Below the pieces are notes generated by a model. The model was given only the letters and a program-made list of their open reading frames with translations. It was not told where the DNA came from and searched no databases. From IMG/VR virus record IMGVR_UViG_2867359821_000001, positions 5,093 through 69,092 of that record: a stretch of 64,000 nt of DNA; one strand, given 5' to 3'. Made by a program: the position numbers and the translations under genes. This DNA comes from a virus. Shown here one piece after another: positions 1 to 64,000 of this stretch (positions are counted from its first letter, which is position 1; every line of letters begins with the position of its first letter).

Positions 1-1558
1 CCCGCAGCGAGGCGTACATGGCGGCGTCCGCCCGGTCTGGGGAGCCGCCCATCATGGTCTTCATTTTGTCCTTGGGGTCGATCTTGATCGCCCCGCTCAC
101 CAGCTTGTAGGTGATGAGCATCAGTTCGTCCCGGAGGAGGTTGTCCGCAGAATCGATGTCGAGGAGGCCGTCGCGCATGAGGTCGGCGAAGTGGTCGTGG
201 ATCTCGTCGCGCCAGATGCGCCAGCGAGAGATGTCACTCGAGGATCTGGAGCCGATGACGCGGATGACTTCGTACTTCCGATCGGCGAACTCCGGAGACC
301 GCATGAGGTCAGTGGCTACGCCGGAGCCGACGGCGTTGCCGTCGATGCGGACTTCGGTGGCGCCGAGGTGCTTGGCGATCGCGTGGATCCGCCGCGCGTT
401 CGTCAGCGTGTCCTCCTTCGACCAGACGCCGGTGGTCTCACGGGTCTCGGCGCCATCCTGGTACAGGATCGTGTCGGCGAAGAGGCGGAGGTGGCCGCCG
501 CGGTTGACGTAGACGACGGACTCGTCATCACCGGTGGTCGCGATGTCGCAGCCGAGGATAACTGGCGTCTCGGGCTCGTACTCGATCTCCGTCTCGCGGG
601 CCTTCGTGATGTGGTCCTCGGCGAAGAACGTGTTGTCGGCGTCGCCGGGGAACTCGCCCATCACCTTGGCGAGGAAGCGGCCGTTGGGTGTGCCACCCTC
701 GCGCCGCATGTACTGGTCGTCGTCCGGGTGCTCCTCGTCAGGGATCAGGTCGCCGCCGACCTTCCACGCCCGCTCCTTGTGCGCGATCCAGAGCTTGCTC
801 GTGAGGCCGGAGAGCATTCCCGCTTGCTTCGCTGGGTCGTCGGGGTAGACGATCTCCCCGGTCATCGTCGGCAGCTCGTAGGCGGTGATCGTGTGCAGGT
901 TCCAGTCGGCGCCGGCGTCGGTGTTGAAGAGGTTGTAGAACGGGGTCGCGCGGTGGTCGGGGTTCCCGATACCAAGGATTCGAGAGTCGAGTCCTGTCAT
1001 CACGGCCTCGGCCGCGGTGAACAGATCCTCCGGGAGGCCGCCCATCTCATCGAGCCCGACCAGCGTGCGGTACTTTCGCGTTCCCTGGAACGCGGAGACG
1101 ATGTCGGTGTCGGCGGGGCGCTTGCCGATCGCGATCGCCTCCTTACCTGAACCGTCAGGCTTCTGGTAGTTCCATTCGAGTTGTTCGCTGATCCAGCCGA
1201 TCGGGCGCTGCCCACCGCTCTCTTTCGCCTGGGTTGCCATGTAGCCGTAGGCGTCTTTCAGGTACTTGAAGATGACGGACTTGATCTGGTCGCGGCCGTT
1301 CGCTGAGAACAGCGCGAGGGACTCCTCGGGCGGGAAGGCAGTGACCCACCAAACGCCGAGGTCCGAGACGGCGAAAGACTTCCCGCAACCGTTGGCGCTC
1401 TTGATCGCGTTGCGGATCTTGCCGTTGGTCGGCGTCGCACACTCGACCATGATCCCGGCCATCTTCTCGTAATAGCGGCGTCCGAGAACGTCGGACGCCC
1501 ATGCGAGATAGTCGTGCTGGTAGATGCGCTTCTTCGACTTCTGGACGAGTTCCTCCAT
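1..1558 (-). CDS. terL: terminase large subunit (3' end runs off left edge)
   Basis: Manual minus-strand translation from ATG at 1556-1558: MEELVQKSKKRIYQHDYLAW...VECATPTNGKIRNAIKSANGCGKS (Walker A)...SPDRADAAMYA (nuclease C-term). Absent from ORF track because no stop in window. Plus ORFs 111..512, 191..1150, 534..848 are antisense shadows. Confidence 0.85.
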   Translation of the reverse strand, partial: MEELVQKSKKRIYQHDYLAWASDVLGRRYYEKMAGIMVECATPTNGKIRNAIKSANGCGKSFAVSDLGVWWVTAFPPEESLALFSANGRDQIKSVIFKYLKDAYGYMATQAKESGGQRPIGWISEQLEWNYQKPDGSGKEAIAIGKRPADTDIVSAFQGTRKYRTLVGLDEMGGLPEDLFTAAEAVMTGLDSRILGIGNPDHRATPFYNLFNTDAGADWNLHTITAYELPTMTGEIVYPDDPAKQAGMLSGLTSKLWIAHKERAWKVGGDLIPDEEHPDDDQYMRREGGTPNGRFLAKVMGEFPGDADNTFFAEDHITKARETEIEYEPETPVILGCDIATTGDDESVVYVNRGGHLRLFADTILYQDGAETRETTGVWSKEDTLTNARRIHAIAKHLGATEVRIDGNAVGSGVATDLMRSPEFADRKYEVIRVIGSRSSSDISRWRIWRDEIHDHFADLMRDGLLDIDSADNLLRDELMLITYKLVSGAIKIDPKDKMKTMMGGSPDRADAAMYASLR

Positions 1559-1593
1559 CGCCAGGTCAAAGGAACGCGCGCTGATCGCAGAGG

Positions 1594-2247
1594 TCACGAT
1601 GCGTTCTCCAGATAGGTGATCGCTGCGCGCAGAGTGTCGATGTCGTCCCCGAAGGCGCCGAGGCCCATGTTGCACGAGGTGCAGAGCACGCCTCGAACGC
1701 ACTGTCCGCAGGCTGGTGAGACAGGGCAGCAGGCGTGGTCGTGGTCGATGGCGAAGTCCAAGCCTCCCGGCTCGTCACTCCCGCAGATGTCGCAGGTTAC
1801 ATCCGCCAGCAGCTCGACCAGGCGCTCATCGGAGATCCCGTACCGCATGGCGCGGCGGTGATGCTTAGCGCAGACGGTGCGGCCCCGTGCGCCGCGCTGA
1901 CAGCGCGGCATTGCGCACGGGACGGTCACCTCGATTGCTTGCGGTGAGAGACCCCGCTTGGTCTGGTAGTAGTGCGTCGCGCAGAGGTCTGTGCTGTAGT
2001 GCGCACGGTCACAGCCCTCGAACGAGCAAGTTGCGCCAGACGGGCGCCGCGCGCGAATGTCACGGGTCTCGCCGTACAGCCGGAGATGTCGCAGGTGGGA
2101 GTGGCAAAAGCCGCTCCCCTTGCAGAAGCGCCCGCACGAGACGTGTGAGCAGACCGCGTCAGCGATGACCTGGCTCAATCCTCCACCGCTTTCTGTTCGA
2201 TCACGGTCTGCGCGTGCCGCATCGCCTCGATGACGAGCTGGTCCCAC
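1594..2247 (-). CDS. Endonuclease VII / HNH-family nuclease with N-terminal Cys/His repeats
   Basis: C-terminal AIDHDHACCP...CGQCVRGVLCTSCNMGLG matches Endonuclease_7 DHDH...C..C..N motif. N-terminal repeats CSFEGCDRAHYSTDLCATHYYQ / CAMPRCQRGARGRTVCAKHHRR. Lies between terS and terL. Start uncertain (ATG 2247 overlaps terS by 72 nt; alternative TTG at 2178). Confidence 0.7.
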   Translation of the reverse strand: MGPARHRGDAARADRDRTESGGGLSQVIADAVCSHVSCGRFCKGSGFCHSHLRHLRLYGETRDIRARRPSGATCSFEGCDRAHYSTDLCATHYYQTKRGLSPQAIEVTVPCAMPRCQRGARGRTVCAKHHRRAMRYGISDERLVELLADVTCDICGSDEPGGLDFAIDHDHACCPVSPACGQCVRGVLCTSCNMGLGAFGDDIDTLRAAITYLENAS

Positions 2248-2672
2248 AGGTCTGGGTCGACTTCCGAGCGCAGCGCGCCCTTCATGTAGGAGAGGCTTTG
2301 GTCGACGACCTGCCCGAGGACGCGCGCGACGTTCAAGTCGTACGTCTCGAGGTCAATCTTCGTGGCCTCGCGGCGCTTGTCGAGGCGAGCGCCGATCTCC
2401 TTGAGGAAGCGCAGCTGCACGAGTGCGTTGTCCAGGTCGAGGTACTTCTCTTCGAGTTGGGCGAGGATGTTGCGCAGCCGGTAGAGGACCAGCTCGTCCT
2501 GTTCGGCAGCATCAACCCACCGCTTCGAGGTGAGAAGCACCGTCTTCTGGGCTGCGACTCGTTCGGGAGTGATGACGCCGCCGAGCCGGCGGGAGATCTC
2601 CTCGGCGGATTCGGAATCGCAGTACCGGAGGATCGTCTGGTCGATCTTGCTCAGCACGACATCAGTGGACAT
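2175..2672 (-). CDS. putative terminase small subunit
   Basis: 165 aa, position immediately upstream of HNH-terL, N-terminal HTH-like SAEEISRRLGGVITPERVAAQ. No diagnostic motif. Confidence 0.5.
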   Translation of the reverse strand: MSTDVVLSKIDQTILRYCDSESAEEISRRLGGVITPERVAAQKTVLLTSKRWVDAAEQDELVLYRLRNILAQLEEKYLDLDNALVQLRFLKEIGARLDKRREATKIDLETYDLNVARVLGQVVDQSLSYMKGALRSEVDPDLWDQLVIEAMRHAQTVIEQKAVED

Positions 2673-2673
2673 C

Positions 2674-2698
2674 CCCCAAGTCTAGGGCGAATTACGTG
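2674..2698 (-). promoter_or_regulatory. partial copy of the recurrent promoter-like motif (AATTCGCCCTAGACTTG) directly upstream of terS ATG
   Basis: Minus orientation cacgtAATTCGCCCTAGACTTGggggATG resembles consensus ...AAATTCGAGCCTAGCCTTGA. TAGACT hexamer 6 nt before the start codon. Confidence 0.35.
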
Positions 2699-2762
2699 CG
2701 TAAAGCGTGAACATCGTGTTATGCTCTACTCGTGTGATGGTGTGTCCCCGCCGGTGAACTGA

Positions 2763-2814
2763 AGGCCCCACCCCCATGATGCCGGATTGTTAACCCGGCG
2801 GAGGGGTGGGGCCT
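2763..2814. terminator. 12-bp perfect stem-loop (AGGCCCCACCCC / GGGGTGGGGCCT), putative intrinsic or bidirectional terminator
   Basis: Inverted repeat seen directly in sequence, about 28-nt loop. T-rich run (TTCTGTTTGTCTC) follows on plus strand. Sits between DGQHR gene stop and terS start. Confidence 0.5.
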
Positions 2815-2829
2815 TCTGTTTGTCTCGGA

Positions 2830-4263
2830 CTATTTCGTCTTGCCAGCCTTCGGCATTGAGGCCTCGAACTCGGCGTTCGCCGCCAGCAGTTGCTCCAACG
2901 CAGGATCGGCGAGGAGATCCGCATCGAGCGACTCTTGCTCGGCGGTCGGCGGCGCGGGGGGCGCATCCTTCGGTTCGGCCCACAGCCACGGTGCGCCCTT
3001 CTTGCCAAGGATCGCGGCGTCGACCAGCGTCTTGACGATCCCGCGGATGTCCTGGCCGCGCCCGTTCGGCGAGAAGGCGTTCACGCTGAATGCCTCGTTG
3101 GGCATGTTGTTGATCCAGATGGAGTTGAGGTGCGCGCCACCCAAGAGGTGAGGCTCGATCACCTTGAAGAAGTCCTTCACCTGCTCGCGGGTCCACTGGT
3201 GCTTCTCGCTCATCAGGTCGTGGTAGACGCCGGCGAGAACGCGCAGCATGGCGGGGGAGCCCAGGAGAGTGGTCGACCGCAGTGTCTCGACCGAGACTTG
3301 GCCGATCTTCATCGCCTCAAGCTGCGGGAACGTCTCGGACACGAGGTCGAGGAACGAGCGCGCATCCTCGGCGACCTTCTGATCACCGAGGATTCGCTCC
3401 TGCACCTTGCCGATTCGGCCTTCAAGCCCCACCTGCACGGCGCGGATGATGTCGGCGACGTGGCGTGCGGTGGCGTAGTCACTGCTGTTGCGCTTCAGGC
3501 GATCGTTTTCGAGGTCAACGCGCTTGTCGAGAAGGGGGTGCTCGAGCACGGTGGGCAGCGCACGGTTGACGACCTTGAAGCTGTCGAAGCGTGAGCGCAC
3601 GGAGGCGGTGATGCCGAGCGCATTGTCTGCGATGTCGAAGAACATCTGACGGTACTCACGGGTGTCGTCGGTCACCTGTAGTTCGACGGAGACGCGCTCT
3701 GAGCTGAAGCGATCCTCGAGTGATCGGGCGGCGCGCAGGGCGGCCTCGGCTTCGCGGACGGCCGACGAGGTCTTGTCTCCGTGCTCGGCGCGCATGGCCC
3801 GTGCTCGGAAGTCCTGCGCCTTCTCGATTTGCTGGGCGATCAGCTGTAGTGCGATATGGAAGCCGAGGATACGGTGTTGGCCGTCAAGGATCTGAATCTT
3901 TGAGGCGGAGCGCTTCGGGTAGGACATGACGCCCCACTGCGCGAAGCCGTCCGAGGGCTCCATCTCGGAATCGAACTTGAAGATGGAGGGTGCCCGCAGG
4001 ATGATGCCGGGAATGACCCAGCTCTCGCGCGAGAGGTAGTAGTCGGCGAAGGCCTTCGCGTGGTTCTCCCGGATGGCGCGGTTGCCAGGGTTCGGGACGC
4101 TCGGATCCGGGCGCGGAACCATGTTGACGATCTGTGCGGGGGACAGCGAAAGCCCGAAGACCGTGCGCCCACCCTGCTTATAGCGGGTCGCGTACGTCTG
4201 CTCTTCGGTCGCGATCCCAGCGACAACGCGGTCGCGTGTCGGTTCAGTAACGGTTTTGGCCAC
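2830..4263 (-). CDS. DGQHR-domain protein (DndB/DpdB-like, ParB/Srx superfamily)
   Basis: 477 aa. KIQILDGQHRILGF (DGQHR motif) and QMFFDIADNALG (F-x-D-x-N motif typical of DndB). Own upstream motif copy and downstream hairpin. Confidence 0.7.
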   Translation of the reverse strand: MAKTVTEPTRDRVVAGIATEEQTYATRYKQGGRTVFGLSLSPAQIVNMVPRPDPSVPNPGNRAIRENHAKAFADYYLSRESWVIPGIILRAPSIFKFDSEMEPSDGFAQWGVMSYPKRSASKIQILDGQHRILGFHIALQLIAQQIEKAQDFRARAMRAEHGDKTSSAVREAEAALRAARSLEDRFSSERVSVELQVTDDTREYRQMFFDIADNALGITASVRSRFDSFKVVNRALPTVLEHPLLDKRVDLENDRLKRNSSDYATARHVADIIRAVQVGLEGRIGKVQERILGDQKVAEDARSFLDLVSETFPQLEAMKIGQVSVETLRSTTLLGSPAMLRVLAGVYHDLMSEKHQWTREQVKDFFKVIEPHLLGGAHLNSIWINNMPNEAFSVNAFSPNGRGQDIRGIVKTLVDAAILGKKGAPWLWAEPKDAPPAPPTAEQESLDADLLADPALEQLLAANAEFEASMPKAGKTK

Positions 4264-4295
4264 GAGAGGTCCCCTTCAATAGTGACGTGAATATG

Positions 4296-4318
4296 TACTT
4301 TACGCTCTAATTTGGGGG
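4296..4318 (-). promoter_or_regulatory. weak copy of recurrent promoter-like motif upstream of DGQHR gene
   Basis: TACTTTACGCTCTAATTTGGGGG on plus strand. Shares CTCTAATTTGG / TTAATTTGG core with other copies. About 30 bp upstream of 4263 start. Confidence 0.35.
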
Positions 4319-4352
4319 CGGCGCAACAACGCGCGGGGGAGAGCTGACTTCA

Positions 4353-4631
4353 ATGTCGGAGGGCTCCGCCTATGCTTCTGAGCATTCGAAGAAATGTTCT
4401 AATGAGGACCGACGGAGGGGTTGGCCAGTGAAGACCGAGACAGTCAAATTCAAAGAGTTCGATGGAGGAAGGTCCGTGGAGATGCAGAGCGCCCCCGACT
4501 TCGTGTTCGTCGAAGCCGGGGGCCACTGCTACGCGTTCGATCGCGCACTGTTCCTACATGGAGTGTCGAAGCTCCTCGGGATCTCCGTCATCCTCGAACG
4601 CGACGTCGAAGGGGACTTTGCGCTCCCCTGA
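4353..4631 (+). CDS. hypothetical protein (doubtful)
   Basis: 92-aa ORF with GGGGAGAG RBS-like sequence 10 nt upstream and protein-like composition (K/F/E). But GC3 is atypically low and the 3' end overlaps dNMP kinase gene by 78 nt. Confidence 0.25.
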   Translation: MSEGSAYASEHSKKCSNEDRRRGWPVKTETVKFKEFDGGRSVEMQSAPDFVFVEAGGHCYAFDRALFLHGVSKLLGISVILERDVEGDFALP

Positions 4632-5225
4632 CCGGTGACCGGCGATGACGTCCGCCTTCGCCTCCAGCTCGGCCAGCGTGCCGTCATTCAGGAGGGTCGA
4701 GTGGAAGTCGTCCGCCGACACTGAGTTCTCGCTGGCGTGCGCCGCGGTTCCAGCTGTGGGGGCATGGACACCTGGACGCTCGATCCAGAGGGCCTGACCA
4801 CCGAGCTGCGCGATCATCCTGACTTCGTTGGGGAAGCGGATGCCGGTCACCACGACAGGGTGGCCGGCGGCGCGGTGATCGTCGATCTTCCGGGCCATGA
4901 TCTGCACCCAGACGTTCTCGCCGATCATGTTGCGGCCGACCTCCGTCCCGAGCTGCTGCAGCAAGCGCCGCACCTCGGGAATCTTCTTCGCCTCTACGTA
5001 CCCGACCTCCGCGATCAGCTCGGAGTATCTAGCGAATTCCACCTCGGTGTCGTAAACGTTCCCGTAAGCCTCGACGATCGGGTCGATCGCGAGCATGGCC
5101 TCGTGGAGTGCGTCCGACATCCCGAGCTTGACGTATCCGTGCTTGTCGACCAGGCGATCGGCGAATGCGTCCTTGCCGGAGCGGAGGCGACCGCCGAGAC
5201 CAATGAGGGGTTGCGAGAGGTTCAT
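4554..5225 (-). CDS. deoxynucleoside monophosphate (dNMP) kinase
   Basis: Start trimmed to MNLSQPLIGLGGRLRSGKDAFADRL (P-loop GxxxxGKD typical of phage dNMP kinases). ATG at 5223-5225 overlaps upstream stop (ATGA). Confidence 0.65.
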   Translation of the reverse strand: MNLSQPLIGLGGRLRSGKDAFADRLVDKHGYVKLGMSDALHEAMLAIDPIVEAYGNVYDTEVEFARYSELIAEVGYVEAKKIPEVRRLLQQLGTEVGRNMIGENVWVQIMARKIDDHRAAGHPVVVTGIRFPNEVRMIAQLGGQALWIERPGVHAPTAGTAAHASENSVSADDFHSTLLNDGTLAELEAKADVIAGHRSGERKVPFDVAFEDDGDPEELRHSM

Positions 5226-5785
5226 GCGGGCACCCCCAGCCCGTCGATGAGGAGGGGCATCTCCGCCCAGTCGTGGAGCCGTGCGCGATCGGTGACGTGC
5301 CTGTTGTAGGCATAGTCGCCGAAGACGATGTGCTTCCAGGTCGGCTCCATCGAGCCACTGATCTTGGGCTTGTCGTCGATGAGGAAGTCGCCGTGCACGA
5401 TCGTCTTGTCGTTGGTCAGCACGAGGCGGGAGGCCCAGTGCGAGCCGTAGTGGCGCATGATCCACGCGAGCTTGTCGCTCGCGCACGTCGGGTTCGAGAT
5501 GTACGGGCTCGAGACGATCCGCACGTCGTGGCCGGCCTTGACGGCAGCCTTCAGCGCCTCTCGGGCGCCGGGGATCGGCTCCAGCCGGCTATAGAAGCCC
5601 GGCTTGGTCATGATCTGTTCGATGAGCACCTTCTCGGCATCAGTGCGGCCGAAAGTGAGATCCCACTGCGCCTGGAAGGCGGTTCGCGGGATGTTTGCTG
5701 CGGCGTCGCCGGCCAGATCGAGGCAGCGGTCGAACTCGTCACCCCAGTGGGCGATGACCGCGTCCATGTCGACGAGAATGCGCAT
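5222..5785 (-). CDS. 5'(3')-deoxyribonucleotidase, HAD superfamily
   Basis: MRILVDMDAVIAHWGDEF (DxD HAD motif I); start trimmed to ATG 5783-5785 (ATGA overlap). Confidence 0.65.
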   Translation of the reverse strand: MRILVDMDAVIAHWGDEFDRCLDLAGDAAANIPRTAFQAQWDLTFGRTDAEKVLIEQIMTKPGFYSRLEPIPGAREALKAAVKAGHDVRIVSSPYISNPTCASDKLAWIMRHYGSHWASRLVLTNDKTIVHGDFLIDDKPKISGSMEPTWKHIVFGDYAYNRHVTDRARLHDWAEMPLLIDGLGVPA

Positions 5786-6381
5786 CAGAACTCCCGTCCG
5801 TAGTCGATGCCAGTGACGCGGAGCTTCTTGCCCAACAGCCACGACCGGGCCTCGGGAATTCCCGCGTAGCTCGCGACCTCTGGGCGCAGGTAGGCGAGCG
5901 TCAGGTGCGGCTTGTACTCGGCGAACGAATCGACGTGCGGCAGGATGCTGAGCGCCGCGTTCATCTCTGCCAGCTCGTCACCGCCGAGGCGTGCCACGAG
6001 GCAGCCGTAGGGGAGGTCGGCGTAGGGGGACTCGAAAACCTCGATATCGACAACCTCGACCGACACCTCACGCGGCCATCCGATCAGCTCGTTGATGACG
6101 TCCTTGCGCTGATGCGATGGCGTAAGCAGTCCGTACTTTGCGGTGACGTGAGCGCTGGCCTCGGCCACGGGGCCCTGGACCCAGTGTCGCCAGTCGCCGT
6201 CCGGCGCGTAGACATAGTCGCTCTCAATGATCCGTACACCCCAGGACTGCCTATCGAGCTGCTCGCGAACGTCGAGCGGATCGAACGTCAGTCCAACGAA
6301 TCCGAGCCGCTTCATCTCGACGCCGGCGGCGTCGAGAATGTCATCGCGTCCGATGAACTGGTTCTTGTCTGCGGCAGCCAT
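5785..6381 (-). CDS. 2H phosphoesterase (LigT / 2'-5' RNA ligase-like cyclic phosphodiesterase)
   Basis: Two H-x-T-x motifs (SAHVTAKYG and KPHLTLAYL) about 80 aa apart, 198 aa. Confidence 0.6.
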   Translation of the reverse strand: MAAADKNQFIGRDDILDAAGVEMKRLGFVGLTFDPLDVREQLDRQSWGVRIIESDYVYAPDGDWRHWVQGPVAEASAHVTAKYGLLTPSHQRKDVINELIGWPREVSVEVVDIEVFESPYADLPYGCLVARLGGDELAEMNAALSILPHVDSFAEYKPHLTLAYLRPEVASYAGIPEARSWLLGKKLRVTGIDYGREF

Positions 6382-6545
6382 CAGCTCGCCTTCCTGAGCG
6401 CGACCGGATCCACGATGCGGGTGTCGAGCCCAACCTGGATGATGGCCTGGCTCGCGGCCAGGCCATTCGGGGCGCCGAGGTACTTCACGAAGGTGGCGCG
6501 AGTGGGGCCGGCGAAGACGGTGTCTCCGGGCTTGAAGTCGTTCAT
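6381..6545 (-). CDS. hypothetical protein (54 aa)
   Basis: MNDFKPGDTVFAGPTRATFVKYLG...; start ATG 6543-6545 overlaps upstream stop. Confidence 0.45.
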   Translation of the reverse strand: MNDFKPGDTVFAGPTRATFVKYLGAPNGLAASQAIIQVGLDTRIVDPVALRKAS

Positions 6546-6766
6546 GAGTTTCTCCTTATCGAAGTTGAGGTGCTGTCGTCGGGGGCGCCGGTGATGGTTG
6601 CGGCCTCGACGGCCTCGAGCACGATCGTCCGGCCGTCGTCGAGGCGGTACGCGCGCCATTCGACGTTCGGGTCGCGGTCGATGAGCTTCCCGAGTGGGAA
6701 CCGCCAGCGCTCGTCCGGCTTGACGAGACCGACGTGGCTGCCGGGGTTGAGGGCGACGGTGGTCAT
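6542..6766 (-). CDS. hypothetical protein (74 aa)
   Basis: MTTVALNPGSHVGLVKPDERWRF...; coupled ATGA overlaps at both ends. Confidence 0.45.
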   Translation of the reverse strand: MTTVALNPGSHVGLVKPDERWRFPLGKLIDRDPNVEWRAYRLDDGRTIVLEAVEAATITGAPDDSTSTSIRRNS

Positions 6767-6993
6767 GCCGGCTCCATCACTCGCTCGACGGGCATGAATG
6801 CCGTCAGCTTCTCGACAGGGAACGTGCGGATCATCCCGGTGAGCCCGGAGGTGACGGTGGCGTACGCGACGTCGTCCGCGGCCTGCTGGAAGCTCAGGAT
6901 CTTCCAGGTCGTCTTCTGCGTGAGATCCGCGGCCGGGCCGACGAACACGGTGTCGCCGACCCGGTGTCCATGCGAGATGGCGATCGCGCTCAT
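6763..6993 (-). CDS. hypothetical protein (76 aa)
   Basis: MSAIAISHGHRVGDTVFVGP...; start trimmed to ATG 6991-6993 overlapping upstream stop. Confidence 0.45.
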   Translation of the reverse strand: MSAIAISHGHRVGDTVFVGPAADLTQKTTWKILSFQQAADDVAYATVTSGLTGMIRTFPVEKLTAFMPVERVMEPA

Positions 6994-7307
6994 TCGGTGC
7001 GCTCCCAGATCTTCGGCCATTCGAAGCGGTGCGAGCGCAGGCCCCGGTCGGTGCCGAGGATGCGCGCGATGCCCGGCCGGCGGATCTCGACCGACGCGAC
7101 CTTGTCGATGTCATGGCCGAGCGCCTCGATTAGCGCCTTAATCCGCTCGCCGGGCGTGGCCTCCTCGATGATCGCATCGGCGATCTCGACCGCGCCGGGC
7201 TCGATCGAGACGGGGGGCGCAGCCTCGCCGACGGGCACCGCGGGCTCGGTAAGCACCGCGAGCAGCGCTTCGTCGGCTTGCGGCTTGGTGTTCTTGGCGG
7301 ATGCCAT
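6990..7307 (-). CDS. hypothetical protein (105 aa)
   Basis: MASAKNTKPQADEALLAVL...; start ATG 7305-7307 overlaps nrdH-like stop. Confidence 0.45.
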   Translation of the reverse strand: MASAKNTKPQADEALLAVLTEPAVPVGEAAPPVSIEPGAVEIADAIIEEATPGERIKALIEALGHDIDKVASVEIRRPGIARILGTDRGLRSHRFEWPKIWERTE

Positions 7308-7576
7308 CAGTTCTCCTCGTTGTTGAGCGCGGCCTGCTCGGCCGCGAGTTCGCGTTGGATGGTGGGGAATTCGGCGATCGTGCGGAGCTTGCCCTTCCAG
7401 CCGAAGACTGGCGCCCGCTCCATGCCGGCGTCCTTCAAGCGCTGCGCAGCCGCCTCGTCCTCCTCGACGTTCACCACGGTGTACGGAAGGGCGGCGGCGT
7501 CGAGGCGCTTCATCACCGTGTTGCAGGTGGCGCAGATCGTGGTCTTGTAGATCTTGAGCTTGTTCGCCACAGTCAC
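7307..7576 (-). CDS. nrdH: NrdH-like glutaredoxin
   Basis: KIYKTTICATCNTVMKRLDAAALPYTVVNV: CxxC redox motif in thioredoxin-fold context, 89 aa, GTG start. Confidence 0.55.
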   Translation of the reverse strand: MTVANKLKIYKTTICATCNTVMKRLDAAALPYTVVNVEEDEAAAQRLKDAGMERAPVFGWKGKLRTIAEFPTIQRELAAEQAALNNEEN

Positions 7577-7857
7577 AGCTCCAGGCCAGACGGTCGCGTG
7601 GGCAGCTCCAGGGTCTGCGCGGTAGAGCCGAAGCGTGCCTCAAGCTCCAGCACCTTCGCGCTCACTTCCCGCAGAACCTTCACGAGATCCGCGAGGCGGA
7701 ACATCCCGAGCACGCGCTCCTCGCCGTCCTCGGGGTCGATGTACTGCAGCTGCACCTCGACGATGTCCCTGTTGCCGGGGCGGGGCTCGGCAAAGAGCAC
7801 GCGCCTGTCCTCGGGGAGGAAATCGTCTTGGCCGGTGGCCTCGAGCTTGATGGTCAT
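7573..7857 (-). CDS. hypothetical protein (94 aa)
   Basis: ORF-track ORF, coupled to neighbours. Confidence 0.45.
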   Translation of the reverse strand: MTIKLEATGQDDFLPEDRRVLFAEPRPGNRDIVEVQLQYIDPEDGEERVLGMFRLADLVKVLREVSAKVLELEARFGSTAQTLELPTRPSGLEL

Positions 7858-8123
7858 TTGTGGTCTCGCTTTCTGCGCCAGAGGGGGCGCCGTGTGGCTT
7901 GGATCGCGGCGTGCTGCGCCGCAGGGAGTGGGGGAGTGAGCGCGGCGGCGATGTCTCGGCCGTCGAACTCGCCGAGCGTCACCCAGCGATCGTCCTCGCC
8001 GTCGAAGTCATCGGTGTAGGTGTGGCTGATGCGGACGGTGCTCGTGTGAGCGCTGAACGCGATGGCTAGGGAGTTGCGGCCATCGCGCGACTCGAGCGTC
8101 AGTGTCTGTTCGAGCGCGGTCAT
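7854..8123 (-). CDS. hypothetical protein (89 aa)
   Basis: ORF-track ORF, coupled to neighbours. Confidence 0.45.
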   Translation of the reverse strand: MTALEQTLTLESRDGRNSLAIAFSAHTSTVRISHTYTDDFDGEDDRWVTLGEFDGRDIAAALTPPLPAAQHAAIQATRRPLWRRKRDHK

Positions 8124-8320
8124 GCAAACGCTCCCGGCGTCGGGCCGTTGTGGTGGCTGATGAACGCCAGCACACCGAAGAGGACGAACAGGGCAACAAG
8201 CGTCCAGTAGGTCACCGCATGGATGCCGGAGAACGGCAGCCGCATGATCGCGCCGAGTGCAGCCTGCCCGAGCGCCATCAGGCCCACGGTGAAGCTGGCG
8301 AGGATCAGCACGCCGGTCAC
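8120..8320 (-). CDS. small membrane protein (2 TM)
   Basis: VTGVLILASFTVGLMALGQAALGAI...YWTLVALFVLFGVLAFI; start trimmed to GTG 8318-8320 (GTGA overlap with upstream stop). Confidence 0.4.
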   Translation of the reverse strand: MTGVLILASFTVGLMALGQAALGAIMRLPFSGIHAVTYWTLVALFVLFGVLAFISHHNGPTPGAFA

Positions 8321-8886
8321 AGCGAGGCCGCCATCACGAGTCGGAAGTTCCGCGCGTACTGGATCGACCACTCGATGTCGGATGCCGCGCGGTGCGCCTG
8401 GTCCGTGTCCGGTACGTCGAAACGGGCGACCTGCTCGGGGACCAGCGGCAGCGACGCCACCGTCTCCTGCAGCGTCCGCACGTCGAAGTTCCGGTAGTGG
8501 ACCATGTCGTCGACCTGTGACGTCTTGCGAGCGAGCATCCGGCGGTCAAACTCGACGCTGCTCCCGAAGAGGTAGGGTTTCTCGCCGAGCGGAACGCGGT
8601 TGTTGACTGCGATCTGCATGTCGGCGACTACCGAATGGAGCGAGCGGCGGGGCCCGCCGGGTCGGATGGCGTCGAGGAGCAGCCCGTTCTGCTCGTGCAT
8701 CTCGTATGCGAAAGGGCTCCGCTCGAGCAGCGCGATGACGTCATCTCTCTTGTTCGCGATGACGGCCGACTGGATCGGCACGATCTCCTCGAGATCGGGG
8801 CCGAGCAGACCCCACGCCACCTCGAGGATCAGATCATCATCGATGAGCCCGGTGGTCTCGATGTCTACAGGCAGGAAGTAGGTCAT
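8317..8886 (-). CDS. oligoribonuclease (Orn)-like DEDD 3'-5' exoribonuclease
   Basis: LPVDIETTGL...FGSSVEFDRRMLAR...HYRNFDVRTLQE...HRAASDIEWSI parallels Orn motifs (IDLEMTGL / GNSIGQDRRFL / HYRYLDVSTLKEL / HQAMDDIRESV). Confidence 0.6.
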   Translation of the reverse strand: MTYFLPVDIETTGLIDDDLILEVAWGLLGPDLEEIVPIQSAVIANKRDDVIALLERSPFAYEMHEQNGLLLDAIRPGGPRRSLHSVVADMQIAVNNRVPLGEKPYLFGSSVEFDRRMLARKTSQVDDMVHYRNFDVRTLQETVASLPLVPEQVARFDVPDTDQAHRAASDIEWSIQYARNFRLVMAASL

Positions 8887-9095
8887 TAGCTCGTCCTCTC
8901 AAAGGCTTCCGGGTCGACGATGGGCGGCGGTGGCCACGCGCCTTCCGTGGCGACGCCACCGTTCCACCAGCGTGACTTCATCTCCTGACCTGCGGGCGTG
9001 ATCGGGAGGTCGTTGAAGATCGGGCCGACGTAGTGGGGGATCCGGCTGAAAGCCAGCCCCGTGAGGATGCCGGCGATGAACGCGAGGGTCTTCAT
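8886..9095 (-). CDS. small membrane protein
   Basis: MKTLAFIAGILTGLAFSRIPHYVGPIF...; start trimmed to ATG 9093-9095 overlapping upstream stop. Confidence 0.4.
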   Translation of the reverse strand: MKTLAFIAGILTGLAFSRIPHYVGPIFNDLPITPAGQEMKSRWWNGGVATEGAWPPPPIVDPEAFERTS

Positions 9096-9412
9096 TCGTC
9101 GCCCTCCTTCACGAAATCCGGGTGCGTCGGGCACTCAGGGGTGCACGTCGCGTGTATCGGGGCGTCGATGTCGACCGAGTACAGCCAGTCGAGAAACTTG
9201 CCGCGCAGCTGTGCCTCGTTCAGGCGGCTCGCCTGGGTGGTGAGCGCCTCGGCATTCTCGGAACGCTGGATGCCGATGTCGGGCCTGGTGTTGTTCGGCC
9301 AGCGACGCAGGAAGTCTTCCTCGTCGGGCACCCACTTGCCGTGCTCGTCCTGCTTCACGGCACGCTTGGTGGCGTTCAGGATGAACATGGTCGGTGCGGT
9401 TGCGGTGGTCAT
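9092..9412 (-). CDS. hypothetical protein (106 aa)
   Basis: MTTATAPTMFILNATKRAVKQDEHGKWVPDEEDF...; trimmed start, ATGA coupling. Confidence 0.45.
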   Translation of the reverse strand: MTTATAPTMFILNATKRAVKQDEHGKWVPDEEDFLRRWPNNTRPDIGIQRSENAEALTTQASRLNEAQLRGKFLDWLYSVDIDAPIHATCTPECPTHPDFVKEGDE

Positions 9413-9657
9413 GCCGATACCTCCGGTTCGATCTCGATGGCGGGAAGGATGGCGTCCGGCTCCGAGATCTCGGCCTCCAGGACGGGGATGAACTGGTCGA
9501 AGATCGCCATGGGGATCTTCAGGTTCACCTTGACGGCGATCTGGCCGGACTCGAGCGCCGGCTTCCTGACCTTCATGGCGGCCACGCGGGGTGGCTTCCA
9601 CGTATGCGAGTGCGGCTCGAGGATGAGGTAGACGGAGGTGGTGCGAGTGTCTCTCAT
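9409..9657 (-). CDS. hypothetical protein (82 aa)
   Basis: ORF-track ORF, coupled. Confidence 0.4.
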   Translation of the reverse strand: MRDTRTTSVYLILEPHSHTWKPPRVAAMKVRKPALESGQIAVKVNLKIPMAIFDQFIPVLEAEISEPDAILPAIEIEPEVSA

Positions 9658-9902
9658 CGCGTGCCCCTCTCCCGGATGGTCCAGCCGTTCTCCGCGATCG
9701 CGGCCTCGAGGGCTGCCACGGCGGTCGCAAATGTGGCGCCGTGACGGGTCATCTCCACGCGCTCACCGGTGGAGAGGTAGCCGTCCAGGGTCGCGGTCCA
9801 CTGGTACGTGACCATAGGCTCTGCGCTGGAGAGGCCCGTCTCCTCATCCAGCACGTCCTCGGTCGCGTTGATCGAGCGGCGAGTGACGTACGGAGCGGTC
9901 AT
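9654..9902 (-). CDS. hypothetical protein (82 aa)
   Basis: ORF-track ORF, coupled. Confidence 0.4.
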   Translation of the reverse strand: MTAPYVTRRSINATEDVLDEETGLSSAEPMVTYQWTATLDGYLSTGERVEMTRHGATFATAVAALEAAIAENGWTIRERGTR

Positions 9903-10102
9903 GCTCGGTACCCCCGCGAGTCAGTCTCGCCCGGAGCGGTCGCTCGAATGGTGATCCAGCTGCCCCAGAGAGGGCCCTGGCTGGCTACGTACGCCTCGGC
10001 GTCATCCACGGACGCGAACGGGCCGATGTAGCGCGGCAGCTGGTCGCTGTGGCCGGAGTCCCGACCCAGCTCGGCCTCGATGAAGAACGGCTTGTCGGTC
10101 AT
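9899..10102 (-). CDS. hypothetical protein (67 aa)
   Basis: MTDKPFFIEAELGRDSGHSDQLPRYIGPF...; trimmed from longer ORF 9899..10558. Confidence 0.4.
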   Translation of the reverse strand: MTDKPFFIEAELGRDSGHSDQLPRYIGPFASVDDAEAYVASQGPLWGSWITIRATAPGETDSRGYRA

Positions 10103-10359
10103 TTCGATCCCCTGCCGAAGATGACGCTCAGGATCAGGAGTGTCGGCAGGATGAGCCCGAGGACGTTGGACAGCGTCGCCGGGTGACCGTTCGCCAGTTC
10201 CACGATGCTCGAGGCGAGCCAGACGAGCGCCACGAGAGCGCAGAGCCCAGCCGCGAGAGCGAGGGCCACGATCACTGCCCCCAGGCCGACGAGCGACCAG
10301 TCGAAGGGCCGGCGGCGCGTCTGCCTGGACGCGAGCCGCTGTGCAACGGTGGGACTCAT
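10099..10359 (-). CDS. membrane protein (2 TM)
   Basis: LVGLGAVIVALALAAGLCALVALVWLASS...LGLILPTLLILSVIFG hydrophobic segments. Confidence 0.45.
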   Translation of the reverse strand: MSPTVAQRLASRQTRRRPFDWSLVGLGAVIVALALAAGLCALVALVWLASSIVELANGHPATLSNVLGLILPTLLILSVIFGRGSK

Positions 10360-10646
10360 CGCGCCACCGGGCCGCGCTGGGCGTTCGGCATCTGCGGGCC
10401 GCCGGTCTTGGCGACTCGCGCCGTGTGGCCGGTTTGCATGTGCGTGAGGCGCGGCGCGTCGAAGACGGCCTCGATGACCTGCTTGCGCTCGGTGTCATAC
10501 GTCTCGAGGCAGACCCGCTCGCAGGCGTGCTGGAAGAACGACACCGAGGTGGCGACACCTTCGAAGCCGGTCTGCTTGTCGATGTAGCGCTCGCCCGTGA
10601 TGATGTCGCTCTCGTAGGCGTGCTTCCTGCGTGCTCCGATGGTCAT
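10356..10646 (-). CDS. hypothetical protein (96 aa)
   Basis: ORF-track ORF, coupled. Confidence 0.4.
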   Translation of the reverse strand: MTIGARRKHAYESDIITGERYIDKQTGFEGVATSVSFFQHACERVCLETYDTERKQVIEAVFDAPRLTHMQTGHTARVAKTGGPQMPNAQRGPVAR

Positions 10647-10948
10647 ACTGCGCTCTCCTCTGCTTCTGCGCTCAGGAGCGCGGTGATGGTGGTGGGGTCT
10701 TCGGTGACGGCGGACAGGAGTTCGATCAGGTCGCCGAGGAAGGCCCCGATCCCGTCGTTCGGCGCGGCGTTGCTCAGTGTGACGCTGACCTCCACCTCGG
10801 TCTCCGCCTCGTTCATGTCGATGTCGATCAGGATCCGCATGGGGCCGGTCGGGCCGAAAGCGACCGTGCGCAGCTCGCCGGTGGAGCCGCCTGGCGGGAA
10901 GTTCTTGATCTGGATGTTGACGGCATCCGGGCTGGTCTCATCGGTCAC
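10643..10948 (-). CDS. hypothetical acidic protein (101 aa)
   Basis: ORF-track ORF, coupled. Confidence 0.4.
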   Translation of the reverse strand: MTDETSPDAVNIQIKNFPPGGSTGELRTVAFGPTGPMRILIDIDMNEAETEVEVSVTLSNAAPNDGIGAFLGDLIELLSAVTEDPTTITALLSAEAEESAV

Positions 10949-11670
10949 TTCTTGCCCTCCGACTTCTTCTTGGCGGGCTTCTTCGGGACTGGCTCCGGGG
11001 TCGTCCCCTTGATGTCGTCGATGCGGATGCGACCATCGTCGAAGATGCTCGCGAAGACGGCGGCGCCTCCGGCCGCCGGGTCGAAGCCGATGCGCGGGTA
11101 GTAGAACGAGAGCTGCTGCGCCGGGGCGAGCCCGGCGACCTTCTTCTCGGTGGCCTCTCGCTCGTCGGCTGCCTTCTTCTCTGCGCGGACCTCGAGCGCG
11201 GTCTGGATGTCGGCCCAGAAGCGGTCGGTGTCGTGACCCAGCGTGACCTGTTCGATGTCGCCGCGCTTCGTGACCTTGGGGTAGCCGTGACGCTCGTACC
11301 CCTTGATCTCGAGGGCGTTGAGCAGGGCGGCGATCGTGTTGCGGCGGGCCAGATCTGCGGCGGTGCGCAGTTCTGCAGCCCAGCGCTCGGCGTCCGTGCT
11401 CGAAGCGTCCTTCGGGGCGGTCCAGTACGTCGTGAGCAGGGGGCCATGCGTGCCAACAGATGCGGGACCGGGGCTGGAGGTGAAGCCGGCCTTCCGAAGA
11501 GTGGTCTCCGCACGCTGCTTATCCCACTCGAGCTGTTCGATGCGGTCGCGCTGCTGCTCGACGCGGACTTCGTGGGATGAGACGCGCGATTCCGCGGCTT
11601 CGCGGTCGCTCTCCGAGCGCTCCAGCGCCTCGCGGAGCTGGCGGCGCGTCCTGGGGGTGGGGGTCGCCAT
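10945..11670 (-). CDS. hypothetical protein, coiled-coil N-term, Lys-rich C-term
   Basis: 241 aa, heptad-like N-terminus, PKKPAKKKSEGKK tail. Confidence 0.45.
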   Translation of the reverse strand: MATPTPRTRRQLREALERSESDREAAESRVSSHEVRVEQQRDRIEQLEWDKQRAETTLRKAGFTSSPGPASVGTHGPLLTTYWTAPKDASSTDAERWAAELRTAADLARRNTIAALLNALEIKGYERHGYPKVTKRGDIEQVTLGHDTDRFWADIQTALEVRAEKKAADEREATEKKVAGLAPAQQLSFYYPRIGFDPAAGGAAVFASIFDDGRIRIDDIKGTTPEPVPKKPAKKKSEGKK

Positions 11671-12257
11671 CAGAACTTCCTTCCGTGCTTGTGGGCACGC
11701 GTGGCGTTGTACGCGAGCTTCTCGAAGATGATCGAGGCTAGGTCGAAGCCCGCCTCGTGGGCGAAGTCGAAGGAGCGGATCACGATGTCGGCGATCTCGG
11801 AGGGGACGCCCTCCGGCTTGCCGATCGCGTCGTCCAGGACGTCGGGCTTCTCGCCGGCTGCCCAGGCGTAGGTGTCGCCGTTGACCTTCGCGGAGTACCA
11901 GGTCTCGTCGGAGCGGCGGCCGTTGCGGAGCTCCTCGATCGCTTCGGCAGCCTCGGTGACGATGAGGGCGAGGCGGGCGGTCTGGTAGTTGCGGAGGATC
12001 GCCTCCCAGTTCTCCTCTGGATCAGGCTTGCCATCCGGGCCCTCGGACAGACCGCCCGCGCGGTTGATGGAGCGGACGGCGTCGAGCTGGTCGCGGATCT
12101 TCAGACCCTCCTCGTGGAAGCCCTTGGCGGCGTTCGCTTCGCCGATGCGCTTCTGGATGTCGCGGAGTACGTTCTGCACGAGGTCCGGCGGGAAGTGAAA
12201 CTCGCGCTTGTGGACGATGCCGGCGGGGTCATAGCCCACCCCAGTGAAGCCGCTCAC
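11670..12257 (-). CDS. mazG: MazG-like nucleoside triphosphate pyrophosphohydrolase
   Basis: LIVTEAAEAIEELRNG (E-x-x-E-x-x-x-E metal-binding helix), SEIADIVIRSFDFAHEAG, C-terminal KLAYNATRAHKHG resembling MazG K-N-x-x-R-Y tail. Confidence 0.5.
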   Translation of the reverse strand: MSGFTGVGYDPAGIVHKREFHFPPDLVQNVLRDIQKRIGEANAAKGFHEEGLKIRDQLDAVRSINRAGGLSEGPDGKPDPEENWEAILRNYQTARLALIVTEAAEAIEELRNGRRSDETWYSAKVNGDTYAWAAGEKPDVLDDAIGKPEGVPSEIADIVIRSFDFAHEAGFDLASIIFEKLAYNATRAHKHGRKF

Positions 12258-12547
12258 GCGGGGGCCTCCGTCGGGATCTCGACCTTGCTGAGGACGGGGA
12301 GGGCGCCGAGGTGAAGGAGCACCGTCCGCTCGACGTACTCGCCGATGGTCTTGGCGTACTGGGCGGGGTCGGCACCGTGCGGGTGGTCGAGCTTCGACCC
12401 GTAGGTGACGTCCTTCTCGCCTTCGGTCTCGAAGTCGAGTCGGATGCTCGTCGACCTCTTGGGCGGTTCGACCGGTGCCGGCGGCGTCTCGGGCGTGATC
12501 TCCGTGCCGTCGGCGAGATCGGGCTGGGTGAGCGTGGGGTCAGTCAT
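12254..12547 (-). CDS. hypothetical protein (97 aa), first gene of the long minus-strand operon
   Basis: MTDPTLTQPDLADG...; start trimmed to ATG 12545-12547 preceded by AAGGGAGCACC RBS 8 nt upstream. Confidence 0.45.
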   Translation of the reverse strand: MTDPTLTQPDLADGTEITPETPPAPVEPPKRSTSIRLDFETEGEKDVTYGSKLDHPHGADPAQYAKTIGEYVERTVLLHLGALPVLSKVEIPTEAPA

Positions 12548-12630
12548 GAATGGTGCTCCCTTGTCTGTGCGTGGGTGTGGTCTGCGCCAAAACTTAGGCG
12601 TGTAATTCACCATACATGATGTTTAAGGGC

Positions 12631-12646
12631 GTGGGAAGAGTCCCAC
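12631..12646. promoter_or_regulatory. palindromic operator-like site GTGGGAagagTCCCAC
   Basis: 6-bp inverted arms, near-identical second copy at 13471-13486. Confidence 0.35.
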
Positions 12647-12756
12647 GAAAAGTTCCTCAGAGACGCGAGATGCCCCTCGGGCGGGAGGGGCGCCGAGGGG
12701 CTCGAGCGGACCACTCGCTCGCTGTCCTTTGTTGCCGAGGGGCGTTGGGACACGTC

Positions 12757-12789
12757 CAGCCTACGGGTGGATCTGGGCCTTAATTTGGG
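12757..12789 (-). promoter_or_regulatory. copy of recurrent promoter-like motif upstream of minus-strand operon
   Basis: CAGCCTACGGGTGGATCTGGGCCTTAATTTGGG; shares GGCCTTAATTYTGG core. Confidence 0.4.
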
Positions 12790-12801
12790 CGGGGGAGCCG
12801 C

Positions 12802-13014
12802 TCACTCGGCCGGTGCGTCGGTGCGGTACATCCGCGAGGCGGCGGTGGCCATGATGCCGAGGGCGTCGCCGATCTCGGCCCACGTCATGCCGGCCTGGCG
12901 GGCGGCGTGGATCGCTGCCCAGCGGGTGCGCCGGTAGTTCTCGGCGCGGAGCGCGATCAGGCGCTGCTCGGCGGCGGCTCGGGACGGGCTCTCGTTGGAC
13001 ATGATGTTCATCAT
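12802..13014 (-). CDS. small helix-turn-helix DNA-binding protein (candidate immunity/regulatory protein)
   Basis: C-terminal 65-70 aa of long spurious ORF: MNIMSNESPSRAAAEQRLIALRAENYRRTRWAAIHAARQAGMTWAEIGDALGIMATAASRMYRTD, sigma-r4/LuxR-like HTH. Confidence 0.45.
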   Translation of the reverse strand: MMNIMSNESPSRAAAEQRLIALRAENYRRTRWAAIHAARQAGMTWAEIGDALGIMATAASRMYRTDAPAE

Positions 13015-13049
13015 AGGGTGAAACGGGCGGCCTGGGAAAGCCCGATGCG

Positions 13050-13346
13050 TCAGCCGCGGAACGACAAGGGCTGTGCGTCGCGGCGTGCGCGGTCCCGCTC
13101 GCGTGATGCGTGAACCTCGAGCGCGTCGAACGTCCGGCTGCCGACCTCCTTGGCGTGCAACGACAGCAGCCAAGCGGTGAGGGCGAGGCTGATGAGTCCG
13201 GCGCCGATCGAAAGCCCGAGGATGTTGGCGGCGGCCGTCTGCGACGTTTCGAGGAAGGATCCGCGCGGCCAGCTGAGCGCGGAGACGAGGAGGAAGACCA
13301 GGCCGAGCAGGAGCGAGGTCAGCGAGACGATGGCGAGCGGCTTCAT
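13050..13346 (-). CDS. membrane protein (2-3 TM), candidate lysogen-expressed/superinfection-exclusion protein
   Basis: MKPLAIVSLTSLLLGLVFLLVSAL...ILGLSIGAGLISLALTAWLLSL. Minus strand, divergent from early plus-strand genes. Confidence 0.45.
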   Translation of the reverse strand: MKPLAIVSLTSLLLGLVFLLVSALSWPRGSFLETSQTAAANILGLSIGAGLISLALTAWLLSLHAKEVGSRTFDALEVHASRERDRARRDAQPLSFRG

Positions 13347-13470
13347 GGGCCCGAGTGTAGCGGTCGACCGGCATCCTGCGCGCCCGGCGGTCGATAACCT
13401 TATCGCCGGCGCCGCAGCTCCGCCAGTTCCGCCGCTGATGGAAGGCAAAAATTTCTGGAACGCAGTGAAA

Positions 13471-13486
13471 GTGGGACGTTTCCCAC
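13471..13486. promoter_or_regulatory. palindromic operator-like site GTGGGAcgttTCCCAC in divergent regulatory region
   Basis: Second copy of GTGGGA-N4-TCCCAC. Also CGATAAccTTATCG palindrome at about 13396-13409. Confidence 0.35.
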
Positions 13487-13820
13487 CAGGAAACGGCTGA
13501 ACAGCACCAAATTTGTACGGTGGCAGCCCAACCCAGGTCACGCGCCCCGCCCGCTGCACAATCCGTCACCTTTGCCGCGTGCTTCCAATGCGTCGCGCCG
13601 CCCGTTCACCCGCGACGCGGCCCCGCGCCCCGCTGTGCGCGCCGTTGCGCCCCGCCTTGGGCTATCGCATGCCCTAGGTGTGCGGGTGTGTTGTGCGTGG
13701 CGTGGAGCGCGTGCCCTGCCCTGGCATGGGGGATGGGTGCCCCTGCCTACTGGCCTCGCATGCGCCAATGTAACGGATGGGTAACGGTCTCGTTTTTAGG
13801 TCTTTATCGCGATTAACGTA

Positions 13821-14105
13821 ATGTTCAACACCTTGGTACGGATGCCGGGGTTGGACGAATGGGATCGCATCATGGCTAACACCTTCACCCTTACCGATAC
13901 TGAACTCGCATGCGGCGTCACTCTCGGCGCCGTGCACGCGGCGCGGGACCGTGGCCTAGTGCGGGATGAGCGTTCTGTCTTCGTCGCAGAGCGCCACCAG
14001 GCTCCCGCTGTGGCAGGTGCAGCCGCACGCATGGCCCTTGGTGGCCCTGTGGAGTTTTCACACCTGGCCTACGGATGCCCGGTCTACCGTCTGGTGCGTG
14101 CCTGA
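13821..14105 (+). CDS. hypothetical protein (94 aa), first early gene
   Basis: ORF-track ORF; stop overlaps next start (TGATG). Confidence 0.45.
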   Translation: MFNTLVRMPGLDEWDRIMANTFTLTDTELACGVTLGAVHAARDRGLVRDERSVFVAERHQAPAVAGAAARMALGGPVEFSHLAYGCPVYRLVRA

Positions 14106-14254
14106 TGCGCCGCTACGCGGTGCGCGTGCTGTCCTATGGCCGATGGGGATGGGAGCAGGGACCGGCGCTCACGCTGACAGAGGCTGCAGCACAGGCCGCG
14201 CGCTTGCTCGCCCTCCCGCATGTGACCGCTACCAAGGTCGAATCGATCTACTAG
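14105..14254 (+). CDS. small protein (49 aa), MR-Y family paralogue 1
   Basis: MRRYAVRVLSYGRWGWEQGP...; below ORF-track size cutoff, found by manual translation. Confidence 0.35.
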   Translation: MRRYAVRVLSYGRWGWEQGPALTLTEAAAQAARLLALPHVTATKVESIY

Positions 14255-14260
14255 CCCGCC

Positions 14261-14425
14261 ATGCGCTACCGCATCGAAGTCCACTTCGGGCGGGGCTGGG
14301 AGTGGTACGGCTCCGACGATCAGCAACTCAGGGCCTGCCGCGTGGCTAAGGGGATAGCCGAGTCAGGCTTCCCCGCCCGTGTCCTCGACACCCACGATTC
14401 CGACCGCATTATCTACGCACGATAG
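14261..14425 (+). CDS. small protein (54 aa), MRYRI family paralogue 2
   Basis: MRYRIEVHFGRGWEWYGSDDQQLRACRVAKG...; tandem to paralogue 1. Confidence 0.35.
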   Translation: MRYRIEVHFGRGWEWYGSDDQQLRACRVAKGIAESGFPARVLDTHDSDRIIYAR

Positions 14426-14531
14426 CGCGCCATTGTCCCGCCTGCCGGATACTCACGGCAACCACACCGGGCACCCGGCAGGCGGGGCTGTAGTTCGCAG
14501 TACACACATGTTCACAACCATTGGAGACACC

Positions 14532-14957
14532 ATGAGCACCTTCGAATTCGACTCCACCTATTCTGCGCTCACCGGCGAGAACGTCGGCGGCGTCTACATT
14601 CCCACCGTTGAGCACAGCGACACCGCAGACATTCTCATCGACGGCGTCGGCCTGGTAGACGGCCCCGGCCCGCTGGGAGAGTGGAGCGCCCTCACCGGCT
14701 ACACCGGCCAGCATGGCTACCGCGGCGCTGTGATGCACCCCTCAGAGACCGCCGACGATGACACGATCCGGGAATGGGTACGTGACGCCGGGGGGGACGT
14801 GTTCGCGATTGTGGAGGTCCGCGAGGACGACGGCTCGTTCCCGGACGGTGACCCCATCGGATGGGCGATCATCTACTGCGTCGCCGACCCCCACACCGAC
14901 CCCGCGCACCCGCGATGCTCATTCGACTGCCCCGCGCCCATGATGGTCCCGGCATGA
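14532..14957 (+). CDS. hypothetical protein (141 aa)
   Basis: MSTFEFDSTYSALTGENVGGVYIP...; start trimmed to ATG 14532 preceded by GGAGACACC. Confidence 0.45.
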   Translation: MSTFEFDSTYSALTGENVGGVYIPTVEHSDTADILIDGVGLVDGPGPLGEWSALTGYTGQHGYRGAVMHPSETADDDTIREWVRDAGGDVFAIVEVREDDGSFPDGDPIGWAIIYCVADPHTDPAHPRCSFDCPAPMMVPA

Positions 14958-15082
14958 CCCCTCAGACCCGCCTACGCCCCCGCTGGCCGGACATCGCCGC
15001 CGCGCTCGCTGTCGCCGCGTTCGCCGTCGCCCTGCCCCTCACCCTCCTCACACTCGCCGCCGCCGAAAGGATCGCCCCATGA
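14954..15082 (+). CDS. small membrane peptide (42 aa)
   Basis: MTPQTRLRPRWPDIAAALAVAAFAVALPLTLLTLAAAERIAP; ATGA overlap with upstream gene. Confidence 0.35.
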   Translation: MTPQTRLRPRWPDIAAALAVAAFAVALPLTLLTLAAAERIAP

Positions 15083-15615
15083 GCACCAACAGCCTCACCT
15101 ACGCACAAGCCACCGGCATCACGTCCGACGCACAGCGCAACCGGATCGCCGCCGACCACGCCCGCTATCAGCAGGCCTTGAAGGCGGCGTCGCGGGCCGT
15201 TCTCGACGGGTATGACGCCCTGGCCGTTCTCGACGGGTATGACGCCCTGGCCGCTCACGCCTATGAATCGGCGCGCAGGGTCGCTCACGTCGCCTCGACG
15301 CACGGCAACCCCGGCCCACTGATCGACCAACTCGAACGGGCCTACGCCGACGACAGCGAGGACGAGGGCGCGCTCATGGCTGTCTGGGCTCGCGTGCGTC
15401 GCCGCCTACCTGGCAGTGACGGCGCTCCGCGCCTGGCTGATGCTGTGAGCCTCACTGCCGAAGATCACAGATCTAAAGCGGGGGAGTCAGACCGTCGAGC
15501 GCTGCGCGCGCACTCACCCGCCGAAAGTCGTGCACTGCGACGGGAAGCACGCGAACACCGTCTGTCGGCTCTGCTGGCTGAGTATCACCTGTCAGACAGC
15601 CCGACCCGAGTTTAA
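15079..15615 (+). CDS. hypothetical protein (178 aa) with internal tandem repeat
   Basis: Contains AVLDGYDALAVLDGYDALA from 27-bp x2 DNA repeat. Confidence 0.45.
   Translation: MSTNSLTYAQATGITSDAQRNRIAADHARYQQALKAASRAVLDGYDALAVLDGYDALAAHAYESARRVAHVASTHGNPGPLIDQLERAYADDSEDEGALMAVWARVRRRLPGSDGAPRLADAVSLTAEDHRSKAGESDRRALRAHSPAESRALRREAREHRLSALLAEYHLSDSPTRV
15196..15249 (+). repeat. perfect 27-bp tandem duplication (GCCGTTCTCGACGGGTATGACGCCCTG x2)
   Basis: seen directly in sequence inside CDS 15079..15615. Confidence 0.9.
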
Positions 15616-15739
15616 GACGCAAATCTTGAGGTATCACACGCACGCACGTCGCGAGGTTGAGCGGACAGCCGCGAGCCACCTGGAGAGAGTTATCCACAGC
15701 CCTTTTCACACCGCCTTTCCCGCAAGTTTGCACACACCT

Positions 15740-16180
15740 CCCTAGACCCCTCTACATATCTACTCTTCAACAGTATGAATGTAGTAGTAGAGGTTTGTGT
15801 GTGTAGAGCGTTGAACCCCTCTCCCTTGAAACCATTGGGATCGCGAGGCTCTCAGGAACCTCCCAGCCTTACACATACCCGTTTTTTACACATTCACGCC
15901 TCAACATTCAACACGTAGTGCCGACACAGCCTATCTGCAAATTGTTGAGGCTAACAGTCCAAATGTAGAAATGGCGTGAAGCTCATGTGTAAGAAAACGT
16001 GAATGTGTACTTCGGCGCGAATATGTAGCAGCATCTGGCGCGACATCGCCAGCCGACTTATCCACAGCCCTTCGTTACCCAACCGTGACCGAAAACAAGC
16101 GGCTAACTGTTGAACATCTAGTTCAACATCGCTACTGTTGAACTACTGGGCAACGAAGCCACCCCCACACGAAACGGAGA
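15740..16180. promoter_or_regulatory. AT-rich (about 45% GC) non-coding region with iteron-like repeats; candidate operator cluster and/or replication origin
   Basis: No ORF >=60 aa. Repeated TGTTGAAC (15810, 16108, 16136) with inverted GTTCAAC (16121). ATGTAG x3, TACACAT x2, CAACATTCAACAC. Confidence 0.45.
16110..16138 (+). promoter_or_regulatory. sigma-70-like promoter TTGAAC-N17-TACTGT overlapping palindrome GTTGAACatctaGTTCAAC
   Basis: -35/-10 spacing 17 nt; 7-bp perfect inverted arms at 16109-16127; about 45 nt upstream of gene at 16187. Confidence 0.45.
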
Positions 16181-16186
16181 ATGACC

Positions 16187-16309
16187 ATGGCACGACAGGA
16201 CCCGAAGCGGACCGCGCAGAGCAAGCAGCAGACCATCGCCCGCCGTCAGGCTCGCGCCGTTCGTGAGCGCCAGACGTTCCGCACCACGGCCTCCGGCCGC
16301 GCTCGCTGA
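16187..16309 (+). CDS. small arginine-rich basic protein (40 aa)
   Basis: MARQDPKRTAQSKQQTIARRQARAVRERQTFRTTASGRAR; GGAGA RBS 7 nt upstream. Confidence 0.4.
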   Translation: MARQDPKRTAQSKQQTIARRQARAVRERQTFRTTASGRAR

Positions 16310-16364
16310 TCCTCCCGGTTTAGCCCCTAAATTCTCTCCACCACCACACATCCTGGAGCACATC

Positions 16365-16925
16365 GTGACCACTCTCTCCGCAGAAACCGCCGACCGCTAC
16401 CACCGCTCAATCCTCGCCGCATGCGACGCTGATGCCCCGTTCGGATACGTCAACCGCCAGACCGACGAGCAGGCCCACGACTTCGACGAACTGGCACAGG
16501 CGCTCGACCTGGCGCCCCGCGTGCTGGATGACATGCTGACCATCGCCGACCGGATCGAGTCCGGCGAACTGCTGGAGGACGGTTCCGACTGGTACGACGA
16601 GAACGGCGACGAGCGCACGCTGCCCGACGACGCCGAACCGCACCCGACCCGCGCCGAGATCCTGGGCGACTGGGAGCCCGCGAGCGCTCAGGACTACCTC
16701 CAGGACGCCCTGAGCATCCGCTACACGGCGAGCGGGCGCGGCGCGGATGACTACATGAGCGCGGATATCGCTATCGCGATCGGCGGACCCAACGTCTGGA
16801 TTTCGACGGGCGATAAGACGCTGACCGTCTACTGGGGCGGCGAGCCGGAAACGCGCGGCCTCCCGTTCGAGTTCTGCGAGCAGCTGGACGAAGCGTGCGC
16901 CGAATACTGGGGGATGAGCGAGTGA
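16365..16925 (+). CDS. hypothetical acidic protein (about 186 aa)
   Basis: GTG start after GGAGCACATC; VTTLSAETADRYHRSILAACDADAPFGYVN... Confidence 0.45.
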   Translation: MTTLSAETADRYHRSILAACDADAPFGYVNRQTDEQAHDFDELAQALDLAPRVLDDMLTIADRIESGELLEDGSDWYDENGDERTLPDDAEPHPTRAEILGDWEPASAQDYLQDALSIRYTASGRGADDYMSADIAIAIGGPNVWISTGDKTLTVYWGGEPETRGLPFEFCEQLDEACAEYWGMSE

Positions 16926-17215
16926 GCTACCGCGACACCGCCCGCGCATTCGCCACGGCCTCAGCGACGGAAGAGCGCTGGTCACCCCAGGCGCACTGGT
17001 TGGACTCGATCACGCGGGGCACCCCCTCACACGATGCAACCGGCTACGACCCGAACGCCACCGCGCGCGCATACGGTCGCCACGTCGAGAAGCTCGCCGC
17101 CGACCTGCGCGAGGCGCTGAGCGACGACGCACAAGAGAAGCCGCTCCGCGCCTACGCCGTCACGCTGGAGGACGCCGCCCGCGCCCTGCTCGCCGCTATC
17201 GGAGAGGACGCCTGA
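16922..17215 (+). CDS. hypothetical protein (about 97 aa)
   Basis: GTGA overlap with upstream stop; start uncertain (alternative GTG 16895). Confidence 0.4.
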   Translation: MSYRDTARAFATASATEERWSPQAHWLDSITRGTPSHDATGYDPNATARAYGRHVEKLAADLREALSDDAQEKPLRAYAVTLEDAARALLAAIGEDA

Positions 17216-17463
17216 TGCCCCCGTACTGCGAAGAACACGCGATGTACCACGACGAGCCGGGAGAGTGCGATGCGATGCGCGCCGCCGACCGTTTGAAAGC
17301 CAAGATCGCCGCGCGCCGGAAGCGCGCCGAGCGGATCGCTCAGCGAGTAGCGACAGACCATTCCGTCAAAAACAACCCTTTCCCCGACTCCTGGGACGCG
17401 CTGGAAGAAATGCTCACCGCCGCCGCCCTGCAAGCCCTCACCGAAACGGAGAACACGAAATGA
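17215..17463 (+). CDS. hypothetical protein (82 aa)
   Basis: ORF-track ORF, ATGA coupling. Confidence 0.45.
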   Translation: MPPYCEEHAMYHDEPGECDAMRAADRLKAKIAARRKRAERIAQRVATDHSVKNNPFPDSWDALEEMLTAAALQALTETENTK

Positions 17464-18182
17464 CCATGATCGACACCGCCCCCACCGCCCCCGACACCGC
17501 AGAGGCCCTGCTCCCGGTGCTGGAAATCCCGCTCTCGGTCGCGATCCAGTCCGCCGCCGCCATGCTCACCAGCGCAAGCAAGGATGACGTGACGCCAGTG
17601 CTCACCACGGCACATTTCGACGGGACTCACCTGAACGCAACCGACCGTTACAAGGTGGCCCGCTTCGAGATGCCGACCAAGCCGGCGAGCGAGGAAGGCA
17701 GGCTCACGCTGGGCGAGGCGTTCCTGATCCCTCGCGCCGCCCTCGAATGGGTGACCAAGATCACCGTCAAGTCGCTGCGGCAGAGCGGCATCCTGTCCGG
17801 CCTCTACACCATCCGCTACGAGCGCGAGTCGGACCCGCGCGGCGAGGGATACCAGAACGCCCCCGGCACCGTGACTGTCTCCGTCGTCGACCATGCGGGC
17901 AAGACGGAGCGCTCGCAGGCGTTCGACGGCGTGGTCGGCAACTTCCCGCCCGTCGCCCGCCTGTTCCCGGAGAACCCCGACGAGGAGGTGACCACCGGAA
18001 CGCAGGCGTTCAACCCCGCCTACATGGGCGTGATCCTCGCCTACATCGCCAAGTACAGCGACCGGGGCGCACCGTTCCGCTTCCGAGTGGCACAGTCCAA
18101 CGCGGGACACAAGCTCGCCCCCGCGCTCATCACCGGCGCGGGCGCATCGTTCCTGATCCAGCCCCACCTGATCCTCCGCTGA
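17460..18182 (+). CDS. DnaN-like (beta sliding clamp-like) protein, short form
   Basis: LSVAIQSAAAMLTSASKDDVTPVLTTAHFDGTHLNATDRYKVARFE resembles clamp N-terminus (TLPILS..LLEA.DG.L.LTATDLE). Only about 240 aa. Start trimmed to ATG 17460. Confidence 0.4.
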   Translation: MTMIDTAPTAPDTAEALLPVLEIPLSVAIQSAAAMLTSASKDDVTPVLTTAHFDGTHLNATDRYKVARFEMPTKPASEEGRLTLGEAFLIPRAALEWVTKITVKSLRQSGILSGLYTIRYERESDPRGEGYQNAPGTVTVSVVDHAGKTERSQAFDGVVGNFPPVARLFPENPDEEVTTGTQAFNPAYMGVILAYIAKYSDRGAPFRFRVAQSNAGHKLAPALITGAGASFLIQPHLILR

Positions 18183-18196
18183 GAAAGGCGCGCACG

Positions 18197-18541
18197 ATGA
18201 GCACCAACCGATACCCCGGCATCAGCGACGAGAACGCAGCCCGCATCGTTGCCCGCGAGCCTTTCGAGAGCGTGCAGAGCCGCGGATACGTCCGCAGTGA
18301 CGGCGCGTACATCATCGGCAGTGGTCGCCTGATGAACGACGACAATAAAGCTCGCGACCTGCTCGCCGTCTACCCGGACGACCGGATCGAACCGCTCCGC
18401 ATCACCGCGAACGCCGAGCCGATCGCCCGCATCCTGGCCGACGCTCGCGAAGAGAAGGAGCGCCACGCGACGTACGCCGACATGCTGGAGCGTGGCTACA
18501 GCGACCATGAAGCTCGCGAGGAAGCATGGGGTCACGAATGA
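18197..18541 (+). CDS. hypothetical protein (114 aa)
   Basis: MSTNRYPGISDENAARIVAREPF... Confidence 0.45.
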   Translation: MSTNRYPGISDENAARIVAREPFESVQSRGYVRSDGAYIIGSGRLMNDDNKARDLLAVYPDDRIEPLRITANAEPIARILADAREEKERHATYADMLERGYSDHEAREEAWGHE

Positions 18542-18834
18542 GCACCGCAACCGCCCTCGAAATCGGCGCATTTAACCGATCCGGCCTCGCGCAGATCACC
18601 GACACCAACTGGGATTCGAACGGCACGCTGCGCGTCACCGTCCGCGAGATGATCGGCGGCTTCGACTGCTGGATCGGCGGCAAGAAGCGCGCGATCCGCG
18701 TCATGCGAGACCTGGCCCGCCGCGCGCTCCCCGAGTACCACGAGGGTCAGACGAAGGGCGCCCGCCTGGTGCGCACGTTCTACGCAGACGGCGGCCACCA
18801 CGCCACGTTCGCAGTGACGAGGGTCGCGCGATGA
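18538..18834 (+). CDS. hypothetical protein (98 aa)
   Basis: MSTATALEIGAFNRSGLAQITDTNWDSNG...; ATGA coupling. Confidence 0.45.
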   Translation: MSTATALEIGAFNRSGLAQITDTNWDSNGTLRVTVREMIGGFDCWIGGKKRAIRVMRDLARRALPEYHEGQTKGARLVRTFYADGGHHATFAVTRVAR

Positions 18835-19001
18835 GGCAGCAGAGGCGACACCGACGGGTCTCGACCACCCGACTCCGTTTCGAGCCGTTCGGCGGGCGCA
18901 ACGCCTACCGCACCAGCTACACCCGGTACGCCAACCACCGCCGCATCTACTCGGTGCCGTTCGGCGCCTACTGGATCGACCTGGAGGAAAGAGCAGCATG
19001 A
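18831..19001 (+). CDS. small basic protein (56 aa)
   Basis: MRQQRRHRRVSTTRLRFEPFGG...; found manually, coupled both sides. Confidence 0.35.
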   Translation: MRQQRRHRRVSTTRLRFEPFGGRNAYRTSYTRYANHRRIYSVPFGAYWIDLEERAA

Positions 19002-19192
19002 GCGCCGCCCTCCGAGCCGCCTGGCTGGCCGACATGGCCCGCCTGGTCCCGCAGATCGAACCGCACCTGTTCGTCATCGACGGCCAGCCCTACATTGGGG
19101 ACACCTGCCCGCCGCACCTGGCGGAGCTTCACACCAAGCTCGCGAGCATCGGCTACGCGAACGGCTTCTACGAGACAGAGAGCGCAGCATGA
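18998..19192 (+). CDS. hypothetical protein (64 aa)
   Basis: ORF-track ORF. Confidence 0.4.
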   Translation: MSAALRAAWLADMARLVPQIEPHLFVIDGQPYIGDTCPPHLAELHTKLASIGYANGFYETESAA

Positions 19193-19518
19193 CCACCTTC
19201 CATCTGAGCATCACGCTCGACCCGGCCACCGTCCACTCGGGCGACGACGTGCAACGCGCGCTGGCCTTGACCGGCGCAGAGCTGGCGAACAAGTACGACG
19301 GGCTGCACCTGCCCGACCACCTGACCGGCATCATCCGCGACGCGAACGGGAACGCGGTCGGGACGTGGAGCACGGGTACGCCGCCCGTCATCCTCACAGA
19401 ATCCATCGCACTCGCAGCCGCCGAAGACTACAGCGCGGAAGGCTCCACCTCCGAGCAGAGCGTCGGCCGATGGGCGCGCGAGTTCGTGGAGCGCGCACAG
19501 AACGGAGAATTCGCATGA
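19189..19518 (+). CDS. hypothetical protein (109 aa)
   Basis: ORF-track ORF. Confidence 0.45.
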   Translation: MTTFHLSITLDPATVHSGDDVQRALALTGAELANKYDGLHLPDHLTGIIRDANGNAVGTWSTGTPPVILTESIALAAAEDYSAEGSTSEQSVGRWAREFVERAQNGEFA

Positions 19519-19808
19519 CCACCAAGACTCACACCAAGGAAGCCGCCGACGAGGCGATCATCGAGCGAGCGTTCGAGCAGATCGGCGCGGACAATCCGAT
19601 GTCATTCATCACCCGCGCCGACGTGCGCCAGTGGCTCGACCTGCTCCGCCCGCTCATCTCCGAGCGCCTGGTCGTATCGAGCGCCAGTGGCGACGTGCGC
19701 ACCTGGATCGGCGGCGACACCGTGGCCGACCTGCTCGAAACCGTCAACGGCTACCTGGCAGACGGCTACAAGCCGGAAGAGCTCGTGATCGAAGGGCTGA
19801 CGCGATGA
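19515..19808 (+). CDS. hypothetical protein (97 aa)
   Basis: MTTKTHTKEAADEAIIERAFEQIG...; trimmed from ORF 19095..19808. Confidence 0.45.
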   Translation: MTTKTHTKEAADEAIIERAFEQIGADNPMSFITRADVRQWLDLLRPLISERLVVSSASGDVRTWIGGDTVADLLETVNGYLADGYKPEELVIEGLTR

Positions 19809-19951
19809 GATACCGCATCCACTACACGCTGGCCGACGGCTCCGAGGACAGCATCGTCTTGGCCGGCGACTCCATCGAGTCCATCCGAGAGCAAGCCGCC
19901 GAAGAACTCGCCAAGCGAGGCGGCACGAACCCCTGGTCGGAGGAAGCATGA
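19805..19951 (+). CDS. small protein (48 aa), MRYRI family paralogue 3
   Basis: MRYRIHYTLADGSEDSIVLAGDSIESIREQAAEELAKRGG. Confidence 0.35.
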   Translation: MRYRIHYTLADGSEDSIVLAGDSIESIREQAAEELAKRGGTNPWSEEA

Positions 19952-20196
19952 GCACCAAGACCCCCGAGGCAGCCACAGACCACAGCGCCGAGGTGACGAT
20001 CACCCTCCCGAGCGGCCAGGAAATCACCGCCTGGATCGGAACGTCACTCGCCGACGGCTCCGCTCTGGTTCAGATCGACACGAACGGCACTCCTGGCAAC
20101 GTGCGCGTGTTCATCAACGACAGCGACCAGCCACTCCTGGACGAGAACCCGGAGACGGGCCAGTACGAGGACGTACTGGAAGGAGCGGGCGAATGA
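19948..20196 (+). CDS. hypothetical protein (82 aa)
   Basis: ORF-track ORF. Confidence 0.45.
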   Translation: MSTKTPEAATDHSAEVTITLPSGQEITAWIGTSLADGSALVQIDTNGTPGNVRVFINDSDQPLLDENPETGQYEDVLEGAGE

Positions 20197-20486
20197 AGAC
20201 CGCAGAGCAGATCGCAGAACAGACCCTCGACCACTGGCTCACCAACCTAGCCGACACTCGATCCGTCACCCAGATCATCGCGCAGGCGATCGAGGCCGAC
20301 CGGGCGCAGCGCGCCGCCGATCTGCAAGTGCTGGCAAACGCCGCGAGCCACTGGGCAACCGAGCTGACCGAGTATGTCATCGACGGCTCACGCGAGGCGG
20401 GGGATGCCGAGAGCGCAGAGGCTCAGGAGGTCGAGCGCGACGCAATCCAGGCGGTGCTGGGCCGCTACCTCGGAGGTGTCGCATGA
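20193..20486 (+). CDS. hypothetical protein (97 aa)
   Basis: ORF-track ORF. Confidence 0.45.
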   Translation: MKTAEQIAEQTLDHWLTNLADTRSVTQIIAQAIEADRAQRAADLQVLANAASHWATELTEYVIDGSREAGDAESAEAQEVERDAIQAVLGRYLGGVA

Positions 20487-20653
20487 CCCGCACAGAGTGG
20501 GACGACCAGCGCACCGCCCTGGCCGAGCGCATCGACCGCTTCCCCACCCGAAAGCACCCCGCGGTTAGGCCACTAATCCGCGAGCATGACCGGCTCACCG
20601 AGTACGGCCTGCAGCACGAATTCATCAGTCCGGCCGAAGCCGCGCGAGCGTAA
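20483..20653 (+). CDS. small protein (56 aa)
   Basis: MTRTEWDDQRTALAERIDRFPTRKHPAVRPLIREHDRLTEYG...; GGAGGTGTCGC before ATG. Confidence 0.35.
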   Translation: MTRTEWDDQRTALAERIDRFPTRKHPAVRPLIREHDRLTEYGLQHEFISPAEAARA

Positions 20654-20663
20654 GGAGCAGCAC

Positions 20664-21065
20664 ATGGGAATGCACTACAACATCACCTTCCACAACGCAC
20701 TCATCAAGCCCGAGAGCTACGCCGCCATGATCGGCTGGACACCCGAGGCTGCCGCCGCCGAGCCGGAAAGGGTCGCGGAGCTGGCCCTCGCGCACGTCAC
20801 CGAGTTGCTCGGAGAGTGGAGTGATCCCGTCCAGGACGAGGACGGCATTCTCATGGACGGTGACGGCTTCAACGACAGTGCGAGCTACGGCTACGGAGAG
20901 CAGTTGAGCGGCCTCCTGGCTCACTGCGAACCGGGTGCGTACATCCACGAGATCGACGACGAGGAGTCCAGCGGCGAGCAGTGGCGCATCCTCGTGATGC
21001 CGGATCGCACGGTCAAGGTCATCCAGCCGGTCATTATCTGGCCGGGGATAGAGGGGGCAGCATGA
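20664..21065 (+). CDS. hypothetical acidic protein (133 aa)
   Basis: AAGGAGCAGCAC before ATG 20664. Confidence 0.45.
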   Translation: MGMHYNITFHNALIKPESYAAMIGWTPEAAAAEPERVAELALAHVTELLGEWSDPVQDEDGILMDGDGFNDSASYGYGEQLSGLLAHCEPGAYIHEIDDEESSGEQWRILVMPDRTVKVIQPVIIWPGIEGAA

Positions 21066-21322
21066 GTACCGCACCCGAGCCTTACTTCCGCGGCATCAAC
21101 TCCGACGCCTCCGAGTGGCGCGACCGCGACGACCAGCACGCACTCCGCTACGAGGTGGTGGACCTGAACATCACCGCGACCCTGACCCGAGATGTCATGT
21201 TCAACGGCACCGAGCGGGCCGAGCGCCTAGTGTCCGTCATCGAGTGCCGCGAATGCGGCGCGATCCTCCGCACAGCCAACCGACGTAAGCACGAACGATT
21301 CCACGGAAGGGTGGGCAACTGA
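21062..21322 (+). CDS. hypothetical protein (86 aa)
   Basis: trimmed from ORF 20981..21322; ECRECG motif. Confidence 0.4.
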   Translation: MSTAPEPYFRGINSDASEWRDRDDQHALRYEVVDLNITATLTRDVMFNGTERAERLVSVIECRECGAILRTANRRKHERFHGRVGN

Positions 21323-21771
21323 TGACCGAGAACATTCCCCAGACCAGCGCCAGCGAGCGCATCGAGCAGGCCCAGAAGGTGCTGGCCGAGTTCAGGAATG
21401 CCACACCTGAGAATGGCAAGAACGACATCGACCGCTACCGCCTGGCCCTGGAGATGGCCGACCGGCTCGAAGCCCTCATCACTCCGCCTGGAGTGCACGA
21501 TAGCGAGCGAAGCCTTGCGCGAGACCTGATCACGAAGACCCCAGCACACGTCAGCGGTCAGGGTATCCGCTTCCAGTATGACGATCTGATGGAGATGCTC
21601 ATGAGCGCCATCCGCGCCGGCATCCAGTACGCCCATGAGCGCTGGGAGCCCGCCGACCACCCGAGCCAGGAGATGATGCTCCGCTGGCTGGGGATCACGC
21701 ACGAAGAGTCTGTGCGAGAACACGAAGCCTGGTTCATCCCCGAGCAGTACATCGAGAAGGAAGTCGACTGA
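21322..21771 (+). CDS. hypothetical protein (149 aa)
   Basis: ORF-track ORF. Confidence 0.5.
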   Translation: MTENIPQTSASERIEQAQKVLAEFRNATPENGKNDIDRYRLALEMADRLEALITPPGVHDSERSLARDLITKTPAHVSGQGIRFQYDDLMEMLMSAIRAGIQYAHERWEPADHPSQEMMLRWLGITHEESVREHEAWFIPEQYIEKEVD

Positions 21772-21974
21772 TGGATGTGATCGACGCTATCGACGCGCGT
21801 ATCGCCGCGTCTGCCAAGAAGCGTGAGCGCCTCGCGCAGGCGGTTCAGGCATTCCTTGACGAGGACAATCTGGGGCGAGGCTTCACCGACGCGGCAATCC
21901 TCGACGGCCAGCCGACAACGGTGCTGGTCGAGTTCCAGAACGAGACCTTCGCCATCACCGTGGAGGACGCATGA
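21771..21974 (+). CDS. hypothetical protein (67 aa)
   Basis: ORF-track ORF. Confidence 0.4.
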   Translation: MDVIDAIDARIAASAKKRERLAQAVQAFLDEDNLGRGFTDAAILDGQPTTVLVEFQNETFAITVEDA

Positions 21975-22201
21975 GCACGCCCGCTGCGCCGGTTGCCCGC
22001 GTACACGTCGACGACTACGACCCTGAGGTCTACCGGGGTGAGGATGCGCTTCTTGTCGCAGAAAAGATGGCGAACGTGTTCCGCGGAGACTTCCCCGGCG
22101 CCATTGTCGGCGTGAGCTACAACCCCGAAGCCGCTGAATCGAAGCGCCGCCTCGTGCTGGAGAGCTTCGGGTTCAACGCAGACCAAGGAGAGAACGCATG
22201 A
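21971..22201 (+). CDS. hypothetical protein (76 aa)
   Basis: ORF-track ORF. Confidence 0.4.
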   Translation: MSTPAAPVARVHVDDYDPEVYRGEDALLVAEKMANVFRGDFPGAIVGVSYNPEAAESKRRLVLESFGFNADQGENA

Positions 22202-22428
22202 CCACCCCCAACCCCTACTACAGCCCCCAGAACCTCGACCTGTCCCGCGCCTACGGCCTCCCGGTCAAGACGGTGGATGACGCGATCCAGGGTGCGCTGG
22301 AGCACGCTGTCAAGGTGGAGGGCTGGTCGGGCATCCCCGACCTGAACCCGCTCATCTGGAACTTCATCTCCGACGACGTGCTCCACACCCTGGACGGCCA
22401 CGTCACGATGGGGGAGGCGGCGGCGTGA
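22198..22428 (+). CDS. hypothetical protein (76 aa)
   Basis: ORF-track ORF. Confidence 0.4.
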   Translation: MTTPNPYYSPQNLDLSRAYGLPVKTVDDAIQGALEHAVKVEGWSGIPDLNPLIWNFISDDVLHTLDGHVTMGEAAA

Positions 22429-22727
22429 GTACGAACGCAGACCTGATCGCCCGGTTCGACTCGTGGGCCGCCATGCCGCAGACGGGCAGCCTCAACCAGC
22501 AGCAGCGCTGGCGCTCGTTCGCAACCGAATTGCGCGACGCGCTGGAGTCGGTCGAGAACGCGAGCCAGAGCCCAGAGCGAGAGGAGGCGTACCGAGTCCT
22601 CTCCGAGCACGCAGCGGCGCACCTCGACGTCGCCCTCTCGGACTCGAACCAGAGCCAGGCCGAGGGGTCGCTCGCGCTCATGGAGAGCGTCAACATCCTG
22701 CACCACGGAAGAAGGACTCGCGCATGA
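22425..22727 (+). CDS. hypothetical protein (100 aa)
   Basis: ORF-track ORF. Confidence 0.4.
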   Translation: MSTNADLIARFDSWAAMPQTGSLNQQQRWRSFATELRDALESVENASQSPEREEAYRVLSEHAAAHLDVALSDSNQSQAEGSLALMESVNILHHGRRTRA

Positions 22728-22909
22728 TTGCGATCCCACTCCCAGCCGCCCGCGCGGCCACCTAGACCGATGACGCGGCACAGGAGGGCTTGATGCCGCG
22801 CATCACAGCACGCCTGGAGCGTGCGGCTGACTCTCGATCTGGGGTCGAGGGCCGGTCGGATGAAACCAGACACTCAACACGAACACCTCACCGACAGAAG
22901 GAGAAGAGC

Positions 22910-23125
22910 ATGAGCCCGAAGACTGAAGCCGAGCGTGACCTCATCGACACGCAGATCAAGCTGAAAGCCACGAAGTCCCGGATGCACAAGGTCGAGCTGG
23001 TTCTCCAGTTCAATCGCAAGCACGGGCAGCTTCCCGTCAGTCTGCTGGATGTGTTCGGCCACTCTGAGTACGTGCGTGGATTCGGAGCTGGCGTCAAGGA
23101 TGCGACCGGAGAGGACGACGACTGA
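22910..23125 (+). CDS. hypothetical protein (71 aa)
   Basis: MSPKTEAERDLIDTQIKLKATKSRMHK...; GAAGGAGAAGAGC before ATG. Confidence 0.45.
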   Translation: MSPKTEAERDLIDTQIKLKATKSRMHKVELVLQFNRKHGQLPVSLLDVFGHSEYVRGFGAGVKDATGEDDD

Positions 23126-23484
23126 TGACCCTCCTGACCCCCGAGTTCGAGACCCTGCACTCGATCGCCCGCTCCCTCGACCGTCTCCCGCTGACCACCG
23201 AGCAGCGCGCCGACATCTTCCACGCCTGGGAGACGGCGCCCGATGAGCCGATCCCCTCCTGGCCCCAGTCGGCCGCCGACGACGAGAGCTACGACCGCTA
23301 CTGCGAGAGCGCCGCGGGCCGCGCATGGCGCCGGGTGCGGTACTTCCGTCTTCACCGACAGAGCGGCAGCCACTACGCCACCGACCTGGACGAGGCCAGC
23401 AACTACGAGTCCGCGCCGACCAAGACCGAAATCCTCCAAGCATTGACCAACGCCGAGCACCTCCTCGCCGGCGGGAAGGAATGA
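23125..23484 (+). CDS. hypothetical protein (119 aa)
   Basis: ORF-track ORF. Confidence 0.45.
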   Translation: MTLLTPEFETLHSIARSLDRLPLTTEQRADIFHAWETAPDEPIPSWPQSAADDESYDRYCESAAGRAWRRVRYFRLHRQSGSHYATDLDEASNYESAPTKTEILQALTNAEHLLAGGKE

Positions 23485-23789
23485 CCATGATCGAACCACT
23501 CAACCTCCAGGTTGCACGCGGCCAGAGGGCCGCCGCAGACCTCCGCGACGCAGAGAACATGATGCGGCGCATGGCCGCATGGGACCAGCTCTTGGCGCAG
23601 GAGAAAGCCGCCGAGTACGAGAAGGGCAAAGAGTCGCGCTACGCGGACCTGCCCGACTTCGCGCCGGTGTTCTGCGTGGACTGCCGGGACGACGTGTTCC
23701 CCGACTTCACCAAGGAGCCCGACGGCGCGTGCCCGTTCGACATCAATCATGTGCTGGGCACCCACGCCCTCGACCGGGCTGCGGCCTGA
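23481..23789 (+). CDS. hypothetical protein (102 aa)
   Basis: MTMIEPLNLQVARGQRAAADL...; GGAAGGA RBS. Confidence 0.45.
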   Translation: MTMIEPLNLQVARGQRAAADLRDAENMMRRMAAWDQLLAQEKAAEYEKGKESRYADLPDFAPVFCVDCRDDVFPDFTKEPDGACPFDINHVLGTHALDRAAA

Positions 23790-23806
23790 GAATTAAGGAG
23801 CAAATC

Positions 23807-24382
23807 TTGAGCGCGACAAAGCAAGCCCTGTTCGACAAAGGCCTCGAACTGCACCTCGCATACAAGGGCGCCAAGACCCGAGAGCGGGAGATCGCACGCC
23901 TCCAGGCCGAGGCGCGCGTCCAGGATGTCCTCGACCAGCGCAACATCTTCCTGGCGGCCCTGGTCGACGACGAGGGCTTCTCGATCAACGACGTCACCCG
24001 CATCCTCGACAACAAGAACTGGGACTGGGCAAAGAAGGCGGTTGAGGCCGGCCGCGCCGCCCGCCAGGCGGCGGCACCCGCGCCGATCATCTCCATCGAC
24101 GCTCACCAGCCGGACGGCCCGTACAGCTGGATCGCGGCGGAGCAGCGGCTCGAGGTGAGCATGGCTCAGGCCGAGTTCGAGGAGTACCTACCGATGCTCG
24201 CCCGCCACCCGCACCACGAAGGCGAGCAGTGGGAGTTCTCGTATGCCGACGGCAAGCTCCTCCCGCACTTCGCCGACGATGACGCCACCTGGGAGCACCC
24301 GGTCGTCCAGGTCGTGATGACCGAGCGCGGCAAGCAGCAGGCGATCGCCTACATCGAAGCACAGAGCAAGGCCGCGGCATGA
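23807..24382 (+). CDS. hypothetical protein (191 aa)
   Basis: TTG start 6 nt after AAGGAG; SATKQALFDKGLELHLAYKGAKTRERE... Confidence 0.45.
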   Translation: MSATKQALFDKGLELHLAYKGAKTREREIARLQAEARVQDVLDQRNIFLAALVDDEGFSINDVTRILDNKNWDWAKKAVEAGRAARQAAAPAPIISIDAHQPDGPYSWIAAEQRLEVSMAQAEFEEYLPMLARHPHHEGEQWEFSYADGKLLPHFADDDATWEHPVVQVVMTERGKQQAIAYIEAQSKAAA

Positions 24383-24534
24383 AGTCCCCCGAGGAGAGCG
24401 GCGCACGAGCGGTCCAGCGCTACGTCGATCGGGTCAAGGGGGAGCACGGCTTCCACCCGATCCTGATCCCCACCGAAGTCGTGGCCGGCCTCATCGCCGC
24501 TGCGATCCGCGCCGACCGCAAGAAGCGCCAGTAA
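24379..24534 (+). CDS. small protein (51 aa)
   Basis: MKSPEESGARAVQRYVDRVKGEHGF...; ATGA overlap. Confidence 0.35.
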   Translation: MKSPEESGARAVQRYVDRVKGEHGFHPILIPTEVVAGLIAAAIRADRKKRQ

Positions 24535-24542
24535 GGAGCACC

Positions 24543-26108
24543 ATGGAACGCCTCACCCCCCACGACTACCAGCAGGCAGCAATCGACAAGATCCTCGCCG
24601 AGCCGACGCGCGCCGCGCTGATCGGCGACGAGGTGGGCATGGGTAAGACCTTGCTCGCGGCCGAGGTGGCAATCCAGGCCGGGTGGCGGCGTGCACTATT
24701 CATCGGCATCGCGGACACCTTCGACCAGTGGAAAGACCACCTCGAAGGGCAATCGGAGGGTGCGGTGACCATCCGCCGCATGGAGTCCACGAAGGCGGGG
24801 CGCGCGGCGTTCAAGGACTTCTTGGCAGGCGAGCCTGGCTTCTACTTCGCGGGCATCGCGTGGCTGGTGGCGCAGGACTGGAAGTACCAGAACAAGCTCG
24901 ACTTCCAGGGCAACCCGATCGAGAAGATCGACAAGAAGACGGGCATGCCCACCGGGAAGATGGAGCGCGAGCGCATCCACCTGAAGACGTTCGAGAAGAT
25001 GTCGAAGCGCAAAGGGAGCGCGGTCGACGCGGTGGTTTTCGATGAGGCGCACCAGGTCGCCAACAAGGATTCGATCGGCCGCAAGACACTCATCACGTTT
25101 CGCGGGGCGCCCGACGCCGACGGCAACCCCACGATGCCGTGGAAAATCGCGCTCAGCGCGACGTGGGCCGGCAACTCGTTCGAGAACGCCTGGAGCCTCC
25201 CGCGCTGGTGCTGGCCCGACCTAGTGCCGGCGTTCTGGAACTGGCACGACATCTGGTGCGCGACCGAGAAGGTCTACGTGCCCGGCCGCAAAGAGCCGGT
25301 CAACCGCGTCATCGGCGAGAAGGTGCCGGGCGAGTTCATCAAGACGCTGCCCTGCTACATCGACAACCGCAACCATGAGAAGGCGCCAGCTCCGACCATC
25401 ATCCACGTCGACCCGACGCCGCAGCAGGCCTCACAGTTCGAGGATCTGAAGAAAGATCTGATGACCTGGGTCGAGACCGAGGCGGGGGAGACTCCACTGG
25501 TGGTCGACGTGCCGGGCGGGCTGTACGCCCGCTTCAAGCAGCTAGCGCTGGCCGAGTTGACTGTTGATGAGGACGGCGGCGTGGCGTTCGCACCGAACGC
25601 AGCATCCGCGAAACTGCGCGTGCTGAAAGGCATCCTCGACCACTGGGGCGACCAGCCGGTCATCCTGTTCACCGATTCGAAGATCTTCGCCCACCTGGCC
25701 GCCGACCGGATGCGCGCCGCAGGGTATAGCGCCGAGGCATGGACGGGCGACGTCAGCCGGTTGGAGCGCGCTCGGATCAAGGCGGACTTCGTCGAGGGGC
25801 GCCTGCAGTACCTGATCGGCACCGTGCAGTCGATGGGCACGGGCCTCGACGGGCTGCAGAAGGTCTGCTCGAAAGCTGTCTGGCTGAACGTGCCCGACGG
25901 TGACCCGAAGCTTGAGGAGCAGGCGCTCGGTCGCGTGTTCCGTCAGGGCCGCACGCTCGCCCACGGCGAGTTCGAGCACGTCCGACTGGTCATGCGTGAT
26001 TCACAGGACGAGGGAATCCTTGAGCGACTGCTCGTCAAGGGCGCCTCCATCCGCTCCTCGATCGACAGCCGGATGGCGAACACCGTCGAACAAGCTATTG
26101 CAGCTTGA
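24543..26108 (+). CDS. SNF2/DEAD-box-like superfamily II helicase
   Basis: Walker A GDEVGMGKT, DEAH box (AVVFDEAHQV), helicase-C motifs (SMGTGLDG, QALGRVFRQGR), 521 aa. Confidence 0.75.
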   Translation: MERLTPHDYQQAAIDKILAEPTRAALIGDEVGMGKTLLAAEVAIQAGWRRALFIGIADTFDQWKDHLEGQSEGAVTIRRMESTKAGRAAFKDFLAGEPGFYFAGIAWLVAQDWKYQNKLDFQGNPIEKIDKKTGMPTGKMERERIHLKTFEKMSKRKGSAVDAVVFDEAHQVANKDSIGRKTLITFRGAPDADGNPTMPWKIALSATWAGNSFENAWSLPRWCWPDLVPAFWNWHDIWCATEKVYVPGRKEPVNRVIGEKVPGEFIKTLPCYIDNRNHEKAPAPTIIHVDPTPQQASQFEDLKKDLMTWVETEAGETPLVVDVPGGLYARFKQLALAELTVDEDGGVAFAPNAASAKLRVLKGILDHWGDQPVILFTDSKIFAHLAADRMRAAGYSAEAWTGDVSRLERARIKADFVEGRLQYLIGTVQSMGTGLDGLQKVCSKAVWLNVPDGDPKLEEQALGRVFRQGRTLAHGEFEHVRLVMRDSQDEGILERLLVKGASIRSSIDSRMANTVEQAIAA

Positions 26109-26153
26109 GTAAACACTATGTACCGTGAAATAAGACTTAAAAGGAGATTAAAC

Positions 26154-27434
26154 ATGAGCGAAACCACCGCACAGTATCCCGTCAAGCTGAGGGGCACAGG
26201 GGCCCCCGTCCTGATGTGGGCCCACGAGCACGAAGTAGAAGCATCCGCGCTGCAGCAGCTCCGCGACGTCAGCGAGCTGCCGGGCCTCCACGGCCTGCGC
26301 GTGATGCCCGACGTGCACTGGGGCAACGGCGCCACCGTTGGCTCCGTCATCGCGATGGAGCAGGCCCTGGCGCCGGCTGCCGTAGGCGTCGACATCGGCT
26401 GCGGCGTCAATGCCGTCCGTACCAACCTCACGCTCGAGGACCTCGGCGATCGCGACCTCCACGCCTTGCGACTGCGTTGGGAGAAGGTCGTGCCCGTCGG
26501 TTTCAGCAGCTACGAGCGCGCCGGCGATCAGCTGAAGGTACTCAACCCCCAAGAGAAGCAGCGCACTGCGCGGTTCCTCGACTCGGTGGACACCCTCCGC
26601 GCTGACCTCACGGAGCGGAGGAACAGCGACGCAGCAGTGCGCGGCCGGGCGGCCCACCAGCTGGGCTCCCTCGGCGGCGGCAACCACTTCATCGAGCTGT
26701 GCTCGGACTCGATTGGCCGACTCTGGATCACGCTGCACTCGGGAAGCCGGAACATCGGCAAGAGCCTCGCGGAGCGGCACATCCAGATCGCCAAGGGCCT
26801 GAAGGAGAACGAGGAGCTGCCGAAGCACCTGCAGCCGCTGAGCCTGTTCTACAAGGGCACGAAGGAAATGGATGACTACCTCCACGACCTGCGCTGGGCT
26901 CAGGAGTTCGCGATGCTCTCGCGTACCGTGATGATGGAGGCGGTCAAGCACGAGCTGCAGGACTACTTCGAGAACTCGGGCCTCTCGGCGCCGCGCCGGT
27001 ACGTCAACTTCGACGAGGAGATCAACTGCCACCACAACTATGTGGCGGAAGAGATGATCGACGGCAAGATGATGATCGTCACCCGGAAGGGCGCGATCAG
27101 CGCGAAGAAGGGCGAGCGGGCGCTGATCCCCGGCTCCATGGCCACAGGCTCATACGTGGTGCGCGGCCTCGGCAACGAGGCCTCCTTCCAGTCCGCGTCA
27201 CACGGCGCCGGCCGCAAGATGAGCCGAGGCGCTGCGAAGGAAGCCTTCCGGGGCGTGGATGACGGAGCGGCTCAGATCGCACGTCAGCTGGGCAGCGTGG
27301 AGTCCCGCCGTGATAGCGGCATCCTCGACGAGCTGCCCGAAGCGTACAAGCCGATCGAGCAGGTGATCGCGGCAGAGAAGGATCTGGTCGAGGTCGAACA
27401 CAAGCTCGAGACGATTCTCTGCGTGAAGGGCTGA
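26154..27434 (+). CDS. rtcB: RtcB RNA 3'-phosphate/5'-OH ligase
   Basis: GNHFIEL, LIPGSMATGSYVVRGLG, SFQSASHGAGR signature. AAGGAG RBS in an AT-rich 40-nt leader. Confidence 0.85.
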   Translation: MSETTAQYPVKLRGTGAPVLMWAHEHEVEASALQQLRDVSELPGLHGLRVMPDVHWGNGATVGSVIAMEQALAPAAVGVDIGCGVNAVRTNLTLEDLGDRDLHALRLRWEKVVPVGFSSYERAGDQLKVLNPQEKQRTARFLDSVDTLRADLTERRNSDAAVRGRAAHQLGSLGGGNHFIELCSDSIGRLWITLHSGSRNIGKSLAERHIQIAKGLKENEELPKHLQPLSLFYKGTKEMDDYLHDLRWAQEFAMLSRTVMMEAVKHELQDYFENSGLSAPRRYVNFDEEINCHHNYVAEEMIDGKMMIVTRKGAISAKKGERALIPGSMATGSYVVRGLGNEASFQSASHGAGRKMSRGAAKEAFRGVDDGAAQIARQLGSVESRRDSGILDELPEAYKPIEQVIAAEKDLVEVEHKLETILCVKG

Positions 27435-27841
27435 TGATGGCCGTCAAGGAACGAATGGGCTACGCCATCGAGTGCGACTTCCCGGACTGCGGGACGAGCA
27501 CGCAGGACCTCGGCGACTACGCCTTCTGGGGCTCGCTGGAGGATGCCGTGCAGGAGTGGGTTGACCATGACGGCTATGCCGACGACCTGGGCTACTACTG
27601 CCACGGTCACACGGTGTGGAACGACTCCGAGGAAGAGGGTATTGAGGAGCGTGTGCCGATGCCCTACTCGATCGACACACTCTTCGACCTCGCTGAACGC
27701 CGGATCGCGTCGAAGATCGACTACCTGACGCGGAACGCGCTCTACAACCACGGCAACCGCGTCCGCGACCTTGCATCGCGCCAGGCTGCTCGCTATGCAC
27801 GCGCCAGCCGTGAAGTGAAGATCAGGATGGTGCAGCGATGA
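27434..27841 (+). CDS. hypothetical protein (135 aa)
   Basis: ORF-track ORF; Cys/His-containing. Confidence 0.45.
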   Translation: MMAVKERMGYAIECDFPDCGTSTQDLGDYAFWGSLEDAVQEWVDHDGYADDLGYYCHGHTVWNDSEEEGIEERVPMPYSIDTLFDLAERRIASKIDYLTRNALYNHGNRVRDLASRQAARYARASREVKIRMVQR

Positions 27842-28257
27842 GCGAGCCCACAAAGATCGAGAAGCGCGGCTTCCGGGTGCCGGTGAGCGAGGAGTTCACG
27901 CTCATGCTGTCCGGCTTCGAACGCAAGGGGCACTGGGAGGAAACACCGTTGACCAACGAAGACCGCGAGTTGCATGCGCGCGCCGTCGCCGCGGTCGAGG
28001 AAGTCAACTCCAACCCGTGGGTCCGACTCTCGGGCTACGACTACGACCTCGACGTCGCCCCACTCAAGCCGAAGCGCCACTTCGTGCCCGAAGAGACGCA
28101 CGAGGAGCACCTGGCCCGGTGGATCGCCGCCGGCCGCCCGGAGCGCTCATTCGCTCGCGACGCCATGCAGCAGCGCATCGCGCACACCTTCGCCAGCGGG
28201 ATCATCTCGCCGGAGAGCGCGTTCCGCAACGCAGCCAGACTGACAGGAGCAGCATGA
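27838..28257 (+). CDS. hypothetical protein (139 aa)
   Basis: ORF-track ORF. Confidence 0.45.
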   Translation: MSEPTKIEKRGFRVPVSEEFTLMLSGFERKGHWEETPLTNEDRELHARAVAAVEEVNSNPWVRLSGYDYDLDVAPLKPKRHFVPEETHEEHLARWIAAGRPERSFARDAMQQRIAHTFASGIISPESAFRNAARLTGAA

Positions 28258-28748
28258 GCACCGAACTGATCGCGGAAGCCCGCGGCTTTATCGAAGGCAG
28301 CGACCCGAACAACGCCCGCACGACGCTCATCCGCGACCTCGCGGACGCACTCGAGAAGGCTCACACCCCGAGCGCCCCTACCGACGACGAGCGGGAAGCG
28401 CTGGCTCAGGCTCTCCACAACGCCGTCGAAGAGATCTACCCCGTGTCACTCTCGGTGCGCCGTGATCGGTACTACGCACAGGCCGATGTCGTGCTCGCTG
28501 CTGGCTTCCGTCGCACCTCAGTACCGGAGCCGAGCGCGCACTGCGATGGATGCGCGAAGTTCCAGCATCATCACTGCTACCACTGCGGGAAGCGCGCCGG
28601 ACTGTCTCACCCGATGTACTGCCCGAACTTCACCAAGGATGATCCGATCGCGGCACACGGTCGCGAGCTTCGACGCAAGTACGGCGATGACGTGACGGTC
28701 CCCGGTGGAACGCGCGTCACCGACCAGGGAGAGGAGAAGAACGCATGA
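28254..28748 (+). CDS. hypothetical Cys-rich protein (164 aa)
   Basis: CDGCAKFQHHHCYHCGKRAGLSHPMYCP cluster; trimmed start ATG 28254. Confidence 0.45.
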   Translation: MSTELIAEARGFIEGSDPNNARTTLIRDLADALEKAHTPSAPTDDEREALAQALHNAVEEIYPVSLSVRRDRYYAQADVVLAAGFRRTSVPEPSAHCDGCAKFQHHHCYHCGKRAGLSHPMYCPNFTKDDPIAAHGRELRRKYGDDVTVPGGTRVTDQGEEKNA

Positions 28749-28999
28749 GCGGCAAGACGTACTTCGAGCGGAACAACGAGGGCATCGGGCGTGCGATTGC
28801 TCGCAACGAGTGTGCTGAGCCCGGCCCTTGGGGAACTGTGTGCACGGAGGACATCTGGCACCGCTACTCGCACTATGACAGCGGTGATGACTCATCGTGG
28901 CAGGACGACTGGCGCGACTACGGCCCGGATGACGAGGACGATCCCGACACCCGTCCCGCCACCCCACCCGAGAACCGAGAGGAACAGAGCAATGGCTGA
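28745..28999 (+). CDS. hypothetical acidic protein (84 aa)
   Basis: ORF-track ORF. Confidence 0.4.
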   Translation: MSGKTYFERNNEGIGRAIARNECAEPGPWGTVCTEDIWHRYSHYDSGDDSSWQDDWRDYGPDDEDDPDTRPATPPENREEQSNG

Positions 29000-29000
29000 G
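28958..29000 (+). repeat. 45-bp direct repeat copy 1 (GCCACCCCACCCGAGAACCGAGAGGAACAGAGCAATGGCTGAG), contains RBS + start codon of next gene
   Basis: 41/45 identity with copy at 29985-30027. Confidence 0.85.
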
Positions 29001-29234
29001 ACGCCGAGCATCAAGATCCAGATCGATGAGGCCGCGCTCAAGGAGCAGGTCACGAAAGCGCTACAGGAGTCCATGCAGGATGCAGCCATGCGACTCCGGT
29101 CCGCCGCCGACGCGCTCGACGGTGGCCGGTGGATCACCGAGTTCGAGGAGTATCAGGCGAAGCGACTCCGCGATGAGTTCGAGCGAGGGCGACGGGATGC
29201 TCTGGCCGAGAACCGAGAGAGCTACGAGCGATGA
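28992..29234 (+). CDS. hypothetical protein (80 aa)
   Basis: MAETPSIKIQIDEAALKEQVTKAL...; GAGAGGAA RBS inside repeat. Confidence 0.45.
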   Translation: MAETPSIKIQIDEAALKEQVTKALQESMQDAAMRLRSAADALDGGRWITEFEEYQAKRLRDEFERGRRDALAENRESYER

Positions 29235-29398
29235 CGTTTCGCGGCGGCGACGGCCTTGTCCCTGATCCAGGTGGACGGAGGGACTTCACCAGCCGCGTTC
29301 TCGATGAGCGCGAGTTCGGCGTCCGAGAGGCGGAGGTTGATCGCGTTGGTGCGGGCGTTGCCGGTGGATGGTCGTCCGCGGGGTCGCTTGTCGGTCAT
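29222..29398 (-). CDS. ribbon-helix-helix-like DNA-binding protein with AT-hook (58 aa)
   Basis: MTDKRPRGRPSTGNARTNAINLRLSDAELALIENAAG. Minus-strand gene embedded in plus-strand region. Confidence 0.45.
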   Translation of the reverse strand: MTDKRPRGRPSTGNARTNAINLRLSDAELALIENAAGEVPPSTWIRDKAVAAAKRHRS

Positions 29399-29411
29399 AC
29401 GGATGACTATA

Positions 29412-29457
29412 CCGTAAAGCGGAAAAGAGTGGACATGGACGGATTTATGCTTTACGA
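29412..29457. promoter_or_regulatory. inverted repeat CCGTAAAGC ... GCTTTACGA between divergent RHH and Zn-ribbon genes (putative operator)
   Basis: 8/9 matching arms separated by 28 bp, seen in sequence. Confidence 0.4.
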
Positions 29458-29464
29458 TAAATAC

Positions 29465-29659
29465 ATGGAGAACGCAACGATGCAGTGCAAGCACCCCCTC
29501 GGATTCGCCACCCTTCGCAACGGCGAGGTCACCTGCTTCGACTGTGGCACCCCGACCCCCGGACGCTGCGTGTGCGGTGCTCTCTTTCGCACGATGCACT
29601 GCATGAGCCGCGGGCACATGAAGGGTCCGACGCTGGTCGTTGAACAGGGAGAAAACTGA
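29465..29659 (+). CDS. zinc-ribbon protein (63 aa)
   Basis: MENATMQCKHPLGFATLRNGEVTCFDCGTPTPGRCVCGALFRTMHCMSRGH. Confidence 0.4.
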   Translation: MENATMQCKHPLGFATLRNGEVTCFDCGTPTPGRCVCGALFRTMHCMSRGHMKGPTLVVEQGEN

Positions 29660-30546
29660 TGCCTGAACCACTGAACGCCGAACGAGAGAATGCCGCAGCC
29701 GCCTACGTGCGAGCGGATGACGGAGGGCTCTACTCCACATCGGACGACAGGTTGCATAACGCGTTCGTGTCGGGCGCCGAATGGGAGCGCGACGAACATG
29801 GGGCGGGAGGAATCGCCGGTCTTCCACCTACGGCGACTCCCGCCCCAGCAGGCGCACCCAGTGACGAAGCGCGGAAGGGGTGGAGTGCCGCGGACCGTAG
29901 AGACGCTGAGACTGAGGCCAAGCGACGTTTCAGCGAGTGGCAGAACAGCAACTCGGGGCCGAGTGGTGGAAGTCGATCCATTCCGCCACCCCACCCGAGA
30001 ACCGAGAGGAACAGAACCTTGGCTGAGCACACGCTAACCACCGAGACGATCCGTGAGCGCTTCGCTGATGCGTATGGCAACTACGCGAACGGCTTGGAGG
30101 ACTTCGACCGCTGGCTGGCTGCTCACGATGCCGAGGTGCGGGCCGATCACGAGAGTGAGGCCGCGGAGCGACTGGGCCTGCTGTTGTGGCATCTGACCGG
30201 TGGTCGGCTCTCGAAGAGCACCTATGACGTGTCGACGATGGTCGCTCAGATCGAGGACACGTTCGAGCGCGAGCGAGCTGCGGAGCAGGCGGATGTGGTG
30301 CGGGCTGGTGTCGTAGCCGAGGAACCGGACTGGGAGTACGGATACGAGCTCATCGAGTCCGACACCCGTGACGTTCTCACGCGGGGATTCCCGTTCGATA
30401 CGGCTGCTCAGGCAGCAGTGGATGCGCTCCGTCGCGCCGACGAGGAGTTCGACCCGGAATACCCACCGCTGTCGCCGGAGGTCGTTCGTCGTCGCAAGGC
30501 TGGCCCGTGGGTACCGGTGAACCAGGAAGGAGCAAGTCATGCGTGA
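29659..30546 (+). CDS. hypothetical protein (295 aa); may be two genes split at TTG 30019
   Basis: The second 45-bp repeat copy lies in-frame mid-gene and reproduces an RBS+start context. Confidence 0.4.
   Translation: MPEPLNAERENAAAAYVRADDGGLYSTSDDRLHNAFVSGAEWERDEHGAGGIAGLPPTATPAPAGAPSDEARKGWSAADRRDAETEAKRRFSEWQNSNSGPSGGSRSIPPPHPRTERNRTLAEHTLTTETIRERFADAYGNYANGLEDFDRWLAAHDAEVRADHESEAAERLGLLLWHLTGGRLSKSTYDVSTMVAQIEDTFERERAAEQADVVRAGVVAEEPDWEYGYELIESDTRDVLTRGFPFDTAAQAAVDALRRADEEFDPEYPPLSPEVVRRRKAGPWVPVNQEGASHA
29985..30027 (+). repeat. 45-bp direct repeat copy 2
   Basis: GCCACCCCACCCGAGAACCGAGAGGAACAGAACCTTGGCTGAG. Confidence 0.85.
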
Positions 30547-31081
30547 TCCGTACGCAAGCCAGAGAAGGCAGTTCATCAGCGAGACGCAGCGCCACGAGAT
30601 GCGCGTTCTCCACGACGAGGGGCTCTATCGCCACCTCCGCTTCCAGGCGCCGGGCACCGGCATCTGGCACTGGGATCTCATTACCTGGCCCGGCTCGCTT
30701 GCGATCCGCGGCGACATCGGCGAAGGCCATATCTTCACCCGTGTCGACGACATGCTGCGGTTCTTCGATCACGGCCAACACGCCCACCAGATCAACGCCG
30801 ACTACTGGGCGGAGAAGCTGGATCTCGGTCGCAACTCCGTGAAGGAGTTCTCGGCCGAGCGTTTCGGCGTGTGGTGCGCCGATGGCGAGTACCCGATCAA
30901 CTCAGCGGATGGGCTCGTCGACCACGAGCAGGCCGCGATCGACACCCTGGACGATCTGGGCGTCGAGTGGGACTTCGAGGACCTCGAGTCGTGGCGTGAC
31001 TACGGCCACCACTTCATCATCGCGCTGCACGCGATCCTCTGGGGTGCGAAGCGGTATCACGAGAGCAAGGAGCGAGCATGA
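30539..31081 (+). CDS. hypothetical protein (180 aa)
   Basis: ORF-track ORF. Confidence 0.5.
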   Translation: MRDPYASQRRQFISETQRHEMRVLHDEGLYRHLRFQAPGTGIWHWDLITWPGSLAIRGDIGEGHIFTRVDDMLRFFDHGQHAHQINADYWAEKLDLGRNSVKEFSAERFGVWCADGEYPINSADGLVDHEQAAIDTLDDLGVEWDFEDLESWRDYGHHFIIALHAILWGAKRYHESKERA

Positions 31082-31227
31082 ACGAGGAAGAGGAGACGGC
31101 CACGCCGTACCAGGTGTACGTGTTCGACTGCCCGAGGTGCGGCGGTCGGACGGAGATCGGCGATCAGGATCCGGCCGCCGTTGAGGAGTGCGCGGATTGC
31201 GGCGTAGATGTGGTGATGGGCCGATGA
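31078..31227 (+). CDS. zinc-ribbon protein (49 aa)
   Basis: MNEEEETATPYQVYVFDCPRCGGRTEIGDQDPAAVEECADCGVDVVMGR: two CxxC pairs. Confidence 0.4.
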   Translation: MNEEEETATPYQVYVFDCPRCGGRTEIGDQDPAAVEECADCGVDVVMGR

Positions 31228-31229
31228 CG

Positions 31230-31541
31230 TCACTGACCGCGGCTCGCGCGCCAGGCCTCGATGCGCCGTCGGCGCTCCAGCCAGTCGCGCGTCTGCAGGA
31301 TACCCTCCGGGTCGACGTGGGCACGGAGCACTCGGTCGCATTGGCCGTCGAAGTCGGCGTCGGCACCCAACTTCACGGGCTCGCGCTCGAGGAAAACGAC
31401 CGCCTCGAAGAAAGGGTGGCGGGCGCGACCGATGCGGACCTGCTCGATCCGTCCGATGAGCGCACCATCGAGCTTGACCTGCCACTCGGGCGGCCGACGG
31501 GGGTCGAGCTGGGTCTGGGTGACAGCGAGACGGGAGTCCAT
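31230..31541 (-). CDS. hypothetical protein (104 aa), minus-strand gene embedded in plus-strand region
   Basis: MDSRLAVTQTQLDPRRPPEWQVKLDGALIGRIEQVRIGRARHPFFEAVVF... has protein-like composition, whereas overlapping plus frames are R/S-rich. Confidence 0.4.
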   Translation of the reverse strand: MDSRLAVTQTQLDPRRPPEWQVKLDGALIGRIEQVRIGRARHPFFEAVVFLEREPVKLGADADFDGQCDRVLRAHVDPEGILQTRDWLERRRRIEAWRASRGQ

Positions 31542-31622
31542 GGTCGCAATGTAGCCCGAGCCCCCCGCACAGCGAATCCGGCGAGGATCAAAGCTCTCCA
31601 CGAGGAAGGTCTCGACGCTAAG

Positions 31623-31943
31623 GTGATCGCCCAGCGCACAGGGCTCAGTGAGAGGCAGGTGCATCGGTGGCTCGGCAGAATGTTCGGCGAGGGGTGGCAG
31701 CGGATGCCGCGCGTGAGCCCGGTGGCAAAGGCGCGGGTGCTCCAGTTGAGCGCCGAGCAGGTGCCGCCGGATTGGATCGCCGAGACGGTCAAAATCAGCC
31801 GCACAGCCGTCGACAAGATCCGCGAGAAGGCGGGATTGAATCTCGATCAGGAATGGAAGGTCGTTCGCCTGGCCATCCAGCACGACGCGAAGCTCTTCAA
31901 CCTGCACAAGCAGTTCAGCCCCACCTCTACCCGGAGACTGTGA
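31623..31943 (+). CDS. helix-turn-helix DNA-binding protein (about 106 aa)
   Basis: GTG start; VIAQRTGLSERQVHRWLGRM classic HTH. Confidence 0.4.
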   Translation: MIAQRTGLSERQVHRWLGRMFGEGWQRMPRVSPVAKARVLQLSAEQVPPDWIAETVKISRTAVDKIREKAGLNLDQEWKVVRLAIQHDAKLFNLHKQFSPTSTRRL

Positions 31944-31962
31944 TGGGGGTTATCCAGGATGG

Positions 31963-32181
31963 ATGACCACTGACGAAAAGATTCAAGCCGTCGAGGAATT
32001 CCTCGCATGGCGGGAGAACGCCCACCCCACGACCGCCCCCATCCAGCTCGTCGAGACCTGGCGCGCCGCTCTCCAAGCCGTCGATGACGCGGCGCTGCTC
32101 GCGGACATCCGCAAGGAGGCTGCGTTTGTCAGCACCTCGGATGAAGCGCTGGCGCTGGTGGAGAGGATCGCTCGTGGTTAG
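31963..32181 (+). CDS. hypothetical protein (72 aa)
   Basis: ORF-track ORF. Confidence 0.4.
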   Translation: MTTDEKIQAVEEFLAWRENAHPTTAPIQLVETWRAALQAVDDAALLADIRKEAAFVSTSDEALALVERIARG

Positions 32182-32548
32182 GCACAAGCACGGGCGCCGC
32201 CCTTTTAAGCCCTTCACTGACGCGCTGGCCGCCGCCAACGAGAACGAGAACGCTCCCCAGCCGTACTGCATCGACCTCCCGGAGAAGTACGTCGACTACG
32301 AGGTGGGCCAGCATCCCGACGAACATACTGCGGCAGCGATGTGCGCGCCGTGCCCCCTGCTCGAGCTGTGCAACATCAACGCTCGTCAACAGTTGCCGGA
32401 GCACGGCGTGTGGGGCGGGATCGCCTGGGTGAACCGCCGGCAGGCCCACCTGCTGCCGATCGAAGAGAAGGTCGTAACGCTGACAGTGGTCGCCGTGGAC
32501 GCGGGGCCCGCGTCCACGGCGATCGCAGGCGTGCTCGAAGCGGCCTAA
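32174..32548 (+). CDS. whiB: WhiB-family transcriptional regulator (Fe-S)
   Basis: Four Cys (YCIDLP, CAPC, LELC) followed by GVWGG motif; GTG start after GGAGAGGA. Confidence 0.55.
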   Translation: MVRHKHGRRPFKPFTDALAAANENENAPQPYCIDLPEKYVDYEVGQHPDEHTAAAMCAPCPLLELCNINARQQLPEHGVWGGIAWVNRRQAHLLPIEEKVVTLTVVAVDAGPASTAIAGVLEAA

Positions 32549-32579
32549 ACAAAATGTCCAAGAAATAACGTTCAGATCC

Positions 32580-32608
32580 TTGACCTGTCCGGCGGGGATG
32601 TGTAATTT
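32580..32608 (+). promoter_or_regulatory. near-consensus sigma-70/SigA promoter TTGACC-N17-TAATTT
   Basis: seen directly; unusual in a 67% GC genome; drives 270-bp non-coding structured region upstream of gene 32882. Confidence 0.55.
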
Positions 32609-32880
32609 AGTTCTTGTTCCACTACGGGACACAGAAGCCAGATCACACACGAACGGGGACCATGATGAACGGATGCGGAGGCCTTCCAAGGAGGAGGCCG
32701 GGATGCGCCAAGCATCCCGAGAAGTCACTGGCAGCGAGGGCGAAGCGCCCGCCGGTGAACACCAAGCGTTCGAGGTGGGTGGCTCGCTAACGACCTGCCA
32801 CCCGCCTCGAATTAAGCGCGTATTACACATCTAGACTGGTCGAACGCCCCGCGCACGACCACGGCAAAAGGGAGAAGCAC
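32609..32880 (+). ncRNA. candidate structured leader / small RNA (no convincing ORF)
   Basis: Hairpins GGGATGCgccaaGCATCCC (about 32696-32714), GGGCGaagCGCCC, GGTGGGTGGC...GCCACCCGCC (about 32776-32808). Flanked by inverted 10-mers GATGTGTAAT (32597-32606) / ATTACACATC (32822-32831). ORF 32580..32834 has poor composition. Confidence 0.3.
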
Positions 32881-32881
32881 C

Positions 32882-33205
32882 ATGAGCATGACCATTGAAG
32901 AGATGGTGGCCCGGAGGGTTCACCTCGACGAGCAGATCGCCCGTCTGACGGACGAGAAGAAGCAGATCGACGAGAAGCTCCGCGAAGAGCACGACTACGG
33001 AACGATCCCCGCCGGTGAATGGCGGGTCAGCATCGGCCGCAACCCTCAGTTCCTGAAGGAAGACTTCGAAAAGCGCTTCCCGGTCGCCATGTACCCGCAC
33101 CTCTACAAGCCGGTGCCGGACACCGCTCAGGTCAAGGAGTTTTTCGCCCCCGTGGAGCTGAAGAAGTTCTACGCCGAAGGCGCCAAGAAGATCACGGTCA
33201 AGTGA
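32882..33205 (+). CDS. hypothetical protein (107 aa)
   Basis: AAAGGGAGAAGCACC before ATG; Lys/Glu-rich. Confidence 0.5.
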   Translation: MSMTIEEMVARRVHLDEQIARLTDEKKQIDEKLREEHDYGTIPAGEWRVSIGRNPQFLKEDFEKRFPVAMYPHLYKPVPDTAQVKEFFAPVELKKFYAEGAKKITVK

Positions 33206-33789
33206 TGAGCGCCACCACTCTCGCCCCGCCGCTCGACGGCCTGCGCTACGAGGTAGTCCACGCGATCGACGAGACCGAGGACTACACCGAAGGCGAATCG
33301 CGCCGCCTCACTGACGACATCGCCGAAGCGAACGTGATCACGTCGCGCGTCTCCGGCGAGGAGAACCTCCACAAGGTGATCCTTGATATCGACTTCCCGG
33401 CCAAGCTCGTGCCCTCGAGCACAGACGGCCACTTCCACTTGTACATCGACAAGGCCATCCACTGGGAGGCATACGTCGACCTGCTCGGCGCGATGGCGGA
33501 TGCCGGCCTGGTCGAGGAGGGCTACGTCTCGGCATCACTCGAGCGCGGTCACACTGCCGCCCGCCTGCCGTGGGTGAAGAAGTCCGACGGGCCGCGCCCC
33601 ATCTGCGTCGGGTGCCGCAAGCGACCCCACGAGTTCTCCACGTACCGCTACATGGTCGCGGAGGATGGATACGCCGACGCCGACGAGGCGGTGCGTCGCA
33701 ACGAAGGCACCTACAACCGCGAGAACGGCCACTTCTGGTGCGACGGCTGCTACATCCGCGCCGGTCAGCCGCTGGGGGTCGCGCAGTGA
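33205..33789 (+). CDS. hypothetical protein (194 aa) with C-terminal Cys cluster
   Basis: ICVGCRKRPHE...HFWCDGCYIRAG; trimmed start ATG 33205. Confidence 0.45.
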   Translation: MSATTLAPPLDGLRYEVVHAIDETEDYTEGESRRLTDDIAEANVITSRVSGEENLHKVILDIDFPAKLVPSSTDGHFHLYIDKAIHWEAYVDLLGAMADAGLVEEGYVSASLERGHTAARLPWVKKSDGPRPICVGCRKRPHEFSTYRYMVAEDGYADADEAVRRNEGTYNRENGHFWCDGCYIRAGQPLGVAQ

Positions 33790-34202
33790 GCGCCATCACG
33801 ATCGCCTACGGCCCGACCGCTTCCGGCAAGTCGACCGCGGCTCACGCCTGGCGGAAGGAGGCGCAGAGTGCGGACCTCCAGCGTGTCATCATCGACGAGG
33901 CCACGTTCAGCGCCGCCGAGCTGCGCCGCGTCGACAACCTGCTCGACGGCGGGACGGACGTCTGGCTCAACTATCTGACCGATGCGGCCGAGCCCGCGCT
34001 GCCCAGCTTCCCGAATCACGATGTCGCGATCCGGCGTTTCCACCGACGGATGCATGATGCCGTGCGTACGTACGGACTGATGCAGGAGTGCAATGGTGTC
34101 GCGATCTACGCTCCCAACCCTTACCGCGAGGAGCTGTGGGGAGACGTGAATCCTGAATGGATGTGCGCCTGCCAGCGGTACGAGGCGGCGATGGACATAT
34201 GA
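33786..34202 (+). CDS. P-loop NTPase (138 aa)
   Basis: Walker A GPTASGKST; GTGA overlap start. Confidence 0.5.
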   Translation: MSAITIAYGPTASGKSTAAHAWRKEAQSADLQRVIIDEATFSAAELRRVDNLLDGGTDVWLNYLTDAAEPALPSFPNHDVAIRRFHRRMHDAVRTYGLMQECNGVAIYAPNPYREELWGDVNPEWMCACQRYEAAMDI

Positions 34203-34378
34203 GCGCCCACGACCTGAACTCGGCCGACTACGAGCGGATTGAGGCCGCCCTCCGCCACCTCATCCCCGAGACCAAGCGCACCGCTGCCAAGTGGCACCCG
34301 AAGGGGCTGCGGGCCTTCAACCGCACGCTCCGCAAGATCGAGCGGATCAACAAGACCGGAGAGTTCACCCAGCAATGA
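34199..34378 (+). CDS. small protein (59 aa)
   Basis: MSAHDLNSADYERIEAALRHLIPETKR... Confidence 0.35.
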   Translation: MSAHDLNSADYERIEAALRHLIPETKRTAAKWHPKGLRAFNRTLRKIERINKTGEFTQQ

Positions 34379-35079
34379 CAAACCCCGTCCGCGCCGAGAT
34401 CGACGCCATCCTCGAGAAGGCAATGATCGGCGAGCCCCGCAACATGCAGCAGGCGATGGGGCCCAGTGAGATCGGGTCCGACTGCGACCACTGCGTCGCC
34501 GCCAAGCTCGCGGGCTGGGTCCAGATGGACGAGGCCGCATGGCTGCCGTGGGTCGGCACCGCCATGCACGCCTACCTCGAGGGCGTCTTCAAGAACCTCA
34601 CCGACTGGCTCACGGAAACGCGCGTCTGGGTCACCTCCGAGATTCCCGGCACGTCCGACCTTTTCCACATCCCCACCCGCACTGTCGTCGACTGGAAGCT
34701 GGTCGGCGCCACCACGCTGAAGAGCGCCAAGCGCGGCCCGACGCCGCAGTATCGCGTCCAGGCTCACGGCTACGGCCTCGGATTCTTCCGCGCCGGCTTC
34801 GACGTGCAGAACGTCGCCATCTATTACCTGCCGCGCAACGCGATCAGCCTCAAGTCCGGCATCTTCTGGTCCGAAGAGTGGGATCCCATGGTCGCACTCA
34901 ACGCGCTCGACCGCCTCGACGAGATCCGGGCGACTCTCGCGAAGTTCCGCACCACCGAAGCTCGCGATGCGTACATCAGCGGCCTGCCCCGCGCAGACCA
35001 CTGCTGGGACTGCCATCGCTACCCCGACGCCCCCAAGGCGGCGGCTCCAAGCTCCCTGGAAGCCATGATCGGCCTCTAG
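34375..35079 (+). CDS. Cas4/RecB-like PD-(D/E)xK exonuclease with Fe-S cysteines
   Basis: N-terminal SDCDHC, VVDWKLV (D-x-K), QYRVQAHGY (Q-x-x-x-Y), C-terminal CWDCHRYPD. Confidence 0.6.
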   Translation: MTNPVRAEIDAILEKAMIGEPRNMQQAMGPSEIGSDCDHCVAAKLAGWVQMDEAAWLPWVGTAMHAYLEGVFKNLTDWLTETRVWVTSEIPGTSDLFHIPTRTVVDWKLVGATTLKSAKRGPTPQYRVQAHGYGLGFFRAGFDVQNVAIYYLPRNAISLKSGIFWSEEWDPMVALNALDRLDEIRATLAKFRTTEARDAYISGLPRADHCWDCHRYPDAPKAAAPSSLEAMIGL

Positions 35080-35118
35080 GAAGAACAAAAGAATCCACAG
35101 AGACAAAAGGAGCACAAC

Positions 35119-35823
35119 ATGAACGAATCCCTCGACGACCTGCTGGCAGGCGGCGGAAAGACTGCGAAGTTCGAAACCGTCGGCACGCGCTGGAGCGGCG
35201 TGGTCACCAAGGCGGAGCCCCGCCAGGCGACGAACTTCGACACCGGCAAGCCCGACTTCTGGGACGATGGCCAGCCCAAAATGCAGGCGGTCGTCTCGAT
35301 CCAGACGGACGAGCGCATCGACGAGACCGACGACGGCGTCCGCGCCATCTACATCAAGATGTGGGGCGACCAGAAGAAGGCGTTCCGTCTCGCTGCGCAG
35401 GCGGCCGGCGGATCCCCGAAGCCCGGTGACACGTTCACCGCGACCTACATCGCCGACGGCGAGAAGCCGCAGCGTGGCTTCGCTCCGAAGATCTTCAAGT
35501 ACGAGATCCAGAAGGCCAGCGCGCTGGACGCGATCGTCAACGGCACCGCACCCGCGGTGCAGCAGCCGGTCGCTCAGCAGCCGGTCGCTCAGCAGCCGGT
35601 CGCTCAGCAGGTGCAGCAGCCGGTCGCTCAGGCGGCCCCGGTGCAGCAAGCCGTGAACGTGCCGCAGGCAGGGCTCACCGCCCAGCAGGAGGCTCAGGTG
35701 AAGCTGCTGATCGGGAAGTCCCTCGAGGACGACGCGATCGCCGCGGTCATCGACGGCGCGACGCCCCAGGCCATCCAGGCGGTGCGCCTGCAGCTCGCAG
35801 CCGCGAGCAGCAACGGCTTCTGA
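35119..35823 (+). CDS. hypothetical protein (234 aa) with Gln/Pro/Val/Ala tandem repeats; possible ssDNA-binding/recombination partner of upstream exonuclease
   Basis: QQPVAQQPVAQQPVAQQVQQPVAQ repeat; function by position only. Confidence 0.4.
   Translation: MNESLDDLLAGGGKTAKFETVGTRWSGVVTKAEPRQATNFDTGKPDFWDDGQPKMQAVVSIQTDERIDETDDGVRAIYIKMWGDQKKAFRLAAQAAGGSPKPGDTFTATYIADGEKPQRGFAPKIFKYEIQKASALDAIVNGTAPAVQQPVAQQPVAQQPVAQQVQQPVAQAAPVQQAVNVPQAGLTAQQEAQVKLLIGKSLEDDAIAAVIDGATPQAIQAVRLQLAAASSNGF
35560..35628 (+). repeat. 15-nt tandem repeat (CAGCAGCCGGTCGCT) x3 + 1 spaced copy
   Basis: seen directly inside CDS 35119..35823. Confidence 0.85.
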
Positions 35824-35884
35824 GTCACGTAGCCGGGGTCCGCGCTCGCCCGCGGACCCCGGCACTACAGAAGGGAGGGCGACC

Positions 35885-36013
35885 GTGACACTCATCGGAG
35901 TCCTGCTCGTCGCGCTGATCGTCGGCGCACTGGCAACGCTCATCATCATCACCCTCGTCGGCGCGGATCGAAAACTCCGCAGGGCCCGACGTGAATCCGA
36001 AACGGAGAAATAG
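35885..36013 (+). CDS. small membrane peptide (42 aa)
   Basis: VTLIGVLLVALIVGALATLIIITLVGADRKLRRARRESETEK; GTG after GAAGGGAGGG. Confidence 0.3.
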   Translation: MTLIGVLLVALIVGALATLIIITLVGADRKLRRARRESETEK

Positions 36014-36016
36014 ACC

Positions 36017-36961
36017 ATGTTCCTGTTCATCCTCGCGATCATCCTCGCGATCATCGCAGTCGTCGGCGTGTTCGTCGCCACATCCTCAAAGGATCTGCGC
36101 TTCGGCGCGATCATCACCACCGCAATCACAGCGCTGGGCGCCATCATCGCTATCTTCTTCGCCACCTTCTACGCCAACGGCGTCGGTGAGGCGAAGGTCA
36201 AGGTCAGCTCCGTCGACCGGCAGGTCGTCGGGACTGTTGAAGAGCCTGGATCCGGCTTCAGAGCGCCGTGGGAAGACTTCGTCGAGTTCGACCTGTTCTC
36301 TCAGGAGCTGCTGTTCGCCGGCAGTGACGGCGGCGCCCCGAGCTACACCGGCGGCACGGTCAACGGCCGCGAGATCACCGTCTCTGTCGGCGGCGTCTCG
36401 GGCGGCTCCACGCAAGCCCAAGTCGACATGACCTTCGTCTACTCCGTGAACGCCGACGCCATCAAAGAGATCTACTCGGAGTACCGGTCGCAGGAGCGGT
36501 TCACTGAGCAGATCGTGACCCGCCAGGTGCTCTCGATCTCTCGGCAGGTGCCCTCCGAGTACAGCGCCATCGAGTTCCGCGGCTCCAAGCGAGGCGAGGC
36601 CGAGACGCGCATCCTCGACGCGCTCAACGAGAAGCTGGGCAAGTACGGGGTCGAATTCTCTGCGGTGACCATTCAGGACGTGCGATTCTCTGAGGACGTC
36701 GAGAAGTCGCTCACGTCCATCGAGCAGGCCAACCAGAAGGCGCAGGAGGCCGAGGCCAACCAGCGCACGAAGGAAGTCGAGAATGAGACGCTGATCGCAT
36801 CCGCTCAGGCTGAGGCGGACGCCAACAAGATCCTGTCGCAGTCGCTGTCGGCACCCGTGCTGCAGCAGCGCTACCTCGACACACTGGCGAAGCTCGCCAA
36901 GGAGGGCAACCTCGTGGTCGTCCCCGAGGGCTTCAACGGCCTGGTGAACGTCGGCAAGTAG
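36017..36961 (+). CDS. SPFH/band-7 (stomatin/prohibitin-like) membrane protein
   Basis: N-terminal TM segments then VDRQVVGTVEEPGSGFRAPWEDFVEFDLFSQELLF... and coiled-coil C-half, 314 aa. Confidence 0.6.
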   Translation: MFLFILAIILAIIAVVGVFVATSSKDLRFGAIITTAITALGAIIAIFFATFYANGVGEAKVKVSSVDRQVVGTVEEPGSGFRAPWEDFVEFDLFSQELLFAGSDGGAPSYTGGTVNGREITVSVGGVSGGSTQAQVDMTFVYSVNADAIKEIYSEYRSQERFTEQIVTRQVLSISRQVPSEYSAIEFRGSKRGEAETRILDALNEKLGKYGVEFSAVTIQDVRFSEDVEKSLTSIEQANQKAQEAEANQRTKEVENETLIASAQAEADANKILSQSLSAPVLQQRYLDTLAKLAKEGNLVVVPEGFNGLVNVGK

Positions 36962-37160
36962 CCCAAGACCACAACTGAATACTCCGGTGAATGCACGCGT
37001 GGGGACGCGCGAGGGGAACCGGCGGCCTGGCCCTCCGAGGAACGGGCTTCACGGGCAGGAGTGCAGTAGGGCACAGCGCAGCGCGCATGCGTTACACGGG
37101 TTCGATCCCCGACCTGCCACGCAGATCAAGATCTTAAATTCGACCGAAAGGAGCAGCGTC

Positions 37161-39680
37161 ATCAATTCCATCGACAAAGCTCTGGCACTAGCCGACCTGG
37201 ACATCTACGTCTTCCCCGCCTATGAGGCGGACGAAGTCGTGGACGGGCGACTGAAGGAAGCGAAGACGCCGCGCACGCGCAGGGGTCACCACGAGGCGGT
37301 CACAGACCGCCAGCAGATCATCACCTGGTTCACCCGCTGGCCGCATGCACTCGTCGGCGTCAACGCCGGCAAGTCAGGGCTCATCTGCGGTGACATCGAC
37401 ATGGGCGAGGACAAGCACGGCAACGTGCACGACGGCTGGGCCACCCTCGTCGAGAACGGGCTGGACGAGCTGCCCGACACGTTCAACTACGAGACCCGCC
37501 GCGGCGGCAGTCACTACATCTACGAGCCAGTCGACGGGCGGTACCTGAACGGCACGAAGAATCACGTCACCCCCCAGGGTGTCGTGCTCGACTCGATCGA
37601 CCGCCGCGCCGGCTCCTCGTACTTCATCTGGTGGGGCGACGAGGTGCCCACTGCTCGCGACGAGTTCGCGCCGGCGCCGGAGTGGCTCCTCACCCCGGCC
37701 ACCGAGCCCGACTACTCCCCGTTCGGTGGCACCGCCGATGAGTGGCTCGCGAAATGCGAGCCCGGCGAGCCCGGCAGCTTCCTCCTCGAGTTCGTCGACA
37801 ACATCCCGAAGGAAGACTTCGGCCACGACGAGATGATCCAGATGCAGGCGGCCCTCATCGGCCTCGGCGCATCAGGCAAGCCCGGCGTCCCGTGGGCGCT
37901 CGACCAGCTCCGCCGGGAGTGGCTGCGACCGCCTTACGACACGGAGGTCTATCAGGCCGACTGGCTCATGGGACTCCGCGGTGCGATCGACAAGTACGGA
38001 GCTTTCGAGGGCGACATCCTGGCCGACTTCGCGGGGCCGAAGGCGGCGCCCGTGGAGATCGACTACGTGGATGCTGCTGGGCGCGTGAACGACCCCGCAT
38101 TCTTCACCGCCTGGACGTCGCTGCCCGCTGCAGTGACACCCGAGTCGCTCACAGAGCGCGTGCGGCACGTCCTCACCCTGGTCCTTGCAGATGGTGCAGT
38201 CAGCCGCCGGGAAGCCGTCGAGATCGCATGGAACGCAGCCGCGCGGAAGCACGCGGACTGCACGATTCAATCGCGCGAGGGTGTGGAGGCCCTCGCCGCC
38301 GACACGTTTCCGGGCGAGCGGCTATTCACGATGGAAGAGGCGCAGGCCCAGCCCGAACTAACCCAGGGCGCGAAGTCCAGCAGGCGCGTTCACCTACTCA
38401 AGCCGACCGAAGAGGCCGCGCTGGAAAGCATCACCTGGTGGGGCGACGGAAAGAGAGAGGAGAACTTCATGGCACGCATGCACGAGATCAACCCCGTCAT
38501 GAGCGAGGCGTACTACCGCCTGACGCGCTGGATGCTGCTCTCGCTCATTTTCGCGAGCAAGGCGGTCATCCCCGCGGAGAACGGCACCATGGTGCCCCTG
38601 AACTTCTACGGCATTCGCCTAGGCCCGTCCGGCTCCGGCAAGTCGGAGTCGCTGCAGCCGATCCAGGACATGATGGCGGCCTACTACCTCCCCGAGGAAG
38701 ACCCCGACATTGGTGGAGACTCGACGACCGCCGGCCTCACGCAGGCTCTGATTCGCAGAGACGGCCGCACGTCGTTCTTCCACGCAGACGAGGCCGACGC
38801 GGTCTTCCGCAGCTGGTCTGAGTCGCAGGGCGCGTTCAGCGGCATGAAGAACCGAATCATGGACATCTTCGGCAGCAAGGTGCCGATGCTCAACCGCACT
38901 GGGGCTAAGGAAATCTCCGGCATCCGCGCCACGGCGTACCTGTGCGTCGATCTCACCGGAGTCGACGATCGAATCACCGACGCTATCGAGCCGCACGATT
39001 GGGAGAGCGGGTTCGTCAACCGCTTCGTCTGGGCGAAGGGCGAGCGGAAGCGGATGTCCGACGAGCAGAAGATGTTCCGCATCAGAAGGCCTGGCCAGAC
39101 CGGCGGCAGAGGGATCGAGAACTGGTACGGCCAGTGGGCAGCACAGTTCCGTGCAGTCTCCGAGACCCGACTGACGTCGCCGGACGGCAAGCCGGTGTGG
39201 ATCGACATGAAAGACGATGTCCTCCTGCGAGATGTCGAGGTGCAGAACCGCTTCGAGGCGCTCGCTCAGAACAGCGCCTACCCGGAGAGACTCAGGCCTA
39301 CGTTCACTCGAATGACGATGACCATCCGCAAGTGCGCCGCGCTCGTGGCAATCACGAAGAGGCGCACTGTCATCGAGATGGAGGACTATCTCATCGCGCT
39401 CGAGCAGGCGGAGGAGTGGGTCGAGAACATCCTCGAGATGGTGGAAGCCACCGACGAATCCCCGCGGGCTCGCCAGGCCAACCGTCTCGCCGCGCTTATC
39501 GCCTCGCGGCCGGGCCGGTCCATGAAGCGCACCGAGATCCACGCGCAGAAGGGCTACGCCGGCAACTCGAAAGACACCAACTCGCTGATCGACGAACTCG
39601 TCCAACAGGGGCGAGCGGAGATCCTGCCCATCGGCAAGACCGAAGCACTCATCCGCCTCGAAGAAGGGAGCGCAGCATGA
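37161..39680 (+). CDS. bifunctional AEP primase-polymerase / P-loop helicase (DUF3987-like C-terminus)
   Basis: AEP motifs LICGDIDMGEDKHG (DxD) and GGSHYIY (sxH). C-terminal Walker A LGPSGSGKSE. Start uncertain: no canonical start near AAAGGAGCAGC; ATC at 37161 is first in-frame codon after the RBS. Confidence 0.7.
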   Translation: MNSIDKALALADLDIYVFPAYEADEVVDGRLKEAKTPRTRRGHHEAVTDRQQIITWFTRWPHALVGVNAGKSGLICGDIDMGEDKHGNVHDGWATLVENGLDELPDTFNYETRRGGSHYIYEPVDGRYLNGTKNHVTPQGVVLDSIDRRAGSSYFIWWGDEVPTARDEFAPAPEWLLTPATEPDYSPFGGTADEWLAKCEPGEPGSFLLEFVDNIPKEDFGHDEMIQMQAALIGLGASGKPGVPWALDQLRREWLRPPYDTEVYQADWLMGLRGAIDKYGAFEGDILADFAGPKAAPVEIDYVDAAGRVNDPAFFTAWTSLPAAVTPESLTERVRHVLTLVLADGAVSRREAVEIAWNAAARKHADCTIQSREGVEALAADTFPGERLFTMEEAQAQPELTQGAKSSRRVHLLKPTEEAALESITWWGDGKREENFMARMHEINPVMSEAYYRLTRWMLLSLIFASKAVIPAENGTMVPLNFYGIRLGPSGSGKSESLQPIQDMMAAYYLPEEDPDIGGDSTTAGLTQALIRRDGRTSFFHADEADAVFRSWSESQGAFSGMKNRIMDIFGSKVPMLNRTGAKEISGIRATAYLCVDLTGVDDRITDAIEPHDWESGFVNRFVWAKGERKRMSDEQKMFRIRRPGQTGGRGIENWYGQWAAQFRAVSETRLTSPDGKPVWIDMKDDVLLRDVEVQNRFEALAQNSAYPERLRPTFTRMTMTIRKCAALVAITKRRTVIEMEDYLIALEQAEEWVENILEMVEATDESPRARQANRLAALIASRPGRSMKRTEIHAQKGYAGNSKDTNSLIDELVQQGRAEILPIGKTEALIRLEEGSAA

Positions 39681-40066
39681 ACCTCACGCCGCTAGAAGAG
39701 GCCCACTGGGTCTACACGCACCGCGAGGAGTATGACCGTCAGCAGCGCTATGACGCCGCCGTCTCGCTCTCTCAGTGGGGGCGATTCTCGCTCCGTCAGG
39801 TGGCCGCGATCTGCGGGATCGCCCACTCGACCGTGAAGGTGGTCGCGGGCTCCAAGTCCGAGAAGACCGGCGGACGGTTCAACCCCGCCTGTCTCCCGAT
39901 CCTCATCGACATCCGCGGCAGAAGGGTGCGCGGTGAGGCCGTCGACGCGGACACCGTCAGGCGTCTCGTCTCCACCGGCACATCCCTCGGCTTCGCGGCA
40001 CGCCTCAGCGAAATCCCCGAGTCCTATCTCAGGCGCAGGCTCGAACGATCCGAGGAGGCAGCGTGA
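39677..40066 (+). CDS. HTH DNA-binding protein (129 aa)
   Basis: SLRQVAAICGIAHSTVKVVAG HTH-like. Confidence 0.45.
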   Translation: MNLTPLEEAHWVYTHREEYDRQQRYDAAVSLSQWGRFSLRQVAAICGIAHSTVKVVAGSKSEKTGGRFNPACLPILIDIRGRRVRGEAVDADTVRRLVSTGTSLGFAARLSEIPESYLRRRLERSEEAA

Positions 40067-40434
40067 ACGACGAGACCATGCCACTGCCCGTCTACCCGTG
40101 GCCCATCAGCGAGGCGCGCATGGCGCTGCTCCGGGAGGCGAAGGCCCGTATTGACATCCCGATCCGCGTGGTCCCTGTGGAGGCCGCTCATGGCTCGCCT
40201 GGGCGCGTTCTGTGCTTCGGCCTGACGCCGCCGTTCATGTGCAAGACGGCGCCGATTGCGCCGCAGAACGTGTTGAGCGTCGACTCGATCGAGAACGCGC
40301 TCCGGTTCTGGCTCAACCCGTTCTCCGATGAGCGTCAGTTCGACGAGGCGCACTGGATGAGCAACGTCATGGGGTGCGACGTCACCCTCGTTGCCGAAGA
40401 GGACCACACGGGCAAGGTTCGATTCGATGTCTGA
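40063..40434 (+). CDS. hypothetical protein (123 aa)
   Basis: GTG start, GTGA coupling. Confidence 0.45.
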   Translation: MNDETMPLPVYPWPISEARMALLREAKARIDIPIRVVPVEAAHGSPGRVLCFGLTPPFMCKTAPIAPQNVLSVDSIENALRFWLNPFSDERQFDEAHWMSNVMGCDVTLVAEEDHTGKVRFDV

Positions 40435-40951
40435 TTCCTGGGCACCCATCCCCGGCTGGGAGAAGCTCTACGAGGTGTCGAATGCCGGCCGGGTCCGCAG
40501 CTTGGATCGGCACTGTAACCGCGGGTTCCGAGGATTTGGCCTGGTGCCGGGTCGCCTACTGAAGGCGATCTACCGCGAGGGCTACCCCTCCGTCAACCTT
40601 CGGGATGGCGAGCGAGTGGAGCAACACGGTATCCATGTCCTCGTGGCCAGCGTCTTCGTTCCAGGCCGTGGTGAAGGGCTCGAGGTATGCCATCGCAACG
40701 GCGACCGCCGCAACCCCCAAGCTTCGAACTTGCGGTGGGGCACTCGCCAGAGCAACATCCTCGATCAGATCGCGCACGGCACACACGCGCAGTCGTCGAA
40801 GACGCACTGTCCGCAGAGACACCCGTACACCAAGGCGAACACCTACTCGCCTCCATCTAGGCCCACTGCGCGCCATTGTCGAGCTTGCATGAGAGCCCGG
40901 CACCAGGGGATCGATCCATCGTCCGTCATCGTTGAGGAGGAGATCCGATGA
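40427..40951 (+). CDS. HNH homing endonuclease (NUMOD4 + HNH_3)
   Basis: WAPIPGWEKLYEVSNAGRVRS (NUMOD4) and EVCHRNGDRRNPQASNLRWG (HNH). Confidence 0.7.
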   Translation: MSDSWAPIPGWEKLYEVSNAGRVRSLDRHCNRGFRGFGLVPGRLLKAIYREGYPSVNLRDGERVEQHGIHVLVASVFVPGRGEGLEVCHRNGDRRNPQASNLRWGTRQSNILDQIAHGTHAQSSKTHCPQRHPYTKANTYSPPSRPTARHCRACMRARHQGIDPSSVIVEEEIR

Positions 40952-41598
40952 GCCTCTCGCCCGAAGGGACCGCCTGGGACGCCTACTTCGAGAAGTACGG
41001 CATGAAGGGCACCGGCGCCAAGGCGAAAGCCGACCAGGACGAGTCCGACGAGACGAAGTTCGACCTGCTGGAGACGCGACTGCCGCTGGGCGAGCTGACC
41101 GGCACGCAGGCGCGCATCTGGTCGGAGGCCGAGCAGGCAGGCTTCGAGCTGCAGGGGTACTCGTCACTCGTGCACTTCTACGACAAGGTGCAGAAGACCA
41201 ACGGAAAGACGGCCAATGCCGGCGACATCACCAAGCCCGCGCACGACTTCCGCAACATCTTCATCGGCGGGCACCTCGCGAAGATGAAGCTGCGCTTCCA
41301 CGCGAGCTGGCTGGAGAGCGGATTCACGGCGTTCGTGTGGGATCCGGTGGGTCGCTACATGTACGCGAACTCGCGCGCCGAGGACGAGCGTGAGACCCAC
41401 TGGGTGATCCGCGGCTCCCAGGAATTCGAGCTGTGGATCGACGAATGGCGCGAGAGATTCACCGGCGACAGTCGCCGCCTCGAGAAGGAGCGCGCGGAGG
41501 CCCGCAAGCAGGCGCGACGGGACGCGATCTACCAGGACTACCTCGACTACCAAGACGGCGTCGGAAAGTACGCAGACGAGCGAGAGGAGGCGGCATGA
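40948..41598 (+). CDS. hypothetical protein (216 aa)
   Basis: ORF-track ORF. Confidence 0.5.
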   Translation: MSLSPEGTAWDAYFEKYGMKGTGAKAKADQDESDETKFDLLETRLPLGELTGTQARIWSEAEQAGFELQGYSSLVHFYDKVQKTNGKTANAGDITKPAHDFRNIFIGGHLAKMKLRFHASWLESGFTAFVWDPVGRYMYANSRAEDERETHWVIRGSQEFELWIDEWRERFTGDSRRLEKERAEARKQARRDAIYQDYLDYQDGVGKYADEREEAA

Positions 41599-41810
41599 GC
41601 AAGGTTCGACCGACACAGGGTCTGCGCAACAAGCGCGCGAGAAGGACCAAGGAGCTGGTCATCGCGCTGAACGACGAGGAGCACAAGGCGATCTTCGGCG
41701 CCGCGGCGTTCACCCGCGACTTCGCTGCTGTCTGGGCGCGAGACGTGCTGCTCTCGCGCGCCGCTGGCCTCTACAGGCAGCGGAATCTCCTGGACGGGGT
41801 CACCTCGTGA
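41595..41810 (+). CDS. hypothetical basic protein (71 aa)
   Basis: MSKVRPTQGLRNKRARRTKELVIALNDEEHKAIFG... Confidence 0.4.
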   Translation: MSKVRPTQGLRNKRARRTKELVIALNDEEHKAIFGAAAFTRDFAAVWARDVLLSRAAGLYRQRNLLDGVTS

Positions 41811-42325
41811 CCTTCCAGCTGAGCGCCGACCCCGGCAAGAACACCGGCATCTCGCTCGGATACTACGACGCCACCACGCCGTACCAGCTGCTCCAGCGTT
41901 GGCAGGTCCATCACGGGCTCGAGGGCTTCCTGCGGTGGCTCGACGCGGTCGTCGACGAGCTGGAGCACGTCGACGAGATCATCGTGGAGCGGTTCATCGC
42001 CAACCACGACGAGGACGGCGACCTCTCCGGCGTGCCGATCGAGGGCGCGATCGCGCTCTGGGCCCGCCAGATCGGCGCGGTGGTCATCTGGCAGACGCGC
42101 TTCGACAAGGGCGCACTCACTGGCTACCCGGACGACGCGGTCACCAAGGCGCAGCGTCAGCGGGTCCGGTTCGACTGGCTCGCCGAGCACGGCTTCGCGA
42201 AGGCCGGCACCGAGAACGACGACACCAACGACGCAATCACCCACGGCATTGTCTCGCTCAGGAAGCGGAAGCACATGCCGACAATCAGGGCCTTCTGGGG
42301 TCGTGGAAGGAAGGATGCAGCATGA
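41807..42325 (+). CDS. RuvC-like Holliday junction resolvase
   Basis: LSADPGKNTGISLGYY (RuvC motif I) ... DDTNDAITHG (C-terminal catalytic Asp/His). Confidence 0.5.
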   Translation: MTFQLSADPGKNTGISLGYYDATTPYQLLQRWQVHHGLEGFLRWLDAVVDELEHVDEIIVERFIANHDEDGDLSGVPIEGAIALWARQIGAVVIWQTRFDKGALTGYPDDAVTKAQRQRVRFDWLAEHGFAKAGTENDDTNDAITHGIVSLRKRKHMPTIRAFWGRGRKDAA

Positions 42326-42573
42326 AGGAAGTCTGCAGTTGCAACGCGAGCTTCGAGTACGACCGCACCGGCGGGACCATGCCAGACGACCGGGTGGAGC
42401 GTGTCCACGAGATGCTGCTCGATTGGCGGAAGAGCCACCGCCACGAGTTCGCGCCGGAGCCCGAAAGCCATCCGACGATCCTCGAGTCCAGCTCGTCGCA
42501 CGAGCGGGTCGACCAGTACCTGAGCACGGAGAACGACATCCCGTTCGGATTCACGCGGAACGAGGTTCGATGA
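42322..42573 (+). CDS. hypothetical protein (83 aa)
   Basis: trimmed from ORF 41899..42573. Confidence 0.4.
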   Translation: MKEVCSCNASFEYDRTGGTMPDDRVERVHEMLLDWRKSHRHEFAPEPESHPTILESSSSHERVDQYLSTENDIPFGFTRNEVR

Positions 42574-42761
42574 GCGTCGCGGCGAGGAAAGCGCGAAAGA
42601 GGCTCCAGCGAAGCCTCCGCCTGTTCGACCAGCGCGAGGCAGCGGCAGCACTGTGGCGCCCGAAGGCGAAGACGCCGACCGGTCGCTACGGCGATCCTCG
42701 CGGGCTCGGGTGGATCAGCGGTCCCGAGATCATGGCTCGGATCCTCGCGCGCAGGGCATAA
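42570..42761 (+). CDS. hypothetical basic protein (63 aa), last plus-strand gene
   Basis: MSVAARKARKRLQRSLRLFDQREAAAALWRPKAKTPTGRYGDPRGLGW... Confidence 0.4.
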   Translation: MSVAARKARKRLQRSLRLFDQREAAAALWRPKAKTPTGRYGDPRGLGWISGPEIMARILARRA

Positions 42762-42794
42762 CTCGCCGATATAGCTCACCTGCGCATGCGCCAA

Positions 42795-42818
42795 GCGGGC
42801 GACCCGAAGGTCGCCCGC
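42795..42818. terminator. perfect 10-bp stem / 4-nt loop hairpin (GCGGGCGACC cgaa GGTCGCCCGC) at convergence of plus and minus transcription
   Basis: seen directly; no U-tract (I-shaped, bidirectional candidate). Confidence 0.5.
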
Positions 42819-42841
42819 CCAGAGATGGGATCACGCTCCTC

Positions 42842-43315
42842 TCAGACGGCGTTGCCCCACGGGGGCGTGGTGGGGTTGCCGTCATTCTCGACGATCTGCT
42901 CAACCTGTTTGATGTAGCCTGCACCGATCGTGTCGACTGCATCCTCAGAGAGAACGACTTCGCCTTCGTTGATCACGGCGACTTCCGACTCAGGGGTGAC
43001 AGTGGCGGCGACTTCAGGCGCGACATAGACCGGCTGCGAGGAAGAACCGATCAGCCACTTCTCGGCGGCGGGCCAGCGGCGACCGATCTGCCGCGCGACC
43101 CAGTAGTAGGCGTAGATCACGGCGGCCGCCGCAATGAAACCAGCGAGCTGACGCCAGCCGGAGCCAACCTGCTCGTCGATGAAGGCGAAGAAGTCGGCCA
43201 CAGCCGGGATCTGCGCGGCGAGGAACGCCAGGAGCGAGCCCCACCACACGGGCACCGCCGTGCGGAAGTATGCGGTCGCGTCAATCTTCGGGAGGATGGG
43301 TGCGAGGTTCGTCAT
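42842..43315 (-). CDS. membrane protein (3 TM), lysis-cassette associated
   Basis: AVPVWWGSLLAFLAAQIPAVADFFAFI...LAGFIAAAAVIYAYYWV. Confidence 0.45.
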   Translation of the reverse strand: MTNLAPILPKIDATAYFRTAVPVWWGSLLAFLAAQIPAVADFFAFIDEQVGSGWRQLAGFIAAAAVIYAYYWVARQIGRRWPAAEKWLIGSSSQPVYVAPEVAATVTPESEVAVINEGEVVLSEDAVDTIGAGYIKQVEQIVENDGNPTTPPWGNAV

Positions 43316-43347
43316 GCGTTCTCCTTCTATTCAGTGGGGGTGGGTGG

Positions 43348-44640
43348 TCAGAGGATCGCGAGCGAGGCCAGGTCAAAGCCGTCTTCGGTCACATCGAAGA
43401 TGAGGGTGCCGGGCAGCGAGTCGCGGCCCTTGACGTTGCGATACCAGTCCGAGCCGCTGTCGAGCGTCGGGGCTCCGACCCAGAAGCGCTCGCGCTTGGT
43501 GAACGGGTTCTGGCCGGCGACGCCGGCGCCGAACGAGTGGTAGTGCGCGGTGACCATGACGTCGGCGCGGGTGACCGCCTGGTCGCCGAAGGTCTGCCCC
43601 TGCCACCAGTCGATGGCTTTACCGGGCGCGAACTGGTTGCCGTGGACGAGCCCGATCGGCGTGCCGGCGAAGTCGACGCAGAGCGACTCGTCGAACTCGG
43701 CGGGGAAGTGCCAGGTGGCGTCGATGCCGGCGATCTCCGCGGCCTGCTGCACGCGCTTGTGAGCGTGGATGCCCCAGTCGTCGGACGGGTTGCCGAGGTT
43801 CTGCTTGCCGTGCCGCCACGCGGCATGGTTACTCGAGACGACGCCCACTTCGATGTCGTCGACATGGTCTTTCGCCACGTGTACGAACTTCAGCAGCTCG
43901 GTCGCGTAGCAGGCGATCTGGTCGGGGAGTGACAGGTCGTTGGTGAACATCGGGTTGCCACCGGACTCGAAGCCCTCGATGCCGTCGCCGCCGTCGAGGA
44001 TAAGCACGGACTCGGGAGCGCGCTTGGCCAGCTCTTCGTCGACCTTGCGCCGTGCCTCCGTCAGGCGGGCGAGCAGCTCAGGGGTGCCACCGCGGCGGCC
44101 AGTCTTGCCGATCTGCCAGTCAGCCACCACGACCACGGTGGAGCGACCAGAGGCGGGTCCGCGGAGCACGGGCGTCACGCTCTCGGCAATCCTGCGTGCC
44201 TCGGCGTACAGCTGCTCGAGCGGGAGCGCCTCGGCCATCGCGATCCCGGTCTTCGGCCACGCGCTAATCTTGTTCGACGACTGGTCGATGCCATAGGCGA
44301 TCGTCCTGATTGCGAAGTTGTAGAGGTCCGGGTTATCGCCGGACGAGCGGACGAGTTCGCGCGCGTCCTCGAGGGTGACGGGGCGATGCCTGATGAACCG
44401 GAACTCCTTCCCCTTGTCGGTATCTTTGCTCTCGTTCTCCTCACCGGGCAGGAGGCCGTCGGCGCCGGGGGCCGCGGACGACGCGGTCAGGACGCCCGCC
44501 TCACGCGCCTTCCTGCGGCGAGACGAGACGTAGCCGGCGCTGGCGTTCCACTTCTCGCAGACGGCGTCACGGGTCAGCTCGTCGTCGAGCAGGTCGGCAT
44601 AGAACTCAGCGTTGTCCTCAAGGTCCGGTCGTGAAGGCAT
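43348..44640 (-). CDS. calcineurin-like metallophosphoesterase with N-terminal HTH-like region
   Basis: VVVADWQIG, LILDGGDGIEG, VSSNHAAW, GLVHGNQF, VTAHYHSF metallophosphatase motif order; 430 aa. Confidence 0.55.
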   Translation of the reverse strand: MPSRPDLEDNAEFYADLLDDELTRDAVCEKWNASAGYVSSRRRKAREAGVLTASSAAPGADGLLPGEENESKDTDKGKEFRFIRHRPVTLEDARELVRSSGDNPDLYNFAIRTIAYGIDQSSNKISAWPKTGIAMAEALPLEQLYAEARRIAESVTPVLRGPASGRSTVVVVADWQIGKTGRRGGTPELLARLTEARRKVDEELAKRAPESVLILDGGDGIEGFESGGNPMFTNDLSLPDQIACYATELLKFVHVAKDHVDDIEVGVVSSNHAAWRHGKQNLGNPSDDWGIHAHKRVQQAAEIAGIDATWHFPAEFDESLCVDFAGTPIGLVHGNQFAPGKAIDWWQGQTFGDQAVTRADVMVTAHYHSFGAGVAGQNPFTKRERFWVGAPTLDSGSDWYRNVKGRDSLPGTLIFDVTEDGFDLASLAIL

Positions 44641-44658
44641 TTCGTGTGGTCCCTCTCG

Positions 44659-44689
44659 TGGTCGATTAGCGCTCTAATCGCGTGGTCGT
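44659..44689 (-). promoter_or_regulatory. degenerate copy of promoter-like motif (GTGGTCGATTAGCGCTCTAATCGCG) upstream of phosphoesterase gene
   Basis: shares GTGGTCGATT...CTAATC with copy at 58617-58650. Confidence 0.3.
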
Positions 44690-44691
44690 GG

Positions 44692-45135
44692 TCAGGCGGA
44701 TTCGGGGGCCTCATGGGCGGGCAGCAGTGTGAGATGCCCGATACCCAGGCGGCGGAGGATGGGGAGGGGAAGCTCGGGCATCGGGCCCAGTCGCTTCTCG
44801 ATGTTGTTCCAGAGCCAGAGCCGGGTCTCGCGGGAACGGATGGCGTCGTTCATCTCGTGGGACTCCTGCTGGACGACGGCCAGCTTCGCGGCGAGATCGG
44901 TGACCTGCGTCTGTAGGTCTGCGACTGCAGCAGTGACTCGCTGCTGAACGACGCCTTCGACAAACTCCTGGAACTCGACCTGGCCGTTGAGGAAAGCGGT
45001 CGTGGCCGCCGATTCAGTCTTCGTCTCCTCGGTTTCCGCCTCCACCTTCTTTCCGCGGAACAGCAGCCACGCGCCGCCGAGGCCAACCGAGATGCTGCCG
45101 AGCACCGTCAGCGCAGTCCGAACAATCTCATCCAT
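44692..45135 (-). CDS. membrane-anchored coiled-coil protein (147 aa), lysis-associated
   Basis: MDEIVRTALTVLGSISVGLGGAWLLFRGKK TM then coiled coil; trimmed start ATG 45133-45135. Confidence 0.45.
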   Translation of the reverse strand: MDEIVRTALTVLGSISVGLGGAWLLFRGKKVEAETEETKTESAATTAFLNGQVEFQEFVEGVVQQRVTAAVADLQTQVTDLAAKLAVVQQESHEMNDAIRSRETRLWLWNNIEKRLGPMPELPLPILRRLGIGHLTLLPAHEAPESA

Positions 45136-45644
45136 TACGACACCTGGGCGATGGCTGCAGCGACGACCGCATCCTGCGCATCCTGCTTGCGCCGCTCGCG
45201 GTTGATGCGCCAGAGCGTCCACATGGGGAAGGCGAGCAGGGCGGTGAAAGCGCAGGCGACTACGCCGCGGTCCCCCACGCCCTGGAACACCAGCGTCCAG
45301 AGAGCTGCCGCGTAGCCCCCAAGGACGAAGAGCATCAGGAGCTTGCCGGCTCCCTCGAGGTACCAGAAGCGCGGGAAGATGAGCCCGAAGGCGGCGCTCA
45401 CCGATGCGACGAGGAGGGTCCAGGAAGAGATCGACGAGATCTCGGAGTTGAGGACGATGTCGAAGCTCGGCATGCCCAGCTTGATCGCGAGGATCGCCAT
45501 GACGATGAGCACGCCGTCGAAGTACGGCAGGACGTACCGCTTGAGTTCCGCGGACGTCGCGTCCCGATCCACGCCCGCGGGGATCGCATCTGGATGCCAG
45601 ATGGTGGCTCGGAAGATGCGTGCAGCCAGCACTTTGAGGATCAA
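45135..45644 (-). CDS. holin-like membrane protein (4 TM, 169 aa)
   Basis: four hydrophobic segments; immediately downstream of endolysin. Confidence 0.45.
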   Translation of the reverse strand: MILKVLAARIFRATIWHPDAIPAGVDRDATSAELKRYVLPYFDGVLIVMAILAIKLGMPSFDIVLNSEISSISSWTLLVASVSAAFGLIFPRFWYLEGAGKLLMLFVLGGYAAALWTLVFQGVGDRGVVACAFTALLAFPMWTLWRINRERRKQDAQDAVVAAAIAQVS

Positions 45645-45674
45645 GGTCTCACCTGTTTTCAGTCCTGCGGGTGG

Positions 45675-45715
45675 AAACGCAGGGGCGTTGGCGGCTGCCG
45701 AGCGCCCCTGCGTTT
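45675..45715. terminator. 13-bp perfect stem-loop AAACGCAGGGGCG...CGCCCCTGCGTTT between endolysin and holin genes (bidirectional A-/T-tract terminator candidate)
   Basis: seen directly; 15-nt loop. Confidence 0.5.
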
Positions 45716-45716
45716 A

Positions 45717-46412
45717 TCAGGCGTTCTTGATCTCGTCGACCTGCGCCTTGGTGGCGTCCCACGCCTTGGCGCCATTGAGCTTCGCGGCCTCCCATTCAGC
45801 CTTGGAGAGAGGGCGCTTCTTCCCGGTGATCGGGTGGATCACGTAGACGCGGTCGTACGGTGCTCGGTTGTAGACGTAGCTCGGTTCCATGTCGTCCTCC
45901 TCGGACTCGTCGGGCTTGGGTGCCGGCTTCGGAGCCGGCTTGGGGTTGAGGTGGGATCCGCTGCCACTGGAGGCGAACGCGGGGATGACCCAGGGGTTGT
46001 TGAAGTCGCCGACGTGCCACTGCTCGCGCGGCGAGACGAAGTCGACGCGGAGGCCGGCGAGGCGCATGAGCGCGGCGAAGCGGGCCCAGCCCATCTCGGC
46101 CCAGTTGTCCACGTCGATCGCGAAGACTTCCTGGTTGTGGTACCAGCCGCCGTGGCTCGACCATCCCGGCACCGCGGCTAGCTGGCCGAAGGCGTTGCGG
46201 TAGAGCTTCTGCGCGCTCAGAGGCCGGTAGCCGTTCCAGGTGTACTTCCCGGTACTGTTCTGCCCGGTGATGCGCAGGCGAACGCCGTACTTCTTGACGC
46301 CCTGCTGCACGGCCCAGTTCCAGCGTGCGAGCGTGCCGGCGGGCAGCCAGATGTTGTTCTGGACGTGGATCAGCTTGTGGAGGGGGACTTCGCCGTTGCG
46401 GTAGGCCATCAC
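45717..46412 (-). CDS. endolysin, M15 zinc peptidase family (D-Ala-D-Ala carboxypeptidase-like)
   Basis: SSHGGWYHNQEVFAIDVD and EQWH zinc-ligand motifs; Pro/Lys linker PKPAPKPAPKP; position before holin. Confidence 0.55.
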   Translation of the reverse strand: MMAYRNGEVPLHKLIHVQNNIWLPAGTLARWNWAVQQGVKKYGVRLRITGQNSTGKYTWNGYRPLSAQKLYRNAFGQLAAVPGWSSHGGWYHNQEVFAIDVDNWAEMGWARFAALMRLAGLRVDFVSPREQWHVGDFNNPWVIPAFASSGSGSHLNPKPAPKPAPKPDESEEDDMEPSYVYNRAPYDRVYVIHPITGKKRPLSKAEWEAAKLNGAKAWDATKAQVDEIKNA

Positions 46413-47086
46413 GCCACCTCGTATTCGAATGTCAGGTAGGCGTTGGTGCCCACGGCATGGGCGGCGCTCGTCGGATAGGTCGCGTTGACGTTGGTCCCGT
46501 GCGTGAGCGCCGATCCGACGACCTGGGGGAGACTGATGGTGAAGCTGCTTGCGCCGGTGTAGCGGGCGATGGCGATGTACGCCGTCGTGTTGTTCGCGAG
46601 GTAGAAGGACCCGTCGCCGAGGCTGCGTACCGACGTGGTGTCGAGCGGGGTGACAGGCAGGGAGACGCTGATGTTGCCCGAGGGCGAGCCGGCGCCTGTG
46701 CGCTGGATGCGGACACGGCCGCGGACCACCTTCCCTTCCTGTTCGTAGGAAGCGGTGACGGAGATCTGCGAAGCGGTGAGCCCGGTGACCGTCGGCGTGT
46801 AGGCGGTGCGGGGGCGGCTCTCGATGCTCCAGGCGCCGGCGGTGTAGCGCCAGGTCACGCCTGTCTCGACGACCAGCCAGCCGACCCCGTTACGGAGCTT
46901 CGGGGCGGCGAGGGCGAGGCGGTCGGCGTTGCTGCCGGTGTAGTAGCCCTGGCTGACGGCGATCTCCTCGACCATGTCGTCCAGGGCGTCATTGACCGCA
47001 GTGGCCATGGCGTTGAGGGTCGTCTGGATCGGGTTGACGATGGTTGTCTCGTCAGCCAGAGGGATCCCTCTCGGAGTGCTCGCCAT
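46409..47086 (-). CDS. minor tail / structural protein (225 aa)
   Basis: position between fibre genes and lysin; Thr/Ser/Gly-rich. Confidence 0.45.
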   Translation of the reverse strand: MASTPRGIPLADETTIVNPIQTTLNAMATAVNDALDDMVEEIAVSQGYYTGSNADRLALAAPKLRNGVGWLVVETGVTWRYTAGAWSIESRPRTAYTPTVTGLTASQISVTASYEQEGKVVRGRVRIQRTGAGSPSGNISVSLPVTPLDTTSVRSLGDGSFYLANNTTAYIAIARYTGASSFTISLPQVVGSALTHGTNVNATYPTSAAHAVGTNAYLTFEYEVA

Positions 47087-47089
47087 ACG

Positions 47090-47125
47090 TTCAACGCTAG
47101 ACGCGAATTTGGCGCTTAATTCTAG
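47090..47125 (-). promoter_or_regulatory. promoter-like motif copy (TTCAACGCTAGACGCGAATTTGGCGCTTAATTCTAG); TAGCGT 7 nt upstream of ATG (leaderless arrangement)
   Basis: seen directly. Confidence 0.5.
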
Positions 47126-47475
47126 AGCGCGGGAGGCATGTGAAACCAGCCGGTGAGCCAGACGTTCGCATTCTCCTTCGAGAGGAGCGCCGGGTTCACC
47201 GGGGTAACGCTCGTGCCCATGTAGAAGAAGATGTCGGCGTAAGCCAGCCCCACGCTCGCGCCAACGCGCACATTCGCCGCCGTGAATTGCTCATCGGGCG
47301 TCGCGTGGAACGAAGACACCTTTGCAGCGGTGAACGTGTAGTGGACGCGCAGCCGGTCGAGCTTCAGCTCCACGGAGGCGATCCCCGTGGACGTGTGGCC
47401 CGCGTCATTGATGGCTTGCCACGCTGTCGCGGAAACGCGACGAATGGTGCCCGAGATGTCGGGAAGATTGCTCAT
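47122..47475 (-). CDS. minor tail protein (117 aa)
   Basis: position downstream of fibre gene. Confidence 0.4.
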   Translation of the reverse strand: MSNLPDISGTIRRVSATAWQAINDAGHTSTGIASVELKLDRLRVHYTFTAAKVSSFHATPDEQFTAANVRVGASVGLAYADIFFYMGTSVTPVNPALLSKENANVWLTGWFHMPPAL

Positions 47476-47498
47476 GATTCTCCTTGGGTGGTGGGCGG

Positions 47499-50400
47499 CT
47501 ATGAGAACACCGGGGTGGCGGCGATGTAGCGGTCGCGCAGTACGACGGACTGGGTGCCGGTCGCGTTGGATACTCCGAACGTGGAGAAGTCCATGTCGAG
47601 TACGTAGGTAACGCCCGGCGTGGTGTCGATCCGCGTTCCGCCGCGCGCCTGCACCCAGCGCCGGGAGCCATCTGACTGCCAGGCTTGGAGGTCACGGGTC
47701 GGGCTCGCGTTGATACGGTGACCCGCGGTGGTCGCGGGCGTTCCGTTGATTCGCAGACCGACGAAGGGAACCACAACCGCGTTGGAGCTGGCGCTGTACG
47801 CGGTCGTCCATGCTTCACTGAAGTCGACGATGTAGACGGAGGCGACTGCAGTGAAGGTCAGGGTGCAGGTGTCGCTACTGTGCCTGGTGAATGCGGCCTG
47901 CGTACCTGCGGCCGACACTGAAGCGTTGTAGACGAGCGCATCCGAGTTCGCGACGCTCACCAGTCCGAATGCTGCGTTCGCCAGGGGCACCAGGGTGCCC
48001 GTGGCGGGGTTGCGCACCTCCATCCCGGTCGCGATGCCGTAGCCGATCCGCACGAGTTCCTGATTGCTCGCGTTGAGCGCGCGGAAGCCCTGGTTGGTCA
48101 TCTCCGTCCGGGCGCCCGATGCGGACGAGCGGATGAGAGCACCTGTGATCGTGTGTTTCGCGGTGATGGCGTTCGCATCGAGCTTGTCCACCGTGACCGC
48201 GTTGGCCGCGAGCTTGTCCGTGGTCACGGCCAGCGCGTCGAGCTTCACCGTACTAACGGCGCCAGCGAGGATCTTGTCGGCGGTGACCGCGTTGGCCGCG
48301 AGCTGCCCTGCCGTGACCGCCAGGGCCGCGATCTCGCGTGTCGTGATGGAGTTGATCACGAGCTTGTCGCCGGTGATCGTGTTGGCGAGGATCTCATTGG
48401 CCGTGACCGCGCCGGCGGCAATCTTCGCGGTGGTTACCGCATTGGCCTCGAGCTTCGCCGTGGTGACCGCCAGCGCGTCGAGCGTCCGCGTGGTGATGGC
48501 GCCGTCGACGATCAGTTCACCGGCGACCATCCGGCGGATCCGCACGTCGCGAACGCGAACGCGGGTGGTGGAAGGCATGTCGGCAAGAGTGAAGAAACCG
48601 ACTCGGACAGCGGTCGCCCCGGCCGGGATTTCGCGCTCGGCGGTGAAGGTCCCTGCCGTCGGCAGATCCATGAGGACCACCGCGCTGGCGCCATCGAACG
48701 CCAGGTTGACTCGTGCGGTCCCGACGGATCCGGCCACATTCTCGCGGGTCACGGTGAAGCGGAAGCGTTCGCCTGGAGTCACGGGGAAGCTGGTGCTTGC
48801 GTGGTACGCGCCTTGCTGCGTGCCTGTTCCGTTCTTCTCCAGTCCGCCGTTTGCCGGGGTCCATGGCGCATACCCCGCTGGGTTAGCAAAGGTGGGGTCG
48901 TTGAAGTAGTTCTGAAAGTCGGTGACCAGAAGCTTCTCAACGGAGACGGTGTTCGCCTCGAGGCGGTCGCCTTTCATCAGGCCGTACGTGCCGGAGCCGA
49001 TGTTCACCAGCGGCAGGTAGGTCTCGTCGAGGGTGCCCTTCACCCACGCGTCCCCACTCCATCGCCAGAAGGCGAGCAGCTTGCCACCGACGCCAAGGGA
49101 GGACCACTGCTCCCATGTGTCCTCCACAGCAGTGCCCACACCGGATGGCTCGGTGGTAGCCCGGTAGGTTTTGGACTTGCCGGATGCGGTCTCCTGGGCC
49201 TGGTTGGCGGTCGTTTGAGCGTTCCCGGCAGCGGTCTGCGCGGCGGTCGCGGTCGTCTGTGCTGCGTCGGCGGCGGCCTTGGCCTGCGAGGCGCGGAGCT
49301 GCGCCGCGTTTGCCTCAGAGAGGGAGACGCCGGCGAAGAGTTGCTTCGAAGTGCCGCCCGAGACCATGTAGTTAGCGAGCAGGAGAACCTTCGCCTGAGA
49401 CGTGGCGGGCGGGAAGGACGTGGTGGCGGCCCCGTCCGTGCTGAGATGTACCCCCTGGTAGGGAGCCGTAGCAGTGAGCTTCGTCCACTCGCCAGAGGCG
49501 TTGGGCACGACGGCTGCGCTGATGCCTGGCGCGTACATGAAGCTTCCGCCAGCCGCGTTGTTGCTGACCGGAGTTCCCGCCGGAGCGGCGGGAAGAGACC
49601 AGGGTGCGGGCAGTGTCACGGTGTTTCCACTGATGGCGCCGTTCGCGTAGACGACGAGGTTGCGGGTGTACTCGCCTGCCGCCCACTTCTTGCCCTTGCC
49701 GTCGACATAGTTCCACACAGCGAGGTAACTATTCGCCGGGGTCGAGCCATTGTGCCAACCCGCGGTGGAGGCGAGCTGGACGACGGTATCGCCAGGGTTG
49801 AGGGGGGCAGCGAGGACCGTTCGCGTGCCCGCCCGCTCGGAGTACTGGGGCACCGCGATGGCAAGTCCATCCACGTCATACGGCTCGAGGGCGAAGTACA
49901 CGCGAGAAGCGACACCGGGGTTAACCTGCTTCACCCAGGTCGAAGCGAGGAGGGGCTTCGATGGGTCGATAGGCACGAACTCATCCAGCTTGCGCGAGAC
50001 CGCTGTACTCGTCCCGGCGTAAAACGCTCCAGAAGTGCCCGTCGGCTGGTCGCCGACCTCGAGGGTGAACTGCGAGAAGTTCAGCGAGCCGAGGGCGGCG
50101 TCACCGTTGGTGATGAGGTCTGTGCCACGCGCCTTGATTGCATCTGCGTCAAGCTGCGCGGCGTCGGCGGCCGCCTTCGCGCTGTCGGCTTTCTGCTGGG
50201 CGGTGGACGCGGCGGTGGACGCGGCGACCGCGACGCCGGATGCAGTACCAGCGTCGGTGAGTGCTTGATCGATCTTGCCGTTGACCGCGTCCGAAATCTT
50301 CTCTTCAGTGATCGCACCGGCCTTGATGACTTCGGCCTGAATGGAGTCGAGCTTGAGGTTCCCGCCGTCGATGATGCGGCCGATGAGATCCGTGTCGACG

Positions 50401-51263
50401 GTCGGCTTGGTGGTGACGGGGACGCGATCGGACTCGAGGGAACGGTTGCCCGAAAAATCGACTGCTACGACGGCGTAGTGGAAGGTGGCGTTGTAGGCGG
50501 TCTCTGGGGCGACGATCGTGTCGACCCGGTCGATACGCCCGACGGGCACGGCCGTGCCGCCTGTCGCGGCGGCGTAGCGGAGCACCTCGCCGTGCGAGAA
50601 GTCAGCGGGCTGGGAGGCGCTCGTGGAGGTTCGCCCGGCCCAGGAGAGCAGCACCTGGCCTTGGCGAGACGTACCCGTAAGGGGCTCGGGCTTCGGTGGC
50701 GGCGTGGTGTCCTTAGCAAGCGTGAGTACGACGGGCGCCGAAAACTCGCCCGCGACGCCGGTGCCGGACACGGCGCGGATCTTGAATGCCCACTCCATCC
50801 CGGCGGGCAGGCCGAGCGCCTTCAGCTGCGGAGCGCCCTCGGTGCGAGGTTCCTCGGCGACATTCACCCACGACTCGCCGGCGACGTTGGGGCGCCCGAA
50901 CAGCTCGTAGCGAGCGATGCTCAGCGGGAGCCCGTCGACGTCGGAGTCGACCTGCGTGGAGGTCGCGAAGACGGTCGCTCGCGGGTAGCCGTACTCATCG
51001 AAGTAGGCATCTGACGTGGCGCTGGGCTCGGCGGGAGCTGCGGGCACGCGCGCGGCCTGCGCGAGCTGCTCCTGCTGGTCGGCGAGGCTGAGGTTCGCGT
51101 CCGCGAGCGCACGGCGCGTAGCGGCGGACCCCTGCTGTGCAGCCTTGCTGTTGGACTTCGCGATGGTCGCGTTGCGAGCCGCGAAGTCCAGGTTCTCCTC
51201 GACCTTGCGGCGCCATGCCTGCGACACGTCGTCCAGGTTGGAGTCGGGCCAGTTGATAGTCAC
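47499..51263 (-). CDS. tail fibre / receptor-binding protein (1254 aa)
   Basis: GTG start overlapping upstream stop (GTGA). Ala/Thr-rich coiled regions (AKAAADAAQ), 11-aa periodic repeats AVTTAKLEANAVTTAKIAAGAVT..., large size. Confidence 0.6.
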   Translation of the reverse strand: MTINWPDSNLDDVSQAWRRKVEENLDFAARNATIAKSNSKAAQQGSAATRRALADANLSLADQQEQLAQAARVPAAPAEPSATSDAYFDEYGYPRATVFATSTQVDSDVDGLPLSIARYELFGRPNVAGESWVNVAEEPRTEGAPQLKALGLPAGMEWAFKIRAVSGTGVAGEFSAPVVLTLAKDTTPPPKPEPLTGTSRQGQVLLSWAGRTSTSASQPADFSHGEVLRYAAATGGTAVPVGRIDRVDTIVAPETAYNATFHYAVVAVDFSGNRSLESDRVPVTTKPTVDTDLIGRIIDGGNLKLDSIQAEVIKAGAITEEKISDAVNGKIDQALTDAGTASGVAVAASTAASTAQQKADSAKAAADAAQLDADAIKARGTDLITNGDAALGSLNFSQFTLEVGDQPTGTSGAFYAGTSTAVSRKLDEFVPIDPSKPLLASTWVKQVNPGVASRVYFALEPYDVDGLAIAVPQYSERAGTRTVLAAPLNPGDTVVQLASTAGWHNGSTPANSYLAVWNYVDGKGKKWAAGEYTRNLVVYANGAISGNTVTLPAPWSLPAAPAGTPVSNNAAGGSFMYAPGISAAVVPNASGEWTKLTATAPYQGVHLSTDGAATTSFPPATSQAKVLLLANYMVSGGTSKQLFAGVSLSEANAAQLRASQAKAAADAAQTTATAAQTAAGNAQTTANQAQETASGKSKTYRATTEPSGVGTAVEDTWEQWSSLGVGGKLLAFWRWSGDAWVKGTLDETYLPLVNIGSGTYGLMKGDRLEANTVSVEKLLVTDFQNYFNDPTFANPAGYAPWTPANGGLEKNGTGTQQGAYHASTSFPVTPGERFRFTVTRENVAGSVGTARVNLAFDGASAVVLMDLPTAGTFTAEREIPAGATAVRVGFFTLADMPSTTRVRVRDVRIRRMVAGELIVDGAITTRTLDALAVTTAKLEANAVTTAKIAAGAVTANEILANTITGDKLVINSITTREIAALAVTAGQLAANAVTADKILAGAVSTVKLDALAVTTDKLAANAVTVDKLDANAITAKHTITGALIRSSASGARTEMTNQGFRALNASNQELVRIGYGIATGMEVRNPATGTLVPLANAAFGLVSVANSDALVYNASVSAAGTQAAFTRHSSDTCTLTFTAVASVYIVDFSEAWTTAYSASSNAVVVPFVGLRINGTPATTAGHRINASPTRDLQAWQSDGSRRWVQARGGTRIDTTPGVTYVLDMDFSTFGVSNATGTQSVVLRDRYIAATPVFS
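48160..48530 (-). repeat. about 33-bp periodic tandem repeats encoding 11-residue AVTxxKLxANx units inside fibre gene
   Basis: seen in DNA (GTGACCGCGTTGGCCGCGAGCTTGTC... repeated) and protein. Confidence 0.7.
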
Positions 51264-52804
51264 GCGGAGGCTCCGTTCATGGGGTTGGCGCTGAGTTCGC
51301 CTGCAGTGATGCCGGCCGGGTGGAAGTCGTTCCACTGCGCGGCGGTGCGGATGGTGGTGCGAGTGGCGAAGTCGAACATGGAGGACCACCAGGGCCCACC
51401 GCAGTGCTGCTCGGCCTTGAATGTGGCGCCGTCCGGGGCGTAGGTCACCGAGCGGATACGGAACAGGAGACCGTCAGCCACGAAGAAAGACCCCTCGAGG
51501 TTCCCGAGCGGGTGCGTAGCCGGGTCCTGCTGAGCTACCACTTCACCTCCGAAGAACGCCTCGGGAGTCGTGAAGAGCGTCTCGATCGTGCCGATAGTTC
51601 CGGTGATCGAGTACGTCGCAGAGGAGTGACGGGAGAGCAGCGCCTGTGCTGCGCGCCACGCCTGTTCGTACGAGTTCAGGAACGGCATCTCGACGATCGG
51701 CGCGACCTCCTGCGGCGCCCGATCGGCGCTCAGCCCGGTCGACATACGGAGCACGCTGCGCTGATAGAGCATCCCGGTGCCGTAGATGCGGAGCGAGGAG
51801 TAGTCCCCCTCGCTGGCCGTCATCGAGATTTGATACGGCGCGTACTGTTCGTCGCTCGGGCCCGTGATCGTGACCTTGATGCGGGATCCGCCGTCGAGCA
51901 GCTCGAGCTTCATGTCTCCGCCGCCCGCCTTCCACTGCGCGGCCTTGATCGGCAGGTTATCCTTGCCGGAGACGGCGTAGACCGAGGCGGAGCCGACGTA
52001 CTCTCGAAGCACGGAGTCGACCACGGAGGGCTGCAGGATGGAAGTGGCGCTAATTCCATAGGCGCCGGAGGTGTCCTCGTCGGGCGTGAGGTCGATGTTG
52101 TACTCGACGATCTCGTTGGCGTCGACCTGGAAGACCTGGACGTCCTCGTTCCAGCCGCCGACGGGGTAGATGAGCTGGTTCGCGGGTGCGAAGGTCTTGC
52201 TCCACGCCACCTCGACGTTCTGAGCCAGCTGACCTTCGCTCGCAGACCAGCTGTAGTCGGCGAAAGACCGCGCGCTAATGACGGAGCAGCCGGTGAGCGT
52301 GCGGAACGCGTACTTGTCGCCGATGAGGGAGAGGGCGATCTGTTGCGCGATGCACAGATCCTTCAGGTGGTCGAGGACGTTCCCTTCCCAGCCGATGTAG
52401 TTCACCGGCCGGGCGGATGCAGCGGCGGAGACAACGATGTTGGTGGTGATGCCGCACAGGCCGAGGTAGTAGAGGATTGCCCCTCGCAGCGTGCCGGAGT
52501 ACGCCTCCGCCGTGCGAGTGACGTTCAGCTTGGCGATCTTCGACAGCCCGGTCACGCTGGCGTTCACGCCGTTCCCGCTCCCCAGGCCCAGCTCGCCGGT
52601 GGTCGTACCCATCTCGGCGTCGCGAAGCGTGACAGGCTTCCCTTTCAGCACGCGGGTCGAGGGTGTCTCGGGCAGCGTGAAAGACATGGCGCCGGCGCCA
52701 CCTGTCGTGTCGCCAGGGATCAGCGGGGTGGAGTCAGCGACGACAGACCAGTCGCTCAGGTTGTGGTGCCAGACATCCCCGACCTTGACGTCGACGGCGC
52801 TCAC
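51260..52804 (-). CDS. tail-associated (Tal-like) minor tail protein (514 aa)
   Basis: position between Dit-like and fibre; size. Confidence 0.45.
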   Translation of the reverse strand: MSAVDVKVGDVWHHNLSDWSVVADSTPLIPGDTTGGAGAMSFTLPETPSTRVLKGKPVTLRDAEMGTTTGELGLGSGNGVNASVTGLSKIAKLNVTRTAEAYSGTLRGAILYYLGLCGITTNIVVSAAASARPVNYIGWEGNVLDHLKDLCIAQQIALSLIGDKYAFRTLTGCSVISARSFADYSWSASEGQLAQNVEVAWSKTFAPANQLIYPVGGWNEDVQVFQVDANEIVEYNIDLTPDEDTSGAYGISATSILQPSVVDSVLREYVGSASVYAVSGKDNLPIKAAQWKAGGGDMKLELLDGGSRIKVTITGPSDEQYAPYQISMTASEGDYSSLRIYGTGMLYQRSVLRMSTGLSADRAPQEVAPIVEMPFLNSYEQAWRAAQALLSRHSSATYSITGTIGTIETLFTTPEAFFGGEVVAQQDPATHPLGNLEGSFFVADGLLFRIRSVTYAPDGATFKAEQHCGGPWWSSMFDFATRTTIRTAAQWNDFHPAGITAGELSANPMNGASA

Positions 52805-53679
52805 GGCCCCACCTCGACCAGTCGGGCAGAGACGCTCATCCGGCCGAAGTACGCGGAGATCGGAACCTCGGTCGGCGGGTCGAACATCCGGCAGCCGGAG
52901 TTCCCGCCGCCGCGAATGAAGCCGGCGCCGACCGGGGACTGGCCGATGGGGAGGACTTCCACCATCATCCCCGCGATCGTCCCGGAGCTGGGAAGGAGGG
53001 TGCCGCCGACGTTCAGGCCAGGCTGCACCCGGATGCCGATGCCCGTCATGTTTCCGGCCTGGGGGATCACGGTGGTGAAGCGCGTCGGGTCGCTCGCGGC
53101 GATCGCCGGGAGCGCCTGTGACGGAGCGAGTGCCGTGTGCCCATTGAAGGTCTGCAGGCTGACGATGCTGCGCTCCGCGGCGGCACTCGCAGAATGGATG
53201 CCGACGTGTGCGGCAAAGCCGGGCGGGACGGGGACGTAGCAGACGGGGGCCTGGCCGCCGGTGGTCGTGAACAGCGCGGACACCTTCGGCAGCTTCTTGG
53301 CGTTCGCTGCGGTCACTACCCCAGTCGGGCGCTGGAGGGCACCGATGATAGGCCCGTCCGTCACGCTGAGCCCAGGGAAGGACCAGTGGGCGGGGAGGGC
53401 GTTCTTGATCATGGGATCAAGCCAGTGGACAAGCTCGTCGACGTTCGTCGAGTCGACGCCGTAGTACATGTCGCTGAGCAGGCGTGCCGTCTCGGTGGGG
53501 ACCGTGTTCCACGAGAGGTCGTATTCCATGTGGGTCGCGCGCGAGCGCCGCCCGGAGGTGCGTCCGTTGCGGTCTTGCGTCGTGGCGCTCCAGCCAACGG
53601 GTTGGAACGCGGTTCGCGGCGCGGGCGCCTTGATCCACTGCTCCGAGCCCCGAAGGCCCATCCAGACCGTGCTTCCCAT
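52801..53679 (-). CDS. distal tail protein (Dit-like, 292 aa)
   Basis: immediately downstream of tape measure gene. Confidence 0.45.
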   Translation of the reverse strand: MGSTVWMGLRGSEQWIKAPAPRTAFQPVGWSATTQDRNGRTSGRRSRATHMEYDLSWNTVPTETARLLSDMYYGVDSTNVDELVHWLDPMIKNALPAHWSFPGLSVTDGPIIGALQRPTGVVTAANAKKLPKVSALFTTTGGQAPVCYVPVPPGFAAHVGIHSASAAAERSIVSLQTFNGHTALAPSQALPAIAASDPTRFTTVIPQAGNMTGIGIRVQPGLNVGGTLLPSSGTIAGMMVEVLPIGQSPVGAGFIRGGGNSGCRMFDPPTEVPISAYFGRMSVSARLVEVGP

Positions 53680-56600
53680 TACGCTGCCCCTCTCCGGGCG
53701 GTGACGACGTTGTGCGAGCCCACCGAGCCCGCAAGTGCGGCGCCCGGCAGGATGAGCTGCAGGTTCGCTGCCAGCAGGTCGGCGAGGAGGCGAGCGGAGG
53801 ACGCGGAGATGTCCATGGGGCCGCCGCCACCGGCTCCGATGCCTGCGGGCGCGACAGCCTTGCCCTGCTTGGCCATGCGGTGCATGAATGCCAGGTTGTT
53901 GACGCCGATCGTGCGGGTGGCGTCGGCATTGAAGACGAACTCTTTGCCGTGGACGGCGCCGCGAACCTCAGAGGAGCTAGCGCCGCCGGTGTAGCCGCCG
54001 CCGGAGAAGCCGGCGCCGTCCACCTGGATCGAACCGGTGCCCCTGTCGAACTTGGCGCCGATACGCCGTCCGGCGAGGGTCGCTCTGAGGCCCTCGGCGA
54101 GACCACCGCCGACCTGCGAACCGAGGCGAACGCCGCTGTTCCAAGCGTTGGCGCCCTGTCCGTTGGCCCAGTTGCCTGTCGGGTTGTAGCCCTTGAGGCC
54201 CTGCTCGAGACCTGCTCGAACCCCGCCGGAAGTCTTCGATCCGACCTGACCACCCGCGGCCTGGCCGAGCGTCTGCTGCTCGTTGGCCCAGCCGCTACGG
54301 ATGACGTCGATCTCGCCCATGTCTGCCTTGAGGCGGTTGTCGAAGGTGTCTGCGACGCCGATCGCAAGCTCGTCACCGGCGTAGAAGGCGTCGAGCAGGC
54401 CGCCCTCGGCTGCGATGGCGATGGAGCGGCCCACGGCGTCGCCCATCTTGCGGCCGCCTGTGTTTTCGCCGAGGCCAAGGTCGAAGCCCTCACCGAATGC
54501 CGCGCCCGCGCCTGCTCCGCCCGAGGCGGCCGTAGTGGCGGCCTGGGCCATGAACTCGCTGAGCGCCTGCATGGCGGGATCGCCATTGAATTCGACCGTG
54601 ATGTTGCGCGGGACGTGCTGGATGATCGTTCCCATGTCGCCGAACGACTTGGCGTACTTCTCGATCTCCGCACGGTTGTACCCGAGCCCCGTCGCCTGGT
54701 TGACGAACTCGCCACGGAGGCGAGCGGCGATGCGGATCAGCTCCTCCTGGCTGGTTCCGGAAGCGGCCAGCGACTGGAGGTATGACTGGTAGTTGCCGAC
54801 GAGGCCGAGGATCTCGCCGCGGTTCTCTGCGGCCGCAGCGTTGTTGCCGACGAGGCTCTTGTTGGCCTTCGCCTGCTCGGCTGCCAGGTTCTTCTTCTCG
54901 GCGGCCATGTCGGCGTCCAGCTCTGCCAGTTCAGCGCGCAGCTTCGCGGCGCGCAGCTCGTCCTTGTAGTTGACGGCGACGGACAGCCAATACTGCTTGA
55001 TGGAGCGGTCGGCGCCCATCTCGGAGAGCTTGCGCTGATGGGCTGCTGCTGCCTCGCGCGCGGCATGCGCGGCGTCGCGGATCTTCTGCCAGCCGCTGAG
55101 GATTGAGTCGAAGCTCTGGTCGCTGCCGAAGCGGATGTCGGTGGACCGCTTCATCACGGTCTGGAGGTCGTTGGCGTAGTCGGCGAGGGTGCGTACCTTC
55201 TGGGCGGCGTCCTCCGCTGCCCCGCCCAGACCCTCTGCGCCGTCGGTCGGGGCCTCCCAGTCGAGGCCTGCCAGAGTGTCGGTCAGCTCGTCACCTGCGC
55301 CGGCGGCCAGTCCGAACCCTTCAGCGAGGCCACCCGTGGCGGCGCCCGCGCCGTTGGCCGAATCGGCGAGCCCGAACAGCAGGTCGGCTGCGGCAGTGAC
55401 GATACCGATGACGATGGTAGCGCGGCCGAGCGCGATGAGCGCTCCTCGTGCGGTGAGGGCGGCACCAGCGAGCGTGCGCATGCCGCCTGCCGCTCCCGCG
55501 GCAGCATTGCCGGCGGTGGCGGCGCCCGCAGCGGCCACCGTCCCTGCCGTACGTAGCCCGAGCAGGGAGGCAATGAGTCCGCCGACGCCGCGCGAGGTAC
55601 CGGCCGTGACGATACCCAGCTCGATGGCAGCGAGGCGCATGGCGAACAGAGATCCAGCCCACACGGCCGCGACCGACCCGATGCCGGCGAGAGTGGCGAA
55701 CAGCGCGGCCGCAGTGCCTGCGAGCCGGAACATGTAGGCGCCGAAAGGGGACTCGGCGAACGAAGCGAGCATCTGCAGGAGGCCCGACAGCGCGTCGATC
55801 GCCTTGATGATGTTCGGGGCCAGGGTGGCACCGATCGCGCCGCCGGCCTCCGCGAGGGCGTTGACGAAGATCTGCCACCGCGAAGCCAGGTCGTCGAGGA
55901 CCTTGTTGAACTGACTGCTCAGCTCCGTGCCCTCCGTCCACCCCTGGTTGGAGTCTCCGAGAGCCTTGTTGAAGACGTCGACGTTCGAGGCGACACGGCC
56001 GAAGACCTCACCGGCGCGGATGCCCTGCAGGCCCAGCGCCTCGAGGGCACCCGTGCGGGAGATGGAGTCCATCTTCCCGAGTCCGACGGCAACGCGCTCG
56101 AAGAATTCGACGGGGTTGGAGCGGACGAGTCCCTCCACCTCGCCAGTGGCCACACCTGCGACGCTGGCGAAGGAGTCGAGGCGAGCCCCACCGTTCGCGA
56201 TGGCGGTATTTAGGCGGTTGAAATACACCTCCATCACACCCTGAGCACGCTCGGGGGCGACACGGAGGGATGCCAGGGCGCCGGACAGTGCGATGACTTC
56301 CTGCGCGGAGAAGCCCGCGCTGGTGGCGGAGGCCGCAAGGCGAGTCGACATGGACACGATCTCCGCCTCGGTGGCGACCGAGCGGCGGCCTACGAGGGCG
56401 ATGGCGGATCCGAGGTTCTCGAACTGGTCGACCCGAAGCTCAGTGCCGTCGGTGTTGCGCAGCAGCTCACCGAGTGCACCGAACGCGGTAGCGGATGCTT
56501 CCACGGTGAGTCCGGTGACGGCAGCGAATCGGGCGGTCGTCTCGGTGAAGCCTGCTACCTCGCCCGACGTGATGCCGAGCTGGTTGCCGAGGGTCGCGAT

Positions 56601-57344
56601 CTCCGACACCTGCGTGAATGTGAGGGGGATCTCGCGGGTAAGCCCCATGAGTTCGCTACGCAGCGCGGCGACACCCTCAACGCCCATCGACTCACTGCCG
56701 TCGAGGGTACGCTCCACGTTCGTGAACGCAGACTCCTGAGCAGCGGCCAGCGCGGCCACAGCGATAGTGGCGCCGCCGAGAGCGATGGAAGTGGTGCGGG
56801 CGGTGGTGGCCACGTCGTAGAGCGCGTAGCGAAGACGGGGGGAGGCCTGGTCGGCGAGTTCACGTTCTGCCTGAGCGAGCGAGCGAACCTGCGCGGCGGC
56901 CTGCTTGGACTCGTCAGCGAGGAGGTTCGCCCCGGAGCCCTGGCGATACTGCGCGACATCCTGGCCAGAGACGCCCTGGCTGGCCATGAACCTGCGGGGG
57001 TCGACGGGAGCCCCGCCAGCTGCTGCTTGCGTCTTCGAGATGGCGCGGTAGGCATCCTCAGCCTCGCGGATGCGCCCGGCGAGGGCCCGCCACTCGTCGG
57101 ATGCGCCCTCGGCGCCTGGCCCGAGATCCTTGCGTGCGGCGCGGGCAGCCGTGCCAGTCTCCCTCAGCGCGCCAGTCGTCTTCTCGATGAAGCGAGCGGC
57201 CTCCCGGCTGGAAGCACCTACCCGGTCGAAGAGATCGTCGAGATCGCCGCCCCGTTCACGGAACGTCTCCATGTCGTTGAGCGCTTGGCGCAGGTCAACG
57301 GCGATGGATAGCGCTGCCCGTGCGTCGAATGCGTCTGCCATCAT
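53679..57344 (-). CDS. tail tape measure protein (1221 aa)
   Basis: size, Ala/Gly-rich, internal hydrophobic segments (LAGTAAALFATLAGIGSVAAVWAGSLFAM), position after chaperones. Confidence 0.85.
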   Translation of the reverse strand: MMADAFDARAALSIAVDLRQALNDMETFRERGGDLDDLFDRVGASSREAARFIEKTTGALRETGTAARAARKDLGPGAEGASDEWRALAGRIREAEDAYRAISKTQAAAGGAPVDPRRFMASQGVSGQDVAQYRQGSGANLLADESKQAAAQVRSLAQAERELADQASPRLRYALYDVATTARTTSIALGGATIAVAALAAAQESAFTNVERTLDGSESMGVEGVAALRSELMGLTREIPLTFTQVSEIATLGNQLGITSGEVAGFTETTARFAAVTGLTVEASATAFGALGELLRNTDGTELRVDQFENLGSAIALVGRRSVATEAEIVSMSTRLAASATSAGFSAQEVIALSGALASLRVAPERAQGVMEVYFNRLNTAIANGGARLDSFASVAGVATGEVEGLVRSNPVEFFERVAVGLGKMDSISRTGALEALGLQGIRAGEVFGRVASNVDVFNKALGDSNQGWTEGTELSSQFNKVLDDLASRWQIFVNALAEAGGAIGATLAPNIIKAIDALSGLLQMLASFAESPFGAYMFRLAGTAAALFATLAGIGSVAAVWAGSLFAMRLAAIELGIVTAGTSRGVGGLIASLLGLRTAGTVAAAGAATAGNAAAGAAGGMRTLAGAALTARGALIALGRATIVIGIVTAAADLLFGLADSANGAGAATGGLAEGFGLAAGAGDELTDTLAGLDWEAPTDGAEGLGGAAEDAAQKVRTLADYANDLQTVMKRSTDIRFGSDQSFDSILSGWQKIRDAAHAAREAAAAHQRKLSEMGADRSIKQYWLSVAVNYKDELRAAKLRAELAELDADMAAEKKNLAAEQAKANKSLVGNNAAAAENRGEILGLVGNYQSYLQSLAASGTSQEELIRIAARLRGEFVNQATGLGYNRAEIEKYAKSFGDMGTIIQHVPRNITVEFNGDPAMQALSEFMAQAATTAASGGAGAGAAFGEGFDLGLGENTGGRKMGDAVGRSIAIAAEGGLLDAFYAGDELAIGVADTFDNRLKADMGEIDVIRSGWANEQQTLGQAAGGQVGSKTSGGVRAGLEQGLKGYNPTGNWANGQGANAWNSGVRLGSQVGGGLAEGLRATLAGRRIGAKFDRGTGSIQVDGAGFSGGGYTGGASSSEVRGAVHGKEFVFNADATRTIGVNNLAFMHRMAKQGKAVAPAGIGAGGGGPMDISASSARLLADLLAANLQLILPGAALAGSVGSHNVVTARRGAA

Positions 57345-57377
57345 CCTCCGCCTGGGGCTCGTACTGCCGCGATCTCT

Positions 57378-57412
57378 TCAAGGCTAGGCTCGAATTTGGG
57401 CCTTAATTCTGG
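57378..57412 (-). promoter_or_regulatory. promoter-like motif copy (TCAAGGCTAGGCTCGAATTTGGGCCTTAATTCTGG) 35 bp upstream of TMP start
   Basis: seen directly; followed by GGCGGAGGATG RBS. Confidence 0.5.
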
Positions 57413-57415
57413 GGC

Positions 57416-57855
57416 TCAATCGTCTTCATCTTCGACCTCTTCGGCCCGCTCGGCAGCGAGCTGCTCGTAGTACAGCGAGCGGAAGTCGCTGAGGGGAGTG
57501 TCGTCGGTCGAGTAGAACTCGGGGTAAGCGACTCCTGACTTGCTGTCGTCGTTTACGTGCTTCTTCTCCTCCTTCTTCACCTCGTTGGAGGCGTAGCAGT
57601 CGTCGAACTTGACCTTCACCTGGAGGCGCGGGTCGGAGTTCCTGCAGAGCCATCGAGGCAGGCCGCACTGCGAGCACTGCTCGTCCTTGACGATTTGATA
57701 CGCCTGCATGATGAGCACGTCGAGGTGTGACCAGGGCTTGCGGTTGTCCTCTCCGAGGATCATGGTGGTGGGCCGAACGCCGGCGGCCAGACTGGCCTTG
57801 ATGAGGCTCAAGTACCTGCCGCCGGCGTTAGACGACAGGTACTCGGCTAAAAATC
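57416..57855 (-). CDS. tail assembly chaperone, -1 frameshift extension (T-part)
   Basis: -1 frame open from T5 run (GATTTTTAG) at the end of upstream chaperone ORF through 57416; ORF-track M is actually TTG. Confidence 0.45.
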
Positions 57856-58590
57856 CGCGTCGTCGGTGGCGTTGTGCTCGATCGCGACTTCGTACGACAG
57901 CTCCAGCATCGCGCGCTCAAGGCGCGGGAACTGGCCCTCGGGGAGGTAGTCGCGAAAGGTCCGGGCTCGTTCGATCGACAGCGACGAGTGCGTTTCGTCC
58001 TGCTCGACGTCCGTCCAGGATTCGACGGAGGCGACAAGCGAGACCGCGGAGTGCTCCAGCTCGTACTCGTCCACCATGTCGGCGGGGACGTTCTTGCCCC
58101 TGATGCCGAGGTTCAGGCGGGCTCGACGACGCATGTCCCGCTTGATGATGTCGGGCAGGCTGTGGAGGGTGAACTTGAAGGCCGTGGCCTCGAGGCGCTT
58201 CTTGAGCGCCGTGACTTTTCGCTTCTCCTTCGCCAGCTCGGCCTGGATCTCCTTGGCTCGCTCGGTGTCGGCCTCCGGGACTTCCAGCCCTGCCTCGACC
58301 TGATGCTCGATGCGCTTCACGAGGGAGTTGCCTTCCTCCTCGAGCTGGTCAATGCGGCCGGCGATGCCCCTACGGACGCGGCGGCCGGTTCGGATCCCGC
58401 CCTCGGTCTGGTCGAGCGCGTACCCCAGCTGGGCTCCTGCTTCCGAGTCGGTGTAGATCGTCACGGACTTGCGGCGCTTCGACTTGCCGGCCAGGCGGTT
58501 GACCAGCTCGAAGTCCGTTCGAGCTGATTCCTGGATGCCGTCGAGTTCCGCTTCGATCTCGGCGGTGGCGTCCTTCTGCTTCTTGGCCAT
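57847..58590 (-). CDS. tail assembly chaperone (G-part, 247 aa)
   Basis: acidic coiled protein directly upstream of TMP; AGGAGGGCCTC RBS. Confidence 0.5.
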   Translation of the reverse strand: MAKKQKDATAEIEAELDGIQESARTDFELVNRLAGKSKRRKSVTIYTDSEAGAQLGYALDQTEGGIRTGRRVRRGIAGRIDQLEEEGNSLVKRIEHQVEAGLEVPEADTERAKEIQAELAKEKRKVTALKKRLEATAFKFTLHSLPDIIKRDMRRRARLNLGIRGKNVPADMVDEYELEHSAVSLVASVESWTDVEQDETHSSLSIERARTFRDYLPEGQFPRLERAMLELSYEVAIEHNATDDADF

Positions 58591-58616
58591 GAGGCCCTCC
58601 TTCGTTCGTGGTCGAT

Positions 58617-58650
58617 TCCAGGCTATGTGCGATTTAAGACGCTAATCAGG
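58617..58650 (-). promoter_or_regulatory. degenerate promoter-like motif copy (TTCCAGGCTATGTGCGATTTAAGACGCTAATCAGG)
   Basis: seen directly; 25 bp upstream of chaperone start. Confidence 0.35.
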
Positions 58651-58705
58651 GGTGCACGACGAAGCCCCCGATTCCTCGAGGGCTCCGTCGTCCTAGGTAG
58701 CGAGA

Positions 58706-59461
58706 CTAGGGAGCGGTGACCGTGATTGCCTTCGTCGTACCGGCGGCCGAGCCGGGGTATGTCGCCGTGATGTCCACGGAGCCTGCGGCGATGCCGATCA
58801 CGATGCCGTGCTTGGTCACGATGGCCTTCGTCTCGTCGGAGGAGACGTAGGTGGCGCCGATCGTGATGTCGTTGCCCTCGTAGACCGACTTGAGCTGGAT
58901 CGAGGCGCCCGCAGCGACCGTGGTGCCACCGGTGACGGTGACAGCCGTGGGCGTGGCCGACGGGATGATCCGGTTGATGCCCACGAAGCCCTTCGGCTTG
59001 AAGTCCACCGAGTAGTACCGGTTCTTGTCACCGCGCTGCTCGGAACGCGCGTCGGTGATCGTGTGGAAGACGTTGACGACCTGGCCGGGTGCGAACGGCG
59101 TCGAGGCGGGGTAGCCGTCGCGCTGAATCAGCACCAGCTCCGTGTGCGGAACTGCGACCAGGTTGCGAGTCTGGCGATAGATCGAGGACGTGTCGGCGGG
59201 CGTCGGGGTGTAGAACGAGATGCTGCCACCGAAGTTCTCGTTGCCTCGGGTGGAGGCGCCGGCCGCGTCGGTGAGGGCGCGGTCCTCGTCCTGCTCCGAT
59301 GCTTCGATGCCGAAGTCGTAGCCGTCCCACTTCGTGGCCTCGGAGATGTTCTTGGCGCTGAGGAACTCAGACAGCGCCGGCGTGAGCACGCTGGCGAAGG
59401 AGGCCTTCGGGGCGACGGCGAGCAGCGTGTTCTTGTTGCTGGCGATTTTCTTGCTGGGCAT
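58706..59461 (-). CDS. major tail protein with C-terminal Ig-like (Big_2-type) domain
   Basis: MPSKKIASNKNTLLAV...; C-terminal TVTGGTTVAAGASIQLKSV...VDITATYPG Ig-like repeat; trimmed start ATG 59459-59461. Confidence 0.55.
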   Translation of the reverse strand: MPSKKIASNKNTLLAVAPKASFASVLTPALSEFLSAKNISEATKWDGYDFGIEASEQDEDRALTDAAGASTRGNENFGGSISFYTPTPADTSSIYRQTRNLVAVPHTELVLIQRDGYPASTPFAPGQVVNVFHTITDARSEQRGDKNRYYSVDFKPKGFVGINRIIPSATPTAVTVTGGTTVAAGASIQLKSVYEGNDITIGATYVSSDETKAIVTKHGIVIGIAAGSVDITATYPGSAAGTTKAITVTAP

Positions 59462-59472
59462 GACTCGACTCC

Positions 59473-60069
59473 TTACGCCGCGAGGACGTAGTTGGGCTTG
59501 GCCGTGGACTTGGAGATGAAGACCTGCTGGATCTTCTGCTTCTGGCCATCCGCGTGAACGTTGACCGGGAGGTCCGTGTGCGAGTAGTACACGTCGATCT
59601 CCTGGCCGACCGCGAACGGGACGGTGGAGGCGTAGCCCACGCGGTGGACGATGATGTAGGGCACGTCCGGCGCGAAGGTGAGAGCCTTCCACAGCGCGAA
59701 CACGCTGTCGGCAGCGGCGGGGTTGGCATCCCGGAAGCCGGTCATGTCGTTGTCGAAGCCGAAGTCGGTCAGGTCGACGGAGTTGGCGGGCTCGCAGAGC
59801 GTCTTCTCATCGTCCTCCTGAGAATCCGTGAAGCTCAGCGTGAAGCCGTCGGACACGATGGCGCAGGACACGTTGCCGCCCGCGCCCGCATTCGCGTGGC
59901 CGGTGCTCGTGATCGGCGCGTAGCGGTTGAGGACCGCGGTCGTCAGCGCGTCGTACGCGACGAGACCCGTGGGGGTGATGGCATTCGGGATGCCGAGCAC
60001 CTCGTGGGCAGGGATGAGAAGGACCGTGTCTGTCTCATTGATCAGCTTGTCAGGAATGGGAACCACCAC
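59473..60069 (-). CDS. major tail protein paralogue (198 aa)
   Basis: shares YIIVHRVGYASTVPFAVGQEIDVYYSHTD with downstream gene (LVLIQRDGYPASTPFAPGQVVNVFHTITD); GTG start. Confidence 0.5.
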   Translation of the reverse strand: MVVPIPDKLINETDTVLLIPAHEVLGIPNAITPTGLVAYDALTTAVLNRYAPITSTGHANAGAGGNVSCAIVSDGFTLSFTDSQEDDEKTLCEPANSVDLTDFGFDNDMTGFRDANPAAADSVFALWKALTFAPDVPYIIVHRVGYASTVPFAVGQEIDVYYSHTDLPVNVHADGQKQKIQQVFISKSTAKPNYVLAA

Positions 60070-60101
60070 CTTGTCTATGGGCCCACACCTGGGGCTTCAG
60101 G

Positions 60102-60137
60102 TTCAAGGCTAGGCGGGTTTTGCTCCCTTAATTTTGG
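60102..60137 (-). promoter_or_regulatory. promoter-like motif copy (TTCAAGGCTAGGCGGGTTTTGCTCCCTTAATTTTGG)
   Basis: seen directly; upstream of major tail gene; forms left flank of HNH insertion. Confidence 0.5.
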
Positions 60138-60159
60138 AACACAATGTTAGCCTTGCTGC

Positions 60160-60912
60160 ATGCCATCACGCCCGCATTCGAAATCCCAGCCGTTCTGCCA
60201 CGTAGAGGGTTGCTTCAACTTCCGCCGAAGCAACCGATACTGCCCTGGGCATACGAAGCAGGAGCGAGCGGGGCTCGCATTCTCGACGCTCCCCAAGCAA
60301 AAGCTCGAGGCGTGGGCCGTCCCGGAGTGCTCGTTCGAGGCATGCGAGAACTTCGCGTCCCGTCGAGGCCTGTGCGATGGTCACTATGCCCAGTCGAAGC
60401 GAGGTGAGGGGTTGCGCCCGCTACGCAAGCACTCATGGCAGCGTGGAGGTGTGTGCTCCTTTGATGGATGTATGCTCCCGATGAAAGCGAACGATCTCTG
60501 CGCGACACATGCCAGCCAGCGTTACTTCGGGCACGAGCTTCACCCGATTCGCGGCCGCATTTCGTGCCCGGTGCCAGACTGTGAAGGGACCTACACCGCG
60601 AAGTCGTCGATCGAGTTCTGCGCGAAGCACACACGAGTCCTGCGCCTCTATGGGCTCACTCCCGAGCGGCTCATGCAGATGTACGTCGCTGGCTCAGTTT
60701 GCGAACTCTGTGGCGACCGGACGAAGACCGCGATCGACCATGACCACGCCTGCTGCGCTGGTGAAGGCTCTTGCGGCGAATGCGTTCGCGGGACCCTTTG
60801 CCTGAACTGCAATCACATGCTGGGCAGCGCCCGTGATAGCCCGGAGGTCCTGCGCGCGGCTATCGCTTACCTGCAGAGTCACGCCGAGCGGTCTTTGCGT
60901 CTCGCCGCGTGA
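60160..60912 (+). CDS. Endonuclease VII / HNH-family nuclease with four N-terminal Cys/His repeats (free-standing, plus strand inside minus-strand module)
   Basis: AIDHDHACCAGEGSCGECVRGTLCLNCNHMLG; repeats CHVEGCFNFRRSNRYCPGHTKQ / CSFEACENFASRRGLCDGHYAQ / CSFDGCMLPMKANDLCATHASQ / CPVPDCEGTYTAKSSIEFCAKHTRV; paralogue of gene 1594..2247. Confidence 0.7.
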   Translation: MPSRPHSKSQPFCHVEGCFNFRRSNRYCPGHTKQERAGLAFSTLPKQKLEAWAVPECSFEACENFASRRGLCDGHYAQSKRGEGLRPLRKHSWQRGGVCSFDGCMLPMKANDLCATHASQRYFGHELHPIRGRISCPVPDCEGTYTAKSSIEFCAKHTRVLRLYGLTPERLMQMYVAGSVCELCGDRTKTAIDHDHACCAGEGSCGECVRGTLCLNCNHMLGSARDSPEVLRAAIAYLQSHAERSLRLAA

Positions 60913-61117
60913 CGTTCCCCTCACCCGACTTCTCTTCGTGGGACGCGAGATAGTCGGCGACTGCCTCGCTGGGGATCGGGGTGAAAGCGAGAGGCTTCGC
61001 ATCGACGTCAACTTCGATGAGGTTTGGATCCTCGAGAGCGACTCGGCGGTCGTAGACGCCGATGAGCCCGGTGCGTGCATGGCGGTACGTCCTCGGCGCG
61101 TTCAGGTCATCCATACG

Positions 61118-61153
61118 CTCAAGGCTAGGCGCGATTTTGGCGCTTAATTCTGG
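61118..61153 (-). promoter_or_regulatory. promoter-like motif copy (CTCAAGGCTAGGCGCGATTTTGGCGCTTAATTCTGG), right flank of HNH insertion
   Basis: seen directly; no minus-strand gene immediately downstream (HNH gene intervenes). Confidence 0.5.
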
Positions 61154-61608
61154 ACGGAGTGGTCCCAGTCGACGCCCTGATTCACCGTGGTCTCCAGGTA
61201 GAGCCCCTCGATGTACCGGGTAGGGACGTTTTCGGTTGCGGGGCGGCGCGATCCGAAGCCGCCCTTCGCCTCGTAAGCATCAGCGGATTCTGACGGCTTC
61301 CAGTCGACCAGCAGCTCGATGACGTCAGCCATGAGATCCTGCGCGTCATCGGGGTCGCCGGCGACGCACGCGATAGTGGCGCCCAGGACGTGAGGCTGGC
61401 CCAGCTCGCTGTTGGTGAGGTTTCGGTCGCGCTTCGTCTTCACGGGGGCGCCGAACGTGATCACCGCGTAGGCCATCACTGAACCGTCTTCGGTGTGACG
61501 CGGGATGATCGCTTCGTCGTCGACCGACCCTTGCCAGGCGCGGCCGCCGTTGATCGTCTTCAGTTTCGCCAGGGTGTTGCGTCGCTCCTGGAGTCCGTGT
61601 GCGGCCAT
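61144..61608 (-). CDS. neck / tail terminator-like protein (154 aa)
   Basis: MAAHGLQERRNTLAKLKTINGG...; position immediately upstream of major tail gene; trimmed start. Confidence 0.4.
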   Translation of the reverse strand: MAAHGLQERRNTLAKLKTINGGRAWQGSVDDEAIIPRHTEDGSVMAYAVITFGAPVKTKRDRNLTNSELGQPHVLGATIACVAGDPDDAQDLMADVIELLVDWKPSESADAYEAKGGFGSRRPATENVPTRYIEGLYLETTVNQGVDWDHSVQN

Positions 61609-62108
61609 CAGCTCACCTTCAGTCCTGCGTTGCTCAGGCGCTCGAGCATCATCTCTCGCGCCTCGACGTACGACTGCTGGAGGGCCATCATTCCTTCGAT
61701 GTCCGCGGTGCCGTACTCCTGGTAGAGGTAGTAGATCTCGAGGCCAAGCTCCCAGCCCCACGAGCCTTCGACTCGGCTGCCGCCGAAGAGGTCGATGTTG
61801 GATTGGATGTCGTCGATCATGTTGCCGCTGTCAATGCGGCCGGGATGTCCGCCGCTCGTAGCAGCGCGCTCTGCACCCGTCCTGGTGATCGCCGTCTCGA
61901 TGATCTCCTTCATGCGGTCCTCGCCGAAGAGGGTGGCGTCCTCGATGATCCCGTGGGCGAAGTCGAGAAGCTGCTCTTCGAGTTGGCCGCGCATCCAGTC
62001 CTCGATGTCGCCGATCGCGAGAGTCACCGATTTGCGCGCGGTGCCGTGGCGACCGCGATTAGCCACGGCCGCCCTCGGTGACTGTCTCGATCGTTCGGAG
62101 TGCGGCAT
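61608..62108 (-). CDS. head-tail connector protein (HK97 gp10-like?)
   Basis: position; GHPGRIDSGNMIDDIQSNIDLFG segment; 166 aa, real start may be internal. Confidence 0.35.
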   Translation of the reverse strand: MPHSERSRQSPRAAVANRGRHGTARKSVTLAIGDIEDWMRGQLEEQLLDFAHGIIEDATLFGEDRMKEIIETAITRTGAERAATSGGHPGRIDSGNMIDDIQSNIDLFGGSRVEGSWGWELGLEIYYLYQEYGTADIEGMMALQQSYVEAREMMLERLSNAGLKVS

Positions 62109-62511
62109 GCGACGAGTTCGTGGCGAACCGCACCTGGAACTTCATCTTCGCAAGCTCTGGATCGCGGCCGCCGGTGAACTCCACGACGAGTCCCTGAGTG
62201 ACCGACTCCTCGGTGATCTCCGGGTCGCCGGCGAGGATCTCGCACTGGAAGCGGTAGCGACGACTCGACTGAGCACCGCCCCCGCTGCTCGTCTCTTTCG
62301 GCGCTTGGAGGTGCTGCGCGCGGGCCCGCCGTCGACTAAGCACGATCTCGCCGGGCGTGTACGGCCCGTAGTCGCCGGTCACCTTGTCGCGTGTGCCTCG
62401 CGTGCCTTTCGTGCTGACGGTGATCTCGCCGTTGAACTCGAGGACGGCCTCGTCGCGGATCTCGTCAGCCCAGCTCGAGCTAGTGCGCGAGGGGGGACGG
62501 GAGAGGGCCAT
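62059..62511 (-). CDS. head-tail joining / structural protein (150 aa)
   Basis: position; TAAACT hexamer 6 nt upstream of ATG (leaderless arrangement). Confidence 0.35.
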   Translation of the reverse strand: MALSRPPSRTSSSWADEIRDEAVLEFNGEITVSTKGTRGTRDKVTGDYGPYTPGEIVLSRRRARAQHLQAPKETSSGGGAQSSRRYRFQCEILAGDPEITEESVTQGLVVEFTGGRDPELAKMKFQVRFATNSSHAALRTIETVTEGGRG

Positions 62512-62517
62512 TCGTCC

Positions 62518-62549
62518 AGTTTAGGTTCGACCTCGTTGCCTAATTCTGG
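62518..62549 (-). promoter_or_regulatory. variant promoter-like motif (AGTTTAGGTTCGACCTCGTTGCCTAATTCTGG) between integrase stop and neck genes
   Basis: seen directly. Confidence 0.4.
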
Positions 62550-62551
62550 CG

Positions 62552-64000
62552 TCAGATGCGGCCGATCTCATCGCCGCCGGTGGTCATCCAAACGATCCGC
62601 TCGCCACCCCGCCCCTCTCGCGTGAGGTGGCCGACGACGGTCGCCTGCGCCAAAGAGCGCTTCCGCTCCGTCTCCATTACCCGGAATGATCGCGCGAAGG
62701 TCGAGAGGGACTGGCTCCACAGATCGAAGTCGATCCCGCTCGCCGCCCACGCGCCGCGTGCGCCCTCGAGGATCCGCTCCGTCCCCCGCTGAGCGAGCGC
62801 CCGATCCAACGCTAGGCGTACCTCACCGCGCTCGGCCGAGTATCGCTGCAGCAAGCTCAGTGACGTCGTCGAGCCGGTGAGCGCGTACACCTCCTCGGCA
62901 CGAGCGCGCTGCTCGTCAATGCCTGCCAACTGGGCGCGGAGATCGGCTACCGCGGTGTCCTCGCCTGTTTCGGCGCCGGCTCCGAGGGCGGCGTAGAGGG
63001 CAGCCATCGCAGAACTCTCGGCGATGGAGGCGGCGATCGAGACGTGTTGCCCGTCGAATCCGTCGGTCGTCTCAATGACCGCACGGCAGACGTATGTGCG
63101 CGTCTTGGATCCCCGAGAGTGCTTCCAGCTGGACCCCAACCGCGCACCGCATGGGCAGGTGAGCACTCCCGCCAGCCACGCCTCAGAGGGGGTGCGCCCT
63201 CGGTTTGCTCGCCGATCCGGGTCAAGGATGATCGCACGCAGCTCCTCCCAAGTCTCACGATCGAGGATCGGCTGGATTTGGCTCACCGGCTGCGCGATGC
63301 CTCCGCGGACCAGGATGCCCGCGATCCGATGCCGGGTCAGGAGCGTGCGGACAGATGCATTCGTCCAGCGCCCGCCACGCGGCGCCGAGATCTCATGAGA
63401 CTCGAAGTACCGGATCACCGAGCGCAGCGAACCGCCTTCAAGGATGATCCGCGCCGCCTCTCGGATGTGTACGGCCTCCGACTCTCGAACCTGGTTGCCC
63501 CCCAGTTCCCACCCGAACGGACGGTTGCCGCGGTGAGAGAACCCGCGCTCGGCGTTCTGTTCATTCGACCGTTTCTGGCGTGCGCTCTTCCGCTCGACCT
63601 CCGCGCGCGCGACAGACGCCTTGATGCGCGCGTACATGCGTCCGCCATCCGTGGATAGGTCGGCCTCACCGTTCGCCGTGACAACGATCAGGTCGCGATC
63701 GGTGGCGAGGTCGATCCAGTCCTCGAGTTGCCGCGGCTGGCGCGTAAGGCGGTCGAGATCCCAGCACACGAGGGCGTCGAAGTTGCCCGCCTCGTAGTCC
63801 GTACGCATCCGGTCATACCCCGGACGCCGGACGTCGCGCTTGCTGGCGCTGACACTGTCGCTGTAGGTCTGCGTGATCTCCCAGCCGCGGTCCCGAGCGA
63901 TCTTCTCGCAGTCGCTTCGCTGGCGGTCGATGGCAAGCCCGTCGCCGTGACGGTCAATGGATATTCGGAGGTAGATCGCGGCACGGACTGACATGCCCAT
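62552..64000 (-). CDS. int: large serine recombinase (phage integrase); start at or just beyond right edge
   Basis: AAIYLRISIDRHGD (catalytic Ser), resolvase + recombinase domains, zinc ribbon LTCPCGARLG...YVCR, long coiled-coil C-terminus; 482 aa. Confidence 0.9.
   Translation of the reverse strand: MGMSVRAAIYLRISIDRHGDGLAIDRQRSDCEKIARDRGWEITQTYSDSVSASKRDVRRPGYDRMRTDYEAGNFDALVCWDLDRLTRQPRQLEDWIDLATDRDLIVVTANGEADLSTDGGRMYARIKASVARAEVERKSARQKRSNEQNAERGFSHRGNRPFGWELGGNQVRESEAVHIREAARIILEGGSLRSVIRYFESHEISAPRGGRWTNASVRTLLTRHRIAGILVRGGIAQPVSQIQPILDRETWEELRAIILDPDRRANRGRTPSEAWLAGVLTCPCGARLGSSWKHSRGSKTRTYVCRAVIETTDGFDGQHVSIAASIAESSAMAALYAALGAGAETGEDTAVADLRAQLAGIDEQRARAEEVYALTGSTTSLSLLQRYSAERGEVRLALDRALAQRGTERILEGARGAWAASGIDFDLWSQSLSTFARSFRVMETERKRSLAQATVVGHLTREGRGGERIVWMTTGGDEIGRI

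Follow-up and report, generated by a model that had tools for sequence, protein, structure and literature searches.

The window analysed here, a stretch of 64,000 nucleotides, is part of an integrated temperate prophage of ~69 kb in Microbacterium sp. CGR2 (genome 65% GC). Its minus strand carries, among others, terS, a nucleotide-metabolism operon (glutaredoxin, NT5C and dNMP kinase by Pfam assignment), a block that begins with a 225-aa gene and contains the lysin, the tape measure protein gene (53679-57341, PhageMin_Tail assignment), a 247-aa gene with a weak PHROG tail-assembly-chaperone match, a 198-aa tail-tube-like gene (Phage_TTP_16 assignment) and a DUF6093 neck gene. An early operon and a recombination/replication block, whose first gene encodes 107 aa and whose last encodes Prim-Pol, are located on the plus strand. 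Copies of a two-box, 36-bp motif, which in gene orientation reads CCAGAATTAAG-N14-CTAGCCTTGA, are dispersed between these genes (Table 1).

Table 1. Motif copies and associated features in the window. Scores are given in bits, first for the PWM trained on the four strong copies and then for the independent PWM.
Feature	Position	Strand	Boxes, scores or matches	Downstream start
-10-like hexamer	2676-2681	-	TAGACT	terS ATG (2672), 6 nt past hexamer
Weaker-class copy	12754-12789	-	AAATTA-N17-TAGGCT; 21.1; 33.2	210 nt to first called gene (12547) of nucleotide-metabolism operon
Tandem helix-turn-helix gene	31530-31943	+	HTH_23/HTH_29	
WhiB-like (Wbl) gene	32174-32548	+	PF02467, 29.1 bits vs cutoff 23.6; PHROG WhiB-like matches	
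Robust copy absent from the original prediction	32806-32841	+	GAATTA-N17-TAGACT; 18.2; 45.0	44-nt leader with SD GGGAGAAG, 107-aa gene (32882)
Strong copy	47090-47125	-	GAATTA-N17-TAGCGT; consensus and both PWMs	ATG (47086) of 225-aa gene, 7 nt past hexamer
Strong copy	57377-57412	-	GAATTA-N17-TAGCCT; consensus and both PWMs	39-nt leader with SD GGAGGA, tape measure protein gene
Marginal copy	58616-58651	-	TGATTA-N17-TAGCCT; 15.9 (above null); 14.2 (below null maximum)	29-nt leader with SD GAAGGAGGG, 247-aa gene (58590)
Strong copy	60102-60137	-	AAATTA-N17-TAGCCT; both PWMs	36-nt leader, GTG (60069) of 198-aa gene
Strong copy	61118-61153	-	GAATTA-N17-TAGCCT; consensus and both PWMs	ATG (61114) of 84-aa gene, 7 nt past hexamer
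Weaker-class copy	62514-62549	-	GAATTA (62546-62541), TAAACT (62523-62518); 18.2; 25.3	ATG (62511) of neck gene, 6 nt past hexamer, no SD

The four strong copies of the original prediction were confirmed. Three of them differ from the 36-mer consensus at no more than three positions (0 matches expected in shuffled sequences), and a PWM trained exclusively on the four copies, with a null maximum of 12.1 bits, returned four additional sites at 12754, 32806, 58616 and 62514. An independent PWM trained exclusively on eight copies from other genomes (null maximum 18.7 bits) recovered seven window sites at 25-46 bits; the copy at 58616 scored below this maximum and is regarded as marginal. The seven robust sites comprise all other copies listed in Table 1, six on the minus and one on the plus strand. 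Two further strong copies belonging to the same prophage are located outside the left window edge (L003, 12779-12814 and 14352-14387), where one precedes the portal gene and the other the head gene that follows, giving nine robust copies and a marginal one for the entire prophage. The PWM scans placed every accepted copy between genes and none within a gene; the accepted sites are confined to the non-coding ~9-10% of the window, and each is oriented with its downstream gene.

Among the degenerate copies proposed originally, those at 12757-12789 and 62518-62549 were recovered by PWM and the one at 58617-58650 marginally, whereas those at 2674-2698, 4296-4318 and 44659-44689 were rejected. The site before terS scored no more than 1.8 bits; its hexamer (CTAGACTT) is conserved in the relative L001, L005 likewise has TAGACT before terS, and this box plausibly represents a separate leaderless promoter containing no copy of the motif. 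The box-1-like CCCAAATTAGA at 4296 is not followed by a TANNNT at the fixed distance, and the site at 44659 is a different element with a perfect 7-4-7 palindrome (CGATTAG-AGCG-CTAATCG). The proposed regulon retains the nucleotide-metabolism operon, the neck, major tail and tape measure genes, the block past the minor tail genes and, marginally, the tail-chaperone block, but loses terS and the DGQHR/DndB and phosphoesterase genes, which have no motif copy. Nor is it purely a minus-strand or purely a late regulon, since one copy, on the plus strand, lies ahead of the recombination/replication block; copies are also present before the portal and head genes outside the window.

Alignment of 12 copies limited the invariant columns to ATTA, 17 nt further on T-A-n-n-n-T, and then nG, resulting in an invariant core of ATTA-N17-TAnnnT-nG. 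The upstream box, (CC)AGAATTAAG, occupies the place of a -35 hexamer (GAATTA, 17-nt spacer) and is unlike TTGACA. Judged from the sequence, the motif core combines an ATTA box at the -35 position with an actinobacterial TANNNT -10, the spacer between them being 17 nt, and its invariant columns correspond to the positions read by a sigma-70-type holoenzyme. Canonical TTGACC-17-TAATTT promoters are also present in this phage, and the motif seems to be a promoter class distinct from them. The strongest copies (four to six) are nearly identical including the spacer, much of which is common to the strong copies (CGCCAAATTCGCG), and the weaker copies have only the boxes in common; the shared spacer may in part be a trace of recent duplication and not of function. 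The geometry, the bias in strand and position, the invariant columns and the conservation all argue for the phage-specific promoter architecture that had been suggested, with a TANNNT -10 and a box other than TTGACA, and we consider it very likely that the motif sites are promoters.

In five of the ten copies, an ATG follows the -10 hexamer after 6-7 nt without a Shine-Dalgarno (SD) sequence, as in leaderless genes (starts at 47086, 61114 and 62511 and both L003 copies). This spacing, originally noticed in three cases, is also found before terS, and in the three window copies the ATG is the earliest possible start of the open reading frame. Only 6 out of 108 window genes have a TANNNT 5-8 nt before the start, the background being 0.5% per position. 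Four other copies have leaders of 29-44 nt, three of which contain a clear SD. The distance of 3-70 bp to the next gene, also claimed originally, holds for most sites but not for the one at 12754 with its 210 nt. Stop codons of upstream genes are located within box 1 or no more than 4 nt from it (a TAA within box 1 of the 61118 copy, a TAG within the 47090 motif), so that the intergenic space consists of approximately the promoter alone. The copies at 62514 and 12754 lie directly 3' of the serine integrase stop codon and of a 70-aa HTH gene, respectively, and the copy at 60102 is situated in a divergent gap adjoining a plus-strand HNH gene. A 16-bp hairpin (58654-58693) was observed directly 5' of the 58616 copy, just past the major tail protein gene. 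In actinobacterial leaderless promoters TANNNT is found 6-8 nt upstream of the start codon (PMC4633059, PMC3160421). The leaderless-type phage sites have the identical -10-to-ATG geometry and likewise no SD; unlike the phage motif, however, host leaderless promoters have neither a conserved box at the -35 position nor a repeated 36-bp family.

Both head-gene copies are present at the same positions in L001 (terL 89% nt), and none of the nine substitutions lies outside the spacer, the last base and the hexamer NNN. In six aligned metagenome relatives (L135-L140, of which L136-L138 are near-identical), GAATTAAGC and TAGACT are invariant and the spacer differs. L141 retains two copies with AAATTAAG as box 1 and has AAATTAAGC and TAGACT at the place equivalent to 32806; the position equivalent to 47090 is occupied by copies in L141 (18385-) and L142 (18315-). 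More distant lineages have a variant box of their own; at the same gene junctions, that of L006/L142 reads CCCGAwwTAAG-N-TANNNT and is followed by an ATG. Between genomes that differ by 10-40%, the boxes stay unchanged and the spacer drifts.

In every relative examined, the WhiB-like and tandem-HTH genes close the early block directly before the first motif copy. The WhiB-like gene is located ~260 nt upstream of the plus-strand copy and encodes a protein with four Cys, a GVWGG turn and a conserved N-terminal basic arm (RHKHGRRP), which has sequence matches to WhiB3/4/7 in the PDB. The six metagenome contigs encode a homologue (57-76% aa), and the synteny of WhiB and motif is kept in these relatives and in L141. 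The tandem-HTH gene, an alternative candidate for the factor, lies two genes upstream of the plus-strand motif in conserved synteny, and its homologues adjoin WhiB in L139, L141 and L142. The arm RHKHGRRP occurs with box GAATTAAG in the window lineage and SKRRRENLP with box GATTTAAG in L142; the presumed link of the WhiB or HTH protein to the motif is based on synteny and two lineages, with the arm/box comparison confounded by overall relatedness. Wbl proteins, including those of phages, bind region 4 of the primary sigma factor (PMC13013590), and WhiB7 contacts, through an AT-hook, an AT-rich element located 3 bp 5' of the -35 (PMC10727445). Reminiscent of WhiB7-type activation, the phage Wbl gene adjoins the regulon, an invariant AT-rich ATTA is found at -35 in a 65%-GC genome, and the short basic arm could contact the minor groove. 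The phage protein nevertheless lacks the EPW motif and C-terminal RGRP AT-hook of WhiB7, its basic arm being N-terminal, and the phage AT-rich element replaces the -35, whereas the WhiB7 element flanks it.

The motif family itself, with its geometry, placement, conservation and lack of RNA structure, is established from the sequences; we infer that its members act as promoters and depend on a phage factor, the candidates being the WhiB-like protein, the tandem-HTH protein or both. The family would represent phage-specific promoters recognised by the RNA polymerase and primary sigma factor of the host, the downstream box supplying an ordinary actinobacterial -10 (TAnnnT) and the upstream box most likely docking a phage-encoded factor from the early plus-strand operon. 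This factor would recruit or re-target the polymerase, comparable to class-II activation or sigma appropriation at Mu, P2 and T4 middle promoters, and the recombination/replication block, the nucleotide-metabolism operon and approximately eight short virion/lysis units would be switched on jointly. Half of the units would be transcribed from the A of the ATG onwards, resulting in a leaderless mRNA and making the gene dependent on the motif promoter for its translation. Dependence on a positive factor encoded by the phage is in our view reasonably probable, although the 210-nt distance of the 12754 copy and the statistically marginal 58616 copy speak against this explanation.

It is rather unlikely, though of some weight, that box 1 and the spacer instead bind the prophage repressor in a stoperator-like manner, keeping about ten -10-only promoters silent in the lysogen. 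Box 1 could equally be a repressor operator instead of an activator site because actinobacterial promoters often work with the -10 alone, commonly needing nothing but TANNNT (PMC3160421). The element is an integrated temperate prophage, its numerous intergenic sites are asymmetric and follow the direction of transcription, the conservation of the strong copies reaches into the spacer, and small HTH/RHH genes at 12802-13014 and 29222-29398 are possible repressors. The latter gene is leaderless and transcribed opposite to its neighbours. In cluster A mycobacteriophages, L5 gp71 binds many asymmetric, transcription-oriented sites (stoperators), which are 13-bp single boxes without a fixed relation to a -10 hexamer or start codon. 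The motif resembles these in that a temperate actinophage has many asymmetric sites, oriented with transcription, in the short gaps between its genes, but its spacing to TANNNT is fixed, as is that to the ATG in half of the cases. A pure roadblock would need no such geometry, whereas box 1 lies at -35 with 17-nt spacing in every copy and in the diverged lineages; furthermore, a repressor has to act in the early lytic region (13347-14531), yet PWM scans detected no copy there, and no repressor was identified.

We consider it improbable that a phage-encoded alternative sigma factor reads both boxes, comparable to SPO1 gp28/gp34 or the sigma-factor genes annotated in Microbacterium phages of clusters EC and EI. 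The boxes are conserved beyond the needs of a primary sigma factor, with CTAGCCTTGA in the strong copies and an 11-nt upstream box, some HTH-family homologues show weak Sigma70_r4-like matches, and a repeated asymmetric motif has been described in Microbacterium phages that encode a sigma factor (PMC9224216). Their cluster EC motif, TAgaCTATagGTgTaAgC, is 18 bp long and occurs in 12 copies 21-30 bp upstream of starts (PMC9224216). The host genus, the ~10-12 oriented copies, their association with structural and non-structural genes and the interpretation as phage promoters are shared with the prophage; cluster EC differs, however, in sequence and in being lytic phages with a sigma factor and a single box upstream of the ribosome-binding site, as opposed to a two-box -35/-10 motif with leaderless starts in a temperate phage. 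Pfam searches up to E = 0.5 of the early genes and a whole-prophage scan detected no phage sigma factor or RNA polymerase, no sigma region 2 and no convincing region 4, and the -10 region is invariant only as TAnnnT in all copies and lineages, a primary-sigma signature.

Slightly less probable still are ordinary constitutive host-type promoters that resemble each other through recent copy-and-paste recombination and have no shared regulator. The near-identity of the strongest copies would fit, but the boxes remain invariant where the spacer drifts between genomes, weaker copies match in the boxes only, the box at the -35 position does not resemble the canonical TTGAC used elsewhere in the phage, and constitutive virion/lysis expression from ten promoters would harm the lysogen. 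An RNA-level element on a polycistronic late mRNA (processing site, terminator or translational signal), suggested by the sites between genes of an apparent single long operon and by short GC dyads in some spacers, is most improbable, as RNAalifold found 0 conserved pairs across 12 copies, single-sequence folds of either strand were no more stable than shuffles (z-scores -1.3 to +0.2), an Rfam search gave no match, the register of the dyads varies among copies, and the fixed 6-7-nt hexamer-ATG distance would be left without explanation.

Activation by a phage factor, the reading that we prefer, has counterparts in the activator-dependent Mu Pm and late promoters (Mor/C), P2 late promoters (Ogr) and T4 middle promoters (MotA box plus sigma-70 -10, sigma appropriation by AsiA). 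In these systems several promoters are dispersed over each genome, and a phage-specific element at or overlapping the -35 is combined with a -10 of the host type, which is TAnnnT in T4 middle promoters. The gene for the activator closes the temporal class before them, and the promoters divide the morphogenetic genes into few units. The prophage shares the dispersed copies, the phage-specific -35 element, the host-type -10, the morphogenetic genes in units and a candidate activator gene closing the preceding temporal class. It differs in its high-GC actinobacterial host, in that half of its promoters appear leaderless and in its candidate factor, a Wbl or tandem-HTH protein; MotA, AsiA, Mor, C and Ogr were not found in Pfam scans or in a PHROG scan of ten selected proteins. 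The predicted promoter family appears to be real, conserved and phage-specific, and is of a kind already known from other phages.

In gene orientation the motif reads CCAGAATTAAG-N14-CTAGCCTTGA, a two-box sequence with an upstream box (box 1) at the -35 position and a TANNNT hexamer at the -10 position. The 36-bp consensus of the original prediction, which had described about ten copies of a promoter-like element forming a phage regulon, matched three sites in the window with ≤3 mismatches compared to zero expected. A position weight matrix derived from the four strong copies alone detected four further sites above 12.1 bits, the highest score obtained in 60 shuffled windows; among them is the plus-strand copy at 32806-32841, which had previously been missed. 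With a matrix built exclusively from eight copies of other genomes, seven window sites scored 25-46 bits against a null maximum of 18.7 bits, and site 58616-58651 reached 14.2 bits and is regarded as marginal. Two more strong copies were found just outside the window in the same prophage, one preceding the portal gene and the other the head gene that comes next. The family as such was thus confirmed, but the list of its members had to be corrected, as three of the predicted sites are not copies: 2674-2698 scored ≤1.8 bits, 4296-4318 carries the box-1-like sequence CCCAAATTAGA yet no TANNNT at the fixed spacing, and 44659-44689 contains a perfect palindrome (CGATTAG-AGCG-CTAATCG). All accepted sites are located in the non-coding ~9-10% of the sequence and are aimed at a downstream gene; copies within genes or on the wrong strand were not found, which argues for the proposed family. 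We consider it virtually certain that the motif family is real and non-random.

The palindrome (44663-44680) is located just upstream of the 430-aa gene and looks like an operator for a dimeric regulator. No Pfam match was obtained for the 430-aa protein, the designation phosphoesterase being that of the original prediction. Weaker look-alikes of the palindrome at 7128 and 20563 were not significant, and GATTAG-N4-CTAATC was unconvincing as a second repeated element, with three matches at ≤2 mismatches versus 0.55 expected and three matches reached in 2 of 100 shuffles.

The window (G+C content 65% over 64 kb) is part of an integrated prophage of ~69 kb in Microbacterium sp. CGR2, placed by exact protein matches on the 3.68-Mb chromosome contig RBHX01000001.1 (GCA_003626735.1). 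A near-identity search of the phage collection yielded no close relative among sequenced phages, the sole nucleotide match being a 265-bp stretch of the lysin gene that Microbacterium phages share at ~76% identity. For the major tail protein, identity is 37% with its counterpart in Clavibacter phage CMP1 and 25-27% with proteins of Microbacterium phages. The gene map was compiled from our own gene calls, Pfam, PHROG and the NCBI gene calls. Window 62552-64000 was read together with L004 1-9960 and L003 12817-17900. The head genes, from portal to capsid, stand at one prophage end and those for neck and tail at the other; the serine recombinase gene falls between the two groups, placing attP there as well, and the gene order in the integrated prophage implies that integration splits the virion module, separating the head genes from those for neck and tail.

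Features of the prophage from the right edge to beyond the left edge of the window, followed by motif copies, associated start codons and repeated elements of related phages
Feature	Position	Strand	Remark
Host iron-uptake genes	beyond 64000		
Large serine recombinase	62552-64000	-	
Neck genes	61144-62511	-	DUF6093 and two others
84-aa gene	60860-61114	-	
HNH endonuclease (Endonuclease_7)	60160-60912	+	free-standing, antisense to neighbours
Two tail-tube-like genes	58706-60069	-	
Two chaperone-like genes	57416-58590	-	
Tape measure, three minor tail genes, 117-aa gene	47122-57341	-	
225-aa gene and lysin	45717-47086	-	
Membrane proteins, 430-aa phosphoesterase-like gene, 157-aa gene	42842-45632	-	
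Early arm	14532-42761	+	helicase, RtcB, tandem-HTH, WhiB-like, exonuclease/SSB-like, Band-7, Prim-Pol
98-aa and 70-aa genes, then nucleotide-metabolism operon	4554-13346	-	glutaredoxin, NT5C, dNMP kinase
DndB/DGQHR, terS, HNH, terL	1-4263	-	
Second HNH (Endonuclease_7)	1594-1911	-	free-standing, between terS and terL
Portal, 331-aa head gene, scaffold, capsid, two small genes, then host genes	beyond left edge	-	
Additional motif copy	12754-12789	-	
Additional motif copy	62514-62549	-	
Additional motif copy	58616-58651	-	
Additional motif copy	32806-32841	+	
Leaderless-type starts	portal, 331-aa head gene, 62511, 61114, 47086		6-7 nt to ATG, no SD
Short-leader starts	58590, 57341, 32882		29-44 nt, clear SD (GAAGGAGGG, GGAGGA and GGGAGAAG, respectively)
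Short-leader start (GTG)	60069		36 nt, only AAGG adjoining start
Long-leader start	12547		210 nt
Repeats of TTAGTCCRCTAA in L132	354, 9967, 12192, 15141, 20823		
T32-type repeats in L005	9482, 11749, 13332, 16479, 17479		

Several features of the map were recorded independently of the motif. Both HNH genes stand within the structural region; the antisense one sits in a stretch of locally lower GC, flanked by the 84-aa gene and those for the tail tube. Neither the gene for the DndB/DGQHR-family protein adjoining terS (2830-4263, minus strand) nor that for the RtcB RNA ligase of the early arm (26154-27434, plus strand) has its own motif copy. No tRNAs were found in the window, and the Rfam threshold was reached nowhere in it. 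Two long stretches at or near the divergent switch region, 13347-14531 (1.2 kb) and 15616-16186 (0.57 kb), showed no convincing ORF, Rfam match or tRNA; an obvious CI-like repressor gene was not found, and a generic sigma-70 and terminator scan of 12400-16500 gave weak matches only, near chance level.

To describe the anatomy of the motif, the ten copies of this prophage were aligned with two of L001, a 4.7-kb viral contig, giving 12 in all. The sole invariant columns are one C, the bases ATTA, one C in the spacer, T-A-n-n-n-T and a G two bases further on. ATTA forms the end of a hexamer, mostly GAATTA, located exactly 17 nt upstream of TANNNT. The hexamers at the -35 position (GAATTA, AAATTA or TGATTA) match TTGACA at one of six positions, and a TTGACA-like -35 element at 16-18 nt upstream is absent from the motif copies. 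In every copy box 1 spans -39 to -29, and relatives retain it; the T, A and last T of the -10 hexamer do not vary among the 12 aligned copies or among the lineage variants. Judged from the sequence, the spacing of both boxes is that of a -35/-10 promoter, and the predicted -10 is of the actinobacterial primary-sigma type, TANNNT.

An ATG without Shine-Dalgarno (SD) sequence follows the -10 hexamer at 6-7 nt in five of the ten prophage copies. The starts at 62511, 61114 and 47086 coincide with the predicted +1, have no SD and are the first possible start of their ORFs; the portal and 331-aa gene starts in the prophage sequence beyond the left edge (L003) show the same spacing to the hexamer, again with no SD in the sequence. 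Throughout the window a TANNNT 5-8 nt before the start was present for 6 of 108 genes, with a background of 0.5% per position: the three motif-associated genes as well as terS, a gene for a 98-aa membrane protein and one for a 58-aa RHH protein. Spacing around the motif is very tight: three times the upstream gene has its stop codon (TAA or TAG) within box 1, and another three times the stop ends 1-4 nt before the motif. Since the five SD-less genes start 29-40 nt past the previous stop, they would hardly be translatable from a read-through transcript, and a transcript beginning at the ATG would be the simplest way to express them. The copies are probably transcription initiation sites. Separately, a 16-bp GC-rich hairpin (58654-58693, minus strand) was observed 13 nt past the stop codon of the major tail protein gene, immediately ahead of the marginal copy; it has the look of a terminator or attenuator, which would raise the output of major tail protein over that of the downstream genes.

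Box 1 might instead represent a repressor site of the stoperator type known from cluster A mycobacteriophages. Copy number, asymmetry and orientation with transcription would fit, but every site is locked to TANNNT at the fixed 17-nt spacing, whereas stoperators are independent of promoter elements. A structured RNA or Rfam-type RNA element rather than a DNA promoter is rejected, as RNAalifold returned 0 consensus pairs over 12 copies, single copies folded no better than shuffles on either strand (z-scores -1.3 to +0.2) and no Rfam match was obtained. Inspection for an ECF-type sigma promoter (GGAAC-N16-17-CGTT) showed the CGTT of some copies 22 nt from GAAT, which is the wrong spacing.

The motif is conserved beyond this prophage. 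In L001, whose terL shows 89% DNA identity, both head-gene copies are present at the same junctions, and their nine differences are all located in the spacer, the NNN of the hexamer or the last base. Six metagenome contigs encode homologues of the WhiB-like protein (57-76% identity); in all six the motif occupies the same place, the gap between WhiB and a conserved 107-aa gene, with GAATTAAGC and TAGACT invariant and the spacer variable. The 70-kb MAG contig L141, with a Prim-Pol 72% identical, likewise has a motif copy after WhiB and a second one before the gene following the long minor tail gene, the junction of window copy 47090. In the more distant L006 (Microbacterium sp. M) and L142 (a 67-kb Logan contig), the architecture is kept and the box is changed: CCCGAwwTAAG-N-TANNNT, with an ATG 6-7 nt later, is found at the portal, head and post-minor-tail junctions. 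Within 21 kb the metagenome contig L132 has five copies of the 5-2-5 palindrome TTAGTCCRCTAA; a TANNNT usually comes next, and often a leaderless ATG after it. T32-type phages (L005, L127 and L128) contain the repeated element GAASGC-N21-TAGACTCC-N6-ATG/GTG; its start codon lies 8 nt past the hexamer. At 18290-18385 (minus strand) of L141, 70 nt past a motif copy, a T32-type TAGACT hexamer stands 8 nt before an ATG, so that two promoter styles occur in tandem ahead of one gene.

The related prophages include those of Microbacterium sp. M (NZ_CP173721) and sp. T32 (NZ_LQQP01000012), JASGCY010000003, Ga0182742_1000423, the SRR31343425 contig, and IMG/VR 2690315932 and 3300039239. Across the group the sequences suggest multiple internal, often leaderless promoters in virion genes, with a lineage-specific upstream element. 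This lineage specificity suggests a co-evolving phage factor. In a loose scan of viral contigs (CCAGAATTAAG-N15-TANNNT), more than 120 loci turned up with one hit each; almost all were chance matches in low-GC sequence, and no matrix score exceeded 14 bits. One of two matches in a stricter first scan, L002 (31% GC), was also a chance match, and the strict motif scan of metagenome contigs yielded 0 matches.

Neither a sigma factor nor an RNA polymerase was detected in the prophage, and homologues of MotA, AsiA, Mor, C or Ogr were not found by Pfam scans or by a PHROG scan of ten selected proteins. A canonical promoter (TTGACC-17-TAATTT), which relatives share, is present at 32580-32608 (plus strand); the 32806 copy follows ~200 nt downstream. 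Evidently the host polymerase recognises normal -35 boxes in this phage, and the use of such a promoter elsewhere in the phage sets the motif apart as a separate promoter class. The early plus-strand block ends with the genes for the tandem-HTH protein (about 31500-31943), a 72-aa protein and the WhiB-like (Wbl) protein (32174-32548), directly before the first motif copy, an order kept in every relative examined; late or middle activators typically occupy such a position at the end of an early block.

The Wbl protein is intact, with four Cys and GVWGG, scores above the Pfam cutoff and has WhiB3, WhiB4 and WhiB7 as nearest solved relatives. Its N-terminal arm RH(K/R)HGRRP (GRRT in one homologue) was found in every lineage with the GAATTAAG/AAATTAAG box, and in L142 the arm is SKRRRENLP and the box GATTTAAG; with two lineages only, covariation of arm and box is not established. 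A WhiB-profile scan of viral contigs gave no matches. As a candidate reader of the asymmetric site, the tandem-HTH protein is just as good. Both proteins match different parts of phrog_472; a WhiB-HTH fusion that might serve as a "Rosetta stone" was sought elsewhere, and none was present among the 39 homologues listed, nor did Pfam detect a WhiB domain in the ten homologues checked, including the four longest of the small ones.

It is likely that the copies depend on a phage-encoded factor, be it an activator or a repressor. An activator is mildly favoured by the position of box 1 at -35 with fixed spacing, by the early lytic control region being without a motif copy and by the candidate genes standing at the end of the early block. 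That this factor is the Wbl protein, the tandem-HTH protein or both is a tentative assignment, which we hold with less than even confidence.

Two small reading frames were also noted. Between WhiB and the 107-aa gene a small ORF (32665-32790, plus strand; 41 codons) starts with MxGCGG(L/I)PRR; in L141 it has 11 codons, and a 10-bp GC hairpin comes after it. Where the lineages differ within its first 10 codons, third positions are mostly affected, so that it appears to be translated; a role as leader peptide or attenuator preceding the putative motif promoter is possible. The 58-aa RHH-like protein (29222-29398, minus strand), transcribed against the early arm, contains the textbook AT-hook KRPRGRPS; its gene has TATAGT 7 nt before the ATG, a leaderless-type arrangement, and adjoins a gap of 620 bp. 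The prophage may express this protein as a regulator or repressor.

Repeated phage-specific promoter motifs are familiar from the T7, T4 and SPO1 promoters and the late promoters of Mu and P2. As in the Mu C/Mor, P2 Ogr and T4 MotA promoters, where such an element overlaps or replaces the -35, the predicted promoters have in common a phage-specific box at the -35 position. Wbl proteins, phage ones included, bind region 4 of the primary sigma factor (PMC13013590), and the phage Wbl could work in a WhiB7-like way. WhiB7 itself is characterized by EPW and a C-terminal RGRP AT-hook, the latter contacting an AT-rich element 3 bp upstream of the -35 (PMC10727445). Unlike WhiB7, the phage Wbl has neither EPW nor the RGRP AT-hook and carries the N-terminal RHKHGRRP arm instead; missing the WhiB7-specific features, it falls outside the WhiB7 family. 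Moreover, in contrast to the WhiB7 regulon, the AT-rich core of the motif is itself at the -35 position and no separate -35 is present. Conceivably, the phage Wbl, perhaps together with the neighbouring tandem-HTH protein, would bind region 4 of the host primary sigma factor, and its N-terminal arm would re-target the polymerase to promoters with GAATTAAG in place of the -35, driving a middle-plus-late regulon with largely leaderless mRNAs. Such Wbl-mediated re-targeting, by analogy an actinobacterial counterpart of T4 sigma appropriation, is speculative and, in our estimate, rather unlikely.

Repeated asymmetric motifs have been described in lytic Microbacterium phages (PMC9224216), and Actinobacteria commonly have leaderless promoters of the TANNNT type (PMC4633059, PMC3160421). 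The motif appears to be new in sequence, and so does its dense use, stop codons lying within the -35 box and ATGs at +1, within the virion module of a siphovirus, here a temperate prophage of Microbacterium in which integration divides that module.

Few genetic tools exist for Microbacterium, and the promoters, if confirmed, would provide a compact, sequence-defined, phage-inducible and partly leaderless set for this genus. They would also offer a concrete DNA target for the phage WhiB-like regulator. Wbl proteins are very frequent in phages, with mostly obscure functions, and the proposed re-targeting, if true, would assign a defined role as well as a DNA target to this most abundant class of actinobacteriophage regulators. 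Confirmed promoters would furthermore mean that the virion genes of this siphovirus are organized in about eight very short units rather than one long operon, several of them translatable only as leaderless mRNAs. This would suit a prophage in which integration separates the head genes from those for neck and tail, each part needing its own promoter.

Follow-up and report, generated by a model that had tools for sequence, protein, structure and literature searches.

A DndB-like gene beside the terminase genes of a Microbacterium prophage: a candidate nucleotide-switched transcription regulator

Genes and elements at the locus

The stretch of viral DNA analysed here (64,000 nucleotides; the window) comes from a Microbacterium chromosome, where it is part of a prophage of ~69 kb with a serine integrase. 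It encodes a 477-amino-acid DndB-like protein between an upstream operon and the packaging genes. The original prediction had presented this gene as inserted and stand-alone, forming its own transcription unit next to terS, an HNH gene and terL. The neighbours are as claimed, and the gene does have a promoter region and a terminator-like hairpin of its own. We refer to the following features:

1-1597, minus strand: large terminase (terL), 5′ part of a gene for 566 amino acids that runs off the window (phrog_2, 1.1e-30)
1594-2247, minus strand: HNH/Endonuclease VII gene between terS and terL (Pfam Endonuclease_7, 1.1e-17; phrog_2914, phrog_5351)
2175-2672, minus strand: candidate small terminase subunit (terS), 165 amino acids, first gene past the hairpin (position, conservation)
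2757-2820, minus strand: GC-rich nested hairpin, 10 nt past the stop codon of the DndB-like gene (RNA folding)
2830-4263, minus strand: DndB-like/DGQHR-domain gene, 477 amino acids (open reading frame; Pfam DndB and NCBIfam DGQHR matches)
3622-3642, minus strand: codons of F208-F-D-I-A-D-N214, the second family motif (sequence reading)
3871-3885, minus strand: codons of D127-G-Q-H-R131, read directly as GAC GGC CAA CAC CGT
4264-4427, strand not assigned: intergenic region (promoter/operator) from which the DndB-like gene and its small partner diverge (sequence)
4428-4631, plus strand: small partner gene, 67 amino acids (protein-level conservation in loci L004-L006; HMM)
4554-5225, minus strand: dNMP kinase, which with NT5C closes the upstream operon (annotation)
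5222-5842, minus strand: NT5C 5′-deoxynucleotidase, in the last gene pair of that operon (annotation)
15753-16027, both orientations: six TACAYAT repeats within the 570-bp intergenic region 15616-16186

The 165-amino-acid gene is a candidate terS, named for its position directly upstream of terL and without a family match; it keeps the same place in about 30 loci at 37-52% identity. PHROGs held no family for it, for the DndB-like protein or for the 67-amino-acid partner. The HNH gene is absent from L004-L006 and is therefore probably a mobile homing endonuclease.

The perfect hairpin that had been predicted downstream of the DndB-like gene is real. Its arms (2757-2774 and 2803-2820) include a perfect core of 13 bp, RNA folding gave −51.5 kcal/mol (z = −6.6), and none of 200 shuffles folded as well. 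No U-tract follows, and a terminator scan recognised the hairpin only in part, for want of a T-run. Loci L004-L006 have a hairpin at the corresponding position, as do about 26 of 32 distinct phage loci (z < −1.5 in 20 of the 32). It is likely to be an intrinsic terminator (I-shaped, lacking the U-tract) or a 3′-end stabiliser that separates the DndB-like gene from terS.

On the other side lies the 67-amino-acid gene, which overlaps the dNMP kinase gene tail to tail. HMM searches placed it immediately upstream of the DndB-like gene, and divergent from it, in 33 of 37 assessable loci, a conserved pairing that contradicts the description as stand-alone. Six close homologues, all of 67-68 amino acids, share a core of four strands and a helix ('EFDGGRSVE...GHCYAFDRALF'). 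Pfam gave no match to the partner, and an AF2 model from a seven-sequence alignment was weak (pLDDT 65) and insufficient for a fold search. The partner is missing from the non-phage members of the DndB-like family. An upstream ATG at 4353 offers an alternative, less likely start for the small gene.

The divergent promoter region holds GTACATATTCACGTCACTA at 4280-4298 (minus strand), and a ribosome-binding site, GAAGGGGA, precedes the GTG start of the DndB-like gene; a scan for sigma-70 consensus promoters found none. The pattern GTACAYATT, unique in the window, stands at about −43 to −35 from the start codon, and at the same distance in L004, L009, L011, L012 and L014. A motif copy that the original prediction placed upstream of the gene is probably the 16-nt AAGTACATATTCACGT at 4286-4301 (minus strand), in this promoter, of which a one-mismatch copy occurs at 15997-16012 (minus strand). 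The 9-mer TACAYATTC is found four times in the window against 0.10 expected, and six TACAYAT repeats fall within 270 bp, compared with a maximum of two in 200 shuffles. This cluster, which includes AAGTACACATTCACGT (15 of 16 positions as in the promoter motif), is the sole parS-like feature of the prophage and, judged from its sequence, a candidate shared operator, iteron or parS-like region. An exact k-mer search near the DndB-like gene found no repeated motif outside the TACAYAT family. No cis-element common to the DndB-like promoter and the region upstream of terS was found in the window, and such an element is not general: it was clear only in L006 and L009 (12/14), with a mean within-locus score of 9.95 versus 9.67 between loci.

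Family, fold and relation to DNA modification

The DndB-like protein carries both ILDGQHR and FFDIADN. The original prediction had reported a DGQHR motif, confirmed here at residues 127-131, and a second motif of the form F-x-D-x-N, whose literal spacing is slightly off. Across 45 homologues, Q129, H130 and R131 never vary, and conservation reaches at least 90% for D127 and G128; in the second motif Q206, F208, D210, I211, A212 and N214 are invariant (QxFFDIAxN). DGQHR is the presumed nucleotide-phosphate-binding motif of this fold. HMM searches, proposed earlier as a check, agreed with the family assignment: Pfam PF14072 (DndB) matched with E = 2.1e-25 and 89.9 bits (cut-off 29.1), and NCBIfam TIGR03187 (DGQHR domain) with 66.8 bits (cut-off 58.85). 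Structure prediction, the other check proposed, gave a confident AF2 model (pLDDT 89.9) that is compatible with a ParB/Srx-type N-terminal domain. The protein is a genuine member of the DGQHR/DndB family, but it is neither DndB nor DpdB, the two proteins to which the motifs had been referred. A search of NCBIfam at E ≤ 10 gave the generic DGQHR domain and no further model, and the PADLOC DndB model matched weakly (30.5 bits, residues 174-365 only). Nothing was found among GenBank phages (50,697 records) by megablast of window positions 1-8000 or by tblastn with the protein. Homologues number at least 594, with an exact copy in Microbacterium GCA_003626735.1. The family is narrow, because only 843 among 1.84 billion representatives match its profile at E ≤ 1e-3; its full-length clusters number roughly 200.

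In the model, a putative ParB/Srx-type domain forms the N-terminal part; an inserted long coiled-coil hairpin (helices 129-159 and 167-188) comes after DGQHR, and the C-terminal part is a helical domain that ends in an acidic tail. Foldseek against the PDB returned no significant match; the best meaningful structural neighbours were SspE, BrxU and PadC, all of which have ParB/DUF262-type domains. BFVD gave only weak DndB or GmrS-like matches (TM < 0.4), and a sequence-profile search of solved structures only spurious troponin coiled-coil matches. The resemblance to SspE, BrxU and GmrSD, type IV restriction proteins with DUF262/GmrS-type N-terminal domains, is structural only, and a GmrSD/DUF262 restriction enzyme was rejected, as Pfam showed neither PF03235 nor an HNH/DUF1524 nuclease in the phage protein. 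A HEPN-containing DndB/AIPR-type Abi protein was also rejected: R341 is invariant but H348 (+7) is often Y or F, where HEPN domains have a conserved Rx4-6H, and Pfam gave no HEPN match. No nuclease or other effector domain was seen. Partition ParB (ParABS) was rejected since Pfam gives PF14072 only, with no PF02195, HTH or ParB C-terminal domain, and since the prophage is integrated and without ParA.

As had been predicted for the window, no Dnd, Dpd/TGT or Ssp partner is visible, and the precomputed Pfam annotation showed none across the ~69-kb prophage. Methylase/methyltransferase, Que, PAPS-reductase, radical-SAM, Tet/JBP and glycosyltransferase families were equally missing from it. DndB proper was rejected on the lack of a DndB-specific NCBIfam match and of dndCDE or dndA nearby (PAPS-reductase, DndD and DndE absent from the prophage and not recurrent beside homologues). 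DpdB was rejected because neither the prophage nor the surroundings of homologues contain DpdA/TGT, DpdC or genes for the preQ0 pathway. The evidence favours a protein outside the phosphorothioation and 7-deazaguanine modification pathways. In RefSeq the family goes under the name 'DNA sulfur modification protein DndB'; the evidence indicates no tie to phosphorothioation, and a corrected label matters for how prophages, plasmids and defence islands of actinobacteria are interpreted.

DndB is the one family member whose function has been studied: it binds DNA and represses the operon to which it belongs (PMC4507180). Binding of ATP and GTP has been reported for a DndB-like protein, and binding of ATP for a ParB-fold-Sigma70 fusion (PMC12704722). 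Like DndB, the phage protein matches PF14072 above cut-off, has DGQHR and the second motif, combines a putative ParB-type N-terminal with a helical C-terminal domain, and is plausibly a nucleotide-dependent DNA-binding regulator with a site in its own promoter. Unlike DndB, it is about 100 amino acids longer, has the coiled-coil insertion and is accompanied by a small divergent partner gene. With DpdB, the ParB-like ATPase partner of DpdA, it shares a putative ParB fold of the DGQHR type and a probable NTPase character. The activator of phage thymidine dioxygenases (PMC13229309), KorB and BisD (ParB-CTPase clamps) are ParB-fold proteins, carried by mobile elements, that activate or regulate at long range through their action on DNA; they have PF02195 and ParB-like dimerisation domains, whereas the phage protein falls in the DndB branch, and no cognate enzyme is encoded near it.

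The original prediction had seen a component of DNA-modification interplay. In such a role the protein would target or activate a modifying enzyme of the host, or one encoded by an unrecognised phage gene, as DpdB does with DpdA (PMC10164549) and as has been described for a 5mYOX-associated ParB (PMC13229309). The gene adjoins the dNMP kinase, the 5′-nucleotidase and a glutaredoxin-like gene, and many small prophage ORFs carry no annotation. We nevertheless regard a modification cofactor as improbable: no modification-enzyme family occurs in the prophage, NCBIfam offers the generic domain alone, some relatives are fused to sigma-70, and no neighbour recurs beside solo chromosomal homologues, where the best Pfam family accounts for 2 of 67 neighbouring ORFs. 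Plasmid copies, too, stand without modification-type partners.

Genomic company of the family

In about 30 of 38 phage loci the DndB-like gene is syntenic, with terS as its immediate downstream neighbour; the position is kept in dozens of related Microbacteriaceae (pro)phages. It has diverged to a similar degree as terS, dNMP kinase and NT5C. It is therefore a long-standing component of the phage lineage rather than a moron, and the earlier description as inserted fails. A gene in this place could encode a packaging accessory, one that recognises the cos/pac region or makes it ready for terS, the HNH protein and terL, and ParB-type proteins adjoining terminase genes are common in phages. We consider such an accessory very unlikely. 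The terminator-like hairpin stands between the gene and terS, close family members accompany very different terL types (26-29% identity), and phages with a related terL (41-44% identity) have no DndB-like gene. Other members have no terminase beside them at all and are found in different phage modules, on plasmids, in chromosomal islands or as sigma-70 fusions.

The most distant phage relatives have the gene in replication/nucleotide-metabolism modules, among YqaJ, PolA and ThyX replication/recombination genes, and not before terS; a Streptomyces plasmid copy lies near ParA. These settings, and the iteron-rich 570-bp region that shares the gene's promoter motif, would accord with a DNA organiser that loads in ParB fashion on the TACAYAT cluster as an origin- or centromere-like region and so compacts the phage DNA or sets its position; autoregulation by way of parS-like sites is frequent among ParB proteins. 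The prophage, however, is integrated through a serine recombinase and lacks ParA, the domains of partition ParB are missing from the protein, and sigma-70 fusions are ill-suited to the role, so that we hold an organiser to be highly improbable.

Sigma-70 is the only recurrent fusion partner in the family. Eight of the nine longest proteins among the 150 best representatives join a complete sigma-70 (regions 1.2, 2, 3 and 4) to the whole DndB-like domain, and the recurrence of this fusion therefore points to a role in transcription. The fusions match the family profile at E 1e-57 to 1e-81; residues 22-430 of the window protein align with one of them at 29% identity (E = 5e-41) and with the solo paralogue next to that fusion at 33% identity (E = 1e-60). 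The domain of these Actinomycetes proteins is of the same subfamily from end to end, including the coiled-coil insertion and the C-terminal helical domain. Unlike the fusions, the window protein ends at residue 477 in a short acidic helical tail with no sigma region, and the fusions lack the 67-amino-acid partner of the phage form. By sequence, the window protein is a solo relative of the sigma-70 fusions, not a fusion. The family thus comes in three natural forms: in phages with a small partner, solo on plasmids and islands, and fused to sigma-70. It would offer a tractable ParB-fold nucleotide switch outside chromosome segregation.

The fusions sit in actinobacterial chromosomal defence islands, not in phages. 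One (L128) lies between Dcm/Vsr, DUF499/DUF1156 and SIR2 genes and is followed by a solo paralogue resembling the phage protein; two others (L129 and L130) adjoin AbiE, two GmrSD_N genes and PglW/PglX/PglY. A Hoyosella plasmid copy of the family adjoins HsdR, Pycsar and toxin-antitoxin genes, and the wider superfamily (GmrSD, SspE, BrxU) is rich in defence (PMC3632139). The phage protein, with or without its partner, might accordingly serve prophage defence (superinfection exclusion or abortive infection) or anti-defence, for instance as a decoy for, or a dominant-negative version of, the host's DndB-like-sigma-70 regulators that activate defence islands; 'regulator decoy' and 'anti-restriction' were possible roles in the original prediction as well. 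Its own promoter and terminator are moron-like. Yet the fixed syntenic position and co-divergence with neighbours are unlike variable defence cargo, an effector or nuclease domain is lacking and a HEPN-like Rx6H is not conserved, the PADLOC match is weak, and the non-phage members have no small partner. A conflict module is, on balance, doubtful.

A possible role at the early-late boundary

Our preferred reading, put forward tentatively and as a whole, is that the DndB-like protein represents a separate branch, found mostly in actinobacteria, of the DGQHR/DndB-like (ParB/Srx-fold) family and acts at the early-late boundary as a DNA-binding regulator of transcription, switched by NTP. Its own divergent promoter, the positionally conserved hairpin and the motif common to promoter and iteron cluster lend support to a regulator, as do the sigma-70 fusions and what is published on DndB and its relatives. 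The fusions, given their place in defence islands, may tell more of defence regulation than of phage late genes. The lack in the window of an element common to the DndB-like and terS upstream regions, and the different gene settings in the most distant phage relatives, count against the reading. In other temperate siphophages of Gram-positive hosts, late activators of the RinA/ArpU/LtrC type have their genes immediately before terS. As with theirs, the DndB-like gene is followed by the packaging operon, and a regulatory role is proposed for it; unlike them, the protein has no sequence or fold kinship to that type, so that the likeness is positional only. Its place as the last unit before terS suggests, by this positional analogy alone, control of the transition from early genes to late packaging and structural genes. 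How temperate actinobacteriophages switch to their late genes is poorly defined, and the phage form would fill this gap if it controls late transcription.

In such a regulator, the N-terminal domain would bind a nucleoside triphosphate through DGQHR and FFDIADN, as the fold and published assays on relatives suggest, and the coiled-coil insertion may mediate dimerisation or contact with a partner. The nucleotide-switched protein would then act on DNA, RNA polymerase or sigma to regulate phage transcription. It may work together with the 67-amino-acid protein, whose gene is consistently found across a shared divergent promoter region. Likely targets, given the motif they share, are its own promoter and the TACAYAT cluster at 15.75-16.03 kb, and the TACAYATTCACG sites are candidate autoregulation or operator sites. 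An alternative of equal standing is that the TACAYAT sites serve another phage regulator or a replication origin.

A bolder and rather unlikely extension makes the phage protein the free-standing form of the sensor/regulatory domain that is fused to sigma-70 for defence-island control. In a docking version, the protein and its 67-amino-acid partner would dock onto the host's sigma or RNA polymerase and steer transcription towards the phage late genes, which would define a new class of NTP-switched, sigma-associated phage activator. In a poisoning version, it would disable host DndB-like-sigma regulators and block the induction of defence; interference with sigma-fused defence regulators would be a new anti-defence principle. 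Either version would reveal that phage-host conflict involves a ParB-fold-to-sigma signalling axis which has so far gone unrecognised. Examples of the fusions such as WP_419705846.1 of Promicromonospora and WP_051681729.1 of Cellulomonas have so far been annotated only as sigma factors. The defence islands that house the sigma-fused forms include Pgl/BREX type 2, DUF499/DUF1156 and SIR2 neighbourhoods.

Identity, fold and prophage setting of the DndB-like protein

The longest open reading frame inside 2763-4352 (2830-4263, minus strand) encodes a 477-aa protein that scored above the cut-offs of both Pfam PF14072 (DndB; E=2.1e-25, 89.9 bits versus 29.1) and NCBIfam TIGR03187 (DGQHR domain; 66.8 bits versus 58.85). 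Both motifs of the family are read directly in the sequence:

Residues 127-131 (codons 3871-3885), minus strand: DGQHR, within ILDGQHRILG
Residues 206-214 (FFDIADN codons 3622-3642), minus strand: second motif, QMFFDIADN

Beyond TIGR03187, there was no meaningful NCBIfam match when the threshold was relaxed to E<=10, and the PADLOC DndB model (30.5 bits) covered only part of the protein. PHROGs contained no family for it, and tblastn against 50,697 GenBank phage records returned no match. DndB, itself a DGQHR protein, binds the dnd promoter and represses it (PMC4507180), and DpdA has DpdB as its ATPase partner (PMC10164549); the window protein is a generic member of the DGQHR family and an orthologue of neither.

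An AlphaFold2 model built from 45 homologues was confident (pLDDT 89.9). An N-terminal beta/alpha domain extends up to the DGQHR strand-helix junction, directly past which a long antiparallel coiled-coil hairpin (helices 129-159 and 167-188) is inserted; the chain then re-enters the core at the FFDIADN helix and continues into a C-terminal domain made up entirely of helices, followed by an acidic helical tail. The model is compatible with a ParB/Srx-type fold, an assignment that derives mainly from the sequence family. DndB has been described as having a ParB-like and a HEPN domain (PMC3632139); in the window protein, the candidate Rx6H of a HEPN domain lacks conservation.

A 3.68-Mb contig of Microbacterium sp. 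GCA_003626735.1 encodes an identical copy of the protein, and the window lies within a prophage of ~69 kb with the following ends:

62552 to beyond 64000, minus strand: large serine recombinase at the right end, adjoining host FecCD and SIP genes
~5 kb to the left of window position 1: left end, just past portal, protease, capsid and two small genes

The minus-strand gene order begins with the recombinase, head-tail connector and tail genes, tape measure and tail fibre genes. Early genes on the opposite strand (helicase, RtcB, WhiB, Band_7 and Prim-Pol) follow, then numerous small genes with a glutaredoxin-like gene, NT5C and dNMP kinase, and finally the DndB-like gene, terS, HNH, terL, portal and capsid. 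Across the ~69 kb we recorded no PAPS-reductase, DndD/E, TGT, Que, radical-SAM, Tet/JBP, methyltransferase or glycosyltransferase families. The original prediction was correct about the identity of the gene but read too much into how isolated it is and how it relates to DNA modification. A thymidine dioxygenase is activated by a phage ParB (PMC13229309); that the DndB-like protein is similarly a modification cofactor, working with an unseen enzyme, appears improbable.

The recombinase (62552-64000, minus strand) immediately precedes the head-tail connector and tail genes, and the opposite end is just past the capsid and two small genes (L001 14263-19400; L042 3351-4793), which places the attachment site inside the structural gene cluster. 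In the integrated state, this site separates head from tail genes; the phage relatives L004-L006 show the same truncation past the capsid block. Two Endonuclease VII/HNH genes, one between terS and terL (1594-2247, minus strand; missing from L004-L006) and one antisense within the tail-gene block (60160-60912, plus strand), resemble free-standing homing endonucleases more than they do core genes of packaging.

A conserved phage gene with a divergent small partner

The DndB-like gene had been described as inserted and stand-alone, and neither description fits its phage form. The order NT5C, dNMP kinase, small antisense gene, DndB-like gene, terS, terL, portal and capsid recurs in a 60.8-kb Logan contig, Agromyces larvae, Microbacterium sp. 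No. 7, 35 IMG/VR loci and several Microbacteriaceae GTDB genomes. Identity to relatives is similar for the DndB-like protein (43-53%), terS (37-52%), dNMP kinase (48-68%) and NT5C (38-73%), which points to long co-inheritance of a conserved phage component and argues against a moron. The gene following the DndB-like gene was terS in ~30 of 38 loci, a position that would suit a packaging accessory; the DndB-like gene is not bound to one terminase type, as it co-occurs with terL only 26-29% identical to that of the window and is missing from phages with terL 41-44% identical. We consider a packaging role quite unlikely.

A small open reading frame begins opposite the DndB-like gene on the plus strand. 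Its likeliest start, GTG at 4428, is preceded by a GGAGGGG ribosome-binding site and yields 67 aa, and six close database homologues are all 67-68 aa. This partner is kept at the protein level: in 33 of the 37 assessable loci, an iterated HMM located it right upstream of the DndB-like gene in divergent orientation, including L038, in which the DndB-like gene is near ThyX and DNA polymerase A rather than terS. It matched no Pfam or PHROG family, and its structure model, with four strands and one helix, was weak.

Two features flank the coding sequence:

4264-4427: divergent region of 164 bp, containing GTACATATTCACGTCACTA
2757-2820: nested GC-rich hairpin, 10 nt past the DndB-like stop codon

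The hairpin, which had already been noted, is stable as RNA (-51.5 kcal/mol, z=-6.6), and a comparable hairpin lies 3' of the stop codon in ~26 of 32 distinct phage loci (z<-1.5 in 20 of 32). With its own divergent region and this hairpin, the gene looks like a unit of its own, insulated from the packaging operon. Upstream, GTACAYATT keeps the same spacing to the start codon in five phage relatives (L004, L009, L011, L012 and L014), whose flanking sequence is not conserved.

A promoter motif shared with a distant repeat region

The promoter motif AAGTACAYATTCACGT recurs, with one mismatch, at 15997-16012. The 9-mer TACAYATTC occurs four times (0.10 expected), and six copies of TACAYAT in both orientations fall within 270 bp of the 570-bp intergenic region 15616-16186 (maximum of two in shuffles). 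Together, the recurrence and the cluster indicate that some DNA-binding factor links both regions, and this factor may be the DndB-like protein. An origin, an array of operators or a centromere-like site are all possible identities of the intergenic region; the related idea that the protein organises DNA at this iteron region has a slim chance of being right. The region additionally contains ACTGTTGAAC/TGTTGAACTA inverted repeats and an 18-nt direct repeat, GAxTTATCCACAGCCCTT, whose two copies are separated by 368 bp.

In two phage relatives, the DndB-like promoter has a 14-nt element that is matched (12 of 14 positions) in the sequence shortly before terS:

L006, 11497-11536 and 9960-9985: TTTAGCCGAyTAA
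L009, ~7500-7520 and 5975-5990: TTAGTCCACTAAT

This hints at co-regulation in some lineages. L006 and L009 were the only loci with such a locus-specific element, which is not general and is lacking in the window, so the late-gene idea gains no support for the window.

Sigma-70 fusions and possible function

A family profile searched against 1.84 billion representatives matched 843 of them at E<=1e-3, falling to 460 at E<=1e-10 and to 198 at E<=1e-30. The family is thus narrow, and ranges over Actinomycetota (Microbacteriaceae, Micromonosporaceae, Acidimicrobiia, Solirubrobacterales and Nanopelagicales) and some Chloroflexota. Members outside phages are mostly solo genes: one on a Streptomyces MOBF plasmid adjoins an integrase and lies near ParA, one on Hoyosella pAS9A-2 sits amid HsdR, Pycsar and toxin-antitoxin genes, and chromosomal solo members have no recurrent neighbour (no Pfam family accounts for more than 2 of 67 flanking ORFs).

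Among the best 150 members, eight of the nine longest combine a whole DndB-like domain with a complete sigma-70 factor (regions 1.2, 2, 3 and 4), including Promicromonospora and Cellulomonas RefSeq proteins. Three loci encode fusions of 743-900 aa:

L128, 10001-13818: DndB-like-sigma-70 fusion
L129, 10001-12703: DndB-like-sigma-70 fusion
L130, 7603-10305: DndB-like-sigma-70 fusion

With one fusion, the window protein aligned across residues 22-430 (29% identity, E=5e-41); its match to the solo paralogue directly after that fusion had 33% identity (E=1e-60). The fusions are located in actinobacterial defence islands. The Promicromonospora fusion has Dcm/Vsr, DUF499/DUF1156 and SIR2 at its flanks, and the next gene after it is another DndB-like one, this time solo; on two contigs from metagenomes, fusions lie between two GmrSD_N genes and PglW/PglX/PglY, with AbiE as a further neighbour. 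The small partner is missing beside the plasmid, island and sigma-fused members. These relatives in defence islands favour a defence or anti-defence role, which we regard as unlikely for the phage protein, if less so than the packaging, modification and DNA-organising roles.

According to a survey, the ParB-CTPase fold is widespread among mobile elements; the same survey reported a DndB-like protein that binds ATP and GTP and a ParB-fold-Sigma70 fusion that binds ATP (PMC12704722). We tentatively favour a nucleotide-switched transcription regulator acting with the small partner, a reading that may still prove wrong. DGQHR and FFDIADN would bind the nucleotide, the target would be DNA, sigma or RNA polymerase, and the protein would have a regulatory role at the early-late boundary. 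Our literature search found no paper on the phage subfamily, the small partner or DndB-like-sigma fusions as such; the gene encodes a DndB-family protein, probably of ParB fold, in a phage setting that had not been described before, where it has a small partner of its own, and some of its relatives are sigma-70 fusions.

Elsewhere in the prophage, an RtcB RNA ligase (E=3e-108) and a 2'-5' RNA ligase/LigT-like protein (phrog_755), at 26118-27434 (plus strand) and 5785-6381 (minus strand), suggest RNA-repair capacity, for example against tRNA-cleaving defences. A Band_7/SPFH gene (36017-36961, plus strand) is directly 5' of the Prim-Pol/DUF3987 primase gene (36987-39680, plus strand), and in L040, a distant phage locus, a Band_7 gene (11628-12545) also lies close to the DndB-like gene. 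Four tandem copies of the 15-bp unit CAGCAGCCGGTCGCT (35560-35630) encode a short peptide repeat within the coding sequence 35119-35823. Three exact copies of CCGAGAACCGAGAG, at 28968, 29206 and 29995, span ~1 kb of short ORFs with weak coding signal, which may be another regulatory or repeat element.
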